A stretch of DNA of 64,000 nt, from NCBI GenBank assembly GCA_000002435.2, contig CM018791.1; one strand, 5' to 3'. Position 1 is the first letter of the stretch. The number at the start of each line of letters is the position of its first letter. Below are positions 1-64,000 of this stretch, piece after piece. This DNA comes from Giardia intestinalis (Eukaryota). The position numbers and the translations under genes were made by a program. The notes beneath the pieces are model-generated. The model was given only the letters and a program-made list of their open reading frames with translations, made no database searches and was not told the origin of the DNA.

Positions 1-315
1 GCAATATCGGCGCCATGTTCGTGGGTATACGGAAAAGGACTTGATTTTGAGCAGGCATCCTATGGATGGCGCCTGTTTTGCGTGGCCTGTTTCTCAGTGC
101 ACCTTGTGGAGGGCCCCTTTGATTTCCAGGCTGCTGGGAGGCTTGAGAGGACATCCCGCCCCAAGAGTCACTGAAGGCATTCCCCATCTTTTTTTGCTAT
201 AAAGAGTAGACGGGCAAGATGTAGTAGGGTAAAAAAGAAAATGGGTAGGTGCAATAAGTAGTTGAGTAGGGAAAGACGCTTGTATTATCACGACCTTCTC
301 TGTTATGGTTAGAGG

Positions 316-1458
316 ATGACAGTAAAAATTATGCCTGCGGAAAAGCACAAGAAGTCTAAGGGAGAACGCAAGCCTGTCGATGATGTGGAGGCCTCTAACA
401 GTTGCTCCGAGGACAGCAGTGCAGAATTGTTCGAAGTTTTAGACCTCCTTGAGAGCAAGCAGCCCAAGGCCCGAGCAGCTGGCCTGGAGAGGTTCACACG
501 ACTCCTTATCGCCGATACAACAGTTGATTGGCTAAAGGACGACGCAGCCACTGCATGTGCAGCCATTCTGAAAGGACAGAAATATGCGCAGGGCGAGGAA
601 TATGTACGCTACCTGTCTATCCTTGTTAGGCTTGTACTGACCGATACAAGTGGATCGGTTGCTGATACTGTGTGTACTTCTCTTCCAGGCAACTTTATAA
701 GGACCTCAATTCTATCATGTCAGCCCGGTACTACAGCTGATAGCATAGTGGCGGTGACTGCTTTTTTGCTGTTTGGCTCATTTGAGGAATCATGTGTCTC
801 TGAAGGCATAGATACACTGGCTCTGGCTGCGCTGGAGCTCCCATTATCTGGAAACGAGCGGGCTCTGTCCAACGTGTACTGCTGTCTCGCTGCCCTTGTT
901 AGCTTAGAACCTGCGATGATTAGAGCTACCTGGCAGCTGGAGCGTTATACAAAGCGGCTCAGGGCACTCTTGGACTCCTGCAACGTTAGTGTTTCTGACG
1001 CCGTGGGTCAATTCATTCTCGTACTGGCCGAAGAGGATGGTTTTTATCGGTCCTTTTTGCCTCTCTTCAAGGAGTTGAAAGACCTACATGGAAAGGATAT
1101 AAGCAGAGACGTCTCAAAGGATATCCGTGCAATGTTTTCTGAGTACGCTGACGAACTAGCTTCAAGGTCTTTTGAACACAGAACCATTAAACTAAGGAAG
1201 TACGATGCATTAGAGATAAATAGCAGACAGCTCCAGGCGCGCTATGCCTTTATCCTTCTGGCCTTGGCAGGCTTTGATGACGTAGACCATATAATTTCTG
1301 GCAACGACACTGTCAGGGCCTTCCTGGGCCTCCCCAATGCCGAACTTAAGAACGTGAAGCAGAAGGGTAAGTACCTTGATGTAGTGTCTGATGAGGAACT
1401 ACGTAAGCAGCGTGCAATACGACAGCGTGAAAAAACTGAGCGGAAACAACGAAAATAG
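316..1458 (+). CDS. hypothetical protein (380 aa), helical, basic C-terminal tail
   Basis: Uninterrupted ATG-initiated ORF; AT-rich tract directly 5' of ATG; TGTAAAT motif ~8 nt after TAG stop; no recognisable catalytic motifs. Confidence 0.55.
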   Translation: MTVKIMPAEKHKKSKGERKPVDDVEASNSCSEDSSAELFEVLDLLESKQPKARAAGLERFTRLLIADTTVDWLKDDAATACAAILKGQKYAQGEEYVRYLSILVRLVLTDTSGSVADTVCTSLPGNFIRTSILSCQPGTTADSIVAVTAFLLFGSFEESCVSEGIDTLALAALELPLSGNERALSNVYCCLAALVSLEPAMIRATWQLERYTKRLRALLDSCNVSVSDAVGQFILVLAEEDGFYRSFLPLFKELKDLHGKDISRDVSKDIRAMFSEYADELASRSFEHRTIKLRKYDALEINSRQLQARYAFILLALAGFDDVDHIISGNDTVRAFLGLPNAELKNVKQKGKYLDVVSDEELRKQRAIRQREKTERKQRK

Positions 1459-1464
1459 GAATTG

Positions 1465-1471
1465 TGTAAAT
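1465..1471 (+). promoter_or_regulatory. putative polyadenylation signal (TGTAAAT, AGTRAAY-like) for upstream gene
   Basis: Motif lies a few nt downstream of stop at 1456-1458; same motif class recurs after other stops in window. Confidence 0.3.
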
Positions 1472-1499
1472 AACGAAAATAATATTTAAAAGAACCATA

Positions 1500-2789
1500 A
1501 TGTATACTTTGTTGGTGTTCATACTGTCGAATCCTCTGCATATCCTATTAAAAGCACGCTCTTACACAGGAACCTTTTCGGCATGCACTAAGGACAATGC
1601 AGTTGTTCGTAGATTGCAATCTAACGATCTGTTTCTGCTGTTGGCTAATCCAATTAAAGTGGCCGCAGAGGACAACCTACCACAATCTGTTGACTTAAGG
1701 GAGTACGGCCTTATGACTCCTGTCAGAAACCAGGGTAAGTGCGGCTCGTGCTGGGCGTTTGCAACCGTTGCAGCCTTCGAGGCGTGTGCCCTGTATGATG
1801 GCGTCCTTTACCCTTACGGAAGTCCACTTGGCAGACACACAGACCTCCTGCACATCTCTGAGGAGTTTGAAATCTTGAGCTCCACGTCCAATAACCTCTG
1901 CTCAAGTGGCAACGTGGTGCGATTGATTAATGACCACCTGACGGGAGTAATTCCCACTGTAGAATTGGAGGAAAACTTTCCTTACAGTTTGAGTGACAAT
2001 ACTGAAAGCGAGCCCCCCGCACACCCCCTGCAGCCTGCGATTCCACCCGAGGAGTATGTGCTTCCAATTTATTCTGAGACAAAGCTAGGGCATAAAGCAG
2101 GGGTCATAGTGCTTTACAACAGAGACAATCCCTATAATGACTCAATTGCACAGCTGGTGAAAACGTATCTGTCACTGGGGGTTCCTGTGATGGCTACGAT
2201 TAACACGTGGGCTAATGGAAGGAAAGGTCACCGGTTAATTAAGCGTTATCGCGGTGGCATTTTGAGCGCACCGTGCCGTAATACAAGCCTGGATCACGAG
2301 GTGCTCATTGTTGGATATGGACGGTATCGAGGTACTGCCGTTTGGATAGTTCGCAATTCTTGGGGAGCTGACTGGGGAGTCTATGGGTATGCATATGTGG
2401 CCCAGGGCGGTGACAGCTACTGCTTGGAGCACAGTGCCATTGCTGTTCTTCCCCGGACACTCGATCCGACCGCCAAGTACGCATCCTTCTCTACGCATCC
2501 ACCTCCGTCTCCGCTCCTCCGGCCGATATATGAGGGCACTATTGTACGCTGTGAAAACGGGCTCGATGCTGATCCACCGGAGGGTTGCAGCCCATTCACT
2601 AGGGGCAGCTCGCCCGCGCTCGGGGCCAGCATCGCCCTCATACTCACAACCATAGCAGCTATAGGGAAATTTACTCACCAGCCCAGCCCCTTAATCAACC
2701 TTCGTCGTCATGATCGCGTCGAAAATGCGAGTGTCAGGAACAAGGTCACTGAAGCAATAATCACCGAAGTGCTCGGAATTATCGGATAA
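1500..2789 (+). CDS. papain-family (C1A) cysteine peptidase, cathepsin-like, with ~110-aa C-terminal extension ending in a hydrophobic segment
   Basis: Catalytic Cys box NQGKCGSCWAFATVAAFEA; His region LDHEVLIVGYG; Asn region NSWGADWG; N-terminal hydrophobic signal-like segment; C-terminal SSPALGASIALILTTIAAIG hydrophobic stretch. Confidence 0.85.
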   Translation: MYTLLVFILSNPLHILLKARSYTGTFSACTKDNAVVRRLQSNDLFLLLANPIKVAAEDNLPQSVDLREYGLMTPVRNQGKCGSCWAFATVAAFEACALYDGVLYPYGSPLGRHTDLLHISEEFEILSSTSNNLCSSGNVVRLINDHLTGVIPTVELEENFPYSLSDNTESEPPAHPLQPAIPPEEYVLPIYSETKLGHKAGVIVLYNRDNPYNDSIAQLVKTYLSLGVPVMATINTWANGRKGHRLIKRYRGGILSAPCRNTSLDHEVLIVGYGRYRGTAVWIVRNSWGADWGVYGYAYVAQGGDSYCLEHSAIAVLPRTLDPTAKYASFSTHPPPSPLLRPIYEGTIVRCENGLDADPPEGCSPFTRGSSPALGASIALILTTIAAIGKFTHQPSPLINLRRHDRVENASVRNKVTEAIITEVLGIIG

Positions 2790-3626
2790 GACAGTCATTA
2801 TCTCGGCGAGATTCTTCTGCATCATCATCTGGTTGAAGCGGCGCTCCTCCGAATTCTTCTTGAGGATGGGGAGATACTTCGCCACGCTCTCTGCGAAGGA
2901 CTTGATCTTCTCGTTCATGCCACTGATGACGTGCTTCTTCTGAAGCTTTATGTTTCTCTCGGATGCGTCGAAGGACTCCTTGAAATTGCTGACCTCCTGG
3001 TTAAGCCTGTTGGCAGCTTGGGCGAACTCCCTCTCTATGATTGCCTCGAGCGAATTAATCTCCGTCTGGAGCCCGTGGCGAAGGGCGTCGAGCTTTGACT
3101 GGCCCGCGCGGATCCTGGAGTGGACCTCAGAGCGGAACGTGGACTTATACTGCTTTGTCTTGCCCACAAAGTCTGCATTCTCCGCGTCGAACGCCTTGAG
3201 CCTCTGCTCCATCGAGAAGACCTCGTCGATGAGGGGGCGGAGGGATGCGTTCAGGTGGGACACCAGCTCGGCGCGGCGGGCAGCGAACTGCTTGGCGACT
3301 TCGGACCTCAAGTCGGTAGACTCCAGCTCGCGGATGTTCTTTGTGGACAGAATGTCATTCTTGAGGTTGTTGAGGGTGATCATTATCTCGGAGGAGTCAG
3401 CGTGGCTGAACTTCGGCCTGAAGTCGTTCACCATGTGGTCCTGGAACATCTTAGAATTGAACATAAGGTCGTCAACCTTGTTCTCGGATATTAGGGATAG
3501 AGTCATGTACCCAGGGTCTTCCACCGCATTGGTGAGCCTCAGCGAGTCGCGGATGGTCGTAGGAGCGTCTTTAACTGCGAACTTGTGGTCCGAATAGGAG
3601 CTGACGGTCGAGAACGATGACTTCAT
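2691..3626 (-). CDS. coiled-coil cytoskeletal-type protein, possibly SF-assemblin/giardin-like
   Basis: ATG-initiated 311-aa ORF; ~100-aa S/T-rich non-helical head followed by ~200 aa of heptad-like charged coiled coil; its 3' end overlaps the convergent protease gene by ~99 bp. Confidence 0.45.
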   Translation of the reverse strand: MKSSFSTVSSYSDHKFAVKDAPTTIRDSLRLTNAVEDPGYMTLSLISENKVDDLMFNSKMFQDHMVNDFRPKFSHADSSEIMITLNNLKNDILSTKNIRELESTDLRSEVAKQFAARRAELVSHLNASLRPLIDEVFSMEQRLKAFDAENADFVGKTKQYKSTFRSEVHSRIRAGQSKLDALRHGLQTEINSLEAIIEREFAQAANRLNQEVSNFKESFDASERNIKLQKKHVISGMNEKIKSFAESVAKYLPILKKNSEERRFNQMMMQKNLAEIMTVLSDNSEHFGDYCFSDLVPDTRIFDAIMTTKVD

Positions 3627-3867
3627 TTTCTTGTTTTAGGGTTAGTTTTTTAGAAAAGGCGCAAAATTCCGCGCGGAAACCGCACGAAGACCACAGGCGC
3701 ACACGTCGTGTAACGACAAAGTTCGTTGCGCATTCGCCTCTGAACACACTCTCCAGTTCTTATTGTAGCAGAGGCCACTTCGCCGTTCCACCCCAACAAA
3801 TTCACGGATTTCTTATTCACAAACACAGGAATCTGAGTAAAGCCACGGATCGTCATTCACAAACAGG

Positions 3868-6800
3868 TCAGACATACGCTCGAAGGCATTTGATCACCTC
3901 CTGATTACCGGTCTGGCTGGCGATATCCATCACGCTTGTTCCGTCCGGAAGAGAAACACCAATTTCATGATCTGCCAGGATCTTGACGCAGTCCACAAGG
4001 CCTCTACAAACGGCGATCATCAGAGCTGTCTCCCCATTTTGACGCTGGATACACTTTTCCGTCTCGACAAGAAGACGCACGCACTCTGTGTGTCCCCTCT
4101 CGGTCGCATACATGAGAGCTGTTGTGCCATCGTTTTTACGCATGCGTGACTCGCGATTCATAAGAGACCCAACGATGTCAGCGTATCCTGCGTCAGCAGC
4201 ACACATTAGGGCAGTCTTTCCGTCTGGCCTGCGGGAGCCGCCCTCTGAATCTATAAGCACTTTCACAACATCATAGGCCCCCAGAGCAGCAGCTTTCATC
4301 ATTGCCGTCTCCTCATGAAGGTCGCGCATGCATGCCTCGTCCTTTAAGAGGGTGTTGGCTATGTCTGGCCTGTTGTTCGCCGCCGCAATCATCAGAGCAG
4401 TGAGTCCTGCTTTGGTCTGGAACTTGCACTCACGCTCCAGTAGCAGATTTGTAATCTGTGCAAAACCCATTTTGGCGGATATCATTAGCGCAGTCCACTC
4501 ATCGTTATTCTTCAATCCTGCCTCGTACTCCAGGAGCTCCTGTACTACAGAAGCACGGCCTGCCTTGCACGCATAGATGAGCGCCGTGTTTCCAAAATCG
4601 TCGCGCAAGCGAGCCTCACGAGGCATGAGAGTCCTCACAATGTCGACCCAACCGCACTCTGCGGCAATCATAAGCGCTGTAACTCCCTTGCCCGTGACCA
4701 TTCTGGCTTCGTGGGTGTACAGCTGCACTACAGAGTTGGTGTTGCCCTTGTGCGCCGCATACATCAGGGCAGTCATCCCAGCGGAGTCTTGTGTCTTGGA
4801 TTCTTTGTCCAAAAGTAGCTGTATGGCGTCGAAATTGTCAAAGTATGCGGCTAGCATGAGGGCCGTGACGCCCCTGTCGTTGGCAATACGACACTGCGTT
4901 GGCAAGTACTTCTGGACGAGTCGCATATCGTCACGAATCACTGCTTTCATAAGGGGTGTCGTACCATCTGGATCGGTAATATGCATGTTTTCATCTTCTG
5001 GGGTTATCCTGGAATCATATGCAGCACGAAATTGAGCTATCTGACCTGGAAAATTAGGGAAGTATGTAGAATTGAGTATCTTGGACGATGTTATACCCTC
5101 AGCTTGACCTGGATATAACGTGGATTGAATACCCTGTCCTATGTTTATCATCTTTGCCGTACGGGTCTGCACGGGCACCCCCGGGAATCGGCCCTGCTCA
5201 TTCTTCTGAGCTATAACATGGTCGAGCTGCTCGACTGTCGAATCTATCTGATCAGAGCGAAACAGACTATTGTCCCTGTTATTGGCTCTAAAACTGGAAT
5301 CCTTGCCGTCATATGCTTCGGTGTCTCCAACGACTTTCGATAAACTGGATCGGTTTCCTGAAGTATTACCACCAGACTGTCTGCGGCGATATGCCAATTC
5401 GTCGCGGTACATCCCGGTTATATCGGTGTCTGCTGCGCCTTGCGCGTCGTTCGTAGCACGCACACTACCATCGTTCTGATTGTAAATTGGGGACGTGTCA
5501 TCGATGGAATTGTCATAATTATGCGAGGCGGAGTTCATTTCCAGAAGGTTTCTAAAACTTGGAGAGAGGCCATTATTAATCGACGTGTTTCCAGGAAGCT
5601 CTGCTCCTGTACGCATGCTATCCACACGGCTACTTATGATCCGGGTTGCCTCACGACTATATGTAGGTGCAGCATATAACGTGGTGGCAACCGCAGCCCC
5701 GGGTGTGAGACTGCTTCTAGTGACGGGTTCATTTCGCACGCCCGGGACATTGCTGTGTGAACTTATAAGATCGTCAACGCTGAGACTATACATGCCAACA
5801 TTATCGGTCATGTAAGCAGCCCGCTCGCGGTTGTCAGCGGAGTTGGCATCTAAGTTTTGCTGAATGCGCATACTCATCTGGCTTGCATTCATCCCAGTCC
5901 CAGTATCCTCTGCAGCATTCTTAAACTTCCTCTCTGTGGGGCCCACTTGACTAGCTCGGAAAGATTCACGCCACTTCTGCGCAAATGACCCCGAGTCCTC
6001 CTGGTACCTGTCACGATTCTCAGGTGCCATTTGTTTGTATCCAAATTCAGTCATAATGTTGACCACAGGTTCTAGTCCGCAGATATAAGTAACAGACGCC
6101 CTGGAGCGTGGATCAATACAGAGCATTCTTCTAATGAGATCAGCAAACTCGCGGCTATATCCTGGCAATCGCAGATTGGGAAGCACTGCCTGTACTTGAG
6201 TCCGCGCATCCTCCGCTGTAGGGTTTTTGACAAAAGCCTGAAGGGTTGCTAATTCGTACGTGATGCAGCCAAGCGACCAGATATCAGATCTCTCCGATGG
6301 GTTGGCGCCCTCAAATACCTCTGGAGCCGTATACACGGACTTTGCTGACGCCTTCGCCATATACCCAGGATCCAAAATGTGTTCAATCCTACTAGTGTCA
6401 ATCTTATAAACGCCATCCTTGGTCACTAAAACACTAGCCGGTGTAAGAGTGCGGTAGTGATTTGGAGTCGAGGGGAGCATCCCCGGGCGCACTCCAGTGT
6501 GGTAGTACTTCAGGGCCTCTGCGAGCTCCCCAATGATCCGGATGATGGTTCCTTCGCCTATTTGCTCGCGGGACTTCCAATACGCATCAATCATGTAGCG
6601 CAGATTGTTATGGGAGTTAAGCTCCGTAACGACGTAAACCTTCTGCACTTCCTGGTCATAGATGATCTCCATGACACGCAGCATATATGGATGAACAATA
6701 GAAAGAAGCTCCTTGATAGAGGCGTGGTCAAATCCGTTGTAGCCGCTGTCAAGGTGCCTAACTGAATACTCGCGGCAGGAGAATGGTAGTCCGTCATTTT

Positions 6801-6888
6801 TACGCTCTACAGAGTACCACGTGCTCTCACTACCCTCCTCAATGGCGTGTCGAACCGTGTAGCGATTGGCGAAGGCAATGCGCAACAT
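3868..6888 (-). CDS. NEK-type kinase-like domain (probable pseudokinase) + S/N-rich linker + ~12 C-terminal ankyrin repeats
   Basis: N-terminal domain retains the APE (TAPEVF) and DIWSLGC subdomain motifs, but lacks the GxGxxG loop, has HYRTLTPAS in place of HRDLKPxN and DTS in place of DFG. C-terminus has repeated G.TALM.AA...G ankyrin units. Confidence 0.8.
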   Translation of the reverse strand: MLRIAFANRYTVRHAIEEGSESTWYSVERKNDGLPFSCREYSVRHLDSGYNGFDHASIKELLSIVHPYMLRVMEIIYDQEVQKVYVVTELNSHNNLRYMIDAYWKSREQIGEGTIIRIIGELAEALKYYHTGVRPGMLPSTPNHYRTLTPASVLVTKDGVYKIDTSRIEHILDPGYMAKASAKSVYTAPEVFEGANPSERSDIWSLGCITYELATLQAFVKNPTAEDARTQVQAVLPNLRLPGYSREFADLIRRMLCIDPRSRASVTYICGLEPVVNIMTEFGYKQMAPENRDRYQEDSGSFAQKWRESFRASQVGPTERKFKNAAEDTGTGMNASQMSMRIQQNLDANSADNRERAAYMTDNVGMYSLSVDDLISSHSNVPGVRNEPVTRSSLTPGAAVATTLYAAPTYSREATRIISSRVDSMRTGAELPGNTSINNGLSPSFRNLLEMNSASHNYDNSIDDTSPIYNQNDGSVRATNDAQGAADTDITGMYRDELAYRRRQSGGNTSGNRSSLSKVVGDTEAYDGKDSSFRANNRDNSLFRSDQIDSTVEQLDHVIAQKNEQGRFPGVPVQTRTAKMINIGQGIQSTLYPGQAEGITSSKILNSTYFPNFPGQIAQFRAAYDSRITPEDENMHITDPDGTTPLMKAVIRDDMRLVQKYLPTQCRIANDRGVTALMLAAYFDNFDAIQLLLDKESKTQDSAGMTALMYAAHKGNTNSVVQLYTHEARMVTGKGVTALMIAAECGWVDIVRTLMPREARLRDDFGNTALIYACKAGRASVVQELLEYEAGLKNNDEWTALMISAKMGFAQITNLLLERECKFQTKAGLTALMIAAANNRPDIANTLLKDEACMRDLHEETAMMKAAALGAYDVVKVLIDSEGGSRRPDGKTALMCAADAGYADIVGSLMNRESRMRKNDGTTALMYATERGHTECVRLLVETEKCIQRQNGETALMIAVCRGLVDCVKILADHEIGVSLPDGTSVMDIASQTGNQEVIKCLRAYV

Positions 6889-6972
6889 TTTTCTTTACGA
6901 CATTAATTGCGTGTAAAGATGTCTAAAGGTGTAAAGCGTGATGGATCTTCTGCCGGTAACCCATTAGATGGT

Positions 6973-9426
6973 CTATGCACTTATGGTAAGGTCGTTATCG
7001 TGATGCTCTAGGGTAACTTGTAAATGATTGGCTTCGGCTGCATCGCACGCCTGAAGAAGCGATGTGAAACGACAAGTATGTTGTGCAGTAGAAGAAGGGG
7101 CTTCGAAAAACGTAGCTAGAGCTGAAGAGTATCCCTCAGTAAGCCGCGCCCTAAGGGTTTTTGTACAAGTCTTGCGCACTTCCTCCAACTGTTTTGCCGT
7201 ACTATTTCCCCGACCAACGCCGTGTTCCTTTACCATACACCCATCATCTTGCTGTAAGCATTTAAGAATCTCTGGTACCATGTACATTATAGCAAGGGCG
7301 TCTGAAACAAGGGAGTGTTGTGCCTGAGTGGTTGTCTCAGGAAGATCACTGCTAATGCTATCAAGAAATGTGACGCTTTGGCTATCTTCGTGTTCTTCTT
7401 TATTGGTAACTATCGTGGAAGAAGATCCTGTCTCAGTTACACTAGTAACAGACAGTACAGATGAAGCACCGCTCCTGATACCAGTCTGCTTGGCCTCTGG
7501 CTCTCTTTCTGCAAAGCCAGTTGCTGATTTCTCTAAGGATACCGCGCTAAGCCTACGATCTTCCTGACCACGTGCATAACTAACTGCCTGGTCATATACT
7601 GCCTGTAATGATGTTAGAAGAATTTGTACACATGTGCTGTCCTTCTCAGCTGACTTAGCCACTCTTTCTGCGCTAGTGGATTGCTGATTAACTATTGTGT
7701 CCGCCTTAAACATCAGAGGCTCAACGAAGGTTCTATTGTTCATGTATAAATGTGCGTAGCGCCTCTGTATCTTGTCTACACAAACAAGCTCTATAGATAT
7801 CAGCTCAAAGCTATTGCAAATAGATGCAAGAAGTCCTTGCTCCTCAGCTGTGTGTTGCAAAGGATCCCTAGCTAATTTAAAGAGTATGGTAAATGCAAAC
7901 TGAGCATAGATTGTTGGAAGACTTATATCCTTTGCGAGCATGTTGGTCGAAAGGATAGCATCTTTGATCGCAGCTTCAGAAAGGCCCTTGCAGCGAATAT
8001 TAGCTAGGACCGTTTGATTCTGTTGGTCACCCATGGCGAAGCATTCTTCGCTTTCCTCTAGATCGATGTCGAGTAGGCTTCTGACAATGTCTTTAAGGAC
8101 ATTTAGGAAAGAAGGATCATTACTTTCGATACTATGAGCCCTTGGTGATGAGTGCAAACTTCCTTCCAGAGAGATGTGATTGTGATAATAACGCAAGTAA
8201 GCTATCAGTGAATGGAAGCTGTAGGATCCTGCAGGTGGTTGCATTACTGAGCGAAGAGAGGCCAGACTGGCGACAATACTTTCAATAGAATGACCATTTG
8301 AATACAGCTCCCTACAGTGCTTCTGGAGATCGATAATACATGGCATAATTCGTTTGCACAATAAAGAAGCAGCATGATTGGTGACAGCTTCAATCTCGCT
8401 ATTTATTGACGTATTAATGCATTCAGCAATCTTTGTATAATCATGTTCGCTTTTCGATATGCGGTATTTTTCTGTTACAATATCAATTGATTTGGCCCCT
8501 ATGTGGTAGAAACTTCCAGAGAGTAGATTGTATCTATTCAGATGGCAATACCGCAGTGGCGGACTGTCAAGACACTTCCGCTGCAGTGGAAGAGTCAGTA
8601 AGTAGAAATTTCGATCCTCCTGTCGCACGTTGAGAAGGTTTCCCTTCCTGCTTTGTCTATGCGGAGAGCCGGGCATAAGAAGCGTGAACGTCTCCCCGTC
8701 GCGAGGAGGCGTCTCGTCGTGCTCGTGCCCTATGTACACAAAGTCTATGCGCTCTTCCGGGGCATGCGTATGATTCCACTGGTCGACGAATGAAAGGCTG
8801 ATCTTGTCTCTTCCAACCTGGTCTGAATAGTCTTGGTGAAGAACCAGGAAGGTGTATCGTGCATGCCTGCGTCCTCCTTTAGCGCCTCTCCCCACCGCTT
8901 CGTCCTCCAGAGCTGAGCGAGCGGCCGGGGCAAAGGAAATCTCGGGTGCCACATCTCTCTGCCACGCTTTGTGGTAATCCAGTCCGTACACGACGAGCTC
9001 TACGCCGCCAACTACCTGGCAGAGAGGATGGAGCGTAAGGCTTTTGCCGGCCTGAGTGTGCCCCAAGAGGCTCACCGCCCCGGCCGCCTCCAGGAGGCCC
9101 AAAATCTTATCGTTGTTGTCGTGGTTGCCGTAGATGAGGGCCATGGGTATCGAGTCGCCGTCGCTGTGGTCTGCAAAGGACGAGACCCCGTATCGTCTCA
9201 GTGCACAGATTGCCTTGATGACCTTCTTGCTGGACAGCCTGTTCTGGTTGAAGAAGTCTCCGGCGTGCAGGATAGCATGCGCGCCCAGCTTGCGGGCCAG
9301 ACAGAGGCACTCCTCAAGAAGCAGGTAGTTTTCGTGGGCATTGCAGGGGCGTGCAGACGGGGCAGTGAACCCGAGGTGTGTATCCGTGAATAGCGCGATC
9401 CTTGCGCCCGAGCTGTCTGCAGACAT
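6973..9426 (-). CDS. MRE11: Mre11 double-strand-break repair nuclease homolog
   Basis: Calcineurin-like phosphoesterase motifs in Mre11 order: IALFTDTHLG (I), HAGDFFNQNRLS (II), YGNHDNND (III), LVLHQD (IV), YIGHEHDE (V). Long divergent C-terminal half. ORF-track start at 9480 is GTG; first in-frame ATG is at 9426. Confidence 0.8.
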   Translation of the reverse strand: MSADSSGARIALFTDTHLGFTAPSARPCNAHENYLLLEECLCLARKLGAHAILHAGDFFNQNRLSSKKVIKAICALRRYGVSSFADHSDGDSIPMALIYGNHDNNDKILGLLEAAGAVSLLGHTQAGKSLTLHPLCQVVGGVELVVYGLDYHKAWQRDVAPEISFAPAARSALEDEAVGRGAKGGRRHARYTFLVLHQDYSDQVGRDKISLSFVDQWNHTHAPEERIDFVYIGHEHDETPPRDGETFTLLMPGSPHRQSRKGNLLNVRQEDRNFYLLTLPLQRKCLDSPPLRYCHLNRYNLLSGSFYHIGAKSIDIVTEKYRISKSEHDYTKIAECINTSINSEIEAVTNHAASLLCKRIMPCIIDLQKHCRELYSNGHSIESIVASLASLRSVMQPPAGSYSFHSLIAYLRYYHNHISLEGSLHSSPRAHSIESNDPSFLNVLKDIVRSLLDIDLEESEECFAMGDQQNQTVLANIRCKGLSEAAIKDAILSTNMLAKDISLPTIYAQFAFTILFKLARDPLQHTAEEQGLLASICNSFELISIELVCVDKIQRRYAHLYMNNRTFVEPLMFKADTIVNQQSTSAERVAKSAEKDSTCVQILLTSLQAVYDQAVSYARGQEDRRLSAVSLEKSATGFAEREPEAKQTGIRSGASSVLSVTSVTETGSSSTIVTNKEEHEDSQSVTFLDSISSDLPETTTQAQHSLVSDALAIMYMVPEILKCLQQDDGCMVKEHGVGRGNSTAKQLEEVRKTCTKTLRARLTEGYSSALATFFEAPSSTAQHTCRFTSLLQACDAAEANHLQVTLEHHDNDLTISA

Positions 9427-9509
9427 CTTCCAGAACACCAGGATGCAATCAGAAAAAGATAGTGATTTTACAATGCACACGGAGGCCTCCCACAGGGGTC
9501 TACGCGTGG

Positions 9510-10631
9510 CTAGACAAGAAACATGTTTGTGTCGGACATGGAGCGCCTGTAGGTATCTACGTTCACCTCTTGTGACCTGGGAAAGCCGTAGAAGATGTAG
9601 TTGTCGGAGACGTAGCTCAAGTAGCTACCGTTGTTTGTGCACATCAGGTGCAGCTCTGCAAGATCGAGGCTGCTGTTCTTCTCTATCACCATGCACCTCT
9701 CCCAACTGAGGGTCTTTGCAAATTCCCTGGCCTCCTCGTCAGACTCGAACCTCTTGGAAATCGGCAGCGATGGGCTGCTGCCTTTCCTCCTGCGCGATGA
9801 GCCGCCATCCTTCTGGCCACTTTCGTCGCTTTCTGACTTCCTGTTCTTCTTGTTACCTCTCCTGCCATCCGACGGAGTAGCAAATTCCACGGTGACGGAT
9901 CCTTTGCCTGGGGAAGCCTGAGGAGTCTTCTTCTTCTTGACACTGCTCTTCTCAGATAGAGTATTCCCCGCAGGAGACCCGCTAGCTGCTCCGTGCTCGC
10001 CTGTTTGTCTGGACTTGGCGTTAGACTTGGGCTTTGACTGCTGGGCCTTGATATCTTTCATAGCGAAGCAGTGATAGCAGTAGACAGGAGCGCGTTTGCA
10101 GATGTCACTCCACGTAACATCGCACGTGTCCGACACGGTCGGCGCGTCAGGGAATTCAGTCACAAGTTCCACGTACCGGCCGGCAAAGACTGTGGAGATA
10201 TCTTCGTAGATGCACTCGGCGGGTCGGTCTGACCCGGCTGACAGCTCGGAGCCGTAAAGCTCATAGAATCGATTGTACACTGAATGGATATCTATGGGGC
10301 CTATACCTATCTTTTTTAACTTGTCCCGAAGCGCACCGCAATCTTTTTCAGCAACATAAATTGGAATAAATCTCCCGTCTGAATTCTTGAAAAGGGCATC
10401 AGAAAGGGTAGCTGGCACGATATTATCACCTACAGCGATCAGAAACAGCTTGTTACCTTGCAAAAGCTGTAAAACGATGCCTTTGTCTGATGAAGAAGAC
10501 ACCCTAAGAAATTTAAAATTTATATCAGTAGGTGCTTCGTCCTTAGGGAACTCATCCAGCAGATATGTGTATATGGTAACATGCTCCCAAGGGCTAGATC
10601 CGTAACGAAACGTCTTGCCCACCTCGTACAT
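9510..10631 (-). CDS. hypothetical protein (373 aa) with central basic/Ser-rich low-complexity linker
   Basis: ATG-initiated ORF; N- and C-terminal globular-looking segments separated by a KKKK...RRRKGSS basic stretch. Confidence 0.55.
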   Translation of the reverse strand: MYEVGKTFRYGSSPWEHVTIYTYLLDEFPKDEAPTDINFKFLRVSSSSDKGIVLQLLQGNKLFLIAVGDNIVPATLSDALFKNSDGRFIPIYVAEKDCGALRDKLKKIGIGPIDIHSVYNRFYELYGSELSAGSDRPAECIYEDISTVFAGRYVELVTEFPDAPTVSDTCDVTWSDICKRAPVYCYHCFAMKDIKAQQSKPKSNAKSRQTGEHGAASGSPAGNTLSEKSSVKKKKTPQASPGKGSVTVEFATPSDGRRGNKKNRKSESDESGQKDGGSSRRRKGSSPSLPISKRFESDEEAREFAKTLSWERCMVIEKNSSLDLAELHLMCTNNGSYLSYVSDNYIFYGFPRSQEVNVDTYRRSMSDTNMFLV

Positions 10632-10775
10632 ACACTTTTAAATTTACCCCTTTTAATTTAGATTTATCTAGGTTCATTAGTCCGAGTCAAACTTACAACA
10701 ATGTTGCATACTGCCTGATTTGACTCTAGGTAGTGATTCTAGGTGGGTGCCCACGCACACATGCATACCACCTCG

Positions 10776-12824
10776 CTAAGCAATGCGTCTGCCCTGAACA
10801 TTACTTCTCTCACGGAACTGGGCGGCAGCCTGAGCACGCCGCTCACTGGAGAAAGCTTCTCCAAGCATCTTCTTTTGTGCCCGCCTTTCCCGCTTTATTT
10901 GCTTCGTGAGAGCCTTACGTTCTGCCCGTTCCGTACTGGTCTCATTGCTTCGTGTAGAAGGAAGAACATGGGGTCTGTACTGCTCGTCACTGCTGTGAGA
11001 ATCCACCTGAGACGGCGCTTGATTGTCGGATGCTCCTCTGCACTCCTCGTTCTCCTCGTGAACCACAGGAAGTGGATGAGAGCCTTTAGTTAGAGAGGTG
11101 ATGGGGATCCCACGCTTAGATAGAACGATCCTGACTGGCGCTTTGTCGGCTTCCATCTGCATGCTCTTGTCATCTGCCTTCCCAATATAATGAAGATTTC
11201 CCGCATCGTCTTCGATGGTGGGCTTCCGCTGTGCCTCAAGCTTCTGCCTTCCATAGCCCAGCTTATTCCAACTACAACGAATATATGCACGCGCGACCTG
11301 GCCAGACATAATGCAATCCACTAAGCCATTAACGATCTCCTCGTTGTCCATCATGTTCGTTCCCAAATACTTATCTAAGCCGCGATTGACATCATCTTCC
11401 ATGTTGCGGAGATTCTCTAACGACGCTTGCTGTATCGACTCTTCGGTAAGAAGAGCCAATTTTTGTGCATTAGTTACACACGGTTCTATTTGATCAACCT
11501 GTGAGCTACGCCCTTCTTGCATGTGAACAATTTTTTCGTTTGCAACGGTCATCATACGATTAAGCTCAGTATCCATAGAGTCTCCAGAAGTAAAGTGCCT
11601 TTGATTCATGTGTCTCCCCCTTCTCATCTGCACCGAGCTACCGACCGATTTAGCGGACAGCTTGGACAGATCTGTATATCCCCCTACGCTTGATAACCTG
11701 GAAAGCCTTGTGCGTCGAGAGATGGTTGATTTGCCGTCATCGAGACTATCAATATCCACTTCATCACCATAAACTATGCGATCTTCCTCTTCCTTAGTTG
11801 GAAGGCACGCCAGTCCACGGATACTATCCAGTGTAGCTCTATTCAGAGCAGCGGAGTTGCTCGTGATGTTAGCATTGAAGAAGTCGAGTGCCTCCTTAGC
11901 TTCATTTTCGTCTTCCTCTAGCCCAAGCGCGAGGCCAAAACCTTTGGTATGATCACTTTCTTCATTGTCGTGAGTATTTTTTAGAGCTCTGTCTTCTTCG
12001 GTGAACTCAAATCCCTCTAGGTCTGCATTTGTGAGGGTGGATTCGTCGGGAAACAGTGACTCCACAAGGACTCTTTTGACTGCTTCACTGGCTGCAACCA
12101 CGCGTGTTGTACCAATCATGTATGTTTTGCTTACAAATTCCTTTTGGTCATCCTGGGGTCTGGTCAGATCAAGAACAGTCTCGTGCTTGTTTGTATAGCT
12201 ACTCCAGTTGCTTAGATCGTCTCCTCTCAGTGTCTTCTCTGCTGAGATGAGCTCTGCTGCGGTGCCTGCCTCCTTGAACGAGTCAAACTCTGTGTTCATG
12301 ATTGCCTCCAGTTCTTCATCTAATTGATCCAACTCGCCTGCACTGATATCGTCTACCAGGCGCTTGCTTTGTTCATTCATCGCTTCATCACTCTCAGTGT
12401 GTTCTTCTACGGATTCAAGTAAATGCTCCACATCTTCTTCGCTCATGCACTCTTCTTCGACTATCAGTGATTCATCTTTTGGGTCAAGCTCTTTCGGTAC
12501 AACGTGATGCTGATGTGTTGTGCGCTTTGACGGAGTCTTGTCCACCACAAGAATACCGTCGTAATTTATCAGCGTTTCATCTGTAGAATCTCCATCCATT
12601 AGCTCCCCAGAGTATGGCATATCATTAGATGGTACCACAGGGGCAGACTCTGCCTCTCCAAGTATGAACATGTCATTGTGCCTTCGCTCCTCAAGGCCAT
12701 TTATGTACAGTTTCTCTCCGCCATGGTTGTGATTTTCTACTTCCTTGAGTGCGACCATCATTCTACCATCCTCTGAGATGATGTTCATGACATTGAAGAC
12801 GCGCTTCGCCTTCTTTGACTGCAT
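10776..12824 (-). CDS. hypothetical acidic protein (682 aa), largely low-complexity D/E-rich, basic C-terminal tail
   Basis: ATG-initiated ORF; long acidic tracts (EEECMSEEDVEHLLESVEEHTESDE...); basic K/R-rich last ~60 aa. Confidence 0.55.
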   Translation of the reverse strand: MQSKKAKRVFNVMNIISEDGRMMVALKEVENHNHGGEKLYINGLEERRHNDMFILGEAESAPVVPSNDMPYSGELMDGDSTDETLINYDGILVVDKTPSKRTTHQHHVVPKELDPKDESLIVEEECMSEEDVEHLLESVEEHTESDEAMNEQSKRLVDDISAGELDQLDEELEAIMNTEFDSFKEAGTAAELISAEKTLRGDDLSNWSSYTNKHETVLDLTRPQDDQKEFVSKTYMIGTTRVVAASEAVKRVLVESLFPDESTLTNADLEGFEFTEEDRALKNTHDNEESDHTKGFGLALGLEEDENEAKEALDFFNANITSNSAALNRATLDSIRGLACLPTKEEEDRIVYGDEVDIDSLDDGKSTISRRTRLSRLSSVGGYTDLSKLSAKSVGSSVQMRRGRHMNQRHFTSGDSMDTELNRMMTVANEKIVHMQEGRSSQVDQIEPCVTNAQKLALLTEESIQQASLENLRNMEDDVNRGLDKYLGTNMMDNEEIVNGLVDCIMSGQVARAYIRCSWNKLGYGRQKLEAQRKPTIEDDAGNLHYIGKADDKSMQMEADKAPVRIVLSKRGIPITSLTKGSHPLPVVHEENEECRGASDNQAPSQVDSHSSDEQYRPHVLPSTRSNETSTERAERKALTKQIKRERRAQKKMLGEAFSSERRAQAAAQFRERSNVQGRRIA

Positions 12825-13277
12825 TTATTTAATCTCTTGAATTTTAGCATATCATCATACGCAGCAGTGGAGCTGGCCAGCAACGAGTACACAAGAGAAT
12901 ACCTGACTCCTCACTGTAAAACTTCTTTATCATTACCAGTACGATTAATAAATTGCTGGATTGCTTCGTACAGTTCGCTCATTCTTTCGTAAGTTAGCAA
13001 GCGTAAACTAGTAAATCTCGCAGCATGTCTTTCCTTCAATTAAAAATACCTGAGATTGACAAAGGGGGTTAATTATATTTTCAACGTACAACGACATGAA
13101 GCCACAAGGACCGCGACTCATGGTATAAGCAGATCTGTTAGGATGTTATTCTTAACCTTGTTGTTAATTCTTCGTTAAGCCCCTTCTCTTGAGCTCACCT
13201 TTCAACAACAGTGCAGACATTTCACGTGTTTTTGTGAAAATTTCAATTAGAAAAGCTCTTATTAGATTTAATTGCTC

Positions 13278-15446
13278 ATGTCTGTTGATCTCCCGCAGCA
13301 CGTCCTGGATGCATTAGACAAAGCTGAAAAATACCTATGTGGCATGGCGTCAACGTCTGTGGAGCGCACGGAAGGTGCTAACACCGTGTTCACCATTGCT
13401 CGAGGGCACACTATTCCTTTGGCAGAGCATACATTTGGGGCGCGGATGCTGGAGGAAGCTTTGCAAGTGGGCACACGTGATCAGATTTCTGCCGTCTTCA
13501 CTGAGCTATACCCCTCTATTATGACGGTAATGCGCTCAGAGTCTGGAAGCCACGTTTGTCAAACGTTGCTGGCACTCATTTCCAGAATCTACAGAGATGA
13601 TTGCAGCAGCCTTTCTATGGAATCCCTGGGCGTAGTATCTGCAATCAATAAGGCAGATGGCAGCCTAGCAGAACTCTACTCCGCACTTGTTCTCCAGAAA
13701 ATAATCCCGGAAATCCCCAGCCTTATTACGCACAAGTTTACTAACCATGTTCTCCGCACACTCCTTCGTGTAGAAGGCGGTAGTCCGCCTGAGGACGAAG
13801 ACCGCGGACGCCGCAAGCACGCCAATGAATCGACGTTCTGCACGATGTACGGGCCCACAGACCCTTTTGCAGGCGTCTGCAGCAACTTGTTTATACCGTT
13901 TAGCCAGGCACTTTATAAGACTCTTCAAGGTCAGAGTACAATCTATCAATCTTGCTTCGACACATATAAGTCTGTCCTTCTGCAGACCTACTGCAAAATC
14001 ATCGCCCGCTGCAAGGAATCCATCGATATTCCTACAGTGCAACAGCCTCTAGGGGTTCTCCTCCAACTCCTAAATCTTCCAACAACTATTATAGATAAGG
14101 TAACGCGAAAAAAGCTTAAGGACTTTACCCTCAAGTTCAGCACTTTTAAGGATCTATGCAAGAACACTTCTGCATGCTTTGCTCTGGAGTCTGTTTTTGA
14201 GTCTGTGAGCGTTTCCCAACCTGAAGCCTGTGGCGCGTTAGCTAACTTTGTCATTTCCGGGACAACCTTGTCGCGCACTTATAACGAGTTCAAGGACCTC
14301 TCAGTAATAGCAGGATCTAAGACAGCGTCTCATGTTTTCTCTGTAATAATAGGCTTTTGCGATGATCCACGGCTCTTGACCGATCTCCTTGGCGTTTACA
14401 CTGCTTCCTGTTCTGTTATCTTTGAGCACGACTACTCTAAGCTTATACAAAGCCTCTTTAGGGGTCTTTGTAGGGCAGCCACATTCGTTTCAAAAACCTT
14501 AAAAGAAAGTAGCGAAGAAGAAAATGTCGCGCAAAACGATAATCAGAATAAGAACGCTATGGATGTTATTTCACCAGAGCTTGTGGCATCGTTCGAAAAG
14601 GCACAAAGAACTTTTATCGACGCAATAATAGAGCTAACAGAAGCCGATAAGCGTTTTATTAGAGCTCTTCTCCTTCCAGGCCAACCACTAACGGGCCCCT
14701 TTTCCCTTGAGTTTTCGTTCTCCACCAACAGCAAGTACATGTTCAAGGCACTGGCCACCACCTTCGCCGACAAGTCACATGTGACACCTGAATTTAAGCA
14801 GCAGCGCCGCGAAGAGCATCAGCGCAGAGAGAAGCTTGCTAAGGAACAGTTTTTCGGGACAAAATACAAGAAGAAGGAGGCAGGCACGATCACCCATGCA
14901 GGTGTTTGGCAAACCGGGAAAGGGATAGTGATTTCCTGGTTCAATATGGGAAATCCTGACATCGTCAATATGGCCGCTGAATCCCTTATTGACTATTCGT
15001 TCCCAGACCCTGGAGATGCGTTTAAACTGATCATGCATCCAGCAGGCTGCGATGTTTATCAAGCGTGCCTAGGAAGCGTGTATGTAGCCCCTTGGTACAA
15101 GATAAAGCTCATTAATAACTTAAAGCCCGTGATTGACAAGCTGGCTCGGAATAAGCTCGGATGTTTGGTTCTCACTGCGCTGTTCGACGCAACCTTGTCT
15201 GACACCGGTGACATCCCGGCGGACGTGATAGAGGCCAGTCGAATAGTCCTTGCTAGTGAAATTGACGTTCGTGCTGCTAGTGCATCCTTCCATGGACGTC
15301 AGCTATGTGCCTATATGAAGCTGGACGAATTTCAACGTTCTGGAGAAGACTGGAGTAGAACCTTGCAGAGACGAACGGAAGTCAGGAAAGAGATCATGTC
15401 GATCTTCGATGATGCTGCAGAGCCTAGAAGGCGCAGAAAGGCCTAG
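13278..15446 (+). CDS. Pumilio-repeat (PUF/Nop9-like) RNA-binding protein candidate
   Basis: Repeated helical units resembling Puf repeats (HTFGARMLEEALQ, ESGSHVCQTLLALIS, FTNHVLRTLLRV); basic RRRRKA C-terminus; ORF-track start 13272 is TTG, ATG is at 13278. Confidence 0.45.
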   Translation: MSVDLPQHVLDALDKAEKYLCGMASTSVERTEGANTVFTIARGHTIPLAEHTFGARMLEEALQVGTRDQISAVFTELYPSIMTVMRSESGSHVCQTLLALISRIYRDDCSSLSMESLGVVSAINKADGSLAELYSALVLQKIIPEIPSLITHKFTNHVLRTLLRVEGGSPPEDEDRGRRKHANESTFCTMYGPTDPFAGVCSNLFIPFSQALYKTLQGQSTIYQSCFDTYKSVLLQTYCKIIARCKESIDIPTVQQPLGVLLQLLNLPTTIIDKVTRKKLKDFTLKFSTFKDLCKNTSACFALESVFESVSVSQPEACGALANFVISGTTLSRTYNEFKDLSVIAGSKTASHVFSVIIGFCDDPRLLTDLLGVYTASCSVIFEHDYSKLIQSLFRGLCRAATFVSKTLKESSEEENVAQNDNQNKNAMDVISPELVASFEKAQRTFIDAIIELTEADKRFIRALLLPGQPLTGPFSLEFSFSTNSKYMFKALATTFADKSHVTPEFKQQRREEHQRREKLAKEQFFGTKYKKKEAGTITHAGVWQTGKGIVISWFNMGNPDIVNMAAESLIDYSFPDPGDAFKLIMHPAGCDVYQACLGSVYVAPWYKIKLINNLKPVIDKLARNKLGCLVLTALFDATLSDTGDIPADVIEASRIVLASEIDVRAASASFHGRQLCAYMKLDEFQRSGEDWSRTLQRRTEVRKEIMSIFDDAAEPRRRRKA

Positions 15447-15466
15447 GCAAACGTTGCAAAGAGGAG

Positions 15467-18400
15467 CTACCATCCGTCCTCGATACTATCATCAGATTCC
15501 AGATCTGAAAGATTTAACAGGCCCTTGGTGCTTCTTCGAGACGTTTTTCCTGTGGTTCTTCTACTTGGCATTCTACGGGACGCTTTGACACAAGACAGTG
15601 TAGATACGTCATCTGGAAGTAGAGAAGAGATCTGAGAATTAGGGCCAGCCCACTCCATGAGCTGGCTGGCCACAGAACGAAACTCGGCTACGATGTTAGG
15701 GCTGGCCTTGCTAATTACCTTAGAGTGTAGGTAGGTAACGCAGTACAGGATACGCTTTATGACCAGTTCATTAGTGTGATATTTGTCAGCAAAGTGTATA
15801 ATATTCTTCGTAAGTGCAATTACAATACTAGCGTCCACAGCCATATCTATGAGGTACTTGATCATGAACTCGTACTCCTCCTCTGTAGCAGACTCCATGC
15901 TTGTCAATAAGGATGATATGAGTTCAGAAATGTGGCTACGGAGGGGGTTGGGCTGCTTTTTGGCGATGGTATCAAAAAGAATACCTGCTATGGAAGACAC
16001 GTTATCATTATCATTGCTTAGTAACTTAAGTGCGCATAGTATGTGTGTCTCTGGTTTCAGATAATCGGCCGAAATTAGCTGCGTAAGATGTAGTAGCCCC
16101 GTGGCTTGAAATTCTGGCCAGTCGTTCTGCAGTAATGGGTAGAAGAGCTGCTCCAGTGCAAACTTTGTGGTAAAAACAGATGAGTTAGTCATCACGCATG
16201 AAATCAGAGACTTGTATGCTGCAAACTGTGCCGGATTTGACTGGTTGGTGTGCTCTCGCGGCAACTTCATAGCCTTAACAAAAAGAAGAAGCGCTGCTTC
16301 TATGAAGTACCGACGGTTTCCTGTCTTTGGATCTTTTATTTTGAAGTTTAATGGTAGCGTCGCGCAGAATTTCCCTATATTCAGTATAAGACTATAAAAC
16401 ACAGCTCCACTAGCCACCTCTATCTCTCCAGTGTCATAAGAGTCGCACATGGTAGATAGCGCGTTAAGAGCTACGTCAGCTGCCACATATAGCTCTGAGA
16501 ACTCTTCCATGATATCGTCGCAGCTATGTGGAACGTTAGGGCCTGTCATAAATATTGACCCGCTATTGAGTAGAGTGTTCTTTGCAGTCTCGTTCCCAAG
16601 CATATGAATGTACTCATTAAAGAGAAGACCAGACAGCTCTGCGTAGAGGGACGTGTATCCAATGAGGTGGGCCACAGTGTTTGTCGCCATTAACATGCCA
16701 GAGAGATTGTCAATGTACACTTTTCCTCCAAGACCCAAGATTCCAACAAATTCCGAAAAGCATAAGAAGGGGTTGTTTCCTATATAGTTGTGCACAGATT
16801 GCAGCAGATGAAGAAACGAATTCTTCATGTTTTCTCCGTGACTCTGCACTGTCACGAGGATTGGTTCTAAAATATTGCCAGAAAAGGCCGCAGAGAGGAG
16901 AGTATAACAGAGGATGCCCATTTCCTTTAGAAATAATGTGTTTTTGGATGAAAGCAGTGCTCCGACAAAGATCGTCATTATGCGGATCACTGTCTCCGAT
17001 GAAATCACTAAAAAACGGTTGTAAATTGATGTGAACATGTTCAAAAGGCGCACCGAAACATATTTAACAATGTCCACCTCGCTTAGCACCCCGGTTAGGA
17101 GCTTCTCAATCATGTTGCGCCTTGTGATTGTCACACGTGAGAAATCCAATAAGTCCTGAAGAGCTGAGGGGACAGTCAGCTTAGCTGTATTTTTGGCAAT
17201 GGCACCAAGAAGCACTGTGATAGTTCGGTCGAGCTGGTCGTGTCGTAAATGAGCCTCAGCAGGGTATGTATTTGCGATAGTACTATAGAAAAAGATGATG
17301 CGGTTGACAAATTCATTGACGAATGATTGGTCGGAGCCCTCTAGAGGCTTGGTTGTATTACCCTCTATATCCTCAGACTTGTATATCCCGTTTTCAAAGA
17401 GAACTCTAAAGACAGATGTTAATACGCGGCTATCTAAGGCTTCGGTCGAGGTTCCTGACGCAGATGCTAATGCTATGAGATCACAACACGCCTCTAGAGA
17501 CCCATAAACTTTGAATTCAAGACATGCTTCTATGAGTATAAAGACTTCAGAGTCAGAGAGTTGCGTAGAAACCAAATGGGATCGGATGAGGCGAAGGCAC
17601 TCCTCATAGATTTGGGCGAAGCGCAGCGCAGATACAACGATATCTACTTGCTTGCGCGCGTTGTTACGATCTGTCACTTCCGTATTTTCTGATTCGTTGA
17701 GCACGCTTATTGCAAGACTGACGGCAAGATCAATCTTGTCTTCATAGGAGAAGGAGAGATGTCTATCATACTTCTTGCATACAATATTATAGAGAATCTT
17801 CAGCTCATGAGAATTAATGCTTGGACCCCAAGGATTGTGCTGTAGGAGAGACACCAGCCCCTTGCAGGCGGCCTTTCTCACTAGTGTTGTATTATCCATA
17901 AGCATGCAAGCCAGCGTTCGGGCTGCCTTGACATACCAGTTGTGTGGGGTGCGTACCTTCTTATGGCCAGAGCTTTGAAGTGCGGATACTGCTAAGGTGG
18001 AGTGCTCCGCAGTATCATCTGTAATTATCTTTAGGGCACCCAGCGTCATGCATTCACAGGCTGCCGACCTTACGCCGTTGCTGACATCACACACCCTTTC
18101 TGCAGACATGACAAGAAGAGCCACAGGAGAGAAGAACAAACCACGCAATGCACCGGCACGCACCTTGTAGGAAGCGTGGAATGTCAGTTCTGAAAGAACA
18201 GCTTCGGTGGTGGAGTTGAAGTAGCTAGCCTCTTGGCGATCGAGTGCCTCGAGTAGCGATGCCAGGCCACCTTCTAGCAGCTCGTTTTGTTGGCTACCCA
18301 CGATATCAATGATCGCCTGGAGTAAGGCGTTGAATTCGGCTACAGGAAGCACGATAAGACAATCACAAACATAACTTCCACGGCTAGGCGAAAGATAAGG

Positions 18401-19045
18401 GCTCGCTTCTCTTGTGATGGTACTCAGAGTGGCTTCTGCGAGTAGATGGTATAACTGAGCAACATACTCGTTGGACGTGCTCCGCTGAAGAGACGTGTGT
18501 AGAGCCTCCACCACTAGATCCCCGCCTGTCTGCCGAATAAACTTATCTTGATGCTTCATGCCAGATCTGCATGCATCTGCCATTCCCATACGGAACAAGG
18601 ATGCAACAAAGTTGGGTGGATAGGATAGGTGCCCATCAAATCTGTCGAGAGCCCTCAAGAGATCAAGGGCCGTCTCTGACAAGTCAAAATGATGGGCGAT
18701 GGTACAACACAAACATGAGATGGTGTTGATGGTTATCGCCGTTGCCTGTTCGTGTGACAGACTGGTAGTCGTGACCATAGAGTCTACTATGTCTGCTGAA
18801 AGCAGAGCAAATACTGTAGCGAGTAGCGACTGAGCAAATGGCTGGTGAAGATGTGCAAAGCTAAGGACCATAGATGAAAAGCTTCGGTTTTCAAGGAGCA
18901 AGAATCCAAGAGGTGCTTTTTCAAGGTCATGAAGAAGTGTGGTTGCCGCATCCTCTAGCAACGTGCTCCTTCCATTATATATTACTTTACCATCCTCAAT
19001 CGTGAGGACGGGTCCATTTGGCAGAAGGTCTGCGAGGCTCTGCAT
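15467..19045 (-). CDS. large hypothetical protein (1192 aa), all-alpha ARM/HEAT-like repeat architecture
   Basis: Long ATG-initiated ORF; periodic hydrophobic-helix pattern, no enzymatic motifs recognised. Confidence 0.6.
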   Translation of the reverse strand: MQSLADLLPNGPVLTIEDGKVIYNGRSTLLEDAATTLLHDLEKAPLGFLLLENRSFSSMVLSFAHLHQPFAQSLLATVFALLSADIVDSMVTTTSLSHEQATAITINTISCLCCTIAHHFDLSETALDLLRALDRFDGHLSYPPNFVASLFRMGMADACRSGMKHQDKFIRQTGGDLVVEALHTSLQRSTSNEYVAQLYHLLAEATLSTITREASPYLSPSRGSYVCDCLIVLPVAEFNALLQAIIDIVGSQQNELLEGGLASLLEALDRQEASYFNSTTEAVLSELTFHASYKVRAGALRGLFFSPVALLVMSAERVCDVSNGVRSAACECMTLGALKIITDDTAEHSTLAVSALQSSGHKKVRTPHNWYVKAARTLACMLMDNTTLVRKAACKGLVSLLQHNPWGPSINSHELKILYNIVCKKYDRHLSFSYEDKIDLAVSLAISVLNESENTEVTDRNNARKQVDIVVSALRFAQIYEECLRLIRSHLVSTQLSDSEVFILIEACLEFKVYGSLEACCDLIALASASGTSTEALDSRVLTSVFRVLFENGIYKSEDIEGNTTKPLEGSDQSFVNEFVNRIIFFYSTIANTYPAEAHLRHDQLDRTITVLLGAIAKNTAKLTVPSALQDLLDFSRVTITRRNMIEKLLTGVLSEVDIVKYVSVRLLNMFTSIYNRFLVISSETVIRIMTIFVGALLSSKNTLFLKEMGILCYTLLSAAFSGNILEPILVTVQSHGENMKNSFLHLLQSVHNYIGNNPFLCFSEFVGILGLGGKVYIDNLSGMLMATNTVAHLIGYTSLYAELSGLLFNEYIHMLGNETAKNTLLNSGSIFMTGPNVPHSCDDIMEEFSELYVAADVALNALSTMCDSYDTGEIEVASGAVFYSLILNIGKFCATLPLNFKIKDPKTGNRRYFIEAALLLFVKAMKLPREHTNQSNPAQFAAYKSLISCVMTNSSVFTTKFALEQLFYPLLQNDWPEFQATGLLHLTQLISADYLKPETHILCALKLLSNDNDNVSSIAGILFDTIAKKQPNPLRSHISELISSLLTSMESATEEEYEFMIKYLIDMAVDASIVIALTKNIIHFADKYHTNELVIKRILYCVTYLHSKVISKASPNIVAEFRSVASQLMEWAGPNSQISSLLPDDVSTLSCVKASRRMPSRRTTGKTSRRSTKGLLNLSDLESDDSIEDGW

Positions 19046-19077
19046 GACAAGTAGAAAAAAGCCTCGAAAATTTAAGC

Positions 19078-20370
19078 ATGGAGGAAACCCTGCCTCTCAC
19101 CTTCACAGTCGATGAAACGATACCGCCAGAGACGTTTCCCTTGGACGCATTCTATCGCTTTAATCACAAACTTCCATATAAATGGTTTACTTGTACCGAG
19201 CCGGAGATAGAGTCATGCAAGTACATAACAGCCCCTCCGAATTACAGACCCCAGGACACTGACGATCCCGGGTATCAGCTATATAAGCAGTATTTCAATC
19301 TGTCATTTGTTCTTCAAGAATTTCATAAGCTTGTTACCGAGGCGCGGCTGGGGAAAAGTTATCAGTATTCAGACGGCAAGCAAATGGTTCAAGCCTTCCC
19401 CAGTTCTGCTAGTATAGAGGGATATGAGCTGCTACTAGATGGTGCAACAGCTATGAATGGGAAGTTGGTGACAATTGGCGCTTGCCTCGCTAGATGTAGG
19501 CAGGCGAAGAAGGCAGTAGAAGAGCGCCAGAGACAGATTGATGCTCACGTTGACATGATAGCCAGGTATGGACGGGTGGCCCCTCTGGTTCTTGAACCGC
19601 GCTTCCTCCAACTGGCGCTATCAACAGACGAGATCTTGATGCTCTCCGAAGATCTAGGAAAGTATCTGCGTTGCAAACGCTCTGCTGTTAGGGTGTGTCT
19701 CCCCAACACAACTCTACCATTGACGAGGTTCCTGGCATGTTCAAAGTGTGGGAGCTGCGCGTCCATCAAAGCATATCTACGCTCATGTAATGTTGCGGCC
19801 ACGTTCGTTTATCTGCAACGTTACTATATGCACATCAATTCCCTAGCAAATATGCTGGATTTAGGTGAGATCATAATTGGCCCTAGCCCGGGGCAAACAA
19901 TATGCTGCAAAGTGAAGCTGTTCACCGAGAAAGCAAGTACAGAACATAATGAAAAGAACGATGAGAATAGGTCCAAACTGAATAGCACCGGTTACAGATA
20001 CGTGCCATCAGACTTTGACCTATCCATTAGTGAAGAGAGTGACGCTACAGATGTAGCTGCTGAAGAGCATGACGTGCTGCCAGATATGACGTTCATGCAG
20101 TCAGTGGCGAGATTAGACATTTCACTTCCACTGAATACCTTAAGTCCTAGATTGATCAGTGGCGTGCTCAAGTTGGCCCACGTGAGAGAAGAAAATCCAA
20201 TACACTTGGTCCAGGACCTTCTCAATGTACACACCTGTTGCGTGCAAAGGCTGAAACTAGGAGATCGAATATTGTTAGAAGCATCGTTCCCTCACCGCAT
20301 GACATTAATAAATGATCATAAAACACACACTATTTCGTCTAAGGATGGAGTGCTGTGTGGACATATGTGA
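19078..20370 (+). CDS. hypothetical protein (430 aa)
   Basis: ATG-initiated ORF starting 32 bp from the divergent 1192-aa gene start; no recognisable motifs. Confidence 0.55.
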   Translation: MEETLPLTFTVDETIPPETFPLDAFYRFNHKLPYKWFTCTEPEIESCKYITAPPNYRPQDTDDPGYQLYKQYFNLSFVLQEFHKLVTEARLGKSYQYSDGKQMVQAFPSSASIEGYELLLDGATAMNGKLVTIGACLARCRQAKKAVEERQRQIDAHVDMIARYGRVAPLVLEPRFLQLALSTDEILMLSEDLGKYLRCKRSAVRVCLPNTTLPLTRFLACSKCGSCASIKAYLRSCNVAATFVYLQRYYMHINSLANMLDLGEIIIGPSPGQTICCKVKLFTEKASTEHNEKNDENRSKLNSTGYRYVPSDFDLSISEESDATDVAAEEHDVLPDMTFMQSVARLDISLPLNTLSPRLISGVLKLAHVREENPIHLVQDLLNVHTCCVQRLKLGDRILLEASFPHRMTLINDHKTHTISSKDGVLCGHM

Positions 20371-20377
20371 AGCATCA

Positions 20378-23065
20378 TTATAGTAGTTTCACAAATTCTA
20401 TGAGAAAGTATAGTCTCCCGTTACTGCCAAGGATTCCGCGACCCTTACGGGTCATCTGTTCCCTATTGGAGCACTTACTAGCATAAAAGACGTGTTTTAG
20501 TAACTTGTTCATATTACTTAATAAGCTATGCTCTTCTTCTTCGGTAATGGGTGTACTAAAGTTCTGGTCATCAAACACCAGTATCATCCTCAACTTATTA
20601 TCAAACACCAAGGTATCGACATGCTCCTTTAATTTGGCCACTATGATTTTGAAGCTCTCTGTGTCGGTGCTCAACTTTGTCATCATGTCTATGGACAGCC
20701 TGTGCTCTTTGAGAATAAAAGGTTGCCTTGCCATGATCGTGTCCTTGAAGAACTGAATCCGGTAGAAGCACTGCTGCTCGACGCGCACTTGAAAGTTTGA
20801 AATGGCAAGCATCATTGAGGTTTCTGCTTTCTGTGTGTGCCTTCCTATTGATGACGGCCGTGCAGAAAGTGGGGGAGTGCTCAATTTGAGGTTGGGTGAA
20901 CAAGAATCCAGTTCGATCTTGAGCTCTGCTAGTAGACGCTCCACAAGTGTGTAAATAGCGTACCGCATGACACACAAATCTAGGTCACTCAGGGCTTGTG
21001 ATACACACGGATTTGGGGCTGAAGTTAGAGAAGCAATTGTAGAGGCAGCTGCACTTGAGTGGTTCGTGTTAGGACCTAGTGTGTAACCATCAAATGTACA
21101 ATCCTCTGGAAGTATCCACCCGTGCATGCTGTATGCGCCTGTATGTAGTATATAGCTCAAACCCTTCAGTAGTGTTTGTGCAGCAGGGCCTTCCATGTCT
21201 ACGAGCGTCTGAGAAAGACTTATCCGCTCACTGGCTTGGATATAGCTGGTTGAATTTCCCAGCTGCCGATAAATAAACTTCTTTGCTGGAGAGGCAGATT
21301 GCTTGTTCAGTGGAGGAGATAATTTTGATTTCGCTATATTGGTAGATGTCTTAGCCCTTCTCGGAGAGGGTTCGCGCAGAGTAGATGGAGGCCTTCCTGT
21401 TGGCGTCAAAGGAGAGTTTGTTAGCTGCAGAATGGACGTGAACGAGCCTGTGTTAGAAAGAGATGCTGGCTGATTGAACAAGACCACTTTCGGAGTTATA
21501 GGGAGGACTGCATCCAGCGTTCTATGTATTCTTTTATGCACTTCTTCATCTCGGTCTTTTAGAAAACTCATGGCATCATACAATTCAGAAACACAGAAAC
21601 ATTGGTTCTTGATGAAGTTTAGATTGTATTTAAGAGACGAAAGAGAAGTCACAGGCTCAGTGGCTTCAATACGGTCAACTGAGTAAAGAATGGGGAAGCC
21701 GGCAGTGTACAACAAGCTAGATGCCCGGGGGAAGAGCCTACAATACCAGTGCAGTGGGATGTTGACATAGTCAGAGCCATAAAACCGTGTTGCCGTGACA
21801 TATTTTATTGTATCGACTACATACCAGACACCTTCAATGGCCACAAGATTGCCAATAAGTGTTTCAGAAAGCTGAATGCGAAAAGCCGGAACACCTGCCT
21901 TGTTAAGAAGAAGCTGGAAAAGGTCTGGGATGATCGATGGAGACCCTATTGTATTGGTCATTACGGAATAGATATCTTTTGGGGAGTTGGTGTAGATGGC
22001 GCGAGTGTACGATGCATTGGTGCATGAGAATATTGGAAGAAGATTACTCATCACAATTGCCAGGCTAGCGTCGCCCACCAGGATACGGCGGATTATATCA
22101 AATACTAAAAGTTCTATCACGAAGGAATAGTCTACTTTGTACCTTTTCACACTGTGGACGGCTTCTCCTGCCGACACGGTCTTCACACGCAGCTTCCGTT
22201 GATAGTCTGCGAGAAACTGCTGCATATGCTGGCACAAATGATCCTGTGTGCGTAGCTTGCGGCACCAAATCGAAGCAGGGGATGACCAGGGGCTCGGATA
22301 TGCGTTGAAACAGATAGTTGTCACGACTGGATCCATACTGCGTGATGGCTCGCCAGCACCTGCCAGCCTAAGAAGCACAGGATAGAGGGTACTGTACTCT
22401 GGATAATCCCAATACAGACACGTCAAAATTAACCGAACATAAGACAGTGTGGTGATTATCTCGGGAACTAGGTTCAATAGACTGATTATAAACCTTCCTG
22501 ATTGAAGAGAATATGATAGAAGCTCATAGAGAAGTAGTAGTGAGCTACTGTACCTTGGGGAGCCCTCTGCTAGCAAAAGACGAGCGTACCGGGCACGGCC
22601 ATGATAGACTATAGCGGCTAATCTAGAGAGTTGATCACTGGAAAGATGTAAGTGGGCCAAGTCTGTGTTGGTGATAGAGGACGGCGCGAACTTGATCTCG
22701 CCTCCATTTGTGAGCTCAAGAAGGTCTTCAGCGTCTGGAATGGACGCTATATTATGTACCTTATGCCTTCGGGTACGCACAGGGGGCATGACTGGAGCTG
22801 TTGGAGCAGAGGGAGGGTGTGGCGGAGCCAATTTGGGTGCTATGTCAACACCGCAGGATTTGGGCCGTTTAGAGTCCCGTGATAAATGTGTGGAAGAACC
22901 AGATGTGTCCTTGTCTGGATCGCGCTGAGAGTCTGAGGCGCTTGACGTCTCTGTCACCTCTTGTGAAGTTCCCATTTGGAGCAGGCTTGTCTCGTCATCT
23001 GTAACAGCTTCCAAATGAGGGGTCACTATGGTGCTATAGCAGCCTGCACTAATCCCAGAACCCAT
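20378..23065 (-). CDS. hypothetical protein (~895 aa)
   Basis: Long ORF; ORF-track start 23092 is TTG, first ATG is at 23065; convergent with previous gene, with a 7-bp gap between stops. Confidence 0.55.
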   Translation of the reverse strand: MGSGISAGCYSTIVTPHLEAVTDDETSLLQMGTSQEVTETSSASDSQRDPDKDTSGSSTHLSRDSKRPKSCGVDIAPKLAPPHPPSAPTAPVMPPVRTRRHKVHNIASIPDAEDLLELTNGGEIKFAPSSITNTDLAHLHLSSDQLSRLAAIVYHGRARYARLLLAEGSPRYSSSLLLLYELLSYSLQSGRFIISLLNLVPEIITTLSYVRLILTCLYWDYPEYSTLYPVLLRLAGAGEPSRSMDPVVTTICFNAYPSPWSSPASIWCRKLRTQDHLCQHMQQFLADYQRKLRVKTVSAGEAVHSVKRYKVDYSFVIELLVFDIIRRILVGDASLAIVMSNLLPIFSCTNASYTRAIYTNSPKDIYSVMTNTIGSPSIIPDLFQLLLNKAGVPAFRIQLSETLIGNLVAIEGVWYVVDTIKYVTATRFYGSDYVNIPLHWYCRLFPRASSLLYTAGFPILYSVDRIEATEPVTSLSSLKYNLNFIKNQCFCVSELYDAMSFLKDRDEEVHKRIHRTLDAVLPITPKVVLFNQPASLSNTGSFTSILQLTNSPLTPTGRPPSTLREPSPRRAKTSTNIAKSKLSPPLNKQSASPAKKFIYRQLGNSTSYIQASERISLSQTLVDMEGPAAQTLLKGLSYILHTGAYSMHGWILPEDCTFDGYTLGPNTNHSSAAASTIASLTSAPNPCVSQALSDLDLCVMRYAIYTLVERLLAELKIELDSCSPNLKLSTPPLSARPSSIGRHTQKAETSMMLAISNFQVRVEQQCFYRIQFFKDTIMARQPFILKEHRLSIDMMTKLSTDTESFKIIVAKLKEHVDTLVFDNKLRMILVFDDQNFSTPITEEEEHSLLSNMNKLLKHVFYASKCSNREQMTRKGRGILGSNGRLYFLIEFVKLL

Positions 23066-23097
23066 CGCGGGAGGGATACCTCTCTGAGCCAAAATTT

Positions 23098-23904
23098 ATG
23101 TCTGTCTCACACTTAGCCCCGGAGTCGGCCAACCCGCAATGTGTGGATGACGTGTGTCTTAATTTGGTAGCATGCAAGAGCACACCGCATGATCGTGATA
23201 TTATGGAGCCGCAACTAAAGCATTTTACCGGTATCACAGACCCCTCTGCCTCACAGAAAACATTCTCGCTGTCCAAGCTTTGCGGGGAGCAGATTACAGG
23301 TACGCAAAAGGAAACTAAAGAAGATGAGGTGGCATCGACGCAGCAGACCCTGGTAATGTCCTGGAGATATGACAGCGATCCTCCGAAAATAACACGTAAG
23401 GAGATAGAGGACGCATTTAAAGCGCTCTCTATCGACACTTCTGTGACGGGGACAAGGGAATTCCAACATAAAATTTACATAGACTGCCTAACAAGGGTGA
23501 CCAAGCCACAGTTTGGGCCGATATGTCGCTACTTTGAGAGTTTGCACAAAAACACCCAGTTCTTCATGAGATATGATAAAGTGAACGACGAGGAGCAGGC
23601 GACTGTGTTCTTGGGAAACGTTCTTGGCCTCACTGCAAACGATCTGGCTAAATCCATCGAGCAAAGGCTTGGATTCATCCCCAAAGCTATTCGAATACCT
23701 ATTAACAAGCACACTGAAAAGCCTAAGCCAGTCGCATACGTGGTCTGTGATTCACGCGATCAAGCCAAAGAGCTGGCAGAAAACCTACGGGGCGAAAAGC
23801 TCGGTCTGTCCAGTGGCATCCGCACCGATCTGCTGGTTCACGAGGGCGAGTCCCGTGTAACTCTCAAGCCTAGGAAGCAACACAGTAAGTCTAAGACATC
23901 TTAG
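23098..23904 (+). CDS. hypothetical protein with RRM-like C-terminal half
   Basis: Segment ATVFLGNV...KPVAYVVCDSRDQAKELAENLRGEKLG resembles RNP2/RNP1 of an RNA-recognition motif. Confidence 0.4.
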   Translation: MSVSHLAPESANPQCVDDVCLNLVACKSTPHDRDIMEPQLKHFTGITDPSASQKTFSLSKLCGEQITGTQKETKEDEVASTQQTLVMSWRYDSDPPKITRKEIEDAFKALSIDTSVTGTREFQHKIYIDCLTRVTKPQFGPICRYFESLHKNTQFFMRYDKVNDEEQATVFLGNVLGLTANDLAKSIEQRLGFIPKAIRIPINKHTEKPKPVAYVVCDSRDQAKELAENLRGEKLGLSSGIRTDLLVHEGESRVTLKPRKQHSKSKTS

Positions 23905-24193
23905 ATTCAGATTCTAACTTGTTGCACACCTGTGCAAAAAAGTCGTCGGTGAACTGCTGACTCTGAGACATAAGCAAGCCCTCGATGGTAGGATACCCTA
24001 TCTGCGTTGCATGCTCTGGGGGACTGAGCACCTTGAACCCGGCTTCAGATAAATGAATGGTGAGAAGGACCCCGTGGAGCTTCAAAGTAAATGTAGCCGC
24101 AGTGGAGCTATGATCTAAGACGTTGACAAGCTCAAAGTCTCCAGCCGCAGAGCGTGATCGTATATACTCTAATTCCTCCTTGACCATAAGCAT
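23891..24193 (-). CDS. small hypothetical protein (100 aa)
   Basis: ATG-initiated ORF filling the gap between two genes; non-repetitive composition. Confidence 0.35.
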   Translation of the reverse strand: MLMVKEELEYIRSRSAAGDFELVNVLDHSSTAATFTLKLHGVLLTIHLSEAGFKVLSPPEHATQIGYPTIEGLLMSQSQQFTDDFFAQVCNKLESESKMS

Positions 24194-24250
24194 TTTTGGT
24201 TTCTCAATTTCGACGCTTGTGCACTACTTCCGGAAGCGTTAATGTACATA

Positions 24251-27200
24251 CTAATATGTGGGGCTATTGAAGTCTTCATTGCTTCCCAGCATCGTACTCT
24301 TGGCTCTGCTGCTCTGCTGCTTTCCCTTACGATGCTGACTCCGTATCATGAGATTCAAGGCCTTGACATCTTTATTTAACCGGACCCACAGAACGAGTGC
24401 CATAGTGTTCAGCGCCACAGCAAAGGCCGCGGCAACGGAGAAGGTGATAATGTACGTGGTGTTGTAGTCCTGGGATTGGATTGTGATGCTGGGGATGAAC
24501 CCCGAGTGTATACTAGTGTTAGTGACGCCGTCTATGGTGAGGCCCACGAGGGCTGTCTTCTTTTTGTTCCACAATTCGGCAAGGACTCTCTGGCAGCTCA
24601 TTCCAGCGTACTCCGTGCCAAAACCAGGCACCCAGTCTGTTTCGCATGAGAACCTGAGCACGTCTGTATCTCTGCTGAAGGTGCCTTGCTTTGCGAGCTT
24701 CCCCATTGAAAGGAGCATGGAGGAGTTGGTGTATATCTCGGCAGTGATCATATAGACGAGGGCGCCGGCCTCATTCAGACGGGTACTTGACACGTTGACA
24801 AGGTCGACTCCCTGCCAGATGGCGGCCTGCTCCAGGGTAGGGATGCTGCAATCCTTGGCCCCAGACTCTTGGAGGCGCAGGCTGAGGACTGTGGGTTCCA
24901 CTATGACTACGGTTCCGTTATAGCACCCAAGGTTGTATGTTACGTAATAGAAAGTAGACCGAATCATCCCGTTTCCAGAGGTGTCCATACTATCGTAAAA
25001 GGTGATGCGCACGTACCCATTCAACTTCTTCACAGTGCTAGTTGATACATTAGCAAAGAAACTGCGGCAACTGTCGGGGTGCACTGTCTTGTGATACCCT
25101 GTTCCACACAAAAACGGGATTGAAGCTGTCGACGTATAGGAAAAAGATGGAAAGGGTCTTTCTAAGACTATGGAATCGCTCGTTCTTTCATCCCTGACAA
25201 CCGCTGTTAACACAATTTGCTTAGTGGTGGGAGGAATAGAGCACAAGTGACTATTGATAGTATCATATCCTTTCATTACTGTGAAGACACTAATAGGTGA
25301 AATGACAACGCTGAACTCCTGTATGCAGTCCTCCATGTAGGTTGTTCGCAGGCTTGATAGTTCCACATCTACGTTTGCCTCCACTTCATCAATAATAAGC
25401 TGCAAAGACAATGTACCAGTCAACCAACTGACAGTAAAGTAGCTGTTGATACGACTAGCTAAGGCTGTATCGCGTTCATCGAGGGAGGCGCAATATGTTA
25501 ACTTTGAACTGGATATGGCTTCCACGGGTAGAGAGTATCTGTCATCTCGAGAAGTTAGATTATCGTTAAAATGAACAATAAGGGTGGATTGCACAATCTG
25601 GTTAGTAGATAAATAGGGGCATGCTTGGTTCCATGATAACCGAGCACATAACTGCGTGGTAGTTTCTTCCAGGGATTTGATATACTGAATACTGGAACCT
25701 TTGCTTATAAAGCAAGTATCATAGTCATACTTATCAAGAAGTATGTCACTTATAATAGTTGGCATGATATGCGTCGCTGACTCTATGGAAACAGAAGCGG
25801 ACGTGCTTGTTATCATCGCCAGCTTGCAGCTCTGCAAGGAGCTGGGATTACATGCGAGCCTTATCATGTTTGTATTTGAGAAACTAAAGTCGGATAGAGT
25901 CTGCACTATGGTGTCTTCGTAATCTGATAGGTTGAGTCGGACAATGGCCGTCGTGGAAAACGCTGCCCTGCACTCGGCAGTGTTTCTGGGACGCACGTTT
26001 AAAGTGAATGATAGGTTTTCATAGTTTGCTTGCAAGCTGATGTCCTCGCACCAGCATCCTTTTATCTCTGCCAAAACGGGGGCGTCCGCTCGCCGCACGC
26101 ATCTGTGGGTCTCCTGGTCGCACACGCTCAGTAGCGGGCAGTCGCTGTCGATGATGCAGCCAGCTTTGCACAGGTTGCCGCCGGCACAGGTCATAGAGAT
26201 CTGGTTCAGGGGAGATGTGGCTTGGGCAGCCAGCTGCTGAGTATTGTAATTGGCGTTACTCTCGAAAACACTGGGGTCCAAGGGCTTATTGTTTGTGCCT
26301 GTCCTCATTGGATCGCAGGGACTGTCGCTGTTTTTGGAGTCACATGTCAGATAGCAGAATCCGTCATCCAGGCCCTTGGTGTAACCATCTTGGCACGTCT
26401 CGGTCTTGAAGCGACACACCCCATCCAGTGCACACAGGGAAGGGTGTGGGCAGGCAACGCTCTTGCATTGGTAGTTGCAGGTTCCCTCGAAGGAGCACAG
26501 CCGGCCGCCCGTGCAATCCACGTCGCTGACGCAGACAGCCATGCAGTGGAGGCCTATGCAGGACAGTTTTGGGGTTTCTGTGCAGTCAGTATCACTACTA
26601 CACTTCTTAAAGCAAGAGCCGTAGAGGCATTCTTCCTTGTCCTGGCACTTGCTGCATTGATTGCGGCAGATACCGTCAGCCCCGCAAACCTGATCTGCAG
26701 AGCAATCGGTGCTACACTTCCAGACACAGGTGCCCGTGCTTGACGAGGTGGAGATGTTGCAGGTTTGTGAGGAAGAACAGTCAGCGTCATCCTTGCACCC
26801 GTCTTTGCAGTGCCCATTAAGACACGCCTCTCCAGTGATAACGCTGCAGTCCGCATTGAAGTAGCAGACCTTTTCGCAGTCTCCTGCGAGCGAGCACATG
26901 TAGCCACTGGGGCAGTCGGTGGCCTGGGCGCACTTCTGCCTGCAGACGCCGTTCCAGCAGTGAAGCCTCCCCTCTGATAAGCACTCCTTGGATTCCGTGC
27001 ATGTCCTGAAGCAAGACTCGTCTCTACAGACGGAGCCAGTGGGACAGTCGGTGTCACTAGCACATGTCTGGCGACAGATGCCGTCTATTCCGCAAGAGGT
27101 TTGGCCTGCACAAGACCCTGTGCAGCTCCAGCCACAAACTCCTTCAGCAGAACCAGAGGTGATGCAGCGCTGATTGTTTCCGCATCCCTGATCATTAGTA

Positions 27201-27463
27201 CATCTCATGGAACAGTGCCCATTGGTGCACTTCTGGCCTGCAGGGTAAATGCACGTGCCCTGGTGAGAGCATTTTTGCTGACATTTATTACTTGAACAAG
27301 CGACTATACCTGATGGTAGTGCTAAACTGGTTGAACATTCAGCATCATTGGAACACGATATTTGCTTTATATCTTCAACAACAGAGATAGCAGTATGTAG
27401 GTCACATAGTGCTGTGGTAATTGTAGTTAATAAGACAAGCAATCCGTAGATCACTGCATGCAT
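24251..27463 (-). CDS. high-cysteine membrane protein (HCMP-type, VSP-like Cys repeats but no CRGKA tail), bipartite ectodomain
   Basis: Signal peptide MHAVIYGLLVLLTTITTALC; ~480 aa of repeated C.TDCP.G..C / CxxC modules; then ~550 aa Cys-poor S/T-rich region; single TM (IITFSVAAAFAVALNTMALVLWV) and ~50-aa cytoplasmic tail. Confidence 0.8.
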   Translation of the reverse strand: MHAVIYGLLVLLTTITTALCDLHTAISVVEDIKQISCSNDAECSTSLALPSGIVACSSNKCQQKCSHQGTCIYPAGQKCTNGHCSMRCTNDQGCGNNQRCITSGSAEGVCGWSCTGSCAGQTSCGIDGICRQTCASDTDCPTGSVCRDESCFRTCTESKECLSEGRLHCWNGVCRQKCAQATDCPSGYMCSLAGDCEKVCYFNADCSVITGEACLNGHCKDGCKDDADCSSSQTCNISTSSSTGTCVWKCSTDCSADQVCGADGICRNQCSKCQDKEECLYGSCFKKCSSDTDCTETPKLSCIGLHCMAVCVSDVDCTGGRLCSFEGTCNYQCKSVACPHPSLCALDGVCRFKTETCQDGYTKGLDDGFCYLTCDSKNSDSPCDPMRTGTNNKPLDPSVFESNANYNTQQLAAQATSPLNQISMTCAGGNLCKAGCIIDSDCPLLSVCDQETHRCVRRADAPVLAEIKGCWCEDISLQANYENLSFTLNVRPRNTAECRAAFSTTAIVRLNLSDYEDTIVQTLSDFSFSNTNMIRLACNPSSLQSCKLAMITSTSASVSIESATHIMPTIISDILLDKYDYDTCFISKGSSIQYIKSLEETTTQLCARLSWNQACPYLSTNQIVQSTLIVHFNDNLTSRDDRYSLPVEAISSSKLTYCASLDERDTALASRINSYFTVSWLTGTLSLQLIIDEVEANVDVELSSLRTTYMEDCIQEFSVVISPISVFTVMKGYDTINSHLCSIPPTTKQIVLTAVVRDERTSDSIVLERPFPSFSYTSTASIPFLCGTGYHKTVHPDSCRSFFANVSTSTVKKLNGYVRITFYDSMDTSGNGMIRSTFYYVTYNLGCYNGTVVIVEPTVLSLRLQESGAKDCSIPTLEQAAIWQGVDLVNVSSTRLNEAGALVYMITAEIYTNSSMLLSMGKLAKQGTFSRDTDVLRFSCETDWVPGFGTEYAGMSCQRVLAELWNKKKTALVGLTIDGVTNTSIHSGFIPSITIQSQDYNTTYIITFSVAAAFAVALNTMALVLWVRLNKDVKALNLMIRSQHRKGKQQSSRAKSTMLGSNEDFNSPTY

Positions 27464-27612
27464 AGTTTCGTTATGGCAACTTGCAAAAACACTGTCTCAG
27501 TTGTTATAAGTAAAAATATACTTGTGAGAGCCAAAGCTTTCAATTTTTTGATCTCATTTCAGTCCCTAGGTCCTGCACATCATAAGGTAGCCCGTCAGGC
27601 AATTGTGGCAGT

Positions 27613-30120
27613 ATGATTGCTTCGGCCTTCCTCCTCCTTTTCTATGCCAACACTCTTGCCCAGAATATCGGGCAAGATTTTTCTATCCTGGTAACTGCCA
27701 ATACTCCCACAGATGTTTCGCTAACCTTTAAAGAGGCCCTTCCAAACCTTGTTCCTATTCACAACAGCATCAGCATCGCATCTACTGTCCCTGTATCGGT
27801 TGTAATTCTTATGCTGGATTCCAATGACGAAAGCATTTACACTAAGACTGTTGAAGGAACAGCGATCTTTGAGTACAACATTTATCTGGAGCAGACAGGT
27901 GCATACAATCTTCGGCTGACCTCAAATGTCACGACCACACTTAAGGTGCTTGTTGAGCCCTTGCATCAGGAGTACCTTGGAGCAATTAATATTAGATCAA
28001 ACGAGCGTGTAGTTTACATCAAGGAGTTCTTGACGCTGGAGTCTGCAACCATCCTCTTAACGCATATACCCTCGGGGGTGACTGTGCACTACACTGTCTG
28101 CAACGGGGCTCCATCGAACCCTGTCCTGAGTCCCGGAGTGTGCAGCTCCTCTGCAAAGGTTGTTGCAAGTGACGGACAGGCGCTATTCTTCTTCCACGCA
28201 AAGACCGTGTTTCCAATCAGTGAACAGGTCGGCTCCAATATATGGTTATACACTTTCGAGTTTGATTTACCCAACCCCCTGACGGAAGCTGCTGCAGGCT
28301 CCATCACCTTCCTTAGTGTGAGAAAGCTAGACAGCGATACTGTGACCAACATCACATACCCTCTGCAGCTCGATGGTGAGTTCGTTTCCATTTCAGCCTT
28401 CGACTCCATCTCTGTTGTGTATAAAAATGATGTTCTTGTCACCCCGCAGCTTCTCCTTGAAGTATCTCTGCCATCTGAGTTTGTTATTACCAATATTTGT
28501 GTAAGCCATATCTCACCCTTTAACAACTGCGCGCCCGTGAAGACTGACTCTGCGTCTGTAAAGTTATCCATACCACTACCTGATTTTAAGCCAAGTACCC
28601 TCTACTACTTAGCCGTCTTTTGTGTGCTGACAAGTGACCAGCGCGAAAGCACCGTGGGGATCACCTCAGTGAAGCTAACAATGGCTACAGAAATAGAGCC
28701 AACGCCCATTGACTCCACATCTCCGGCTGCGTATAAGATGCTATGGTATGATGACACCGTCTATGATAAGCTTTTCTCTCCTTCACGACAAATTCACTTA
28801 AAACTCACAATCCCGAACACAGGGCTTCTTTTCGAGGGAGCTGATATCTATGTTGACTATCATCCTGCTACTCCCACAGAGATAGACGCTGACGGCCTTT
28901 GTCGGTATTCCACGAGGATAACGTCTGCTGATACTCAGACCATTTACTACTATGACATTCTTCACAATATGCACATGTATAAGGCTAGACCGGGAACATA
29001 CTACATTATCCTACATCCACACCTGATGTGCCTGAATACAGGGAAGATGTCGGTTCTGGAAGCCACCGTCTTCATCAAGATGTTCTCGACTAAAACGACT
29101 TTCAATCAAACGCAGTTAATAGAACGACATCAGCTCACAGTTGGGCTACTCTTTAGCCCTGCAGCCAGGCCCCTTGACCAAGTTGCAGACCCCTTGAAAC
29201 TAAACTTGTCACCGTTCCTGATACCATTCTCGGCAATAGCGGCAACAGAGGAGCTGACCCTATTCTACAACAGAGAATACGCAGATGACAACACCATTTG
29301 CTTCGAGCTGGCTCTGGGATCCCATGTCGATTTGCTTATCTCTGAAGTGACCAGGTACACTACCTTTGCTACCAACCAATCTGTGTACATTAAAAGCCTA
29401 AGCATAAAACCCAACTGTTTCAGCGTCTCAAAGAGCGCCACTAACACGCTGAGTGATAGTGCCCTGAGTACCGTTTTGAAACTCCAGATACACTCCACTA
29501 ATACGCTAAGCACTACAGCGCCTAGCGCCACCCTCTTCTGTGTCTACTCCTTACCAGCTGTCATTAAGGAATATATAATAATGCCAGCTAATCCTGCCTT
29601 TAGTGTCGTTTTCCCGGATAAATCCAAAATGGTGATGAGTTTTAGAGCCCTTTCGTCGCTTGTCTCTAACGTTAAAATAAAATACAGCATATTTATCATT
29701 CCAGTGGGAAGAGAAAATATCAATCCGGTGCCAACAACCTTTTGTGGCGTTCTTACAGCCATCACGCATGCATTAAATCCGGCCTGGAGGCAGCCTATTT
29801 TCAATTTGACTAGCAGTGTTGAGAAGCAAGACTATATTATTGCAAACATTCCTCTTTCACAGTTCCCCATAGGGACAAACCCCCTTACTCAGGAGTACAA
29901 CGCCTTTGTAATTGTAGAGGATGTTCTGGCAGGGACAACCGGTCTTTATATCAGCAGCAGGATCAAGTATGCTAAGATTAAGTTAACCAAACCAATTGTC
30001 ATTCAGTTGGGTATATCCTGTTCTATTATTATTCTCTCTGTGATAGGAATTATTATTACGGCCATCTTTTGCGGGCGCATGCTTAACGTGCATTACAGAC
30101 AAAAGCGCGTATTAGTGTGA
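27613..30120 (+). CDS. type-I membrane/surface protein, hypothetical (835 aa)
   Basis: N-terminal signal peptide MIASAFLLLFYANTLAQ; large S/T-rich ectodomain with many NxS/T; C-terminal TM IVIQLGISCSIIILSVIGIIITAIF and short basic tail. Confidence 0.65.
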   Translation: MIASAFLLLFYANTLAQNIGQDFSILVTANTPTDVSLTFKEALPNLVPIHNSISIASTVPVSVVILMLDSNDESIYTKTVEGTAIFEYNIYLEQTGAYNLRLTSNVTTTLKVLVEPLHQEYLGAINIRSNERVVYIKEFLTLESATILLTHIPSGVTVHYTVCNGAPSNPVLSPGVCSSSAKVVASDGQALFFFHAKTVFPISEQVGSNIWLYTFEFDLPNPLTEAAAGSITFLSVRKLDSDTVTNITYPLQLDGEFVSISAFDSISVVYKNDVLVTPQLLLEVSLPSEFVITNICVSHISPFNNCAPVKTDSASVKLSIPLPDFKPSTLYYLAVFCVLTSDQRESTVGITSVKLTMATEIEPTPIDSTSPAAYKMLWYDDTVYDKLFSPSRQIHLKLTIPNTGLLFEGADIYVDYHPATPTEIDADGLCRYSTRITSADTQTIYYYDILHNMHMYKARPGTYYIILHPHLMCLNTGKMSVLEATVFIKMFSTKTTFNQTQLIERHQLTVGLLFSPAARPLDQVADPLKLNLSPFLIPFSAIAATEELTLFYNREYADDNTICFELALGSHVDLLISEVTRYTTFATNQSVYIKSLSIKPNCFSVSKSATNTLSDSALSTVLKLQIHSTNTLSTTAPSATLFCVYSLPAVIKEYIIMPANPAFSVVFPDKSKMVMSFRALSSLVSNVKIKYSIFIIPVGRENINPVPTTFCGVLTAITHALNPAWRQPIFNLTSSVEKQDYIIANIPLSQFPIGTNPLTQEYNAFVIVEDVLAGTTGLYISSRIKYAKIKLTKPIVIQLGISCSIIILSVIGIIITAIFCGRMLNVHYRQKRVLV

Positions 30121-30130
30121 CTGGCCCAGG

Positions 30131-30137
30131 AGTAAAT
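30131..30137 (+). promoter_or_regulatory. putative polyadenylation signal AGTAAAT
   Basis: 11 nt downstream of TGA stop at 30118-30120. Confidence 0.4.
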
Positions 30138-30172
30138 GTCTCTACATCGTATGAGTGAGTTTAAAATTTGAA

Positions 30173-31582
30173 ATGAGCGATGAGCAGCCAGTTCAGCTCG
30201 GACAGTATGAGGTTTCGGAGCTGTTAGGGTCAGGGGCTTTTGCAAAGGTGCGCTTGGCAACCAGGAAGGATACGGGGAAGAAGTATGCAGTGAAGATCAT
30301 CAAGAAAGTGGGGCTATCTCAAAGAGCTGCCGACCGCCTAAACCTTGAGATTGCTGTCACAAAGGGCATTTCACACCCAAACGTCATAAAGATGCACGAA
30401 GTCATCGGGACGTCTTCAAAGTTCTGGCTGGTGATGGACTACCATGCCAACGGGGAGCTTCTAAAACACATGAAGACAAAATTGTCAGACGATCAGGCAT
30501 TTGACTACTTTATCCAGATAGCGTGCGCTCTTCGGTACTGTCACAGATTCGGGATTTGTCACCGAGACCTAAAGTTTGAAAATGTCCTGGTGGCGAATGA
30601 TGGGCATCTCGTGATAACTGACTTCGGTCTGGGAGCTATTTCTTACAACCCTGACAAGACCTTTTACTCACAGGCAACCTTCTGCGGCTCAACCCATTAC
30701 ATTGCTCCAGAGGTATCCTCTGGAAGCAGGTACGATGGGCGCAAATCGGATATCTGGTCCTTGGGAATCATGCTCTATGCCATGCTGATCGGCAAGCTGC
30801 CTTTCCCATCAGATAACTACGAGGTCCTTGTGGAGTCCATGCTTAATCGTCGCTATGACCCTATCCCTTCCTTTGTTAACGACCAGGCCAAGAACTTGCT
30901 GGAGGCGCTGCTGGAACCAGATCCTCGGACGAGACCCGACTGGAGGGAAATATTCAATTACCCGTGGATTGCATCGCGAGTCGCACTAGTGGATGAAGCT
31001 GGGCATACGGTGGACAAGTTCCCTAGTGAGATTACTGATACGGGTGTGCTCTGCAGAGTCATGCGAAAGAAGAAGGTGCATATGGAGATACCCCTTCATC
31101 CAAACAAGAAGTCGTACTCTGTCCTCTCCAACATACATGCTGCCTTAATGCAAACAAACAGCGCCCCAAGTACGGCTCAGCCTGTTTCTGATGAGGGATT
31201 CACCTGCCCCAGCTGTGGAAACATTGTGGTACCCCCTAAAACCGCCGATATAGCCAGCTACTCTGTCAAGAAGGCCATCATGATTTCAGACATAAGCATA
31301 TCAGATGCGCTGATTCTAGCTGCGTACGGTGTCAGAAAGGTGACGAAGAAACCGGTTGTGGTCTATCCTCACGAGTTTCGAGCAAGCTCGGACGTTCAGC
31401 TGATGGAAGCCCGCGTGTTCGGCACTCAGAAACTGGTCATCCTTATTGGTACTAACGACGCGGAGATGTACACGACGGTCAGTACTGTTCTGACAAACTT
31501 GGCAGCAGATAAGGCAAAGTTGTCTGCCATTACCCTAGGCCGAATTAATGACGTCTCAGTTGTTTGCGAAGATGCACGGTGA
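30173..31582 (+). CDS. serine/threonine protein kinase, CAMK/CAMKL-like, catalytically intact
   Basis: GSGAFAKV glycine loop, AVKII lysine, HRDLKFENVLV catalytic loop, DFGLG, APEV; ORF-track start 30155 is GTG, ATG is at 30173; TGTAAAC ~45 nt after stop. Confidence 0.85.
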   Translation: MSDEQPVQLGQYEVSELLGSGAFAKVRLATRKDTGKKYAVKIIKKVGLSQRAADRLNLEIAVTKGISHPNVIKMHEVIGTSSKFWLVMDYHANGELLKHMKTKLSDDQAFDYFIQIACALRYCHRFGICHRDLKFENVLVANDGHLVITDFGLGAISYNPDKTFYSQATFCGSTHYIAPEVSSGSRYDGRKSDIWSLGIMLYAMLIGKLPFPSDNYEVLVESMLNRRYDPIPSFVNDQAKNLLEALLEPDPRTRPDWREIFNYPWIASRVALVDEAGHTVDKFPSEITDTGVLCRVMRKKKVHMEIPLHPNKKSYSVLSNIHAALMQTNSAPSTAQPVSDEGFTCPSCGNIVVPPKTADIASYSVKKAIMISDISISDALILAAYGVRKVTKKPVVVYPHEFRASSDVQLMEARVFGTQKLVILIGTNDAEMYTTVSTVLTNLAADKAKLSAITLGRINDVSVVCEDAR

Positions 31583-31673
31583 CCTTTGTGCACTCATTGA
31601 CCCAATCCAAACATCAGCTAGCGTTTCAATGTAAACCAATTACAAAAATACCAAAAGCTAGCTCTTTTGTTTC

Positions 31674-32186
31674 ATGAGCAACAGCAGGGTACGTGCGTCC
31701 CAACTGGGGCATGAGCCGACATGCTTCGTCCTGGCCTTTGGTGGCGGCCCCAGCTTCGATCAGGCTGAGCTGGTCGCTAAAATCCATTCAATTGTGAGCA
31801 ATGCAGTTTTCATCCGGAGCACCCCTTATGGGCCAATATTCGGCCTGGAGAATGAAGTGGACCTCCTTATACTGATCCGGTCAAGCCCCATAATCCTTCG
31901 TGACGGACGGATGATAGGCTTTTGTCCTCCCGTTGAATTTGAGGGTATAGTGCAGTATGCCACACCTTACAGACAGCTTTCGGTCTACTCCGGCACAGGA
32001 GAGGTCATCATTTACATCATCAACATAGTTATATTTGCTCTTGCCGTAGGAGCTCTGGTGAATGGGACAACCTTCGTTCGGGATCTTAGCATTTCGCTGG
32101 GATACATGCTCACTGGCCTGCTCTTCTTGTACCTCATTTTTGTTGCATTGCGGCTCATTAGCAATTGGAGATATGCACGACTGTAG
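31674..32186 (+). CDS. small hypothetical membrane protein (170 aa)
   Basis: ATG ORF; two C-terminal hydrophobic helices (IIYIINIVIFALAVGALV, GLLFLYLIFVALRLI). Confidence 0.4.
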   Translation: MSNSRVRASQLGHEPTCFVLAFGGGPSFDQAELVAKIHSIVSNAVFIRSTPYGPIFGLENEVDLLILIRSSPIILRDGRMIGFCPPVEFEGIVQYATPYRQLSVYSGTGEVIIYIINIVIFALAVGALVNGTTFVRDLSISLGYMLTGLLFLYLIFVALRLISNWRYARL

Positions 32187-32514
32187 CACTGGTCACTGAG
32201 CCTGCATCCATGTGAAGTTAGCTTTTCTCGGTCTGGACTACAGATCATGTTTAAACGCTTACGTCGTATAGGAAAACTAACTTATAGATGGTTGAAGACA
32301 TACTAAAGCTGACACGTAGAAAGTATTATTGGCCAGCAGATGGCAAGATTGCTTTTGTGCAATTGGTTTGTTGCTTGAATTACTAATACAGACAAGCTAG
32401 TACGGGGAATTAGAATTCATTGTAAATGTGGTATAGATTGGTACTATACGGAGTCCAGTGATAGGTGCTTACTGGTGCGGGGAGCCGTGTGGTTAGGGAT
32501 AGACAAAAATCTGG

Positions 32515-33702
32515 ATGACCTCCTTAGCTGCACCACCCGACAAGCTTTCAACATATCTGTCTTTTTATCGTAGAAGAATGTTCGAGGTGAAAGCACTTAT
32601 GGAGAGCTTGCAACAAACAATCGAGCAAAAGAAGCAGCGCCTAAACTTCTTGAAGTATCGTCTTCAACAACTCAAGGCTGGCCAACCGCCACTAAAGCAG
32701 CTAGAACCCATCGAGTCTATGGTTCTACACCCACGAGGCCGATCGCTGGCTTTTCTCCCGGTGCCCTGCCCTGCATCAATCAAGTGTTATTCAGTGGGGT
32801 ATTTGGGTATAGCGTATAACGTGTTTAGAAAACGGTTCGAATCCCCACGTCAGCCGTTTATTGCGCACGCAGGCACTGAGCTGACCCGGATAGTCTTCAC
32901 TGATCAAGGCTGGGAGAGACTTCTTCAGCTATCGGCACTGGGTGTTGGTGGCATGGAGAGGGCCCAAGGGAGTGCTGGATCCAGCACGCCAGTCTACCTG
33001 CTACTCCACACTCACTTTAATCGCAACCATACCTTCCGGTGTTATATTATGCCTCCGCGTCAGACACACAGGGTTGGACTGTTTTCGACTCGATCTCCCC
33101 ATCGGATAAACCCACTGGGGCTTTCCATAGTTAAGGTAGAGTCTCTTGATAGTCAGCTGCGCTGTCTGACTGTCGTGGGAAGTGATTTGCTCAATGGCAC
33201 ACCGATTGTCGCCGTCCAGCTGTACAGACAGGATATTCACGATCATCCCACAGCCAGAGCAGGGTGGCTAGATACCGACACCCTGTATCCCTTGTACTAC
33301 GACACCCAGACTACCGTTGGTCGCAGGGCACACGAATCGTTTGTCGCTGAATGGAAACTGACCCCAATACCTTCGGAGCTATGCAAGAAGCTGGACTTTA
33401 TACAGAAGACAACGATAACGGATGTGTACTCAATGGTCTCGGCACATTGCTCGCACCGGCCAATCCTGTCTCGCACTCACAAGCAGAAGGAGGCAAATTC
33501 TGATAATGCAGTCAGCGCGGTACTGGCCATTTCATTGTACCGTGTTAGCTACGTTGTCGATGTGAGCAAACGCCTTGTGACCTTAGTCGACGTTCAGCCA
33601 TCTCTCAAGCGAGAACAAGCAGAAGCGCTCAAAGAGTTTGACCCCGAGGCAGAAGAGGTCTCCTCATTCTTCAAGGAATTCCCTCCGGAGAAAAGCAAGT
33701 AA
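32515..33702 (+). CDS. TsaA/YaeB (TrmO) family protein, putative tRNA A37 N6-methyltransferase, with extra C-terminal region
   Basis: N-terminal FRKRFESPRQP motif and central GLFSTRSPHRINPLGLS...VVGSDLLNGTPIV match the TsaA-like beta-barrel signature. Confidence 0.65.
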   Translation: MTSLAAPPDKLSTYLSFYRRRMFEVKALMESLQQTIEQKKQRLNFLKYRLQQLKAGQPPLKQLEPIESMVLHPRGRSLAFLPVPCPASIKCYSVGYLGIAYNVFRKRFESPRQPFIAHAGTELTRIVFTDQGWERLLQLSALGVGGMERAQGSAGSSTPVYLLLHTHFNRNHTFRCYIMPPRQTHRVGLFSTRSPHRINPLGLSIVKVESLDSQLRCLTVVGSDLLNGTPIVAVQLYRQDIHDHPTARAGWLDTDTLYPLYYDTQTTVGRRAHESFVAEWKLTPIPSELCKKLDFIQKTTITDVYSMVSAHCSHRPILSRTHKQKEANSDNAVSAVLAISLYRVSYVVDVSKRLVTLVDVQPSLKREQAEALKEFDPEAEEVSSFFKEFPPEKSK

Positions 33703-33715
33703 TTCACTGTTACTG

Positions 33716-34072
33716 TCACTGTCCCAAAACCACCTTCACAATGAGCTTGGCGGCCTCGTCGATGTGAGAAGATGCATAATTGTTCAGTGCGTTGATTTCC
33801 CTTGTAACACGCTCATCCAGGTCTTTCGATATCTGTACAATCTCTGCGGCATTCTTTGTTTGCAGCTCGACAAGCTTAGCCTCTTCTTGGCGCTGAAATG
33901 CCTCTATCTCCCTGTGGGCTCTATCCTTCGCCTCCTTCACAAGCTGTGCATTTTCTTCCCTCGCCTGGGCGATACGCCTCTTCCCTTGAGTCTCTGTTTC
34001 AAGCAACTTTTTGACCAGCTCTGCGTCCCTGCTCATATTTTGTTTTAAGATTAGAAATTGGTCTTTTGTCAT
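33716..34072 (-). CDS. V-type ATPase subunit G
   Basis: LVKKLLETETQGKRRIAQAREENAQLVKEAKDRAHREIEAFQRQEEAKLVELQTKNAA parallels the conserved LLQAEKEA...ARKYRQ..LKQAK...EI..Y..Q...L.EFEQKNAG pattern of Vma10/ATP6V1G; 118 aa, or 106 aa from the second Met. Confidence 0.7.
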   Translation of the reverse strand: MTKDQFLILKQNMSRDAELVKKLLETETQGKRRIAQAREENAQLVKEAKDRAHREIEAFQRQEEAKLVELQTKNAAEIVQISKDLDERVTREINALNNYASSHIDEAAKLIVKVVLGQ

Positions 34073-34295
34073 GACTGCGATGATATAGACTCTTTCAGCG
34101 TCACTTCATTGTTGAGAAGTAGTACTGAACACAAGGCCCTTATGCAAGACATTTTTACACGATCAATCTGTGGGGGTTTCGATAAAAATGAGCCAAGGAG
34201 AGCGTTAGTCTTGGTCAGAACGTGCCTCTCCTCCTTTTAGGCTGTTCTTCAGCGCATGAACTCAGACATGCAACTTCAGTAAACCTGGTTTTAAA

Positions 34296-35675
34296 ATGTC
34301 TAATGACAGTGTACCCATCACGCTCCAGGTTTTCTTCAACGGGTCTCCTTATACAGTGACTGTCAATGCACAAGACAACGTATCGGCTGTATGTGCAGCG
34401 ATATCTCCACTTGTAGGTATCAATCCAAATGCCCTCTGTATTTTATCGGAGACATGGGTGGGGGCTCTTCAGCATGACATACCACTCACATATTTCCATG
34501 TGCAGAACGGTACTAAGATATACTGCTTTGGGTCCAACGAGGTTGCTGCAGTAACGCGTGCTGAGGTGAACGGGACGATAGACGATTTAGATGGCGACGG
34601 TGCGCTCAAGGAAGAGATCTTGGCCTCTGGAATTGAAAATGTAGGCAACACATGCTTCTTTGGAGCAGCTCTACAGTGTCTGTTCAGGTGCACGGTTCTT
34701 CGCACGGTTCTCCTTTATATGCTTCCAGCTAGAGCGCTCGAGCACTGCGATTTGTTTGTCCGTGCACTGTCTTCCGCTTTTCAGACACTAGATAAGAAGC
34801 AAACTGCTGTCAATCCTAAGGAGCTTTTAACTCTCTTTGGCACACTACACCCGTCTCTGATTAAGCCACAGCTAAATGGATATGCTATGCAAGACGCCCA
34901 GGAGACTCTAAGCCAGGTTCTCAACGACCTTTCCCTAGCACTCCCAGTGAGCTCTCTTGGAGTTATGAACACTGCAGGATATTTAGCCAAAGACTACCTG
35001 GAGCTTCGTAACGCAATGCTGAGCTCTCTAGAGGATGGGGGCTCTGAAAATAGCGTTGTGGACTGCCTGTTCAACATGAAAGTAGAATACCACACGGATG
35101 AAATTGGACAGAAGCCTGTGTCGACTGATTCAAAGTACTTTCTAGGTATAAACCTCACTGACAAGTGCTACTCTTTGTTGGATCAGCTTGACAAGGAGAT
35201 GGGGGAGGAGGAGATCATCATTAACGGAGAGCAACACAAGCGTATTTCAAGGTTCAACTTTCTGCCGCCATACCTCTTCGTCGTTATCAACCGTTTTCTT
35301 TGGGAAGAGCAGGCTCAGCGAAGACTCAAAATTAATCGGCGCTTCACCTTCCCCTTTGCCGTAGATCTTTATAGGTATTGTAGTGCAGGTCTTCAGACAA
35401 GCTTAGATAGCCTTGCTGCCGAAAGAGAAGATGCACCTGCCTCCACCGTCGGATCAGCAAACTATGTCCTGGTCTCTGTCATAGCACACCACGGACTTGG
35501 TGCAGAAAGTGGCCATTATATTACGTTCTCGCGCATAAAGGATAACTTATGGGTTAAGCTGAACGACGCTAGTGTTACCGAAGTCACTACTGAAGATATT
35601 GAAGCTCTTGCGGGAGGCTCACCAACGTTTGTAGCATACGTACTTTTGTATGAGTACACGGCTATTGGGCTCTAA
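34296..35675 (+). CDS. ubiquitin C-terminal hydrolase, USP14/Ubp6-like (N-terminal Ubl + USP domain)
   Basis: N-terminal ~75-aa ubiquitin-like fold; Cys box GIENVGNTCFFGAALQCL; His box YVLVSVIAHHGLGAESGHYITFSR; AGTAAAC 42 nt after stop. Confidence 0.8.
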   Translation: MSNDSVPITLQVFFNGSPYTVTVNAQDNVSAVCAAISPLVGINPNALCILSETWVGALQHDIPLTYFHVQNGTKIYCFGSNEVAAVTRAEVNGTIDDLDGDGALKEEILASGIENVGNTCFFGAALQCLFRCTVLRTVLLYMLPARALEHCDLFVRALSSAFQTLDKKQTAVNPKELLTLFGTLHPSLIKPQLNGYAMQDAQETLSQVLNDLSLALPVSSLGVMNTAGYLAKDYLELRNAMLSSLEDGGSENSVVDCLFNMKVEYHTDEIGQKPVSTDSKYFLGINLTDKCYSLLDQLDKEMGEEEIIINGEQHKRISRFNFLPPYLFVVINRFLWEEQAQRRLKINRRFTFPFAVDLYRYCSAGLQTSLDSLAAEREDAPASTVGSANYVLVSVIAHHGLGAESGHYITFSRIKDNLWVKLNDASVTEVTTEDIEALAGGSPTFVAYVLLYEYTAIGL

Positions 35676-35716
35676 TTAAGATGCGAAGCTCTTACCCTTG
35701 ACTACAATTGGCGCAC

Positions 35717-35723
35717 AGTAAAC
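35717..35723 (+). promoter_or_regulatory. putative polyadenylation signal AGTAAAC
   Basis: Downstream of TAA stop at 35673-35675. Confidence 0.4.
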
Positions 35724-35787
35724 ATTAAAGATATCCCTGTGAGCCTCCGGAAAAAAGAAAGTCACGAGAAGGGCCCGGCATTAAGCG

Positions 35788-38700
35788 ATGGTGGTTTTTG
35801 CGGGACCCTTATCGGACTTGACTGTTATCTTTATCTCTCTTAGCGCCGTTCTACTATTTGGAGCCACTATTTACGCCTTGTACTTTATAATCCCCATTTT
35901 GTTGGCGAAGCTTATCCAAGCCATAGCAAATGTATACTTTCGTCTTTATACAAAAGGGTATCGAAAAGCCCGTGTACATGTCTCTTATTTTCGGTTGGGT
36001 CTTTTCATGCGTCGAATACACTTGCAGAGCGTTTACTTCTCAACAGCAGAGTACACTATATTCGTGGGAGATGTGCACCTTCACTTTTCTCTTCTCCGCA
36101 GGTCTGGTTTTCTCAGCAAGGTCCTCCAGGAACACATCATCAAATCGCAGACTAAAGATGCCCACAGCTTAACATTTCCTCTTTTCCCAGCGATGGTGCA
36201 CGTCACAGGGATCGATATACACCTGTACAGCCGAAAGCCCCTGCCCTATACGCCAACAGAGGAAGGTCTGCGACGATATATGGAGGAATACCAAAGCAAG
36301 CTAGCAAACGCAGCTGCACAGCGTAAGCTTCCTTTCTTCTTTAGAGTTTTTGGGCCTGTCAATTTGGATATTAGGGGTATACGTCTGGTACTGAGCAATC
36401 CATACCTTCGATGCGGTGTACGGGCTACAATTGGTTCAGCAAACGGAGTGCTTGGTGTCCACCAGGAAGCTGAGCTCTTCACATTCTATACATCTTACCT
36501 TGATCTCAAACTTCATAGCTTTAACGTTAATTTTATCGAAAATGAATTTTACAATCCAATCTTTGATCACAAGCGTCAGAACTTCTTTGAGAAAAAATCA
36601 TGCCTACCACTGTACAGTGGAAAGAACTCTTTGTCAGTTTCGATTCTATCTTCTCCGGTATCTCGCTTAACAGTCACCACAACCTCTGATCTTTCAAAGG
36701 TTTCTTTTCGACCTGGCCTTCACTCTTCCCAAGATAGGTCAGAAATCTACGATAAGTCGTTTCCCGAAGGAATTGTGTCCATCCGTTTGATTGATCCAAA
36801 AATAACCTATTCACCATGGCTTGAGCGGGAGAGGAGACGAGTCTTTTTGTCATTCTTTCCTGAGACATTTTTGCCCCGTCAGGTGTGGCCTCTTCCGTCC
36901 AACGAGGAGCTATTTTTTAGACCCACGTTAAACTACAAGATTTCCGTGATATTTGATACGCCAGGCACAATTCAGTATTGGTATCGTAATACAGATCAAC
37001 CGTATGATCCAGTGAAACATGACATTATACTGGCGTGGAAGAGGGCTCAGATGGAGTCGGCTAGGGTCTCTCAGCAGCTGCATGAATTCAAGGCCAACAG
37101 TACGATTAGTTGTGATAACAATACTTATACTGCTCAGTCCATTGTTGGTGATAGTGTGATAAATCAGGGTACTGTGCCAACTGGAGGTGCCACCAGCATG
37201 GACGATGGAGACTGCACGGAGTGTAGTACGGCGTATTCTATGTGCCCTATTACCACTTCTCCGATTAACTCTCCAGTAGAAGAAGCTCATGCTTTACTAA
37301 GCGGAAACTATTCAGCATCTGTGGCTCAGCTCCAGCCGGCACATAGTCGCAAAGGGTCCAATCTCTCTTCTCATGTGCGGATGACATCTTCCACCACATC
37401 CAAAGTTGTTCTAGATAGCATTGCAGGACTATCAAAGCGTCTTCGTACGAATATACAAGGGTCTCCCTTAATAGGGAGCGCTGTAGATGACTTTGAGGCT
37501 TTAGCGCACCGTAATAACCAGTTTCAAAGTGTTGCTAATCTGCAAACGGCCGTTTTCAACGACGACTTATTTGCTCAGTTTAACGTGGACTCAAGCACGC
37601 TTCAAATGGACAACTTTGAGGAACCCACGTGTAATCCTCAAAGCTCCAAGGACGAAGACCAGGCGCCTGAAGCTCAGACCCTTAGGCGGCCTCGCACACT
37701 ATGGTCCAATGTGTTTGGCAATACTATTCCTTTTGTTAATAGATTTATTCGATCCTCAACCTCTAAAGGTGAGCAGGAGTTCAATATCTTTGATAGCTCT
37801 GCTGGGGACAAAGATGCTACCAGTGCAGCACCTCCGCCCACCGTAGGAGCATATACATCCCCCCACGAAGGTATCTCCTTTACTTGCTCTACTGGCACCG
37901 TTATTCTTCTAAAGATGCCCGTCTTTTCGTACTTTCCTACGCGCACTAAAAAGATCAGCGCTTTCATACCTCATGTTTCAGCCAAGACAACGGTCATTGG
38001 GCAAGAATTTTTTGTCGCAGAGAACATCTCCTTTGTCTGGGATGAGCTTACGACAGGTACAGAGTATTCCGCTCCGACTAAGTGGAATGTCGGCTTTTTT
38101 GCAGAGAATCTTCGAGCGGAGCTAACTGGGGCTATAATTTCTCAGATTACGCACTTGCTTGGAGACCTCACAGAAGATGACAAGGACCTCCTTTCCTATT
38201 ATCGTAAGTCCCTTATTCCACTGATCGACAATAACACTGTTATCCTGGCACACGAGTTCCCTATAAGGGATAGGGCATATAACGTTTATTGCAATGCACC
38301 ACCAAACCGTCTGCAGACCATGAGGGAGGTCCAGTATTCCAAGACAAAGCGCTTTATCCCTGTAGAGATGGACTTTACCATCCGTGTAGTCAACTATGAG
38401 ATTGGTGTTGCCACAGCTGTCGACAACGTCTGCTCGTCATTACACCATCTCTCTGCGGTACAGCCTGTTCAGGATTTCCTCGTTCATAAATATTCTGTCG
38501 CGTATCACCGCTTATACTGTCAACACAAGATGTTAGCCGAGCATGACTTCAAGGAACTTCGACTGGTGTCTGCCCACCACTATGTTTACCATAATAATCC
38601 GTTTCTAAATATGTTCTGGCGCCTGCCTCTAGTTATTGGCGCCTCAAATCGTAGCATCTACTGTCTGCTCGATCTTACCATAGATGTCATCAACAATGAC

Positions 38701-41700
38701 TATGAGCAGGTGGCCAATATGCTTCATAAGGGAGATCCCATATCGAAGGATGTCCGTCCAAACCTTGTCTGGCTCAACACGCCATACAATGTGGCAGCAT
38801 CTTCGACTACTCGAAAGCGGCGATGCACATGTCTGCGGAGCAGGAAGAAAGGTCTGCGTACATTACCGCCGGTATCTGGGATAACACAGGAAACTGACAA
38901 TCTTCTTCCGTTAAAAGAAGGCTACACTCATTCGCGCTATCAGAGTACACACGGTTACGAGATTCTTGAGTCTAATACTAAGTCAGGGAAGAAAGGATCT
39001 AAATCCTACGATGAACTAAGTCTCGTTCCAGCATCTGTGCATTCTGGAACAAAATTGAGCTCTCTGCATGTACTACAGTTGCCACATACTGCGTCTTGGG
39101 ACACTCTAGGGACGTCCTCAACTAGTCTTCAACAGACTCCATATCCATGCACTGTTGACGAGTTTCTCAAGGCCTTTCTTTATGAAAGCCCAGATGCCAT
39201 AGATCATTGTGACCATAGAATAGAGCTTTTGAGAATAGCAAACGGCAAGAAGCATGCTAATTCCAACCCACTCACATATGAAGAGTATCTGTCATTGCTA
39301 ACATATTCTCCGCCAACTCATTCACGCCTCTTGTTTGCTGGTGTAGACCTGTCCTGCGGAATTGCCGTCCCACGCTTGCATAATCTCAATGCCTGTATTG
39401 ATGGAGGCACGGATGCCAAGGCACAGTTATACACCGTCCTAGATGTCAAATTGATCTTGAAAATGGCGTCGATCTATGTGGCTTGCACATCCACAAGCAG
39501 GCAGAGCGCCTTTCTTAAGAGGCTATATTCAGCGAAGAAGACTACTAACAAATCATTAACATCTCCTTTTGCTTCTGGCCCGTTACCCCGTACAGAACTT
39601 CGCATAGGAATGACACGAGATCTTGTTTTAGATGCACACTTGGATACACGTGTCACAAGCTTTCTAAAAGAATCGGTACAGACACCACCATCTCAGATCA
39701 TTGACTCGTCAGTTTCTCCAAGCCTATCATACCCACAGGATAATAACCTGTCTCTCCAAATCAACGTAGCTCGGCCGGAGCTTCTTGTTAGCGGTTCAGT
39801 AATAGCCATATTTATGCATTTCCTGGAGAATCTGTTTTTGGCCCAAAGGTTTCCAATCTCTGATGCAGACTATATTATTATGCCCTTTAATTTACACTTT
39901 AAGAATCAACTTGCAAGAGCCTATGAGTCATATTATCTTTACCATCGCTTGAAAGCAAGCTATGCTAACGACCTATGGCTCGACTCAATTAAGCGTGCTG
40001 TCAAAGATAGTCCAGAAGTTGATCCCGTGGAGCGCCTCACAGATAGAGACATACTGATCAGATTGTCACACGAGTTTGTGCTAAGTGATCAAATGACGTA
40101 CTCGGATGTTATCTATCCTGTATCTAAGGCAGCCACTCTTTACCAACGATTCTCGCATTATATCACGTCTATGCGGCTCTTTTTAACTATCTATGCAGAT
40201 AGACCCATTGTATCAGTTACTGTTCACGAGTTTGCCGAGCTGCCACGTAGATTTTCATTTGCATATAACGATTTAAACACGGATTATAACAGACTCTTTA
40301 CTACGTCTCTCTCTGATCCACGGGGACTTATTACGTTCCACACACAAAAGCTGACATTTGCAATCGTCTCTTCCCGGTCTGTCACAACCCTCTCTGTCAG
40401 CACAACTCCGCTCCGAGGAGGATACCTGTCTCATGCACACTCTACTATCACTACAGGAGGCTTCGATATGCACGTCACTATGCCAAAAACACAGGACAGC
40501 ATCTACCCCTTGCCCACCAGAACGGCCTACTCAATGACCTTGAGCGCCCTCAAATTGTCTGCCTATCCTGAGTTCGTTGGGGTTCTTACCATGTTGATAA
40601 GGAACTTCTGTGTAACGTTTTTGGCTCCGTCATTTAATCACCTTCCTGCGTCATTCGTTGATCATAGTGCGGTCGGCAGTGATCATGAAAGTGCAGCTGA
40701 CGTAGATCATGGTAAGGTTTATGATAGAATTAGGCAGATGATAGCAGAGCGTATGCAGAAGGATTTAGAGCTTCTCACCAACAAATCGAATTTCTTGTTG
40801 CTTTGCAATTATCTCGAGGACTTGAACGACAGTGATCACACGGCGGTTTTGCACAGACTGTACACGAGGGGACCGTCAGCCACGCAAGCAAGACTAGATC
40901 AGGACTCATTTCTCTTAGATACAAGGACAGACTCATCGGGAAATCCCACTCAGAATAATAAGACAACCAACCGTCCTGATCTCACTTGCTCTGCCATATC
41001 ATCCTCCTCATTACCACTAGATAGTGTCATGTATGCACGCTGTCCAGACCGACTTCGCTATCTGCTCTTCTACAATGGATCTAATTGGTGCTTGACTGCG
41101 ACTCAAGTGGTCTCCTTTGACATATCTATTGGTCAATTTGATTGCTCATTGATTCACACTTTCTCGTCTAATTCTGCTTGCTCTACTCCTACGTCCCTGG
41201 TAGCCTCAGTTATCTCTAAGCGTGGGGTTGCTTGTTACATTAATAACCATGCACTAAAGGACAACACGCGGCTCCTTCTCAGATGCACTGTACCAGACAT
41301 CATTTTACGATTACGCGATCCTTTTTCCCAATCCACCTCTGTAGCTCTAAAGACAGCGGTGAACATAGTGGTGCATCAGACAGGGGACAACGCTGTCGGC
41401 AAGGCTGTCCAGTTGCTCTACTATGAACACCATAAGCATCTCCTCAGCACATTACTGTCTGGCCCTCGAGCGCAGACATCGGTGACGTCCATTCCGACCA
41501 TTGTAGTTTCACATGATAACGAGCTAACTTGCGCTAGTAGGCCCAAACCAATTTCGGGTTCACAAGAAGGTGTCCTGCCTGTGTTCAAGTCAACTACAAA
41601 TTACTGTCACCATGCCCCTGCATGCACCGCGACAGAATTCACTAGGCCTAGCTCTTTGAAGGCTTCGCCGGCAGAACAGTATCCATTACCTGCTGAATTA

Positions 41701-44700
41701 GAAGATCTTCTTCGAAAGGAGAAAGGAGACAACGCGCTGAATGATACTGTCCTACGCCGTGCTATGTATTTGCAATTCGTAGCACCCGGGACGACTCATT
41801 CCCAAAAACGCTTTTCAAGACAGCGAACTTCTGTCAAAACGGCTTCTGCATCGAGCATAACGCTTTACAGTACAGAGACAGACACTTACAACGAGGGAGG
41901 CCCTGATCTGGCTCAAGGAAGCACACGTCTTTCTAGAACTATGATAGCGACCAATGTTACCGATGACTTCTCCCTGTATAGCACTGAGACAACAGTACCA
42001 AGTGTGCAAGGAAAGGCAGACAGTACAGACCAAGCTAGTTATGATGAAACTAGTGATAGCATACTTCTTCCGGATGAGTCCCCATCCAGAGCATTTGTCA
42101 ATAAGACTAAAGAGTCTCTCTGGCAGCGTCAAGCACAGAAGACTGACAATACCGAGCCTTCCTGTCCCCCACCCGTTTCTGTGGATAAGCTCGCAGGAAT
42201 AGAAGAGGAACCATTTCCATTTCTCATTCCAGCCCATCTATTTCATAGCATACTTGATCACCGAATGGTTGCTGTCTACACCAGTGCCTTCTCCTCCTTT
42301 TCTCAGGATAGTCATGCGCCCTCAGGACTAACTCTTCGACCAAAATCTGGCCCCTATATGAGTGTGGATAGAGGGCCCCATCAATCTAAACCTGTTTATA
42401 ACCCAACAAACTTACCTGTGGACATGCATATTCCAACCTCAGGACCTGCTGCCGTTAGTGTTTCAATAACTGTTGAGGGACTGCGAACTTATATCAAGCC
42501 AGAGGGAATCTATGGTGCACTCTTGCTTGTTAGTCAGATACTCAGTCCAGACTTCACGGTAGTAGCCAATGCATATACATTTTTAACCGCAGAATCGAAC
42601 AAGTGTATGCTTGACGTCAAAAACATTTACTTATGCGAAACGATGCTGCGAACCTGTTACTATGCGCATCTTAAGCAGTTTATAGCTGAGCAAAAGCCGT
42701 CCCGATTTCAATACATTTCTAATTTAATGTACTCACAAGGGCAATTGGATTTATCTCAGACAGGAAAGAAGGATGGACAGGAGATGAAAAGCAATTTAAC
42801 TCCGCCAGAACACAAACAAGATAGAAAGGATAAGGAAGACAACTTAGACAGGATATGTGCTTTCATCACTCTTATAGCTTCGCAGTCACAGCTTCTTTCG
42901 TCCCTGAGCATGTCCCATTTTGGACGAGCTACCCATCATCAGCTAGAAACGACACTCATGCAGATGGATGGAACGGCAACACACTGGTATCTCCTCTTTG
43001 CGCCACAAGTAGAGCAATATAAACTTACTAGTAAGGAGATGATAACACTCGAGGTTTTCCTGAAAGATGCTGAGGTAGTTGCACTGGCAGACGGCCTCCG
43101 GACCAGCGTTACCCTGCGGATGAGTCAGCTATCTTCAGCGTTTGCGCTCAGCAATAAGATCTATTCATTTAATAACCGTGCCTACAAAATGTTTTGCCGT
43201 CTATCCGACAGATTCTGTCCACAAACCAATATGAACAAATTCCGGATACAGACAGGGGCGCTTCTATCTCTTAAAGCTAACAACCTTACTCTTGAGACCA
43301 TTAGAGGAGCGCTCTGTACCATCCAGGGTGTATCTCTTAAGCTAAATTGCGGAATCTTCTTCTCCCAAGGAAATAGGGCTGCTTCTACTGGATCACGGTC
43401 GTCAAGTCTTTATTTGAACACCAAGAAAAACCCCATGAAGATTGATGTTGCAACTATGCGTACAGATAGGAGTGCCAAGATAGACACTGATAGTGTGCAA
43501 ACCGCTCACCGCCTGTATTCTCATACATCCACAGAAGCTACAGAGACAACCGATAAAAGCGCCACCTCTCAGAAGGGCATGGATGCGTTCCTCAAGATGC
43601 TTCTGAATACACTCTGTGTCGAGGCAAACACCGTTACTCTCAATATTCCTATTATGCTTCTGCAGCCGCTTGTCATCTTACTTGCTCACTACGTGGGGTC
43701 TTTCCAGAGGGGGATGGAAGCTATTGTCTTATCAACTGTAATAGCACAGCTAAGCAAGTACATACTTCTCCGGACATTTGTCCCTCAGAGACACCTTGTT
43801 TGGCATGCGCTGAAGCCAACATCCGACATGACTGAGAGTAAGAGCAATCTCGCCTCCAACTTGTATCCCGAGCAATCTAACGCCCACCTAAACAGTTTGC
43901 TTGTAATTCTCAGTCAGAGGGACACAAACGCTAGCTTTGAGGCAATCAGCAAGTCCATCTTCAGCTCCTTTTGCAAGGATCTTAGTAAGGACCCTCTTGT
44001 CAGCCTTGGGTCGCGGGTTATTCGTTGGATGAAGCGCGCAGACTGCAGACATAGGGACGCCGAAGGCGGCAGTCAGTCACTGGGCTCCAAACTAGAGTTC
44101 TCCATTCAGAGCATTTGTCAGAGCCAAAAGTCGTCGTTACCTGTTTACAAGATTAAGATAGACGCTGGTCTTAAGCTGTCTCCTCTTCGTTCTGATGCTA
44201 TTCTCTTTTTGGCTTTGTCCTTGAAGGAGTATAGCGATACACTTTCGTTCTCAAAGGATAGTGTGCCAAAACAGATGATCTTTTGGCAAAGCCCCCATTT
44301 TGAAGCCTTTCGTGTCCCAAAGGAGCCTGTCATACTTTATCTAAACTATATAACTAGACATCTGCTCTTCAACTTCTGGGGTGCAAAGGCACAGGCAGCA
44401 TTGGCTAACTTGCAACAAGGAGCAGGTGAGCCTGTGACGGTTAAGCATATGGTGCAGTTAAGTCTTAGCTTGCACGACGAATTTGCAATTCAAGCGACTA
44501 GTTCTACACACCTTCCGTTTCTTACTGCCTCTGCTTCTAGCCCCCCATGCTTCAAAGCCAGCGTACTAAAGCCAAAGCTACAACTTAGTATCAATGAACG
44601 CCTGTCAGTCACATTAGCATACAAGTCCTTGAACGCCTCATTTAGTCTTCCACTGTTTCTTCTTGCTAATGTATGTAGGTTAAACTCCGCATTTTATGCC

Positions 44701-47700
44701 TACAATACGGATAGAGTTATGGACACACACCGCGAGTACACGTACCAGCAGCCGCCATCCCTTCTTATTTCGAACATCGCTGTCAACCTTTTTTCAATTA
44801 ATGGAATCTATAGAATTCTGTCGAACAAAGACGCACGTCAAACACTGTCTGTGCCTACAACCACCCCTTCTGTGAAATCAGCGCCTGTACCGGCTCATCC
44901 TGTTCTATCTCATCCCTACCTAGCCGAACTCCGTGCTTTTCAGGAGTACGAGCACACCAAGGTTGTTTCACAAGACACAGATTCCCCTGCAACTTTATCT
45001 GCGTACGATGAGCTTTCCATAACAGCAACTGAAGCTAGCACTCATTCATCTGGTGGCACTCTTGTGTCAATCGAACCATCAGCTGATAACGAAGTGCCAA
45101 AGGATGATGTGTGCGCTGATCAACTGCGTGATCAAGCCACCCTGGCCCTCAACAAAGACTATCCTTCATTTGATAACCAATTTTTCGCTAAGTCGTTCAC
45201 TAGTATCCAGCCTGGGGAAATAGATGCCAACGAGTTTGACACGTTAAGCGACACTCTCTTACTTACTAGAGAGCCAAAGCTATTTCTGGCTCCACTATTC
45301 GGAACAGATGCTTTACATGCCATACATTATGCTAAGCAGAACACTAATTCTATCTATTCGAATGTAGAGATTGCTGCCAATCTGATTCAGTCCAGGCCCG
45401 TGTCGTTAGACGAAGTTAACTCGCTACGTAGCAAGTGTAATATGAAAGGCCAGATCTCCATTAGGAAGTGGCTTCTGCATATCGCGAAATTTTCCCACAT
45501 TAGTGCAGAGCTTGTATTTCCAGACACCACAATCAACTATGCACACGCAGCTACAGGGGTCCCCATTGTTGTAGCCTCTTTCCCCTCAACAAGACTAACT
45601 ATGGACGCAATCCCACCATTACTGGACGTTTTCGCTCATCCATTTTCACACATAACATTTTTGACTGAAACCGTCTCGCTTGAGCTTTACTCCAAAGCCC
45701 ATTCTGTGCAGGCCCAAAATCCGCTAAGCTTTAATATGGATGACGCTAAACGCGAATACCTTATTGCTACCAAGTCTTTCGACGTGAACTACACGCAATC
45801 TGTGGTTCGGTTTGTTTCCACTCCTGGCCCTAACAAGGCAGATTCGCCAATCCATATGTTACTGGCACACTCAGTGGAAATTGTAGCGAGATCACTTGAG
45901 ATGCAGCTTTTTAATGCACATAACAGGCTATTCTCTCTTCTACGCGACGTCCTGATTGAGGCAAGGTTATATACTGGCTTTGCTGAGACGTACTCCCTTG
46001 TGCTATCTGCCTGGACAGACCATGCATTCTATCTGTTTCATGAATATACCCCTCAGTCATTTTGGGATTGCTTCTGCTGCGAGCTTCACTTCCTCAGAGA
46101 CCAGAAAGCGGCTGCTTCAGCAGCTACTGTGGTCGTTGATGCCGAAATACCCTTTGTCTCTAACTCGCGATCTGCTGAGTTACAAATCATTCAACGCCGC
46201 CAGCCAAAACGAGCCCGACCAAGTCCCTTCTCTGCCGGACGGTCGCTTAAAAGACAGAACTCCTATAGACAAAACCAGGATCGCGCCGCAAGCTCTTCCA
46301 ATTCCCACGAGACACCCAAGGATGGTACGTCGAGACAGAAGGACCCGCTATTAAATACGCTAAGTAATCTGTCTGGGAATCACGTTGTCTTTTTTCTTGC
46401 AGAGATTGATGAGTTTATGTTAGGAATCGATAGTCCCAGATTGGTCCAATGCAGTGCTAAGCTGTCAAAATTAACAGTTTCATTAAGCTTGCCGGGCCAT
46501 CAGACCGAACCTTTGCACAAACTGAGAACAATGACTAACAAGGAGGTATTCTCCAAAATATATTGTAAAACTCCTAATTCTTCGAAGATTCAAGTAGACT
46601 CTCTCCCCCTTCTGACAATTACACCCAATAGTGCCAATTTAGGGCGCATTAAGCACAGTCTCTACGAGGATGACGACAATTCAATGGTAGCCAACGGTTC
46701 TTCTGGCGCGCAGAAGAAAGAGGAAGATGATCTACAGCTGATTTCATCGATAGCTAGCCTTTTACTCACTAACAGAAAAGACCTAGCATTAGCCTTAACC
46801 TCTACTTCCTTGCACATTATTCTCCATTCGTCGTATGTTAACCAAGACACTATTCATGCAATCAATCTTCCCACAATTAGCTCCACCCTATTATTTAAAG
46901 ATTTGTCAGTTTTGACTGTACAGCTATCTGTTTCCTCATCCCAGAACTCCTTTTCTGGAGAGCTTTTTATACTACTTATCTCGTTGTTGAGGAAGCTTAT
47001 CAGTGACTTCGAGCAGGTACTCAGCACCACAAGGTCTCTAGCAGATACGGAGATGTGCCAACTGCTGAGGACATCCGGGGCAGGAGATAAGCTATCTCCT
47101 TCATTGCTATCCACGTTTGATGGCAGCCTCACCAATGTTAGTGGATTTGAAGACCGTTCCCTGCAAGCACCACACAAAGCTCCACTAGTCCGGCACTGTC
47201 TAATTGAAATTATCGTATCGCTGACTACGCTCAGCATTACCAGTACTAGCCATGTAAGTGTCTTTCTTCTCAAGGAGATCACGTTCAAGATGAATTATGA
47301 ATCACAACATGGAAAGAAGCCGGTACTATTTGATAAATTTGACAAACGAGGAAGCGCTTTCGGAGAGTTTGAGCTTACCTTTGACGACATTACACTGTAT
47401 ACGCACGTAAGCAAGAGCCCTGACGACCTGTATCTGGAGTACCATCCAGAGTACTTGATCTTCAAAACCAAGGACGTGGAGGGACTAACAAAGGTGCTGA
47501 ATAGCAGTTCCCAGGCATCTACTTATGTAATTCAAAATATATCCTCGCATATCTCCATGAGCTTTCAGTTTACAGGTCAGATCTCATCCAAAACAGCATC
47601 TCGGTTGACGCTTACAGTGCAAACATTGGGCCTCTTGATCCATCCCCTTTTATATAGTCATATAGTGAGTCTTATTAATGACGTCCAGGTCTGGAGGGAG

Positions 47701-50700
47701 TCATATGCATTGATACAGAGTGACTATATCCCGAAGATGAGTAAGAATAGTAGCTTATCGAGCGCTACTTTTGTAGATAGGCTACCCAGCACAACTATCG
47801 AGGGATGCCCCTCCAGCTTACAGCAAGGCTCTGCAGTCCGAGAGCCTTCCAAATATATTCAATTTACTATCGAATTTAAGGATATTGACATATCCATTTA
47901 CTCAGATTGCGGCCTCGAGTTCGTTCTGGCAGATTCTAAAGTGACTCTAGAAGGAACATGTGTTCGTGAGACCTTGGAGATGATTGTAGTAGAGTTGGCC
48001 ATAGATGAGCTGATAGGAAATATCCAGCTATTTATAGTTCCGCCTTATGTGGCGTCCCCTCCTTGTGATAAGAATAGAGATACAGAAGGAGACCCCTGGA
48101 GCCTAGATGCAGTACTAGGATTTTTGACTTCCATCACAGCAATCCCTACCGGGAATGTCTTTGACTTTTGTCTTTCGCTGAAGCTTATTTTCCAGACGGG
48201 AATACCTGAGGCTTCTATTATGAAAAAGTTCCAGTGCAATTATCCCAAGCTGCCCTTGGAGTCAGCCACGTCACAGCCAGCTTTTAATTCCAATGAGCTT
48301 TGCAACACCATTCAGCTAGATCTCGTTGTAGAAAGATTTGTGCTGGCTCTCAACGAGACGGCTGTCCCTCTCCTAGCAGACTTCTTCTTTACTAGTATCA
48401 GGTACATCTCAGGTACCTACTCTTCTACAGCCGATCAGTCATCAACAGATGCAATAAAGGTCACTGCGATCTTGCTAGATGAAACAATCCAGGCCTTGCT
48501 AGAAAGAGTTGAAGTGATGCGCCAGAAGACTCTTTACATGAACATAAAACTTTCTGTACTAAGATTGGGACTTGAAGTCTACGAATTTAGCGATCTTAAG
48601 GAAACTATAAGACAGACATGTGAGGGATATACAAGTATCCAGCCTTCAGCCTCCACATCAGGTACCAGGGTTGGAGCAACTTTTAAGGCGGATGGCAGTT
48701 CTGTAGAGGTGGGGGCAGCATTGATGATAGATGCTCCTAGTATTTCTTTTCAGACCCAGGTAGCCAAACGAACTGTTGGTAATCCTTTCACTTATTCATC
48801 TAGTCAATATGGACAGTATGGATCGGCAACCGGAGGCTCCATAGCGAATCTGCACGGCAAGTCAATCACATCTAAAGAGATTTTCCCCCCTGTACTCTCA
48901 ATTATTCTTCCACAACTGAATTTTGACTTCGAAGCATTCAGAGTCCCCAAAAACGATTTGAGCCTTTATAAAAACTTTGATGTTCTACGACCTTTTATTA
49001 CTTCTGACCTTCTCAAGATGAACGAGAATACAAAACTTTATATAAAACCAGCTACAATCTCGTTTATGGCTATAAATGCTACCTTGTACAGGCGAACTCT
49101 TTTCTTTCCACCAGAAGTGTTCCGCGTCCTTGCTAATTTCATTTCAAAGTGGCTACAGGTGATTGAAAAATATTCACTGAAAACCCCCTCAGATCATCAG
49201 ACGAAAAAATCTTCATATTCTCTTTCATCTGACGGTGACGGAGAGATTGGGATTGGGACTGGGACTGGTCCTGTCAGTAAAGCAGATCAGTCAGTATCCA
49301 TGAGTCAGACACAAGTACCCCAGGCATCTTGCCCTAGAGACCAGCAGAAAACAAGCAGGGCAGACAAAAGCAAGCACAGGAGCATAACTAGTCATACCCC
49401 AAAACAGAGCCAAGGCAGCCTAGTCTCGGATTTGGCTGGACTCTATGAAATACTTCAAGCAGGAGCATCGAGATCATCCACCTCGAAGCTTAATTTCCTG
49501 ACAAATATAGTGCCAGATACTTTCCATGCAGTCGTTGCCCTGGAAATTGAACAGCAGACATTTATTCTAGATTCCGTTGCACGCCCAATAATCGAGAACA
49601 TGGCCTCGTCTATTCTCGGGGACACATACAATGCTACCACACCTAGAGCTGTAAGGCATAGCCGAGAGTCTAGCAAGCTAGACTATGCTGCAGTTTCTCC
49701 AAGCAATACTAACACTCCAGATAACAGGTACACAAAGAGCACGGTCTTCAGCAGTATGGCGCAAGAGGATCTGCAGCCAGGTTATGATGTGCTGTCCTTT
49801 GTGTCTGTTACTATTCTTCCCATTAAGTTAGAGCTGCTAGGGGAAAACGAGGTAGGCACCAGAACTATTGAAGCGTCACTGACGTTTTCAGGCCTTAATG
49901 CACGGGTTATCCCGTATGCTATTCAATTTATAGCCGCTCTTTACAAGGCATCCACCGCAGGAACCGTAGATCACGCACATCCCGTTGTATTTTCGATTAA
50001 GAATGTTCTAATGAACATTACATCCACTGTCTCCATGGGAGAAAACCAGGTATCATATAATAACGTGCAGAATGTTAAGATAAATATGGAGTCGATCTCG
50101 TTGGAGCTGGCACTGCACAGCTTTGAGCATATGAGCGCAGTGAGTGCTATTTGGATCCACAACACCGAAAAGCTGCGTGGAATGGTTGCTTTCCGAGACA
50201 TCATGCATGCAACCAGTAAGAAGTGGTCGCAGGATGACGCCACAAAGGTGGATGGGCCTGCCGAGAAGTCCATTCTTGGAAAGTACTTATTAGACTTATC
50301 AATCACCTGCCAAAATTTGCATTTAACTGTTAACGATTTATCTTACTACAAACTTAACCCGATTTCTTCTGTGTTTCTTGCACAGAATCGTGCAATAAGA
50401 AATCGGCAGATGACCGAAAAGGACGCGTTGCTAACGCACGAGGATATTGTTGGCATGATCCTCGGTCATTCTGACACTGCGGAACCGGGGGCAGATAGGG
50501 ATATAGACAGAACTGGTCATAGAAGAGGTCGGTCAATACTGTCATCTGAAAATAGCGCGGAGGCATGCACTGGACTAAGAAACGAATCAACAGATACAGG
50601 GATTGCAGGGGCCGTTGGCAATAAACTAAGCTCAGGACAGGAGTCTTACGAGGAACATCCCTTGCATCACGTTACGCAAATGAATCTGGAGTTCGGTGAG

Positions 50701-52980
50701 GTCAATACAGGGTGTAAAACCCAGCTCACGGACCAGCAGCTTGAGCTTATACTTCAAATTACCGCTTTAGAGAAGCAGCAGAAGATGCGCGTGCCAGTCC
50801 TCGTTATGGAGTTCTCTAAAGATGACACTGCAGTGATATGCAATATCCGAAAGAAGGCAGCAAAACTCCAAGCAACAGTTTCCATTAAAAGCCTTCTTTT
50901 GAAGTATGGACATACTATCGCATGTAAGCTTGTGCTTCATGGAGTACGGCTATCCATTAAGAACTTCTCATACTCTGTCACCAATGTTTCTACCTCGGAT
51001 TCTGACAATTCTAAAGATCAGGACGTGCATTCCGCGATTACAGTCCCCAATATGCATTCAGAGGTTAATGACCATTCCTCTTCTGTTCTTCCAGTGCTGC
51101 TGTCTAATGAGCAGGTAATGGTAGCCATAGACGCCGCGCTGCATCTTGACCAGCTCATTGTTCATGTCTTTGAGGAGGTGGAACTAGCATATATGAATAC
51201 CTCTGGATGCTTTGTCAATCTTTCAGCCTGTCACATGATCTCAGAGAAGATATTAAGGAACCAATCACAGTATAAGAAGAACAAAACTTCGATTGGATTG
51301 GGAGTTAAAAGTGTTAATGCTTACATAGGGATGCAGGTAGCCACGGCAATCTATGGATCACTGCAAAGGGTGCTTTCAGATACCACTAAGTTGTGGAAGG
51401 AAGGAAAGGTCATTGTGCAAAACCATCATACCGCTTTATCGGTAGACAACATCTTACTGAAACTGAAGCGCTACATCTCTAAGGGCGAGAGGGATAAAGA
51501 GAGGATACGGAGACAGAAGAAATTAGCGAAAAGTGACGAATTATATTTTCAAGCAGTTCTATCAACCAACCCAACTCACTCTATGTCCACATCATACACC
51601 CTTGATGCAAAGTACTTGAAGTACTTCTCCAAGACGGCAAGGGTAAAGCTCTCTCTACAGATTGATACTATTTCACTACGGTTGTTCCAGGGCACTTTGT
51701 TGGACAATTACCATTGTGCAATCGTTGTCTCCAAGCTTGACTTAGTTCTCTCCTTATTGTATAACCCTGTGGATCACTCTACAAAAACAATCCCACTAAA
51801 GCTGCAGATCACGAAGAAGGCACTGCTAGAGAAGCTAGGCCACGAGCTGGTCACAAAGGATAAGCAGAAAACCCAGGCAGAGGCAACGGATACGTCTTCT
51901 ACAGGGAGCAACTACCCACCGCCCACTGCTCATCCAAGGGAAAGCGGTCGTAGAAGCCGCACTCACATAAACAATGCATGGATGATGGCATTTTCTCTTG
52001 ATGACTTGCAGCTTACTGACACACTTCCAGTTGTCCCAACTACATCTATAGCTCTATCCATAGCCTTTTTTACTCTGAGCTACGGGGAACGGCTGGGCCA
52101 AGGTGCAAGCAAAATTGCCATCAACCCTATCATGTTTGACGAGTCTGTTAACGCCGAAAAGGTAAAGCAGGGACTGGGATACATCCACAAGGGCCAGTAC
52201 CATGATTACATCCATGTTCTTGTCGCACGAAACGAGCTTCTAACAATCATGTCTTGTACAGAGGTCCTAAAGCTTGGCAGATCCTCATGGGATATCAATT
52301 ATAGCACGGTTTGCTCAGTGCTCAAACTCCCCGAGAGCTCTGGCCCCCTTTACATGCTTCAAATGCTATCGGGATTGGCGAAGCCTAACTTAAGTAATTT
52401 GACGGCGGGATCGCAATTTATTGCTGCGGTGGGAACCATCAATTCAATCCTGTCGGATATTCTAGCATTTAAGCGATCTGTCTCAAAGGCCCCCCTCCTC
52501 GATGTTAACAGGGGCGACGCCAGGGACATAGGTGCTATGGGGAGCTCCATTTCTGCTTCCAAAGAGGCGTTCCTCCACAGTAGCGTGGAATTCTCACCGG
52601 ACACTCTGTCGAGGCTACCGGCCGAGCAGTCAGTAGAGTCTAAGGAGGCAACGAAGACTATGGCGGCCAACATGATGCGCATCTACGAAAGTGAAAAGCT
52701 CTGGCTGCTAAGCCAAATGAACGTTGAAAGTGCAGACGCTCTGGTGCCGAACCTGGGATTGCTGGGGAAGGGGGGAAGTGATCTGTTGGGGTCAATAATA
52801 GGGAGTACATTGAAGAGCAATCGGTATCTCAATAAAGTCTTTACGGGAGTTACCGCGGGTCTTTACCACACAGGTGAGGAAGTTACAAATCTACTGATAT
52901 CACAGGCCAAGCAGGTGTTCTACACTCGTGCTCAAAATCTTCAAAAAATAATAATTAAAGACCAAACTCAAAAAGAATAA
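35788..52980 (+). CDS. giant 5,730-aa protein; candidate BLTP1/Csf1/Tweek-like bridge lipid-transfer protein (gene itself is certain, family assignment is tentative)
   Basis: Single uninterrupted 17.2-kb ORF. N-terminal TM helix (VIFISLSAVLLFGATIYALYFIIPILLAKLI) followed by YRKARVHVSYFRLGLFMRRIHLQSVYF, which resembles the Csf1/BLTP1 chorein-N start (RAKIKINV..LRVSLLGGRIHFKNLSV). Remainder is S/T-rich and beta-strand-like, with no P-loop, kinase or motor motifs. Confidence 0.45.
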   Translation: MVVFAGPLSDLTVIFISLSAVLLFGATIYALYFIIPILLAKLIQAIANVYFRLYTKGYRKARVHVSYFRLGLFMRRIHLQSVYFSTAEYTIFVGDVHLHFSLLRRSGFLSKVLQEHIIKSQTKDAHSLTFPLFPAMVHVTGIDIHLYSRKPLPYTPTEEGLRRYMEEYQSKLANAAAQRKLPFFFRVFGPVNLDIRGIRLVLSNPYLRCGVRATIGSANGVLGVHQEAELFTFYTSYLDLKLHSFNVNFIENEFYNPIFDHKRQNFFEKKSCLPLYSGKNSLSVSILSSPVSRLTVTTTSDLSKVSFRPGLHSSQDRSEIYDKSFPEGIVSIRLIDPKITYSPWLERERRRVFLSFFPETFLPRQVWPLPSNEELFFRPTLNYKISVIFDTPGTIQYWYRNTDQPYDPVKHDIILAWKRAQMESARVSQQLHEFKANSTISCDNNTYTAQSIVGDSVINQGTVPTGGATSMDDGDCTECSTAYSMCPITTSPINSPVEEAHALLSGNYSASVAQLQPAHSRKGSNLSSHVRMTSSTTSKVVLDSIAGLSKRLRTNIQGSPLIGSAVDDFEALAHRNNQFQSVANLQTAVFNDDLFAQFNVDSSTLQMDNFEEPTCNPQSSKDEDQAPEAQTLRRPRTLWSNVFGNTIPFVNRFIRSSTSKGEQEFNIFDSSAGDKDATSAAPPPTVGAYTSPHEGISFTCSTGTVILLKMPVFSYFPTRTKKISAFIPHVSAKTTVIGQEFFVAENISFVWDELTTGTEYSAPTKWNVGFFAENLRAELTGAIISQITHLLGDLTEDDKDLLSYYRKSLIPLIDNNTVILAHEFPIRDRAYNVYCNAPPNRLQTMREVQYSKTKRFIPVEMDFTIRVVNYEIGVATAVDNVCSSLHHLSAVQPVQDFLVHKYSVAYHRLYCQHKMLAEHDFKELRLVSAHHYVYHNNPFLNMFWRLPLVIGASNRSIYCLLDLTIDVINNDYEQVANMLHKGDPISKDVRPNLVWLNTPYNVAASSTTRKRRCTCLRSRKKGLRTLPPVSGITQETDNLLPLKEGYTHSRYQSTHGYEILESNTKSGKKGSKSYDELSLVPASVHSGTKLSSLHVLQLPHTASWDTLGTSSTSLQQTPYPCTVDEFLKAFLYESPDAIDHCDHRIELLRIANGKKHANSNPLTYEEYLSLLTYSPPTHSRLLFAGVDLSCGIAVPRLHNLNACIDGGTDAKAQLYTVLDVKLILKMASIYVACTSTSRQSAFLKRLYSAKKTTNKSLTSPFASGPLPRTELRIGMTRDLVLDAHLDTRVTSFLKESVQTPPSQIIDSSVSPSLSYPQDNNLSLQINVARPELLVSGSVIAIFMHFLENLFLAQRFPISDADYIIMPFNLHFKNQLARAYESYYLYHRLKASYANDLWLDSIKRAVKDSPEVDPVERLTDRDILIRLSHEFVLSDQMTYSDVIYPVSKAATLYQRFSHYITSMRLFLTIYADRPIVSVTVHEFAELPRRFSFAYNDLNTDYNRLFTTSLSDPRGLITFHTQKLTFAIVSSRSVTTLSVSTTPLRGGYLSHAHSTITTGGFDMHVTMPKTQDSIYPLPTRTAYSMTLSALKLSAYPEFVGVLTMLIRNFCVTFLAPSFNHLPASFVDHSAVGSDHESAADVDHGKVYDRIRQMIAERMQKDLELLTNKSNFLLLCNYLEDLNDSDHTAVLHRLYTRGPSATQARLDQDSFLLDTRTDSSGNPTQNNKTTNRPDLTCSAISSSSLPLDSVMYARCPDRLRYLLFYNGSNWCLTATQVVSFDISIGQFDCSLIHTFSSNSACSTPTSLVASVISKRGVACYINNHALKDNTRLLLRCTVPDIILRLRDPFSQSTSVALKTAVNIVVHQTGDNAVGKAVQLLYYEHHKHLLSTLLSGPRAQTSVTSIPTIVVSHDNELTCASRPKPISGSQEGVLPVFKSTTNYCHHAPACTATEFTRPSSLKASPAEQYPLPAELEDLLRKEKGDNALNDTVLRRAMYLQFVAPGTTHSQKRFSRQRTSVKTASASSITLYSTETDTYNEGGPDLAQGSTRLSRTMIATNVTDDFSLYSTETTVPSVQGKADSTDQASYDETSDSILLPDESPSRAFVNKTKESLWQRQAQKTDNTEPSCPPPVSVDKLAGIEEEPFPFLIPAHLFHSILDHRMVAVYTSAFSSFSQDSHAPSGLTLRPKSGPYMSVDRGPHQSKPVYNPTNLPVDMHIPTSGPAAVSVSITVEGLRTYIKPEGIYGALLLVSQILSPDFTVVANAYTFLTAESNKCMLDVKNIYLCETMLRTCYYAHLKQFIAEQKPSRFQYISNLMYSQGQLDLSQTGKKDGQEMKSNLTPPEHKQDRKDKEDNLDRICAFITLIASQSQLLSSLSMSHFGRATHHQLETTLMQMDGTATHWYLLFAPQVEQYKLTSKEMITLEVFLKDAEVVALADGLRTSVTLRMSQLSSAFALSNKIYSFNNRAYKMFCRLSDRFCPQTNMNKFRIQTGALLSLKANNLTLETIRGALCTIQGVSLKLNCGIFFSQGNRAASTGSRSSSLYLNTKKNPMKIDVATMRTDRSAKIDTDSVQTAHRLYSHTSTEATETTDKSATSQKGMDAFLKMLLNTLCVEANTVTLNIPIMLLQPLVILLAHYVGSFQRGMEAIVLSTVIAQLSKYILLRTFVPQRHLVWHALKPTSDMTESKSNLASNLYPEQSNAHLNSLLVILSQRDTNASFEAISKSIFSSFCKDLSKDPLVSLGSRVIRWMKRADCRHRDAEGGSQSLGSKLEFSIQSICQSQKSSLPVYKIKIDAGLKLSPLRSDAILFLALSLKEYSDTLSFSKDSVPKQMIFWQSPHFEAFRVPKEPVILYLNYITRHLLFNFWGAKAQAALANLQQGAGEPVTVKHMVQLSLSLHDEFAIQATSSTHLPFLTASASSPPCFKASVLKPKLQLSINERLSVTLAYKSLNASFSLPLFLLANVCRLNSAFYAYNTDRVMDTHREYTYQQPPSLLISNIAVNLFSINGIYRILSNKDARQTLSVPTTTPSVKSAPVPAHPVLSHPYLAELRAFQEYEHTKVVSQDTDSPATLSAYDELSITATEASTHSSGGTLVSIEPSADNEVPKDDVCADQLRDQATLALNKDYPSFDNQFFAKSFTSIQPGEIDANEFDTLSDTLLLTREPKLFLAPLFGTDALHAIHYAKQNTNSIYSNVEIAANLIQSRPVSLDEVNSLRSKCNMKGQISIRKWLLHIAKFSHISAELVFPDTTINYAHAATGVPIVVASFPSTRLTMDAIPPLLDVFAHPFSHITFLTETVSLELYSKAHSVQAQNPLSFNMDDAKREYLIATKSFDVNYTQSVVRFVSTPGPNKADSPIHMLLAHSVEIVARSLEMQLFNAHNRLFSLLRDVLIEARLYTGFAETYSLVLSAWTDHAFYLFHEYTPQSFWDCFCCELHFLRDQKAAASAATVVVDAEIPFVSNSRSAELQIIQRRQPKRARPSPFSAGRSLKRQNSYRQNQDRAASSSNSHETPKDGTSRQKDPLLNTLSNLSGNHVVFFLAEIDEFMLGIDSPRLVQCSAKLSKLTVSLSLPGHQTEPLHKLRTMTNKEVFSKIYCKTPNSSKIQVDSLPLLTITPNSANLGRIKHSLYEDDDNSMVANGSSGAQKKEEDDLQLISSIASLLLTNRKDLALALTSTSLHIILHSSYVNQDTIHAINLPTISSTLLFKDLSVLTVQLSVSSSQNSFSGELFILLISLLRKLISDFEQVLSTTRSLADTEMCQLLRTSGAGDKLSPSLLSTFDGSLTNVSGFEDRSLQAPHKAPLVRHCLIEIIVSLTTLSITSTSHVSVFLLKEITFKMNYESQHGKKPVLFDKFDKRGSAFGEFELTFDDITLYTHVSKSPDDLYLEYHPEYLIFKTKDVEGLTKVLNSSSQASTYVIQNISSHISMSFQFTGQISSKTASRLTLTVQTLGLLIHPLLYSHIVSLINDVQVWRESYALIQSDYIPKMSKNSSLSSATFVDRLPSTTIEGCPSSLQQGSAVREPSKYIQFTIEFKDIDISIYSDCGLEFVLADSKVTLEGTCVRETLEMIVVELAIDELIGNIQLFIVPPYVASPPCDKNRDTEGDPWSLDAVLGFLTSITAIPTGNVFDFCLSLKLIFQTGIPEASIMKKFQCNYPKLPLESATSQPAFNSNELCNTIQLDLVVERFVLALNETAVPLLADFFFTSIRYISGTYSSTADQSSTDAIKVTAILLDETIQALLERVEVMRQKTLYMNIKLSVLRLGLEVYEFSDLKETIRQTCEGYTSIQPSASTSGTRVGATFKADGSSVEVGAALMIDAPSISFQTQVAKRTVGNPFTYSSSQYGQYGSATGGSIANLHGKSITSKEIFPPVLSIILPQLNFDFEAFRVPKNDLSLYKNFDVLRPFITSDLLKMNENTKLYIKPATISFMAINATLYRRTLFFPPEVFRVLANFISKWLQVIEKYSLKTPSDHQTKKSSYSLSSDGDGEIGIGTGTGPVSKADQSVSMSQTQVPQASCPRDQQKTSRADKSKHRSITSHTPKQSQGSLVSDLAGLYEILQAGASRSSTSKLNFLTNIVPDTFHAVVALEIEQQTFILDSVARPIIENMASSILGDTYNATTPRAVRHSRESSKLDYAAVSPSNTNTPDNRYTKSTVFSSMAQEDLQPGYDVLSFVSVTILPIKLELLGENEVGTRTIEASLTFSGLNARVIPYAIQFIAALYKASTAGTVDHAHPVVFSIKNVLMNITSTVSMGENQVSYNNVQNVKINMESISLELALHSFEHMSAVSAIWIHNTEKLRGMVAFRDIMHATSKKWSQDDATKVDGPAEKSILGKYLLDLSITCQNLHLTVNDLSYYKLNPISSVFLAQNRAIRNRQMTEKDALLTHEDIVGMILGHSDTAEPGADRDIDRTGHRRGRSILSSENSAEACTGLRNESTDTGIAGAVGNKLSSGQESYEEHPLHHVTQMNLEFGEVNTGCKTQLTDQQLELILQITALEKQQKMRVPVLVMEFSKDDTAVICNIRKKAAKLQATVSIKSLLLKYGHTIACKLVLHGVRLSIKNFSYSVTNVSTSDSDNSKDQDVHSAITVPNMHSEVNDHSSSVLPVLLSNEQVMVAIDAALHLDQLIVHVFEEVELAYMNTSGCFVNLSACHMISEKILRNQSQYKKNKTSIGLGVKSVNAYIGMQVATAIYGSLQRVLSDTTKLWKEGKVIVQNHHTALSVDNILLKLKRYISKGERDKERIRRQKKLAKSDELYFQAVLSTNPTHSMSTSYTLDAKYLKYFSKTARVKLSLQIDTISLRLFQGTLLDNYHCAIVVSKLDLVLSLLYNPVDHSTKTIPLKLQITKKALLEKLGHELVTKDKQKTQAEATDTSSTGSNYPPPTAHPRESGRRSRTHINNAWMMAFSLDDLQLTDTLPVVPTTSIALSIAFFTLSYGERLGQGASKIAINPIMFDESVNAEKVKQGLGYIHKGQYHDYIHVLVARNELLTIMSCTEVLKLGRSSWDINYSTVCSVLKLPESSGPLYMLQMLSGLAKPNLSNLTAGSQFIAAVGTINSILSDILAFKRSVSKAPLLDVNRGDARDIGAMGSSISASKEAFLHSSVEFSPDTLSRLPAEQSVESKEATKTMAANMMRIYESEKLWLLSQMNVESADALVPNLGLLGKGGSDLLGSIIGSTLKSNRYLNKVFTGVTAGLYHTGEEVTNLLISQAKQVFYTRAQNLQKIIIKDQTQKE

Positions 52981-53012
52981 ACCGGAAATTTATAGACCCT
53001 TTTCCAGGTTGA

Positions 53013-55034
53013 ATGGGTGGCTTTTGGCAAGGCGTCTGGAGGCGCCATTTTTATCCCCATATTGTTGATATGGATAGCGGGGTTAGCCGCATGTCGTCCT
53101 TAGATTTTCTCAGGGGGGTAGGGATTCTCGGTATGACGTTGGTCCACAGTCTTTTTAATGCAGTGCAGTTAGACTACTTGTTAACCTTTGACCGCTGGTA
53201 CAAATATGTACTCGCCATCTTTGTGGGTCCGATCTTGATCTTTGCACCCTTCCGCGGAGTCTTTGCCATTATCTCTGGAACCGCCTACGCTTTCCTGACT
53301 GGTCAGACAATGGTTTCTCTTCGCGAATCCAAGAAGTCATTCGTCTCGTGGTATTTCATAGGAATTCTAAAAAGCGTCCTTTCCTTCTTCATTCTTTGGC
53401 TTCTGGCCATTATTTATCTCTATTCTATAGAACTATGGCAAATTCGTATACCCAATAAACAACCGGTAATCTATGAACCAATCTGGAGGGTCGCCACTGT
53501 TTATGCTTCTCCTTTATCATACTTTAGTATTAGTTCCATTATAGATTCTATTATTTTTCCTCCCATATTCCTCTTGTTTCTTGTAATATTTTCTAGACGC
53601 TTTCCCTCAACGACTTACAGTCCAATCTTCAAGGCACCCAGTGTTGATGACCTACATCCTAACACTTCTGCTCCTCCCTCAGCTTCACTAAAGCAAAAAG
53701 CAACGACCATGTCTCTTACAAGATTTCAACCTTCTGCTTTTACCATGGAAAAGCTCGACGCGACAGTCCCAGAGCAAACAGACATCAGTGTTAATGATTC
53801 GGAGAGTCGATCCACCGTCCCCGCCACAGCTACTCTGGATGCAGAGGCTTCCCCAGGCGAGCAGACTGCCCGCAACAGCATCGACATACCCACAGCCATC
53901 GCTCTACCCACACCTGCACCGATTTCAGCTTATTCGGCCACAGGTTACATTGCGACCTCCTTGACGACTGCTGGGGTTATTTTCCTTCTGTCTTACTGTA
54001 TTATGATACCAACGCCTTATATCGTTAGCGCTCTGAGCCGCCCCCTCAATCTTGACCCCAAGCAGTTCTGCTTCCTACCTGACGGTTTTAGGGTTGACAC
54101 ATTGAAATCTCAGTCAGAATACATTAAGATATACTTCTTAGTCTCCTTGGGAGCTAACTACTACCCAGTTTTCCCATATTATTGTGCAACAATGATGGGT
54201 TTTGTCCTCGGCCTCTGCCTCTTGTCCGCATACTATAGCAAAAAGGAGTACAATCAATATCAGATCAATTCATTTAATAAAGAGCGGCAGAATGTTGCCC
54301 TCCTGCGGCCAGATGCCGCTACGATGCCTGCACAAGGCGATGAGCACACTCTCCACAGATCCAAGCGGTATAGCGACTTCCCTACCGCAGATCCTAAGTT
54401 TGCACGCATAATATATGGCGTCATGTGCGGCTTTGCAAGCGTCATGATCTGTTCTGGCTTTATCGGAATCGGGGTCAAGGGGACCTTCTTCGCCGGAATC
54501 AACGGAGGCCTAGACCTCTCTGGTTACTGTATGCCTCGCGAGGAAGGGATGGCTGTTTTTGGAATAGGAATGCTGCTGATAATTGCATTTGTAGCGCTCT
54601 TCGAAGGGAGCACCGTGAGAAACTGTTGCAAACACCTCCAACGAGCTTCATATATCCTTCGCTTTAGTACTGTCTCTCTGACAATATTTACCTGTCAAAT
54701 ATGGATTGACTTAATGGGAAAGTTCATTCTTTCGCGATACTTCCCTAAGATACTCAATAAGAGCGAGGAGAACGTGTTTGTGATCATCCTGATTATACCA
54801 GTGACAATCTTGACGTACTGGGTATTTACAACGATATCCGACTCCATTGACAATATGTGGACGCTTGACTGGATGATATCGCGCATAGGAGGGCTTGTAA
54901 CTGGCCGGTACGGAAAGCAGAAGCCCCTGGTTGAATACCACAGACGCGTCCGCCCCATGTGTCTCCTTGCACGGGCTCCTCGCAAGGAAGCAGATTTTGA
55001 TCTTGTTCCCGTTTACAAGGTAGCAAACTTTTGA
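53013..55034 (+). CDS. multi-pass membrane protein, DUF1624/HGSNAT-like acyltransferase candidate
   Basis: N-terminal RMSSLDFLRGVGILGMTLVHS motif, then FAPFRGVFAIISG in the next TM (compare DLVFPFFLFIVGVS in HGSNAT); about 10 predicted TM helices; S/T/P-rich insert between TM blocks. Confidence 0.4.
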   Translation: MGGFWQGVWRRHFYPHIVDMDSGVSRMSSLDFLRGVGILGMTLVHSLFNAVQLDYLLTFDRWYKYVLAIFVGPILIFAPFRGVFAIISGTAYAFLTGQTMVSLRESKKSFVSWYFIGILKSVLSFFILWLLAIIYLYSIELWQIRIPNKQPVIYEPIWRVATVYASPLSYFSISSIIDSIIFPPIFLLFLVIFSRRFPSTTYSPIFKAPSVDDLHPNTSAPPSASLKQKATTMSLTRFQPSAFTMEKLDATVPEQTDISVNDSESRSTVPATATLDAEASPGEQTARNSIDIPTAIALPTPAPISAYSATGYIATSLTTAGVIFLLSYCIMIPTPYIVSALSRPLNLDPKQFCFLPDGFRVDTLKSQSEYIKIYFLVSLGANYYPVFPYYCATMMGFVLGLCLLSAYYSKKEYNQYQINSFNKERQNVALLRPDAATMPAQGDEHTLHRSKRYSDFPTADPKFARIIYGVMCGFASVMICSGFIGIGVKGTFFAGINGGLDLSGYCMPREEGMAVFGIGMLLIIAFVALFEGSTVRNCCKHLQRASYILRFSTVSLTIFTCQIWIDLMGKFILSRYFPKILNKSEENVFVIILIIPVTILTYWVFTTISDSIDNMWTLDWMISRIGGLVTGRYGKQKPLVEYHRRVRPMCLLARAPRKEADFDLVPVYKVANF

Positions 55035-55055
55035 GATTATGCGACCTCCACTTTG

Positions 55056-55062
55056 AGTAAAT
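55056..55062 (+). promoter_or_regulatory. putative polyadenylation signal AGTAAAT
   Basis: ~22 nt after TGA stop at 55032-55034. Confidence 0.35.
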
Positions 55063-55104
55063 GGTTGCTCTTTTGTGGCAAGGTGACTATTAAAAATTGA
55101 ATTC

Positions 55105-56646
55105 ATGGCTGATGAATTGAAGGCCCTGGCGAACGAGGCGTTCCGTGCAGGTCACTATCCGCGCGCAGTAGAGCTATATACGCAAGCTATTGAGCAACTG
55201 GACAGTCCTCGAGCAGAGTACTTCACAAACAGAGCCTCGGCTCACTTTCAAAACGGCGACTTTGTAGCTGCTAAGGCCGATGCGGAGGCCGCGATTGATA
55301 TTGACCCCAACTCTACAAAGGGCTACTGGAGGATTGCAGAGTGCGAACGGATCATGCATCAGCTAGATAAATCTATTGAGTACTATCGTCGTGCTCTGGA
55401 AACTAAGCCGAATAATCGTAAAATTGTACTTGCAATCCGAGACGTCCAACGCCTCATTGATATTGCAAAGCCTTCCCATGGTTTGACCGCCAATTCTCTT
55501 CTCCAGGCTCTACACTCTGTGCCTACCCCGACTCGATCTTCCAGCAGTGGTATTGGCATAGGTGGGTTCGGAGGATTCCCAGGTATGGGTGGCTTTGGAA
55601 GTAGCGGAGACGCTCCAGCTAAGGTGGACGAATCATCGCGCAAAGATACGCCTGAGCTTCCTACCGACCCTGGGCTGCTTTCTACCACAGAAGAAGCACA
55701 GAAGGTCTACACACGCGAATGGTATGACGCTTCCTTTGCTTACATGAAGTCTGATCTCTTCAAGAGTGATGTGATGCGTGAGCTTGTGCGCCGTGCAGGT
55801 GAGCTTATGAACAAGGAGAGCACCTGTCTCGCCCTCTCCATTGATCCTGACGAGCGTTTAGCTATAGTAGGAGACATCCACGGATCCCTGCCGGATCTTT
55901 GTGCCATCAACGAAAAACTTGTGCCTATGATGTTCTCTGAAAAGATGAAAGCAGTCTTCCTTGGTGATTATGTTGATCGTGGGCCTAAGGGGCACACAGT
56001 AGTCACGGCTTTGCTCTGCCTCAAGCTCTGCTTCCCTGATCGCGTCTTTCTACTACGTGGCAATCATGAAACGGTTTCGATGAATAGTTTCTTTGGATAT
56101 CGACCCCAAGTCGACGAAGGATACGGGACAGAATCGGGTATGTTTGACACCATGACGTCGCTCTTTGCCACAATGCCGCTTTGTTGCCTAATTAACAAGG
56201 AGATTTTCTGCACACACGGCGGAGCACCTCTCCGTGCCGACGTTTGTGGCGACGAAATTAATAAGCGTATCCCCGTACGCAGGGTCGAGATGGATGATCC
56301 CCTTGTCTCAGAATTGACGTGGTCTGATCCTTCTCAGACACCAATAGACAGCTCATCCGGAGATGGTCCCGCTCACACGCGTCCGTCACATCGGGGTGTC
56401 GGGCTAGTCTATGACTATCGCGCTTTTCAGACATGGGCTAAGAAGCACGGTATCAAGAAGCTTTTCCGTGCACACGAAGCTATACAACCGATTGGTGTCC
56501 GCTTTGACTTTGAGCACAACGCAAGTGCTGATCATGAGCATTACACCGTCTTCAGTTCTTCAAACTACGTTGGGATGCCTAACAAGGGGTCCTTTGTTCT
56601 TTTTGAACAGGGGCTAAGGTCTTTCGACACGATTATGCTTATGTAG
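55105..56646 (+). CDS. serine/threonine protein phosphatase 5-like (TPR + PPP catalytic domain) with Gly-rich linker insertion
   Basis: Three N-terminal TPR units (ALANEAF..., FTNRASAHFQNGDF..., GYWRIAECE...); PPP motifs GDIHGS, GDYVDRG, LRGNHE, HGG, SSNY; insert SGIGIGGFGGFPGMGGFGSSGD between the TPR and catalytic domains. Confidence 0.85.
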   Translation: MADELKALANEAFRAGHYPRAVELYTQAIEQLDSPRAEYFTNRASAHFQNGDFVAAKADAEAAIDIDPNSTKGYWRIAECERIMHQLDKSIEYYRRALETKPNNRKIVLAIRDVQRLIDIAKPSHGLTANSLLQALHSVPTPTRSSSSGIGIGGFGGFPGMGGFGSSGDAPAKVDESSRKDTPELPTDPGLLSTTEEAQKVYTREWYDASFAYMKSDLFKSDVMRELVRRAGELMNKESTCLALSIDPDERLAIVGDIHGSLPDLCAINEKLVPMMFSEKMKAVFLGDYVDRGPKGHTVVTALLCLKLCFPDRVFLLRGNHETVSMNSFFGYRPQVDEGYGTESGMFDTMTSLFATMPLCCLINKEIFCTHGGAPLRADVCGDEINKRIPVRRVEMDDPLVSELTWSDPSQTPIDSSSGDGPAHTRPSHRGVGLVYDYRAFQTWAKKHGIKKLFRAHEAIQPIGVRFDFEHNASADHEHYTVFSSSNYVGMPNKGSFVLFEQGLRSFDTIMLM

Positions 56647-56663
56647 GGTTAAAACTGCGCGTA

Positions 56664-56670
56664 AGTAAAC
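56664..56670 (+). promoter_or_regulatory. putative polyadenylation signal AGTAAAC
   Basis: 18 nt after TAG stop at 56644-56646. Confidence 0.4.
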
Positions 56671-57012
56671 TAGAATGGGCAGCCGAACTACGCGGGAAAG
56701 AACGATCAGATAGAAGTAGCGGAGTTTAGTTTACTGATTTTCAACGGGAGCGCTTTAGTCCTCAGGGTATGGACGGGCGTGTAGAGCAGGAATGGTGACG
56801 CACAGACAGGTAACGGCCATACTGATAAAAAAGCAGGAGACCACAACCTGTAGAAAGAGATCGATAAGAAGTTGTCGAAAAGCAGGACTCATTCCTTGTG
56901 GCCTAGGTATCCGGGTTTTTGACTGCAAAACTAGTGGTTCTGTCTCAGTAACAGCCAGCGTTTGAGCGGTAGGCACTGGACTAGATGCAGCATCAATGGA
57001 CATTAAAAAAAT

Positions 57013-57090
57013 GCCGGCAGGCCGGTGTCCGGCTCTGTGGCTGCAGCAGCTGCTGGACCCGCGAGTAGGCGGTAAAGGGACCTCATAGTG
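57013..57090. repeat. left arm of ~78-bp imperfect inverted repeat
   Basis: GCCGGCAGGCCGGTGTCCGGCTCTGTGGCTGCAGCAGCTGCTGGACCCGCGAGTAGG... matches the reverse complement of 58172..58249; about 49/54 identical over the first 54 nt by hand alignment, decaying thereafter. Confidence 0.7.
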
Positions 57091-58171
57091 CTCCTCGTCA
57101 GGAGGTTCTTCATGCGTTCGGTGGCCTGGTCTTGTTCGGGGCCTCCTGGGAGCCGTCAGTAGTGAAGCATTGAAAGCATGCTGACAGGCGAGGATTCCCC
57201 CAACTGTGGTGTCTGCTAGTGTGCTTAGAAATGCTTCCACACTTCTATATAAAACATGTAGTAGCTTCATGTCCTTTATCAGGTGCTCGCGTGTGCATCA
57301 GAGGTCCTCGCTCTCGCTGTGATATCGGAGCATCTCCATTATGAGCACCGACAGATGGATGCCTGTCGTCGAGGCAGTTGATGGCTAGAGGCCCTGAGGT
57401 TCCTCCGAGGGCATGGAGTCCAGGGGTAACGGGGGCCCAGGTCTTATACTTGCCTCTGCTGCATGGTAGAGACCGTCCAGTTTTCCCAGGCTTTGAACAC
57501 GCCAGTGGCGGCCTAGCTGCTTTGCTCACTGATCTCCTCCAGGAGTTCTCTGAGAGCAAGAGTCAGAAGTCATATCTAAACACTTTTAACGAGCTTGGAA
57601 AGTGTCTGCCCCCGATGCCAGGCTCATTCCGAGTGTTGGCGCAGACAACAGCAAGAGTCCAGATGGAGTACCTGCACTCCGCCAAGGTTTAGCGTAGTGA
57701 TCTGGGACTTCCTATCGATCTTGAAACTGCAGAAGAGGTAGCAAAGAACTGCTGCCTCCGAACCAAGCTCATGAGATCTTACATATAATGGACGCAGCAA
57801 AGGCAATCCTGGTGGGAGAGACTTCTCGAACCGTAGCATCCGAAACTGTTGCCCATAATGAGGGTCCCTAGACAAAAGATGCAGGCGTGTCTGCCACAGA
57901 CCTTGGAAGTATGGACGACGTAGGTCAGAAAACGTACAGCTTTTTGACGAAGTGTACGTCCATGAGCCACTCCTTAGTTGGCGATGGGTCGGTTGGGGGA
58001 GAAACGCCACTAAGCTCGGCGGCTGCAATAGGCCATTAGCACACGCCTGTTCTCCATAGTAGAGAGATTAGCTGGAAAAAGCGCACGCGAGGGTCCCCAT
58101 GCTTCCCACCACTGCGGTATTCCTCATTCTGTCAGACGCTCGCCGGGCTGCTCTGTGAGCCTTGTGGAACC

Positions 58172-58249
58172 CTCCCCGAGATCCCTTGACTACCCACTCG
58201 CGGGTCCAGCAGTCGCTGTAGGCACAGAGCCGGGCACCGGCCTGCCGGC
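58172..58249. repeat. right arm of ~78-bp imperfect inverted repeat
   Basis: Reverse complement reads GCCGGCAGGCCGGTGCCCGGCTCTGTGCCTACAGCGACTGCTGGACCCGCGAGTGGG..., pairing with 57013..57090. Confidence 0.7.
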
Positions 58250-58395
58250 CTCGCTATCGCGCTCTCTTCCCGCGCCACCCGGGCTGGTGGATTCAGGGGA
58301 GCAGGTACCTGGCGCAGCGGCTCACTCGACCGGGCGTTCGAGAACAGTCACGGAGGTAACCCCGGCAACACAGAGTAAATCCAGGTTAAATAAAA

Positions 58396-59103
58396 ATGCA
58401 CAGCAACTATCACGCTCCTGTCAAATCAACGAGCCACGATGGGATATTATGTGCTCAACAGATAAACGAAGCCGTAGTTAACACAACAATCTCACAGCTA
58501 AAGGCAAAGATGGAAGAAAGCAAAGATGGATCACTACTCCCCATTATAGATGCATTGAAGGACTGCTGGCTTCTCGAGTTGGCAAAGCAGGACAGAGTGA
58601 GCATATCCCAGGGGATACTAAAGGAGCGGATAGCACGCCATGCACAGGTTCTGCGAAAAGAGGCAGGAACAAGATCAACAGAGATGCTCGTGCCTAACGA
58701 ACCAGACCGAGACCAGGATTGTCCACTGGCTGACACAAAACAGACAAGAAAACGTGGTCGGTTCAGAAGTCTCGATGGAGGTGCACCAAAGACCTATAAG
58801 CTGGAACATGAATCCGATTCTAGTGCACTTCAGCAGTTCAAAAGTCAGTTGCTGTTAAAAGACCAATGTCTTCCAGGGGACTGTCCACGGAATGTTATTT
58901 GTGGACAGTTGCAGATTAAAGAATTCAAGGAGCTAAACTCGATGCTTAGCTTGCCACCTGGTCGAAATGGGCCCTATTTTTTGAAAAATGGCTTCGCTAC
59001 GCTGAACGGTAAGACGGTGTACTTTCATAAATGCATACTAACAAGGGCCGGACGCTCTTTTTCTCATGATGCTGCTGAAGAGCCAGAGCTCAAACGGGAG
59101 TAA
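58396..59103 (+). CDS. hypothetical protein (235 aa)
   Basis: ATG ORF preceded by GTTAAATAAAA AT-rich tract; no recognisable motifs. Confidence 0.5.
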   Translation: MHSNYHAPVKSTSHDGILCAQQINEAVVNTTISQLKAKMEESKDGSLLPIIDALKDCWLLELAKQDRVSISQGILKERIARHAQVLRKEAGTRSTEMLVPNEPDRDQDCPLADTKQTRKRGRFRSLDGGAPKTYKLEHESDSSALQQFKSQLLLKDQCLPGDCPRNVICGQLQIKEFKELNSMLSLPPGRNGPYFLKNGFATLNGKTVYFHKCILTRAGRSFSHDAAEEPELKRE

Positions 59104-59145
59104 ATTCTCCTTTCTATAAATTTTACCTTCAGCTTTCATTGTTTA

Positions 59146-59670
59146 ATGCAGCATATATATCGGCGCATAATGGGCCTGTATAAGGGTGATTGCGAGCGGC
59201 TGCGAATACTGTGCAGAGAACACCTACTGTCTTCATCTCGTTCCAAGGAGGTTGAAAGTGGCCTTCGCTGCCGCCTATTGGTCCATTTCCCGCTCTTTGT
59301 TGAGTATAGTGAGAACCGTCCTGCAATTAAGAAGCGTGCCAAAATTGAGAAAGACCAATCTATTCTCGAAAACTATGATCTCGCATTTTACAAGAAGTGC
59401 AGCGCCGCATACTCGTTTCTTACCCCCAACAAGGTCGATATATACTATGAAGAGGAATTGCGGTGCGTTATCCCCAACGATATCAGAGACTTGTTCGGGA
59501 AGTCTGCAGAATGCCAAAGGTGTGTAAAGATAGGTCCAGCAGTTCCCAACAAAATGCACCCAAAGATGCAGCAAATTGATGACAAACTCGTTGATGCAGT
59601 TATTAAGGCGGTACAAAGACTACAAAAGGATATTGCCTCTACATCGCCGCAAGGCAGAACTAAAGAGTAG
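59146..59670 (+). CDS. hypothetical protein (174 aa)
   Basis: ATG ORF 42 bp after previous stop; longer than the overlapping alternative-frame ORF 59186..59527. Confidence 0.45.
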   Translation: MQHIYRRIMGLYKGDCERLRILCREHLLSSSRSKEVESGLRCRLLVHFPLFVEYSENRPAIKKRAKIEKDQSILENYDLAFYKKCSAAYSFLTPNKVDIYYEEELRCVIPNDIRDLFGKSAECQRCVKIGPAVPNKMHPKMQQIDDKLVDAVIKAVQRLQKDIASTSPQGRTKE

Positions 59671-59678
59671 GAAGCAGT

Positions 59679-60257
59679 TTAGACGGGGGTGATAACAAAA
59701 TACCCATAGCCATCCCTCAGACGCATGATTTCCTGATAGAATAGTTTTGCTTGCCGGGTCCAGATCTCCGGTCGGGGCACAATAGTCGGGGGCACATAAT
59801 AAAGGCCTCTCAGTACAGAATTATGACTCGCACTAGAAAAGCCCTCTATAACCGCCATAAAGGTCATCGTCAGAGTCAGCAGATTTGGGGAGATCAGAGC
59901 ATGGTCCAGCGTGAGGGTAAGTGCCACGTAATCCTTTGGAACCTGCAAGAAGTTGGTACGTACCTCGGTAAACGATGTCCTTTTATCAACAGAAAGCGTG
60001 AGGATGTTCTTAAGAGAGTGTGTTCCCATGGCTTTGAAAACAGAATAAGAAAGAGCTGGTGCGATAGTAGTCTCAGAAATGAGTCTCCGTGTCTCGTTAT
60101 CGTACGTCAACTTATCGTAGGGCGGGACGAGCTTCTTGAAGGCTAGATAAGAGGGCTTTCCAGAGGGAGAGTAAAGAACCACGGAGGAGTGGCGCTTAGA
60201 GGAGATCATGGTATACTTGTCTCCATCTATTTCGATGCCCATTGTCTCTTTAATCAT
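59679..60257 (-). CDS. hypothetical protein (~190 aa; start uncertain)
   Basis: ORF-track start 60386 is TTG; in-frame ATGs at 60317, 60257, 60242 and 60209; the region upstream of 60257 would otherwise overlap the divergent helicase ORF. Confidence 0.4.
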   Translation of the reverse strand: MIKETMGIEIDGDKYTMISSKRHSSVVLYSPSGKPSYLAFKKLVPPYDKLTYDNETRRLISETTIAPALSYSVFKAMGTHSLKNILTLSVDKRTSFTEVRTNFLQVPKDYVALTLTLDHALISPNLLTLTMTFMAVIEGFSSASHNSVLRGLYYVPPTIVPRPEIWTRQAKLFYQEIMRLRDGYGYFVITPV

Positions 60258-60316
60258 AAAGTGTATCCGTTTAGAAGAATTGTTTTTAATTTCAGCACTA
60301 GCAGTTCTGCGCCGCA

Positions 60317-61926
60317 TGCCGCTAGCGTTTAAGCGAACGAGAGATTTTATGCACACTGACCAACAGCCCGTCCTCCTGACTATCAAGAAGGCAAAGAATG
60401 GCTTAGGGGCAGGGACAACAACCAGGCACCCAACGGTGTCAGCACGACGAGAGTTCGAAGAGCTAATTAGTGCAATCCAGAAACTTCCGTTCAGCAGTCT
60501 TCTCCCAGCTCATTTCCACTTACTAGCTCGCACCATGGACGTTCGGGCCCTTGTGTCCAGCAGCTACTTCTTTCCACGTACTGTTGAAGACATCATGGAA
60601 TATATGGCCAATCCTTCTGTTGTATCAGCGATAAAGAACTTACTTCACAAGCTAGGTTACACCAGTCTACGTCCTATTCAACTAGCGTGTTTTGAACCGA
60701 TACTCCATCAGAGCTCGTGCATACTTGTCTCCAGAACAGCTACGGGAAAGACCTTCGCATATCTCTTCCCTCTTCTGCTTCGAGAAGGCTTTTTTAACAC
60801 GACTCAAGTGACTTCTTCACAGATACTGGTAATCTGTCCAACTAGACTTTTGTGTGAGCAGGTGACCACTGTGACACGCACCTGTCTTGCGACATTGGTG
60901 GAGCTCTGTCCGTGCCTTAAGTCATTCACTGTCTGCAGCGCGTATAGCGGACAGTCCCAGTCCCTCGTCAACACCTCTCTGGAGCTGGCCAACATGTTGG
61001 TAGCAACCCCTGGGATACTGACTAGTAGACAGTACATATTCACCGGATCCACTATTGTCCTCGATGAGTACGACGATCTTTTGGGTGGATCCTTTCTAGA
61101 GGATGTGAAGCAGATACTTAGAATTACAGGCGAACTGTGCTCTGCCCCAATAAATACATTTACTACCCTGACAAAAGGAATTCGGATAATGAGCACTTCT
61201 CCAAAAGAGATTCCATCAGCACAGTTCATATGTGTTTCAGCAACTATGACCGACGAAGCATTGGCTCAAGCAGAGTTCTTGGCTTCTTCTCTTTCAGGCT
61301 CCCTTCCCAGCCTAATAATACATGGATCTATAAATAAAATACCATCCAACATACAACACACTTACCTATTATCGAATCGAGCAGATACAGGTGCAATTGC
61401 CGAGGAAAAGTCTATAAGCAAGCTCCCCAGAGTCATTTTCTCAGGTAGAATAACGAGTATCTGGCACCTAAAACAACTACTAGAAGATAGAGCAATTAAA
61501 AGTGAAGAAGAGCTCATAGACATCGTTTCCTCAGGCTCGTTTTATTCGAAATGCATAGTCTTCTTTCTTTTACGTTCACGAATAGAGGAGAATTCCAGGA
61601 AAGAGCAGCAAGGAAAAACCATATTTAGGCTTCATGGAGAGATGCAGCAGGAGGTCCGTGATGAAATACTTGCACGGTTTTCGAAGGCGCCGCCCCACTC
61701 AGGGGCCGTTCTGTTTACCACCGATTTAGGAGCTCGTGGATTAGATAGCAAGGATGTAGACCTGGTTATTAGCATAGGACTGCCCCCAACGATAATATCA
61801 TTCATTCATAGAATTGGAAGAGCAGGGCGGATGGGCCAGAAAAGCCTGGCCGTAACTGTAGTTTCTAAGCGAACAGACTTCCTCAGGCAGATAGACGATT
61901 GCTTTGAGACCTCAACGTTTGAGTAA
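60317..61926 (+). CDS. DExD-box ATP-dependent RNA helicase (motif II variant DEYD)
   Basis: Q-motif region LRPIQ; motif I SRTATGKTF; Ia PTRLL; II LDEYDDLL; III SAT; VI HRIGRAGR. ORF extends 5' to an ATG at 60208, adding a 36-aa hydrophobic/basic N-terminal extension. Confidence 0.8.
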
Positions 61927-63744
61927 TATCTCCGAATAGGACATTATTGTCAAAGAGGCGACAAGAAAGAAGCAATAAGCACAAACATACAATATCAATC
62001 CGATTCGTAGATTGAAAAATAATATAGAGTCAACAATAAAGGATGCATCAGGCCCGTACGCCGCATAAAACTCTGTGTGAATGTATTGCGCATTGAGCAG
62101 CACAGCAGCAGTCATCATCAAAAAGGAATTGGCGTGAAGGAAATGGATTTCAAAGGAAGAAGTGTTCGAGACAATCGAGAAAGCTCGTACACAGTAGCTT
62201 ATAGAATGAAAGGTACAGTACACGCCGGCTATAGTGACTTTCCTGACCGAATCAAGAGACATTGTGGTGTTTAATGAGCCATCAACTATACACTTGGCTG
62301 GGACCAATAACTTCATGTGTGGATGGTTCGGATCGATATATGATGCAACTTTCTGGAAAGTGATTGGGCTGTCAATAAGGACACCACAGGTATCCAACTG
62401 AGAGGCGGCCGTAGTAGTTAGTGTGTGTATTAGATTGATAAAGGATACTCCAAGCATGTATGCATATGGAAATGAAGGGGCCGCTTCGCCTCTTCGGAAG
62501 TTATGCTCACTATGATTAGAACAGTATACTATACCAGGTCTGTCTCGCAGACGAATCAAGGTATAAGGTGTGGTAGACAGGCCCAGTAATAGGGTATCAA
62601 TTAAGAGAGATACATTTTGCGATTTAAGACTTTCAATGTATGCGCCTTCGATCCTAATTATCTCAGAGGCGCATGTCTTATCAGGAGTGGCTATAAGGAA
62701 GGGACTAATGTGTCCGAACGGGTCCAATTCCAAGTACTTACTGCCAACGTTCAAAGAAGTTATCTGTGAGCTACTGAATGTGAGAATGTCATGTGGGCTC
62801 ATCACGCCGGAAAAGCCATAAACGCGTCCACGTCCCTCTTCTAGTGCAGTCTCTAATGAGTCCGATGAAACACACTTGGAGATATCATAGCAATTAGTGG
62901 CAACAAGATTCAAATCGCCTATGAGGGCGCAGTCCAAGGTGAAAGATGTGTCTAAGATATCTGACGCAATATTAAGGCCTAGAAGACTGTTGGCCGGTGC
63001 ATAAGGCATATAACCACCGGTGGATACAATTATACCGGCAGTGCCCTTGTTGTTCAAGATTGTGCTTATAATGTAATAAAATGGAAGAGAGTTTGCAAAG
63101 ATAGGGCTAAATATTATGCTGAAACAAAAAACCGATAGAATAGTAAGAAAAATAACGATAGGATAAGGGTGTGCGCGGATATGTTGCCACACCTTAGACC
63201 AATTAGAGCGTTTGTTTCCGGAATCAGACGACAAAGTCCAGTGCCCACCTAGAATTGCTCTTAGATATCTTATTCCAAACCAGAAGGACATACATGCAAG
63301 CGTTAACGCCAAAACTAGGATCAACAGACCAAGAAGCATGCAAACAGCATTTAGTTGCACGTCTAGTTCTAGCTCTTTTACGACTATGCAATAAAAGGCA
63401 AACAGTCCAATTATGAGAAAGCATCCTAACAGCTTGGCAACAAGTATAGAAATAAGAACAAAGATATGTGGATGTTTTATGTGCGTGGCAGATCTTACAA
63501 TTGGACGCAGAACCCACATAAAAGAGTTGCTGATTAGTGAAATGCAGATAATCCAAGTGTCTAATTTTTGCATCCTTTTTCCGTGACTAAAACCATAAGC
63601 ATTATCTGCCCCTCTGAAACTAACCAATTTGACTGAGATCCATATGAAACTAAGAGCTAGAAGGGCTAGTGCACCAAGTGCAGACCCCGTTTTATACAGA
63701 ATGTGAAACCAGAGGTACTGTCGTGATGGCCCAAAGTTGGGCAT
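61912..63744 (-). CDS. multi-pass membrane protein, hypothetical (610 aa)
   Basis: ATG ORF; about 6 N-terminal TM helices, a ~320-aa soluble domain, and a C-terminal TM; its 3' end overlaps the helicase 3' end by 15 bp. Confidence 0.55.
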   Translation of the reverse strand: MPNFGPSRQYLWFHILYKTGSALGALALLALSFIWISVKLVSFRGADNAYGFSHGKRMQKLDTWIICISLISNSFMWVLRPIVRSATHIKHPHIFVLISILVAKLLGCFLIIGLFAFYCIVVKELELDVQLNAVCMLLGLLILVLALTLACMSFWFGIRYLRAILGGHWTLSSDSGNKRSNWSKVWQHIRAHPYPIVIFLTILSVFCFSIIFSPIFANSLPFYYIISTILNNKGTAGIIVSTGGYMPYAPANSLLGLNIASDILDTSFTLDCALIGDLNLVATNCYDISKCVSSDSLETALEEGRGRVYGFSGVMSPHDILTFSSSQITSLNVGSKYLELDPFGHISPFLIATPDKTCASEIIRIEGAYIESLKSQNVSLLIDTLLLGLSTTPYTLIRLRDRPGIVYCSNHSEHNFRRGEAAPSFPYAYMLGVSFINLIHTLTTTAASQLDTCGVLIDSPITFQKVASYIDPNHPHMKLLVPAKCIVDGSLNTTMSLDSVRKVTIAGVYCTFHSISYCVRAFSIVSNTSSFEIHFLHANSFLMMTAAVLLNAQYIHTEFYAAYGPDASFIVDSILFFNLRIGLILYVCAYCFFLVASLTIMSYSEILLKR

Positions 63745-64000
63745 CTTTTTAAGAAGTAAATTTATTCTGCCTGTGAGCTGCCGTGGTAAGTTATGGGACC
63801 AATTTTGTGTGCGGAGTCGGTATATGGAGCCCCACCTATGCAGTAGTATAACTGATGTCTAGCTATGCTTATACTGAACGTTTTAGCTGGTCTTAAGTGT
63901 CGAACTTGATCTTCAACAATAGAGCCGAAACCCTGGTATACTTTACAGCTCAGGCCATTTATTAGAGAGTTCTGTATCATTTAAGATGCGACAGTATCAT

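Follow-up and report, generated by a model that had tools for sequence, protein, structure and literature searches.

The minus-strand gene of the divergent pair listed in Table 1 is, by its match to a published supplement table, most probably that of the lipoprotein-uptake receptor GlLRP (GL50803_113565), the ectodomain of which appears to contain a four-unit module, while the adjacent GL50803_8195 would encode an unrelated membrane protein within a syntenic block; we assign a probability of roughly 85% to this reading. The locus originates from chromosome 3 of Giardia duodenalis WB, and "window" refers to the whole stretch of 64,000 nucleotides that was analyzed. Gene and receptor function are known already, having been published in 2011; the original description of GlLRP, Giardia lamblia LDL receptor-related protein, is reportedly that of Rivero et al. 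(2011, Mol Microbiol 79:1204), and the functional statements given below come from later papers of the same laboratory. The minus-strand protein agrees with GL50803_00113565/XP_001706284.1 in length, Cys count, signal peptide, transmembrane domain (TMD), tail, sequence fragments and location on chromosome 3, and Table S1 of bioRxiv 10.1101/2022.03.07.483299 lists identical length, number of cysteines (84), signal peptide, TMD and tail, the last three assigned with Phobius/SignalP.

Table 1. Coordinates of GlLRP, GL50803_8195 and the region between them (aa, residues of the respective protein)
Feature	Position	Strand	Basis
GL50803_113565 (GlLRP, XP_001706284.1), 1070 aa + stop	24251..27463	-	ORF; Table S1, bioRxiv 10.1101/2022.03.07.483299
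FNSPTY, last six residues of GlLRP, published FXNPXY-type AP-2 motif	24254..24271	-	PMC6115752
GlLRP cytoplasmic tail, 43 aa	24254..24382	-	matches published table
GlLRP transmembrane helix YIITFSVAAAFAVALNTMALVLWV, aa 1004-1027	24383..24454	-	matches published table
GlLRP predicted unit 4, aa 843-970	24554..24937	-	hhalign repeats, AF2 model
GlLRP predicted unit 3, aa 709-842	24938..25339	-	hhalign repeats, AF2 model
Paralog-specific cassette, GlLRP aa ~586-841 (units 2+3)	24941..25708	-	nt identity, dS
GlLRP predicted unit 2, aa 580-708	25340..25726	-	hhalign repeats, AF2 model
GlLRP predicted unit 1, aa 466-579, conserved C-W motif at start	25727..26068	-	alignments, AF2, fold matches
GlLRP disulfide-rich region, aa 37-465, CxxxC-dominated ~22-aa four-Cys modules	26069..27355	-	motif counts, spacing
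GlLRP signal peptide MHAVIYGLLVLLTTITTALC, aa 1-20, paralog-specific	27404..27463	-	matches published table
Divergent intergenic region, 149 bp	27464..27612		conserved blocks in four Giardia lineages
Intergenic block GTAAAAATATACTT, AT-rich	27510..27523		conserved in four Giardia lineages
Intergenic block TTTCAATTTTTTGA, AT-rich	27538..27551		conserved in four Giardia lineages
GL50803_8195 (XP_001706286.1), hypothetical type-I membrane protein, 835 aa	27613..30120	+	ORF
8195 N-terminal hydrophobic segment MIASAFLLLFYANTLAQ		+	hydrophobicity of N-terminus
8195 transmembrane segment, aa 799-821, then 14-aa tail	30007..30075	+	

As described in the first-pass annotation, two divergent ORFs for type-I membrane proteins are present, each product featuring a hydrophobic N-terminus and a single C-terminal transmembrane segment, with 149 bp between the start codons at 27463 and 27613. 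The bipartite minus-strand protein is indeed the product of one gene: isolate P15 contains an ORF of identical length (1070 aa), RefSeq records 3213 nt and 1070 aa, and comparison with both revealed no missed stop or frameshift. Long antisense ORFs in the Cys-rich half, also noted at that stage, do exist (173 aa, 26222..26743; a 169-aa alternative-frame ORF is present as well) but are unremarkable because the 8195 gene carries an antisense ORF of 160 aa too.

From N- to C-terminus, GlLRP would consist of a signal peptide, about 430 aa of four-Cys modules, four Ig-like units, a short stalk, a transmembrane helix and a tail of 43 aa. The first 470 residues contain 68 cysteines (14.4%) vs 16 in aa 471-1003. 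The modules of about 22 aa follow the pattern C-x5-C-x5/7-C-x4-C-x3, and the dense CxxC modules proposed earlier are not found: in aa 1-470, CxxC occurs once, CxC not at all and CxxxC, which prevails instead, 17 times, while the sole CXC of the protein (aa 470-472) lies outside the Cys-rich modules. The Cys-rich region has no match in Pfam and no sequence match in the PDB; by HMM, its modules are not VSP-, EGF- or LDL-A-like. Its Cys framework is kept in 94510, 8733-like and 15450-like proteins. The remainder of the ectodomain had been regarded as nearly Cys-free and rich in Ser and Thr. It is Cys-poor, but its 16 cysteines are mostly invariant across the family, and the enrichment in S+T is mild (21% and 19% for the gene pair vs 13-19% in other proteins of the window).

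This Cys-poor half is predicted to form four tandem Ig-like beta-sandwich units of about 125 aa with conserved cysteines and one helix each. Internal repeats are detected by hhalign with probabilities of 77% for unit 1 vs unit 2 and 48%, in register, for unit 3 vs unit 4. Upon addition of distant relatives, pLDDT of the AF2 model rose from 43.9 to 80.9 (pTM 0.69), the model being built on 11 sequences and giving the fold level only. Modeled residues 466-1000 fall into the same fold class as the Ig/FN3/MG tandem ectodomains of cytokine receptors, contactins and CD109/C3 (MG domains) and as the SgrA/Fms2 adhesin domain 5fce, with low TM-scores to multi-domain structures (0.13-0.26). With 7-13% identity to these structures and no relation at the sequence level, this is a resemblance of fold only, and the GlLRP units differ from them by a Cys pattern of their own and by the helix in each unit. 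A profile of the Cys-poor half retrieved just 8 relatives from 1.84e9 representatives, hmmsearch gave E values of 2e-31 to 9e-5 for 7 relatives, and the alignment contains invariant Cys columns. The GlLRP-type four-unit beta-sandwich family is defined in the present analysis, and GlLRP exhibits its features, i.e. a C-W/Y start, the Cys columns, four units of about 125 aa, a C-terminal transmembrane segment and a basic tail. The module is common to Giardia 94510, 8733 and 15450. In two proteins from eukaryotic contigs, P0025 and P0028, the module is accompanied by just a signal peptide and a transmembrane segment, and the N-terminally incomplete P0026 also lacks the Cys-rich region. As the beta-sandwich array is thus found without the Cys-rich part, it probably represents an autonomous and older module.

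The paralog GL50803_94510 ("Tenascin-like protein", chromosome 1) has the same architecture, and the two genes appear to evolve in concert through gene conversion, which leaves 94-100% identity in aa ~100-580 and aa 850-1040. Three regions lie outside of conversion: the N-terminus (28-33% identity only, with different signal peptides), units 2-3 (just ~45% identical) and the tail, which lacks FNSPTY in 94510. On the nucleotide level, the cassette encoding units 2-3 is 51-63% identical between the WB paralogs (dS ~2.2) and 60-66% identical between those of P15 (dS 2.1), whereas its flanks are 94-100% identical in GlLRP and 94510 (dS 0.003-0.09); for WB vs P15 orthologs, dS is ~0.55 along the whole length. 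Since units 2-3 are the only part of the ectodomain shielded from conversion and are under purifying selection, they may well carry a paralog-specific function, and selection against continuing gene conversion would keep them distinct. We tentatively propose, at slightly less than even odds, that GlLRP contains an undescribed diplomonad-type four-Ig module with a fixed arrangement of cysteines that is older than its fusion to the Cys-rich part and in which units 2-3 serve as a selected specificity cassette.

Under the name GlLRP, PMC6115752 and PMC6303297 describe GL50803_113565 as a lipoprotein receptor; this type-I protein shuttles between the plasma membrane and peripheral vacuoles and is also localized to the ER (PMC6115752). 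Its ectodomain reportedly binds LDL and chylomicrons, which the receptor takes up, lactoferrin uptake likewise requires GlLRP, and its C-terminal FNSPTY binds the AP-2 mu2 subunit (PMC6115752). The annotation of 94510 as "Tenascin-like" and the published induction of the family member 15450 upon host-cell contact (1.4-1.5 log2) could indicate that the family primarily comprises adhesins or host-interaction molecules for which lipoprotein uptake is secondary. Given the published localization and endocytic cycling, we consider this unlikely. The secreted Giardia tenascins (SCRPs, e.g. GL50803_10330, 114815 and 16833) are Cys-rich and share the automated "tenascin-like" name with 94510, but they are CXC-dominated, EGF-like, devoid of a transmembrane segment and secreted, none of which applies to GlLRP. 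With one CXC and a transmembrane helix, GlLRP is not an SCRP, and neither 113565 nor 94510, 8733, 15450 or 8195 was found in the secretome supplements searched.

The plus-strand protein is 100% identical to GL50803_008195 and appears to be a conserved membrane protein that is unrelated to GlLRP and bears no detectable similarity to any known family. Pfam, PDB and internal-repeat searches with it gave no signal; its Cys-poor part and that of GlLRP show no relation by BLASTP (E > 2) or hhalign (probability 0.3%), and segment-wise hhalign never exceeded 5%. It is improbable that the two type-I membrane proteins form a functional unit, such as a receptor with its co-receptor, that is kept together as a divergent pair of genes. 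The head-to-head arrangement also occurs in P15 and two further lineages, and the conserved intergenic blocks fit such a unit, but the entire flanking block is just as syntenic, and the pairing, which looks like the usual synteny of a compact genome, therefore provides no evidence of a functional pair. Furthermore, no 8195-like ORF was found next to other family members, including 94510 with its different neighborhood, and published expression levels of the two genes of the divergent pair differ about 3-fold (logCPM 7.73 vs 6.05).

Marginally less probable still is the original proposal that GlLRP is a surface protein of VSP/HCMP type, either variable or induced by stress or encystation, and that a shared 150-bp promoter co-regulates it with its partner. 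Signal peptide, Cys-rich ectodomain and single transmembrane segment are indeed common to GlLRP, VSPs and HCMPs/CRMPs, and the tail lacks CRGKA, as had been stated correctly. HCMPs are said to have been defined by Davids et al. in 2006 by at least 10% Cys, at least 20 CXXC/CXC motifs, signal peptide and transmembrane segment; GlLRP remains below this with 7.85% Cys overall, one CXXC and one CXC. It is not a VSP either, as the whole protein contains a single CXXC and no GGCY and its 43-aa tail ends with FNSPTY; Pfam yielded no family at E<=10, VSP (PF03302) included. Unlike VSPs and HCMPs, GlLRP features CxxxC modules, half of its ectodomain is Cys-poor, and purifying selection acts on it as a conserved single-copy ortholog (dN/dS 0.14; 0.11 for 8195, with similar values for neighboring genes). 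It is among the 94 CRMPs of bioRxiv 10.1101/2022.03.07.483299, a class defined by at least 4% Cys, at least two CXC/CXXC/CXXXC motifs, signal peptide, one TMD and a tail other than CRGKA, in agreement with its Cys content, 15-17 CXXXC motifs, signal peptide and one TMD. The short spacer with its two AT-rich blocks might suggest co-regulation but is ordinary here because divergent neighbors elsewhere in the window are separated by 5, 32, 447 and 1125 bp. Expression of GlLRP is constitutive but weak. In the one published RNA-seq data set in which both genes were compared, host-cell contact slightly raised 8195 (log2FC 0.36/0.55/0.66) and 113565 (0.26, at the last time point only); these parallel rises are minimal, and their timing is not the same. 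The family member 15450 is induced more strongly. In the one encystation series at hand, which is that of the paralog 94510, FPKM decreases from 9.9 to 3.5. Induction by encystation or stress is not supported.

In the FNSPTY motif, F, P and Y of FxNPxY are in place and Ser occupies the position where Asn is expected, with mu2 binding being published nevertheless (PMC6115752). P15 has FNSPTC and GS has FTASKH at this position; the tyrosine is not conserved in assemblages E and B, which fits poorly with conservation of the AP-2 mechanism. Metazoan LDLR and LRP1 are likewise type-I endocytic receptors that take up lipoproteins and lactoferrin and engage AP-2 via a C-terminal Tyr motif, and the Cys-rich part contains acidic C-x-[SD]-D-x-D-C stretches reminiscent of LA modules, but true homology with the LDL-receptor/LRP family is highly improbable, as LA repeats (PF00057) are not matched in GlLRP or four relatives, nor YWTD (PF00058) or EGF in GlLRP, nor Ldl_recept_a, Ldl_recept_b or EGF in any family member (E up to 1-10), no PDB chain, those of LDLR and LRP included, is matched by sequence, the membrane-proximal half is predicted to form four beta-sandwiches in place of a YWTD propeller, and the tail motif, found in assemblage A only, lacks the canonical Asn-Pro.

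The open-access papers on GlLRP that were consulted draw the analogy to LRP1, and the four Ig-like units, the family and the conversion mosaic go unmentioned in them. If the reading proposed here is true, GlLRP would be analogous to LDL receptors in function without being homologous to them, and its tyrosine motif for AP-2 would have been gained recently in assemblage A.

Two long open reading frames on opposite strands start 149 bp apart and encode proteins of 1070 and 835 aa, each with a hydrophobic N-terminus and one hydrophobic segment near the C-terminus, as the first-pass annotation had described them. The plus-strand product matches GL50803_008195 from G. duodenalis WB (XP_001706286.1, 'hypothetical protein') at 100% identity, which places the window on WB chromosome 3. 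The best matches to the minus-strand product came from the WB paralog GL50803_94510 ('Tenascin-like protein', 79%), 'Tenascin-X' of isolate P15 (74%) and a fragment of isolate GS (66%). Table S1 of bioRxiv 10.1101/2022.03.07.483299 lists GL50803_00113565 (XP_001706284.1, chr3 NC_051858.1) as 'hypothetical protein', and our protein agrees with this entry in its exact length, 84 cysteines, signal peptide MHAVIYGLLVLLTTITTALC, transmembrane domain YIITFSVAAAFAVALNTMALVLWV and 43-aa tail. XP_001706284.1 was absent from the large protein collection searched, although the neighbour XP_001706286.1 is present there. A second published data set gives GL50803_113565 as 1070 aa on chr3. GL50803_14360 and 14047 were considered as fragments of the gene and rejected (401-402 aa, on chr4 and chr5). 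That a single gene encodes both halves of the ectodomain is confirmed by the uninterrupted frame, a 1070-aa P15 ortholog and the RefSeq record (3213 nt / 1070 aa). The original observation is therefore essentially correct, yet its object was already known: instead of a new HCMP pair, the locus is the annotated and published receptor gene GlLRP adjoining an ordinary neighbour. The primary paper on GlLRP is that of Rivero et al. (2011, Mol Microbiol 79:1204).

Features of the GlLRP locus and of other genes in the window
Feature	Position	Strand	Remark
NEK-type kinase with ankyrin repeats	3868..6888	-	ordinary Giardia neighbour
Metallophosphoesterase	6973..9480	-	ordinary Giardia neighbour
100-aa GSKIP-domain protein	23891..24193	-	ordinary Giardia neighbour
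GlLRP (GL50803_113565)	24251..27463	-	1070 aa
GlLRP cytoplasmic tail	24254..24382	-	contains FNSPTY
AT-rich spacer block GTAAAAATATACTT	27510..27523		candidate core-promoter element
AT-rich spacer block TTTCAATTTTTTGA	27538..27551		candidate core-promoter element
GL50803_8195	27613..30120	+	835 aa
5730-aa ORF	35788..52980	+	
TPR-phosphatase (PP5-like)	55105..56646	+	ordinary Giardia neighbour

GlLRP internalises LDL and chylomicrons, is required for lactoferrin uptake and binds the mu2 subunit of AP-2 via an FXNPXY-type motif (PMC6115752, PMC6303297). The literature cites it as an LRP relative, and this cited literature names no other Giardia receptor for the receptor-mediated endocytosis of lipoproteins. 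The ectodomain is indeed bipartite, with 68 cysteines in the first 470 residues versus 16 in residues 471-1003, and the tail lacks a CRGKA end. The dense CxxC pattern of VSP/HCMP type ascribed to the first part was not recovered: it consists of ~22-aa modules (C-x5-C-x5/7-C-x4-C-x3) with 17 CxxxC, while CxxC occurs once and GGCY never. As proposed, cysteines are scarce in the second half; they are not missing from it, however, and most of them are invariant among the relatives; enrichment in serine and threonine is slight (S+T 21% and 19% in the two proteins versus 13-19% in other window proteins). Spurious reading frames of 160-173 aa overlie both genes and are thus not special to the Cys-rich part. 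Pfam searches with every part of both proteins at E values up to 10 returned nothing but a chance PigN match on the TM/tail segment, no LA, EGF or VSP domain was recognised in the Cys-rich parts of four proteins of the family, and neither the Cys-rich region and its family profile nor the profiles of the Cys-poor half and of GL50803_8195 matched any PDB sequence.

A profile of the Cys-poor half retrieved only eight of 1.84 billion representative proteins. Three are the GlLRP/94510 cluster, a GS protein misannotated as 'Ser/Thr kinase' that is the ortholog of GL50803_8733 (E 2e-31) and a protein resembling GL50803_15450 (E 2e-23); the other five stem from SRA or JGI contigs. Relatives P0025 and P0028 consist of signal peptide, four-unit module, TM and basic tail and nothing else, and P0026, with an incomplete N-terminus, is likewise devoid of a Cys-rich region. 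One of the five, a module-only protein of 584 aa (signal peptide, four-unit module and TM), is encoded at 10001..11755 of the Logan contig L009 (SRR31929897), which is compact, intron-poor, eukaryotic and of 63% GC, and comparable short proteins are found in JGI metagenomes. A word-index homology search seeded with the family alignment yielded P0003 alone. In this alignment the C-W/Y start is conserved and the Cys columns are invariant. The ~125-aa units align in register in hhalign (unit 1 with unit 2, probability 77%, E 2e-5; unit 3 with unit 4, 48%, E 2e-4). AlphaFold2 run on an 11-sequence family alignment gave four strand-rich units with one helix each (pLDDT 80.9, pTM 0.69), while a run on four close sequences alone was not usable (pLDDT 43.9). 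Foldseek matched the model to tandem Ig/FN3/macroglobulin arrays in the PDB (E ~1e-10, 7-10% identity, low TM-scores), and the fold resembles those of CD109, complement C3, the IL-12 receptor and contactin. Taken together, model, Foldseek matches and unit alignments predict that the 'Cys-poor' half is made up of four tandem Ig-like beta-sandwich domains. A mucin-like stalk or a YWTD propeller was rejected, as the model has four beta-sandwich units.

The four Giardia members can be aligned over their Cys-rich halves as well (32-37% identity, conserved Cys framework), and on sequence grounds 113565, 94510, 8733 and 15450 can be assigned to one family. They correspond exactly to the three 'hypothetical' proteins and the single TM-bearing 'tenascin-like' protein of the CRMP group (bioRxiv 10.1101/2022.03.07.483299). 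Further paralogs were not found within the 64-kb window. In contrast to LDL receptors, the GlLRP ectodomain is devoid of LDL-receptor domains, and half of it is predicted to be a four-unit Ig-like array that it shares with three paralogs.

GL50803_8195 has orthologs in Giardia only (67-99% identity), and a profile scan of JGI metagenomes found no relatives. It lacks internal repeats and is unrelated to the GlLRP units, and its Cys-poor segment showed no similarity to that of GlLRP by BLASTP, profile-profile or segment-wise hhalign comparison. The head-to-head layout with the GlLRP ortholog is kept in P15 (160-bp spacer) and in two more divergent lineages. Two AT-rich blocks at the centre of the spacer have stayed conserved across four Giardia lineages while the flanking spacer has diverged; they are candidate core-promoter elements. 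Layout and blocks provide weak evidence for a functional pairing, because the whole flanking block is also syntenic (genes for the GSKIP-domain protein, an RRM protein, a kinase, TrmO, V-ATPase G and UCH), divergent spacers within the window vary between 5 and 1125 bp and no 8195-like frame lies beside other family members. Purifying selection on both genes is of an ordinary degree (dN/dS 0.14 for GlLRP and 0.11 for 8195; neighbours 0.03-0.13). Elsewhere in the window, the uninterrupted 5730-aa frame has conserved counterparts of 5722 aa in P15 and 5746 aa in another lineage; Pfam searches with either half gave no match at E<=0.001.

Co-regulation, possibly upon encystation or stress, had been suggested for the pair. 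In published RNA-seq of Caco-2 contact, 8195 rises by log2FC 0.36/0.55/0.66 (logCPM 7.7); 113565 increases solely at the last time point, by 0.26 (logCPM 6.05). Among family members with entries in the host-cell-contact data, to which 94510 does not belong, 15450 on chr4 is the only one clearly induced (log2FC 1.39-1.52). In cultured WB clones, antisense transcripts of 113565 (TPM 24-49) exceed sense transcripts (TPM 12-19) in stranded RNA-seq (Table S9, bioRxiv 10.1101/2022.03.07.483299). Paralog 94510 drops from 9.9 to 3.5 FPKM during published encystation, and 113565, 8195, 94510, 8733 and 15450 have no entry in two secretome supplements. The two genes may be co-regulated; nothing in the published expression data points to encystation or stress induction.

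We compared the WB and P15 copies of GlLRP and 94510 at the protein and codon level. Over codons ~98-577 and ~843-1024 the two paralogs are 94-100% identical at the nucleotide level in WB (dS 0.089 and 0.057) and ~100% in P15 (dS 0.003 and 0.008); the orthologs of WB and P15 share 82-92% (dS 0.52-0.63). This pattern, read from the sequences of both loci, is the signature of recent, repeated gene conversion. Three segments escaped it: the signal peptide with the first ~68 aa, aa ~586-841 and the tail. There, dS between paralogs of one genome is saturated (~2.1-2.3 in the aa ~586-841 cassette), and dN/dS between orthologs is 0.12-0.16 for cassette and tail and ~0.3 for the first 68 codons. In the ectodomain, the cassette that escapes corresponds to units 2 and 3 of the beta-sandwich array. 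In DH (assemblage A2), the syntenic gene P0009 (DHA2_152495) combines N-terminus and tail of the GlLRP type with units 2-3 of the 94510 type, where it shares 98-100% identity with 94510; the two GS copies resemble each other. These patterns reflect either wider conversion, in DH through the cassette, or draft-assembly chimeras. Every short-read (Logan) contig examined ends inside the GlLRP gene because of the near-identical paralog, and in one of them 48/48 mismatches fall within 25796..27212. Antisense knock-downs, antibodies and short-read mapping or assemblies can mix up GlLRP and 94510, because the two share 94-100% identity over ~660 residues.

In the tail, both paralogs retain the membrane-proximal RLNKDVKALNL, together with an h-LGS[NDG] element, across all assemblages compared. 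FNSPTY is found in WB and DH only; P15 ends with FNSPTC and GS with FTASKH, and 94510 lacks this segment altogether. Assemblages B and E lack the tyrosine motif, so the AP-2 mechanism may not hold for all assemblages.

Neither the picture of GlLRP without LDL-receptor domains and with a four-unit Ig-like module defining a small family, nor the conversion mosaic with 94510, nor the confinement of the tyrosine motif to assemblage A is described in the accessible literature. Resting on a medium-confidence model and four genomes, these three points should be of moderate interest to Giardia cell biologists. An ectodomain with an Ig-like array in place of LDL-receptor domains would call for a different design of ligand-binding experiments and domain deletions.

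What the first reader, a model, noticed from the sequence alone, without database searches (positions are those of the whole stretch)
35788..52980. 5,730-aa single-exon ORF with N-terminal TM anchor plus chorein-N-like motif: candidate BLTP1/Csf1/Tweek-type lipid-transfer bridge
This is the largest gene in the window at 17.2 kb, more than a quarter of the window. Residues ~8-40 form a TM helix. It is immediately followed by YRKARVHVSYFRLGLFMRRIHLQSVYF, which I align to the start of the Csf1/BLTP1 chorein-N-like region (WKRAKIKINVETLRVSLLGGRIHFKNLSV; recalled from memory). The basic K/R.A, the [IV].[IV] pair and the ..LR.(S/G)L(L/F)..RIH(F/L)(K/Q)(N/S)(L/V) stretch all line up. BLTP1-family proteins are likewise TM-anchored, 3,000-5,000+ aa, and made of repeating beta-groove units. 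The S/T-rich, beta-strand-like composition here, with no nucleotide-binding or motor motifs, is consistent. If correct, this would be an ER-plasma-membrane (or ER-peripheral-vesicle) bulk lipid conduit in a minimal endomembrane system.
Basis: partly seen in the sequence, partly recalled or inferred. Interest (0 to 1): 0.7.

Follow-up and report, generated by a model that had tools for sequence, protein, structure and literature searches.

The report
Giardia's unannotated BLTP1/Csf1 lipid-bridge protein
The 17-kb gene is real and encodes Giardia's very divergent, so far unlabelled copy of BLTP1/Csf1/Tweek, a membrane-anchored giant protein that in other eukaryotes forms a groove carrying lipids in bulk from the ER to other membranes; only its first quarter can be linked to that family with the tools used here.

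Summary
In detail: 35788..52980 (+) is one 5,730-codon ORF, identical to Giardia intestinalis WB GL50803_0090024 ("hypothetical protein"). It is syntenic in assemblages E and B and under purifying selection along its whole length (dN/dS 0.15).

- A profile of residues 1-430 from four diplomonad orthologs, scored against 1.84 billion proteins, gave 49 hits at E<=1e-3.
- Four hits are diplomonad relatives. All other 45 are Csf1/BLTP1 proteins, matched at their own N-termini (best E 7.9e-11).
- Profile-profile comparison gives 98.9% probability (E 1e-17).
- An AlphaFold2 model is confident for residues ~10-350. It shows a TM helix, an amphipathic helix and a long-strand beta-meander. Its best PDB match is the LPD-3 (worm BLTP1) structure, 9cap_A, at E 2e-21.

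Weak collinear matches above a reversed decoy extend homology to about residue 1611. Residues 1612-5730 (72%) could not be tied to the family: Pfam found nothing, the C-terminal profile had no PDB hit, and the C-terminal model was unusable (pLDDT 29). A clear family member (P0050) is also detectable only N-terminally, so this is weak counter-evidence.

Verdict: a new, highly divergent member of a known family. The family was already inferred for LECA, with a Trichomonas homolog reported. Interest is moderate.

The parts
35788..52980 (+). Complete single-exon gene, 5,730 aa plus stop. It equals GL50803_0090024 (Giardia intestinalis WB) and is the diplomonad ortholog of BLTP1/Csf1/Tweek.
   Evidence: identity; syntenic orthologs; dN/dS 0.15 overall, 0.06-0.21 per block
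35818..35892 (+). Transmembrane helix, residues ~11-35. It is the predicted membrane anchor, oriented N-terminus out (lumen) and C-terminus in the cytosol. There are no K/R residues before it and six in residues 41-62.
   Evidence: hydropathy; helix 10-54, pLDDT 85-92; aligned to the Csf1 TM segment
35896..35958 (+). Amphipathic helix directly after the TM helix, residues ~37-57. Levine 2022 describes this TM-plus-amphipathic-helix pattern for Tweek-family proteins but not for Hobbit.
   Evidence: muH 0.43-0.56; family feature from PMC7613979
35959..36039 (+). First beta-strands of the chorein-N-like domain, residues 58-84. RRIHLQ (75-80) is invariant in all four diplomonad orthologs aligned.
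   Evidence: strands E62-71 and E76-85 in the model
35788..37077 (+). Region with statistically secure homology to Csf1_N/BLTP1_N, residues 1-430. It is modelled as a long-strand beta-meander with interspersed helices.
   Evidence: profile search; hhalign 98.9%, E 1e-17; model and Foldseek hit to 9cap_A, E 2e-21; weak, correctly placed Pfam and PDB sequence hits
36802..36861 (+). Second family motif ITYSPWLERERRRVFLSFFP, residues 339-358. It aligns with Csf1 I-YGPWADRQR..LQ..FFP and with LPD-3 YGPWAEQQRFLIYSFFYP.
37078..37857 (+). S/T/P-rich insert, probably disordered, residues ~431-690. No secondary structure is modelled for ~437-648 (pLDDT about 25). The corresponding stretch of the distant ortholog P0004 is about 95 residues longer (666-1065).
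37873..40620 (+). Region with weak but collinear profile-profile similarity to Csf1 residues 534-995, Giardia residues 696-1611. Three blocks score 41.5, 38.1 and 30.6, against a reversed-decoy maximum of 28.9.
   Evidence: Spironucleus 371-630 matches Giardia 643-928 at P 1.2e-4
40621..52641 (+). Residues 1612-5618. This part is conserved among Giardia lineages and under purifying selection, but no match to any known family beats the reversed decoy at a proportionate position. It is inferred, not shown, to continue the beta-groove.
   Evidence: no convincing match; one 33.8 match, 1801-1854 vs Csf1 2391-2443, is far out of proportion; dN/dS 0.12-0.21; collinear with P0004
52642..52977 (+). 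Most constrained segment of the gene: a C-terminal helical element, residues 5619-5730, containing PNLGLLGKGGS. It is conserved as far as Spironucleus and is moderately amphipathic. It is the candidate contact with the acceptor membrane or a partner protein.
   Evidence: dN/dS 0.058; Spironucleus 3388-3438 vs Giardia 5619-5670, score 36.9 vs decoy 19; 36, 54, 71. The similarity to the Csf1 C-terminal motif is NOT significant.

Best explanation

Shown here:
- A single N-terminal TM helix (residues ~11-35) is followed by an amphipathic helix (~37-57).
- After it comes a chorein-N-like beta-meander that is homologous in sequence, and similar in modelled structure, to the lipid-entry end of BLTP1.
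- Detectable homology probably continues to about residue 1611.
- The whole 5,730-aa protein is conserved and constrained, and it is collinear end to end with the Spironucleus ortholog.

Inferred from what is established for the family (LPD-3 cryo-EM structure; Csf1, Tweek and LPD-3 genetics):
- The TM helix anchors the protein in the ER with the rest in the cytosol.
- The remaining structured blocks continue a hydrophobic groove, interrupted by disordered loops.
- The highly constrained C-terminal helices touch an acceptor membrane or an adaptor at a membrane contact site.
- Phospholipids slide along the groove in bulk.

In Giardia the plausible partner membranes are the plasma membrane or the peripheral vacuoles next to the cortical ER. 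The direction of flow and the partner membrane are unknown.
For: -: a profile of residues 1-430 from four orthologs, scored against 1.84e9 proteins, gave 49 hits at E<=1e-3. After the four diplomonad relatives (P0005, P0004, P0006, P0007), every hit is matched at its own N-terminus, and most are about 3,000 aa long.
- the hits tested carry Csf1_N plus Csf1_C, or BLTP1_N, _M and _C, at E down to 0.
- 44 of 45 hits are linked to Csf1/BLTP1 by phmmer. The 45th (P0050) is linked by hhalign at E 1.2e-40.
- hhalign of residues 1-390 against Csf1 1-493 gives probability 98.9% and E 1e-17, with two shared motifs.
- independent weak hits fall at the right positions. Csf1_N scores E 0.0045 and BLTP1_N E 0.17 on ortholog P0004. 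9cap_A is the top PDB sequence hit.
- the AF2 model has pLDDT 75-93 in most blocks of residues 10-350. Its Foldseek top hit is 9cap_A (LPD-3) at E 2e-21, followed by Vps13 (7e-8) and Atg2 (0.03).
- the collinear chain outside the N-terminus scores 170, against 49-98 for decoys.
- the protein is collinear end to end with the Spironucleus ortholog.
- purifying selection acts along the whole gene.
- (PMC7613979): a TM helix followed by an amphipathic helix is described as a Tweek-family feature, family length variation comes from disordered loops, and a homolog exists in Trichomonas.
Against: - No Pfam family reaches E<=1 on the Giardia protein itself apart from an irrelevant E 0.09 hit.
- Csf1_C, BLTP1_M and BLTP1_C are not detected. 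The C-terminal profile has no PDB hit.
- C-terminal hhalign matches are at decoy level.
- The C-terminal AF2 model has pLDDT 29, so no groove was seen beyond residue ~400.
- Period-2 amphipathicity is not enriched (z 0.6, against 1.4-2.6 in true members), although the test barely separates true members from controls.
- No internal repeats were detected.
- The N-terminal model used family sequences in its alignment, so it is not independent of the sequence homology.
- Localisation and lipid transfer are untested.
Confidence: 0.8

Rival explanations
1. Chimeric or neofunctionalised protein. Only the first ~430-1,600 residues are BLTP1-like (membrane anchor plus lipid-entry module). The remaining ~4,100 residues are a diplomonad-specific addition with a different fold and job, for example a tether or scaffold.
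For: - Nothing beyond residue ~1611 matches the family convincingly above decoy level.
- No Csf1_C or BLTP1_C signal was found.
- Beta-amphipathic periodicity is not enriched.
- The protein is longer than human BLTP1 and fly Tweek, and ortholog P0004 is 6,505 aa.
Against: - A clear family member (P0050) is likewise detectable only over its N-terminal ~1,000 aa, so loss of signal is expected in divergent members.
- Family length variation is attributed to disordered loops (PMC7613979).
- No other domain of any kind was found in the remainder.
- The lower-scoring C-terminal matches, although at noise level, are collinear and proportionate (4672-4805 with Csf1 2376-2489; 5114-5205 with 2628-2715).
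Confidence: 0.14
2. The protein belongs to a different RBG family: Hobbit/BLTP2 (which is also TM-anchored), VPS13, ATG2 or SHIP164/BLTP3.
For: - The N-terminal model also matches the Vps13 (E 7e-8) and Atg2 (E 0.03) N-terminal fragments, as expected within the superfamily.
- Hobbit also starts with a TM helix.
Against: - All 45 non-diplomonad hits of the exhaustive search are Csf1/BLTP1 proteins, and none was identified as belonging to another RBG family.
- The best structural match by about 13 orders of magnitude is BLTP1.
- The TM helix is followed by an amphipathic helix, as in Tweek and unlike Hobbit.
- The YxPWxxRxR...FFP motif is shared with Csf1 and LPD-3.
Confidence: 0.03
3. The protein is secreted or on the cell surface, and its N-terminal hydrophobic segment is a cleaved signal peptide.
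For: The hydrophobic N-terminus and S/T-rich composition resemble some surface proteins.
Against: - The hydrophobic region is ~40 residues within one continuous 45-residue modelled helix, far longer than a signal-peptide h-region.
- It aligns with the TM anchor of Csf1.
- The basic residues lie on its C-terminal side.
- The following domain is a cytosolic lipid-groove fold.
- Cysteine content is low (1.3%), unlike Giardia's Cys-rich surface proteins (the comparison rests on general knowledge).
Confidence: 0.01

Closest known systems
BLTP1 family: C. elegans LPD-3 (PDB 9cap), Drosophila Tweek, human BLTP1/KIAA1109
   Same: - An N-terminal TM helix followed by an amphipathic helix and a chorein-N-like beta-groove start.
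- A shared YxPWxxRxR...FFP motif.
- 9cap_A is the best structural match of the N-terminal model (E 2e-21).
- Giant size with long disordered inserts.

   Different: - Sequence identity is only ~16% in the aligned N-terminus.
- BLTP1_M and BLTP1_C are not detectable.
- At 5,730 aa it is longer than the 5,075-5,093 aa quoted for fly and human.
- Homologs of the LPD-3 partners Spigot and Intake were not looked for.
Fungal Csf1 (Pfam Csf1_N PF21678 plus Csf1_C PF25038)
   Same: - These are the best-scoring non-diplomonad relatives (E 7.9e-11).
- hhalign gives 98.9% probability over residues 1-390.
- Weak collinear matches reach Csf1 residue ~995.

   Different: - Csf1 is about 3,000 aa, roughly half the length.
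- The Csf1_C region and the conserved Csf1 C-terminal motif (PQLKELGNATPPLEWFGL) are not significantly matched.
Protist Tweek/Csf1 homologs reported by Levine 2022 (Trichomonas XP_001306426, 2,695 aa; Trypanosoma XP_011775923, 4,203 aa)
   Same: They show that the family exists outside opisthokonts, including in another metamonad, and was probably present in LECA.
   Different: Those were described as full-length HHpred homologs. The Giardia protein is more than twice the Trichomonas length and is far more divergent. I did not compare them directly because their sequences were not in hand.
Diplomonad orthologs: Spironucleus salmonicida SS50377_28052 (3,476 aa) and a Hexamita inflata fragment CAL6067223 (585 aa)
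   Same: They are true orthologs: N-terminal E 7e-25 and 5e-32. Spironucleus is collinear with Giardia from N- to C-terminus.
   Different: They are annotated only as hypothetical proteins. Spironucleus is 2,250 aa shorter, so much of the Giardia length is lineage-specific expansion.
Hobbit/BLTP2, VPS13, ATG2
   Same: They belong to the same RBG superfamily and share the fold at the N-terminus (Vps13 E 7e-8, Atg2 E 0.03 in Foldseek).
   Different: They gave no sequence-level hits. VPS13 and ATG2 lack a TM anchor. Hobbit lacks the post-TM amphipathic helix.

Membership tests
BLTP1/Csf1/Tweek | N-terminal transmembrane helix followed by an amphipathic helix | tested here: met
   Hydrophobic residues 11-35 and amphipathic residues 37-60 (muH 0.43-0.56). 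One helix at 10-54 with pLDDT 85-92. It aligns with the Csf1 TM segment. The family feature is taken from PMC7613979.
BLTP1/Csf1/Tweek | Sequence homology of the N-terminal region to Csf1_N / BLTP1_N | tested here: met
   In the profile search of 1.84e9 proteins, all 45 non-diplomonad hits are family members, with best E 7.9e-11. hhalign gives 98.9% probability and E 1e-17. Caveat: single-sequence Pfam scans do not reach the gathering score.
BLTP1/Csf1/Tweek | N-terminal three-dimensional fold: a chorein-N-like open beta-sheet groove resembling solved BLTP1 | tested here: met
   The AF2 model is confident for residues ~10-350. Its Foldseek top hit is 9cap_A at E 2e-21 over 399 columns. The model is not independent of the family alignment.
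BLTP1/Csf1/Tweek | Homology of the middle region (rest of Csf1_N / BLTP1_M) | tested here: inconclusive
   Collinear blocks 696-806, 1181-1294 and 1452-1611 match Csf1 534-995 with scores 41.5, 38.1 and 30.6, against a decoy maximum of 28.9. No proportionate match beats the decoy beyond residue 1611.
BLTP1/Csf1/Tweek | C-terminal region homologous to Csf1_C / BLTP1_C | tested here: inconclusive
   No Pfam hit, no PDB profile hit, and hhalign at decoy level. The control P0050, a clear member, is also undetectable there, so this negative result has little weight.
BLTP1/Csf1/Tweek | Continuous hydrophobic repeating beta-groove along the whole protein | tested here: inconclusive
   The C-terminal AF2 model (4 sequences) has pLDDT 29. 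The N-terminal model is unreliable beyond residue ~437. The periodicity and repeat tests were uninformative.
BLTP1/Csf1/Tweek | Amphipathic helices at the extreme C-terminus | tested here: inconclusive
   The last ~110 residues are the most constrained part of the gene (dN/dS 0.058). They are helical in the low-confidence model and only moderately amphipathic (muH up to 0.45).
BLTP1/Csf1/Tweek | ER anchoring, localisation at membrane contact sites, bulk lipid transfer | not testable with these tools
   This requires tagging and imaging, topology assays, and lipid-transfer or lipidomics experiments.
BLTP1/Csf1/Tweek | Partner subunits at the N-terminal end (Spigot and Intake in the LPD-3 complex) | not tested
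   Known from 10.1101/2024.06.21.600134. No search for Giardia homologs was made.
Hobbit/BLTP2 | Sequence homology to Hobbit/Fmp27 family regions; a TM helix without a following amphipathic helix | tested here: not met
   No Pfam hit to any Hobbit-type family. All 45 non-diplomonad hits of the exhaustive search are Csf1/BLTP1 proteins. An amphipathic helix is present after the TM helix.
VPS13 / ATG2 | A soluble N-terminus with the Chorein_N domain, plus VAB/ATG_C-type C-terminal modules | tested here: not met
   A TM anchor is present. No Chorein_N, VAB or ATG_C Pfam hit was found. Only superfamily-level structural similarity was seen.

The most novel reading that the evidence does not exclude
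Only the first ~1,600 residues are a BLTP1-type anchor and lipid-entry module. The other ~4,100 residues (72% of the protein) have no convincing match to any known family and grow to 6,505 aa in a related lineage. They could be a diplomonad-specific invention. One possibility is an exceptionally long groove that would make this the longest lipid bridge known. Another is new non-RBG modules that adapt the bridge to Giardia's unusual ER-peripheral vacuole-plasma membrane architecture.
Probability: 0.15. Interest if true: 0.65.

Novelty: new member of a known kind. Interest (0 to 1): 0.45.

Why it matters
Giardia has one of the most reduced endomembrane systems known, and how its membranes are supplied with lipid is poorly understood.

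I found no paper in the searchable library that links Giardia to BLTP1, Tweek or KIAA1109. The gene and its orthologs are labelled "hypothetical" in all four Giardia genome records seen and in Spironucleus and Hexamita.

Identifying GL50803_0090024 as the BLTP1/Csf1 ortholog has three consequences:
- It extends the family to the diplomonads, supporting its presence in LECA.
- It provides an extreme-divergence data point showing which parts of these giant proteins are indispensable: the first ~430 residues with two conserved motifs, and the last ~110 residues.

This is an annotation advance, not a new kind of system.

Tried and rejected
1. Direct Pfam scans of six overlapping segments of the Giardia protein found nothing relevant. 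The same scan on ortholog P0004 gave only sub-threshold Csf1_N and BLTP1_N hits. P0007 and P0050 gave none.
2. A full-length profile against family sequences with HMMER detected only the N-terminal ~430 positions.
3. The C-terminal profile (A3) against PDB sequences gave zero hits.
4. AF2 on residues 4640-5730 with four sequences gave pLDDT 29. I did not use it for fold search.
5. The apparent C-terminal motif (Giardia PNLGLLGKGGS, Csf1 PQLKELGNATP, BLTP1 LLSWAGKGIEP) was chosen by hhalign as its best local alignment. Its score of 12.3 equals the reversed control (12.2) and is below the column shuffles (up to 18), so I rejected it as evidence.
6. Period-2 (beta-amphipathic) hydrophobic-moment enrichment gave z 0.6 for Giardia, 1.4-2.6 for true members, and up to 1.9 for an unrelated control ORF. 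The test is too weak to use.
7. Self-comparison for internal RBG-type repeats found nothing above the reversed decoy. No tandem DNA repeats were found.
8. The afdb50 fold library was unavailable.
9. The hhalign match of Giardia 1801-1854 to Csf1 2391-2443 (score 33.8) beats the decoy but is far out of proportion. I treat it as a cross-match or chance, not as collinear homology.
10. The UniRef label '4Fe-4S ferredoxin-type domain' on the P15 ortholog appears to rest on a non-conserved Cys cluster in the disordered insert. I rejected it.
11. I ran no further search on the C-terminus. The limiting factor is the shallow diplomonad alignment (Neff 1.7), not the depth of the family profile.
Full report
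**1. Observation**

The window contains a single open reading frame at 35788..52980 on the + strand. It starts with ATG, encodes 5,730 aa and is by far the largest ORF in the window. The neighbouring ORFs are ordinary eukaryotic genes packed with very short spacers: a TrmO-like protein, a UCH ubiquitin hydrolase, a protein kinase, a PP5-like TPR phosphatase and a DEAD-box helicase.

The protein is identical to GL50803_0090024 (XP_037901796.1, UniProt D3KHJ2) of Giardia intestinalis WB, which is annotated "hypothetical protein". Orthologs of 5,722 aa (assemblage E, 83% identity) and 5,746 aa (assemblage B, 66%) lie between the same neighbours.

A codon-level comparison with the assemblage E gene gives dN/dS 0.15 overall and 0.06-0.21 in every 500-codon block. 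The lowest value (0.058) is in the last 230 codons. The ORF is therefore a real gene that is constrained along its whole length.

- A hydrophobic N-terminus (Kyte-Doolittle window above 1.6 across residues 1-51).
- The motif YRKARVHVSYFRLGLFMRRIHLQSVYF at residues 58-84.
- An S/T/L-rich composition.
- No nucleotide-binding motifs.

**2. What the N-terminus is**

Direct Pfam scans of the Giardia protein find nothing relevant. A first database search recovered only the Giardia orthologs and one very divergent 6,505-aa ortholog, P0004. P0004 is 26% identical in the best BLASTP block and 13-38% per 100-residue block, and it comes from a 55.5% GC contig of sequencing run SRR31929897. P0004 gave sub-threshold but correctly placed hits to Csf1_N (E 0.0045; residues 35-297 against profile positions 11-255) and BLTP1_N (E 0.17).

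I aligned residues 1-430 of the window protein with the assemblage E and B orthologs and P0004 (alignment A2). I scored that profile against every one of 1.84 billion representative proteins. It returned 49 hits at E<=1e-3.

- Four hits are diplomonad relatives: a Giardia fragment, P0004, a Hexamita inflata fragment, and Spironucleus salmonicida SS50377_28052. The named ones are all labelled hypothetical.
- The other 45 hits are matched at their own N-termini, and most are about 3,000 aa long.
- Pfam shows that the ones tested are Csf1 (Csf1_N plus Csf1_C) or BLTP1 (BLTP1_N, _M and _C).
- phmmer links 44 of the 45 to those proteins, and hhalign links the last one, P0050, at E 1.2e-40.
- The best non-diplomonad E-value is 7.9e-11 for the whole library.

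Profile-profile comparison of the Giardia-clade alignment with an alignment of 33 full-length family members gives probability 98.9% and E 1e-17 for residues 1-390 against Csf1 1-493. It also reveals a second shared motif: ITYSPWLERERRRVFLSFFP against I-YGPWADRQR--LQ--FFP. The same motif pairs with YGPWAEQQRFLIYSFFYP of the solved C. elegans BLTP1, which was the top (non-significant) PDB sequence hit.

**3. Structure of the N-terminus**

I ran AlphaFold2 on residues 1-1150 with 17 sequences. The model is confident for residues ~10-350, with pLDDT 75-93 in most 10-residue blocks. It shows:
- One long helix at residues 10-54.
- Then strands of 10-20 residues (62-71, 76-85, 89-99, 135-146, 191-202, 209-226, 232-251, 283-301 and others) interrupted by helices.

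Foldseek against the PDB puts the cryo-EM structure of the LPD-3 (BLTP1) complex, 9cap_A, first at E 2e-21 over 399 columns. It is followed by the Vps13 N-terminal fragment (7e-8) and the Atg2 N-terminal domain (0.03). This is the chorein-N-like lipid-groove fold, and BLTP1 is the nearest relative. The model is not independent of the sequence homology, because family sequences were in its alignment.

Within the long helix, residues 11-35 are uniformly hydrophobic and residues 37-60 are amphipathic. There are no basic residues before the helix and six in residues 41-62. That predicts a lumenal N-terminus and a cytosolic body. Levine (2022, PMC7613979) describes a TM helix followed by an amphipathic helix as a feature of Tweek-family proteins, in contrast to Hobbit. 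A cleaved signal peptide is therefore very unlikely.

**4. The rest of the protein**

Residues ~431-690 form an S/T/P-rich insert with no modelled secondary structure over ~437-648. The corresponding stretch of P0004 is about 95 residues longer.

Beyond the insert, HMM-versus-sequence searches see nothing. Profile-profile comparison that excludes the N-terminal region on both sides gives matches scoring 41.5, 38.1, 33.8, 30.6, 28.4 and 26.0. A reversed decoy reaches at most 28.9. The best collinear chain scores 170, against 49-98 for nine decoys. Those decoys share the same local hits, so they test collinearity rather than providing independent noise estimates.

Three blocks are proportionate and above the decoy:

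| Giardia residues | Csf1 residues |
|---|---|
| 696-806 | 534-644 |
| 1181-1294 | 681-777 |
| 1452-1611 | 842-995 |

I therefore consider homology probable up to about residue 1611. The Spironucleus protein matches Giardia collinearly from end to end. That includes 371-630 against 643-928 (P 1.2e-4) and the extreme C-termini (3388-3438 of 3476 against 5619-5670 of 5730; score 36.9 against a decoy of 19). The diplomonad proteins are thus full-length orthologs with a conserved C-terminal helical element.

I could not link residues 1612-5730 to Csf1_C, BLTP1_M or BLTP1_C:
- Pfam and PDB profile searches were negative.
- C-terminal hhalign matches are at noise level.
- A tempting shared C-terminal motif failed its controls.
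- The AF2 model of residues 4640-5730 from four sequences has pLDDT 29 and is unusable.
- A beta-amphipathic periodicity test and a self-repeat search were uninformative.

One control limits how much weight these negatives carry. P0050, an unquestionable family member, is detectable against the family profile only over its first ~1,000 residues.

**5. Mechanism**

Shown here:
- A membrane anchor and a BLTP1-type lipid-entry module.
- Probable continuation of homology to about residue 1611.
- Constraint along the full length of the gene, and conserved termini.

Inferred from the family (LPD-3 structure, 10.1101/2024.06.21.600134; Levine 2022):
- The TM helix sits in the ER.
- The cytosolic part forms a long hydrophobic groove interrupted by disordered loops.
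- The C-terminal helices engage an acceptor membrane or an adaptor at a contact site.
- Phospholipids move along the groove in bulk.

In Giardia the likely partner membranes are the plasma membrane or the peripheral vacuoles. That suggestion, and the direction of flow, are speculation.

**6. Comparison and novelty**

The family is known, and it has been proposed to date back to LECA on the basis of Trypanosoma and Trichomonas homologs. No paper in the searchable library links Giardia to BLTP1, Tweek or KIAA1109, or mentions this gene ID. All database labels are "hypothetical", apart from a spurious "4Fe-4S ferredoxin-type" UniRef name on the assemblage E ortholog.

I file this as a new, extremely divergent and unusually long member of a known kind. 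The membership features I could test at the N-terminus are met. Those for the middle and C-terminus are inconclusive, and none was tested and clearly failed.

**7. Verdict**

- Its interpretation is supported.
- Confidence that the N-terminus is BLTP1/Csf1-type is about 0.97.
- Confidence that the whole protein is a BLTP1-family lipid bridge is about 0.8.
- Interest is moderate (0.45). It is a useful functional annotation and an entry point to lipid transport in a minimal endomembrane system, but not a new kind of system.

Noticed in passing
L001:1277-20794 (contig SRR31929897_42507): A 6,505-aa ortholog (13-38% identity per 100-residue block along the protein) sits on a 55.5% GC contig. Its neighbours (a TM2-domain protein and a Sec23/Sec24-type protein) differ from the Giardia intestinalis locus. 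It appears to come from an unlabelled Giardia-like diplomonad present only in a raw sequencing-run assembly.
   Followed up: partly
L002:3001-20169 (assemblage E ortholog, residue ~476): UniRef names the P15 ortholog '4Fe-4S ferredoxin-type domain-containing protein'. The only plausible basis is CMECSTVCSVCP, which lies in the disordered insert. It is not conserved in WB (CTECSTAYSMCP), and Pfam finds no ferredoxin domain in the WB protein. The label is probably a spurious automatic one.
   Followed up: yes
window 53013-55034 (+): A 673-aa ORF starts only 32 nt after the stop codon of the giant gene. It has no Pfam match and is syntenic in assemblages E and B (673 and 684 aa). Its function is unknown, and I did not examine whether it is functionally linked to the giant gene.
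   Followed up: no
window 33716-34072 (-): A small 118-aa ORF on the opposite strand lies between the TrmO-like gene and the UCH gene. The ORF at the corresponding position in assemblage E carries V-ATPase_G Pfam hits.
   Followed up: partly
P0050 (3,168 aa, sequencing-run assembly, no locus fetched): This is a very divergent Csf1/BLTP1 family member from an unidentified organism. Pfam gives no hit at all, yet hhalign links its first ~1,000 residues to Csf1 at E 1.2e-40. It shows that divergent members of this family escape standard annotation.
   Followed up: partly
window 27613-30120 (+), 24251-27463 (-), 61912-63744 (-), 58396-59103 (+): Several ORFs of 235-1,070 aa have no Pfam match at E<=0.001. 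The 835-aa ORF at 27613 showed the highest period-2 amphipathicity among the control ORFs (z 1.9).
   Followed up: no
window 59679-60386 (-) / 60208-61926 (+) / 61912-63744 (-); also 2691-3626 (-) / 2950-3597 (+): Mechanically listed ORFs overlap one another here. One example is the DEAD-box helicase ORF, whose 3' end overlaps a convergent 610-aa ORF by 15 nt. Some of these ORFs are probably not genes.
   Followed up: no
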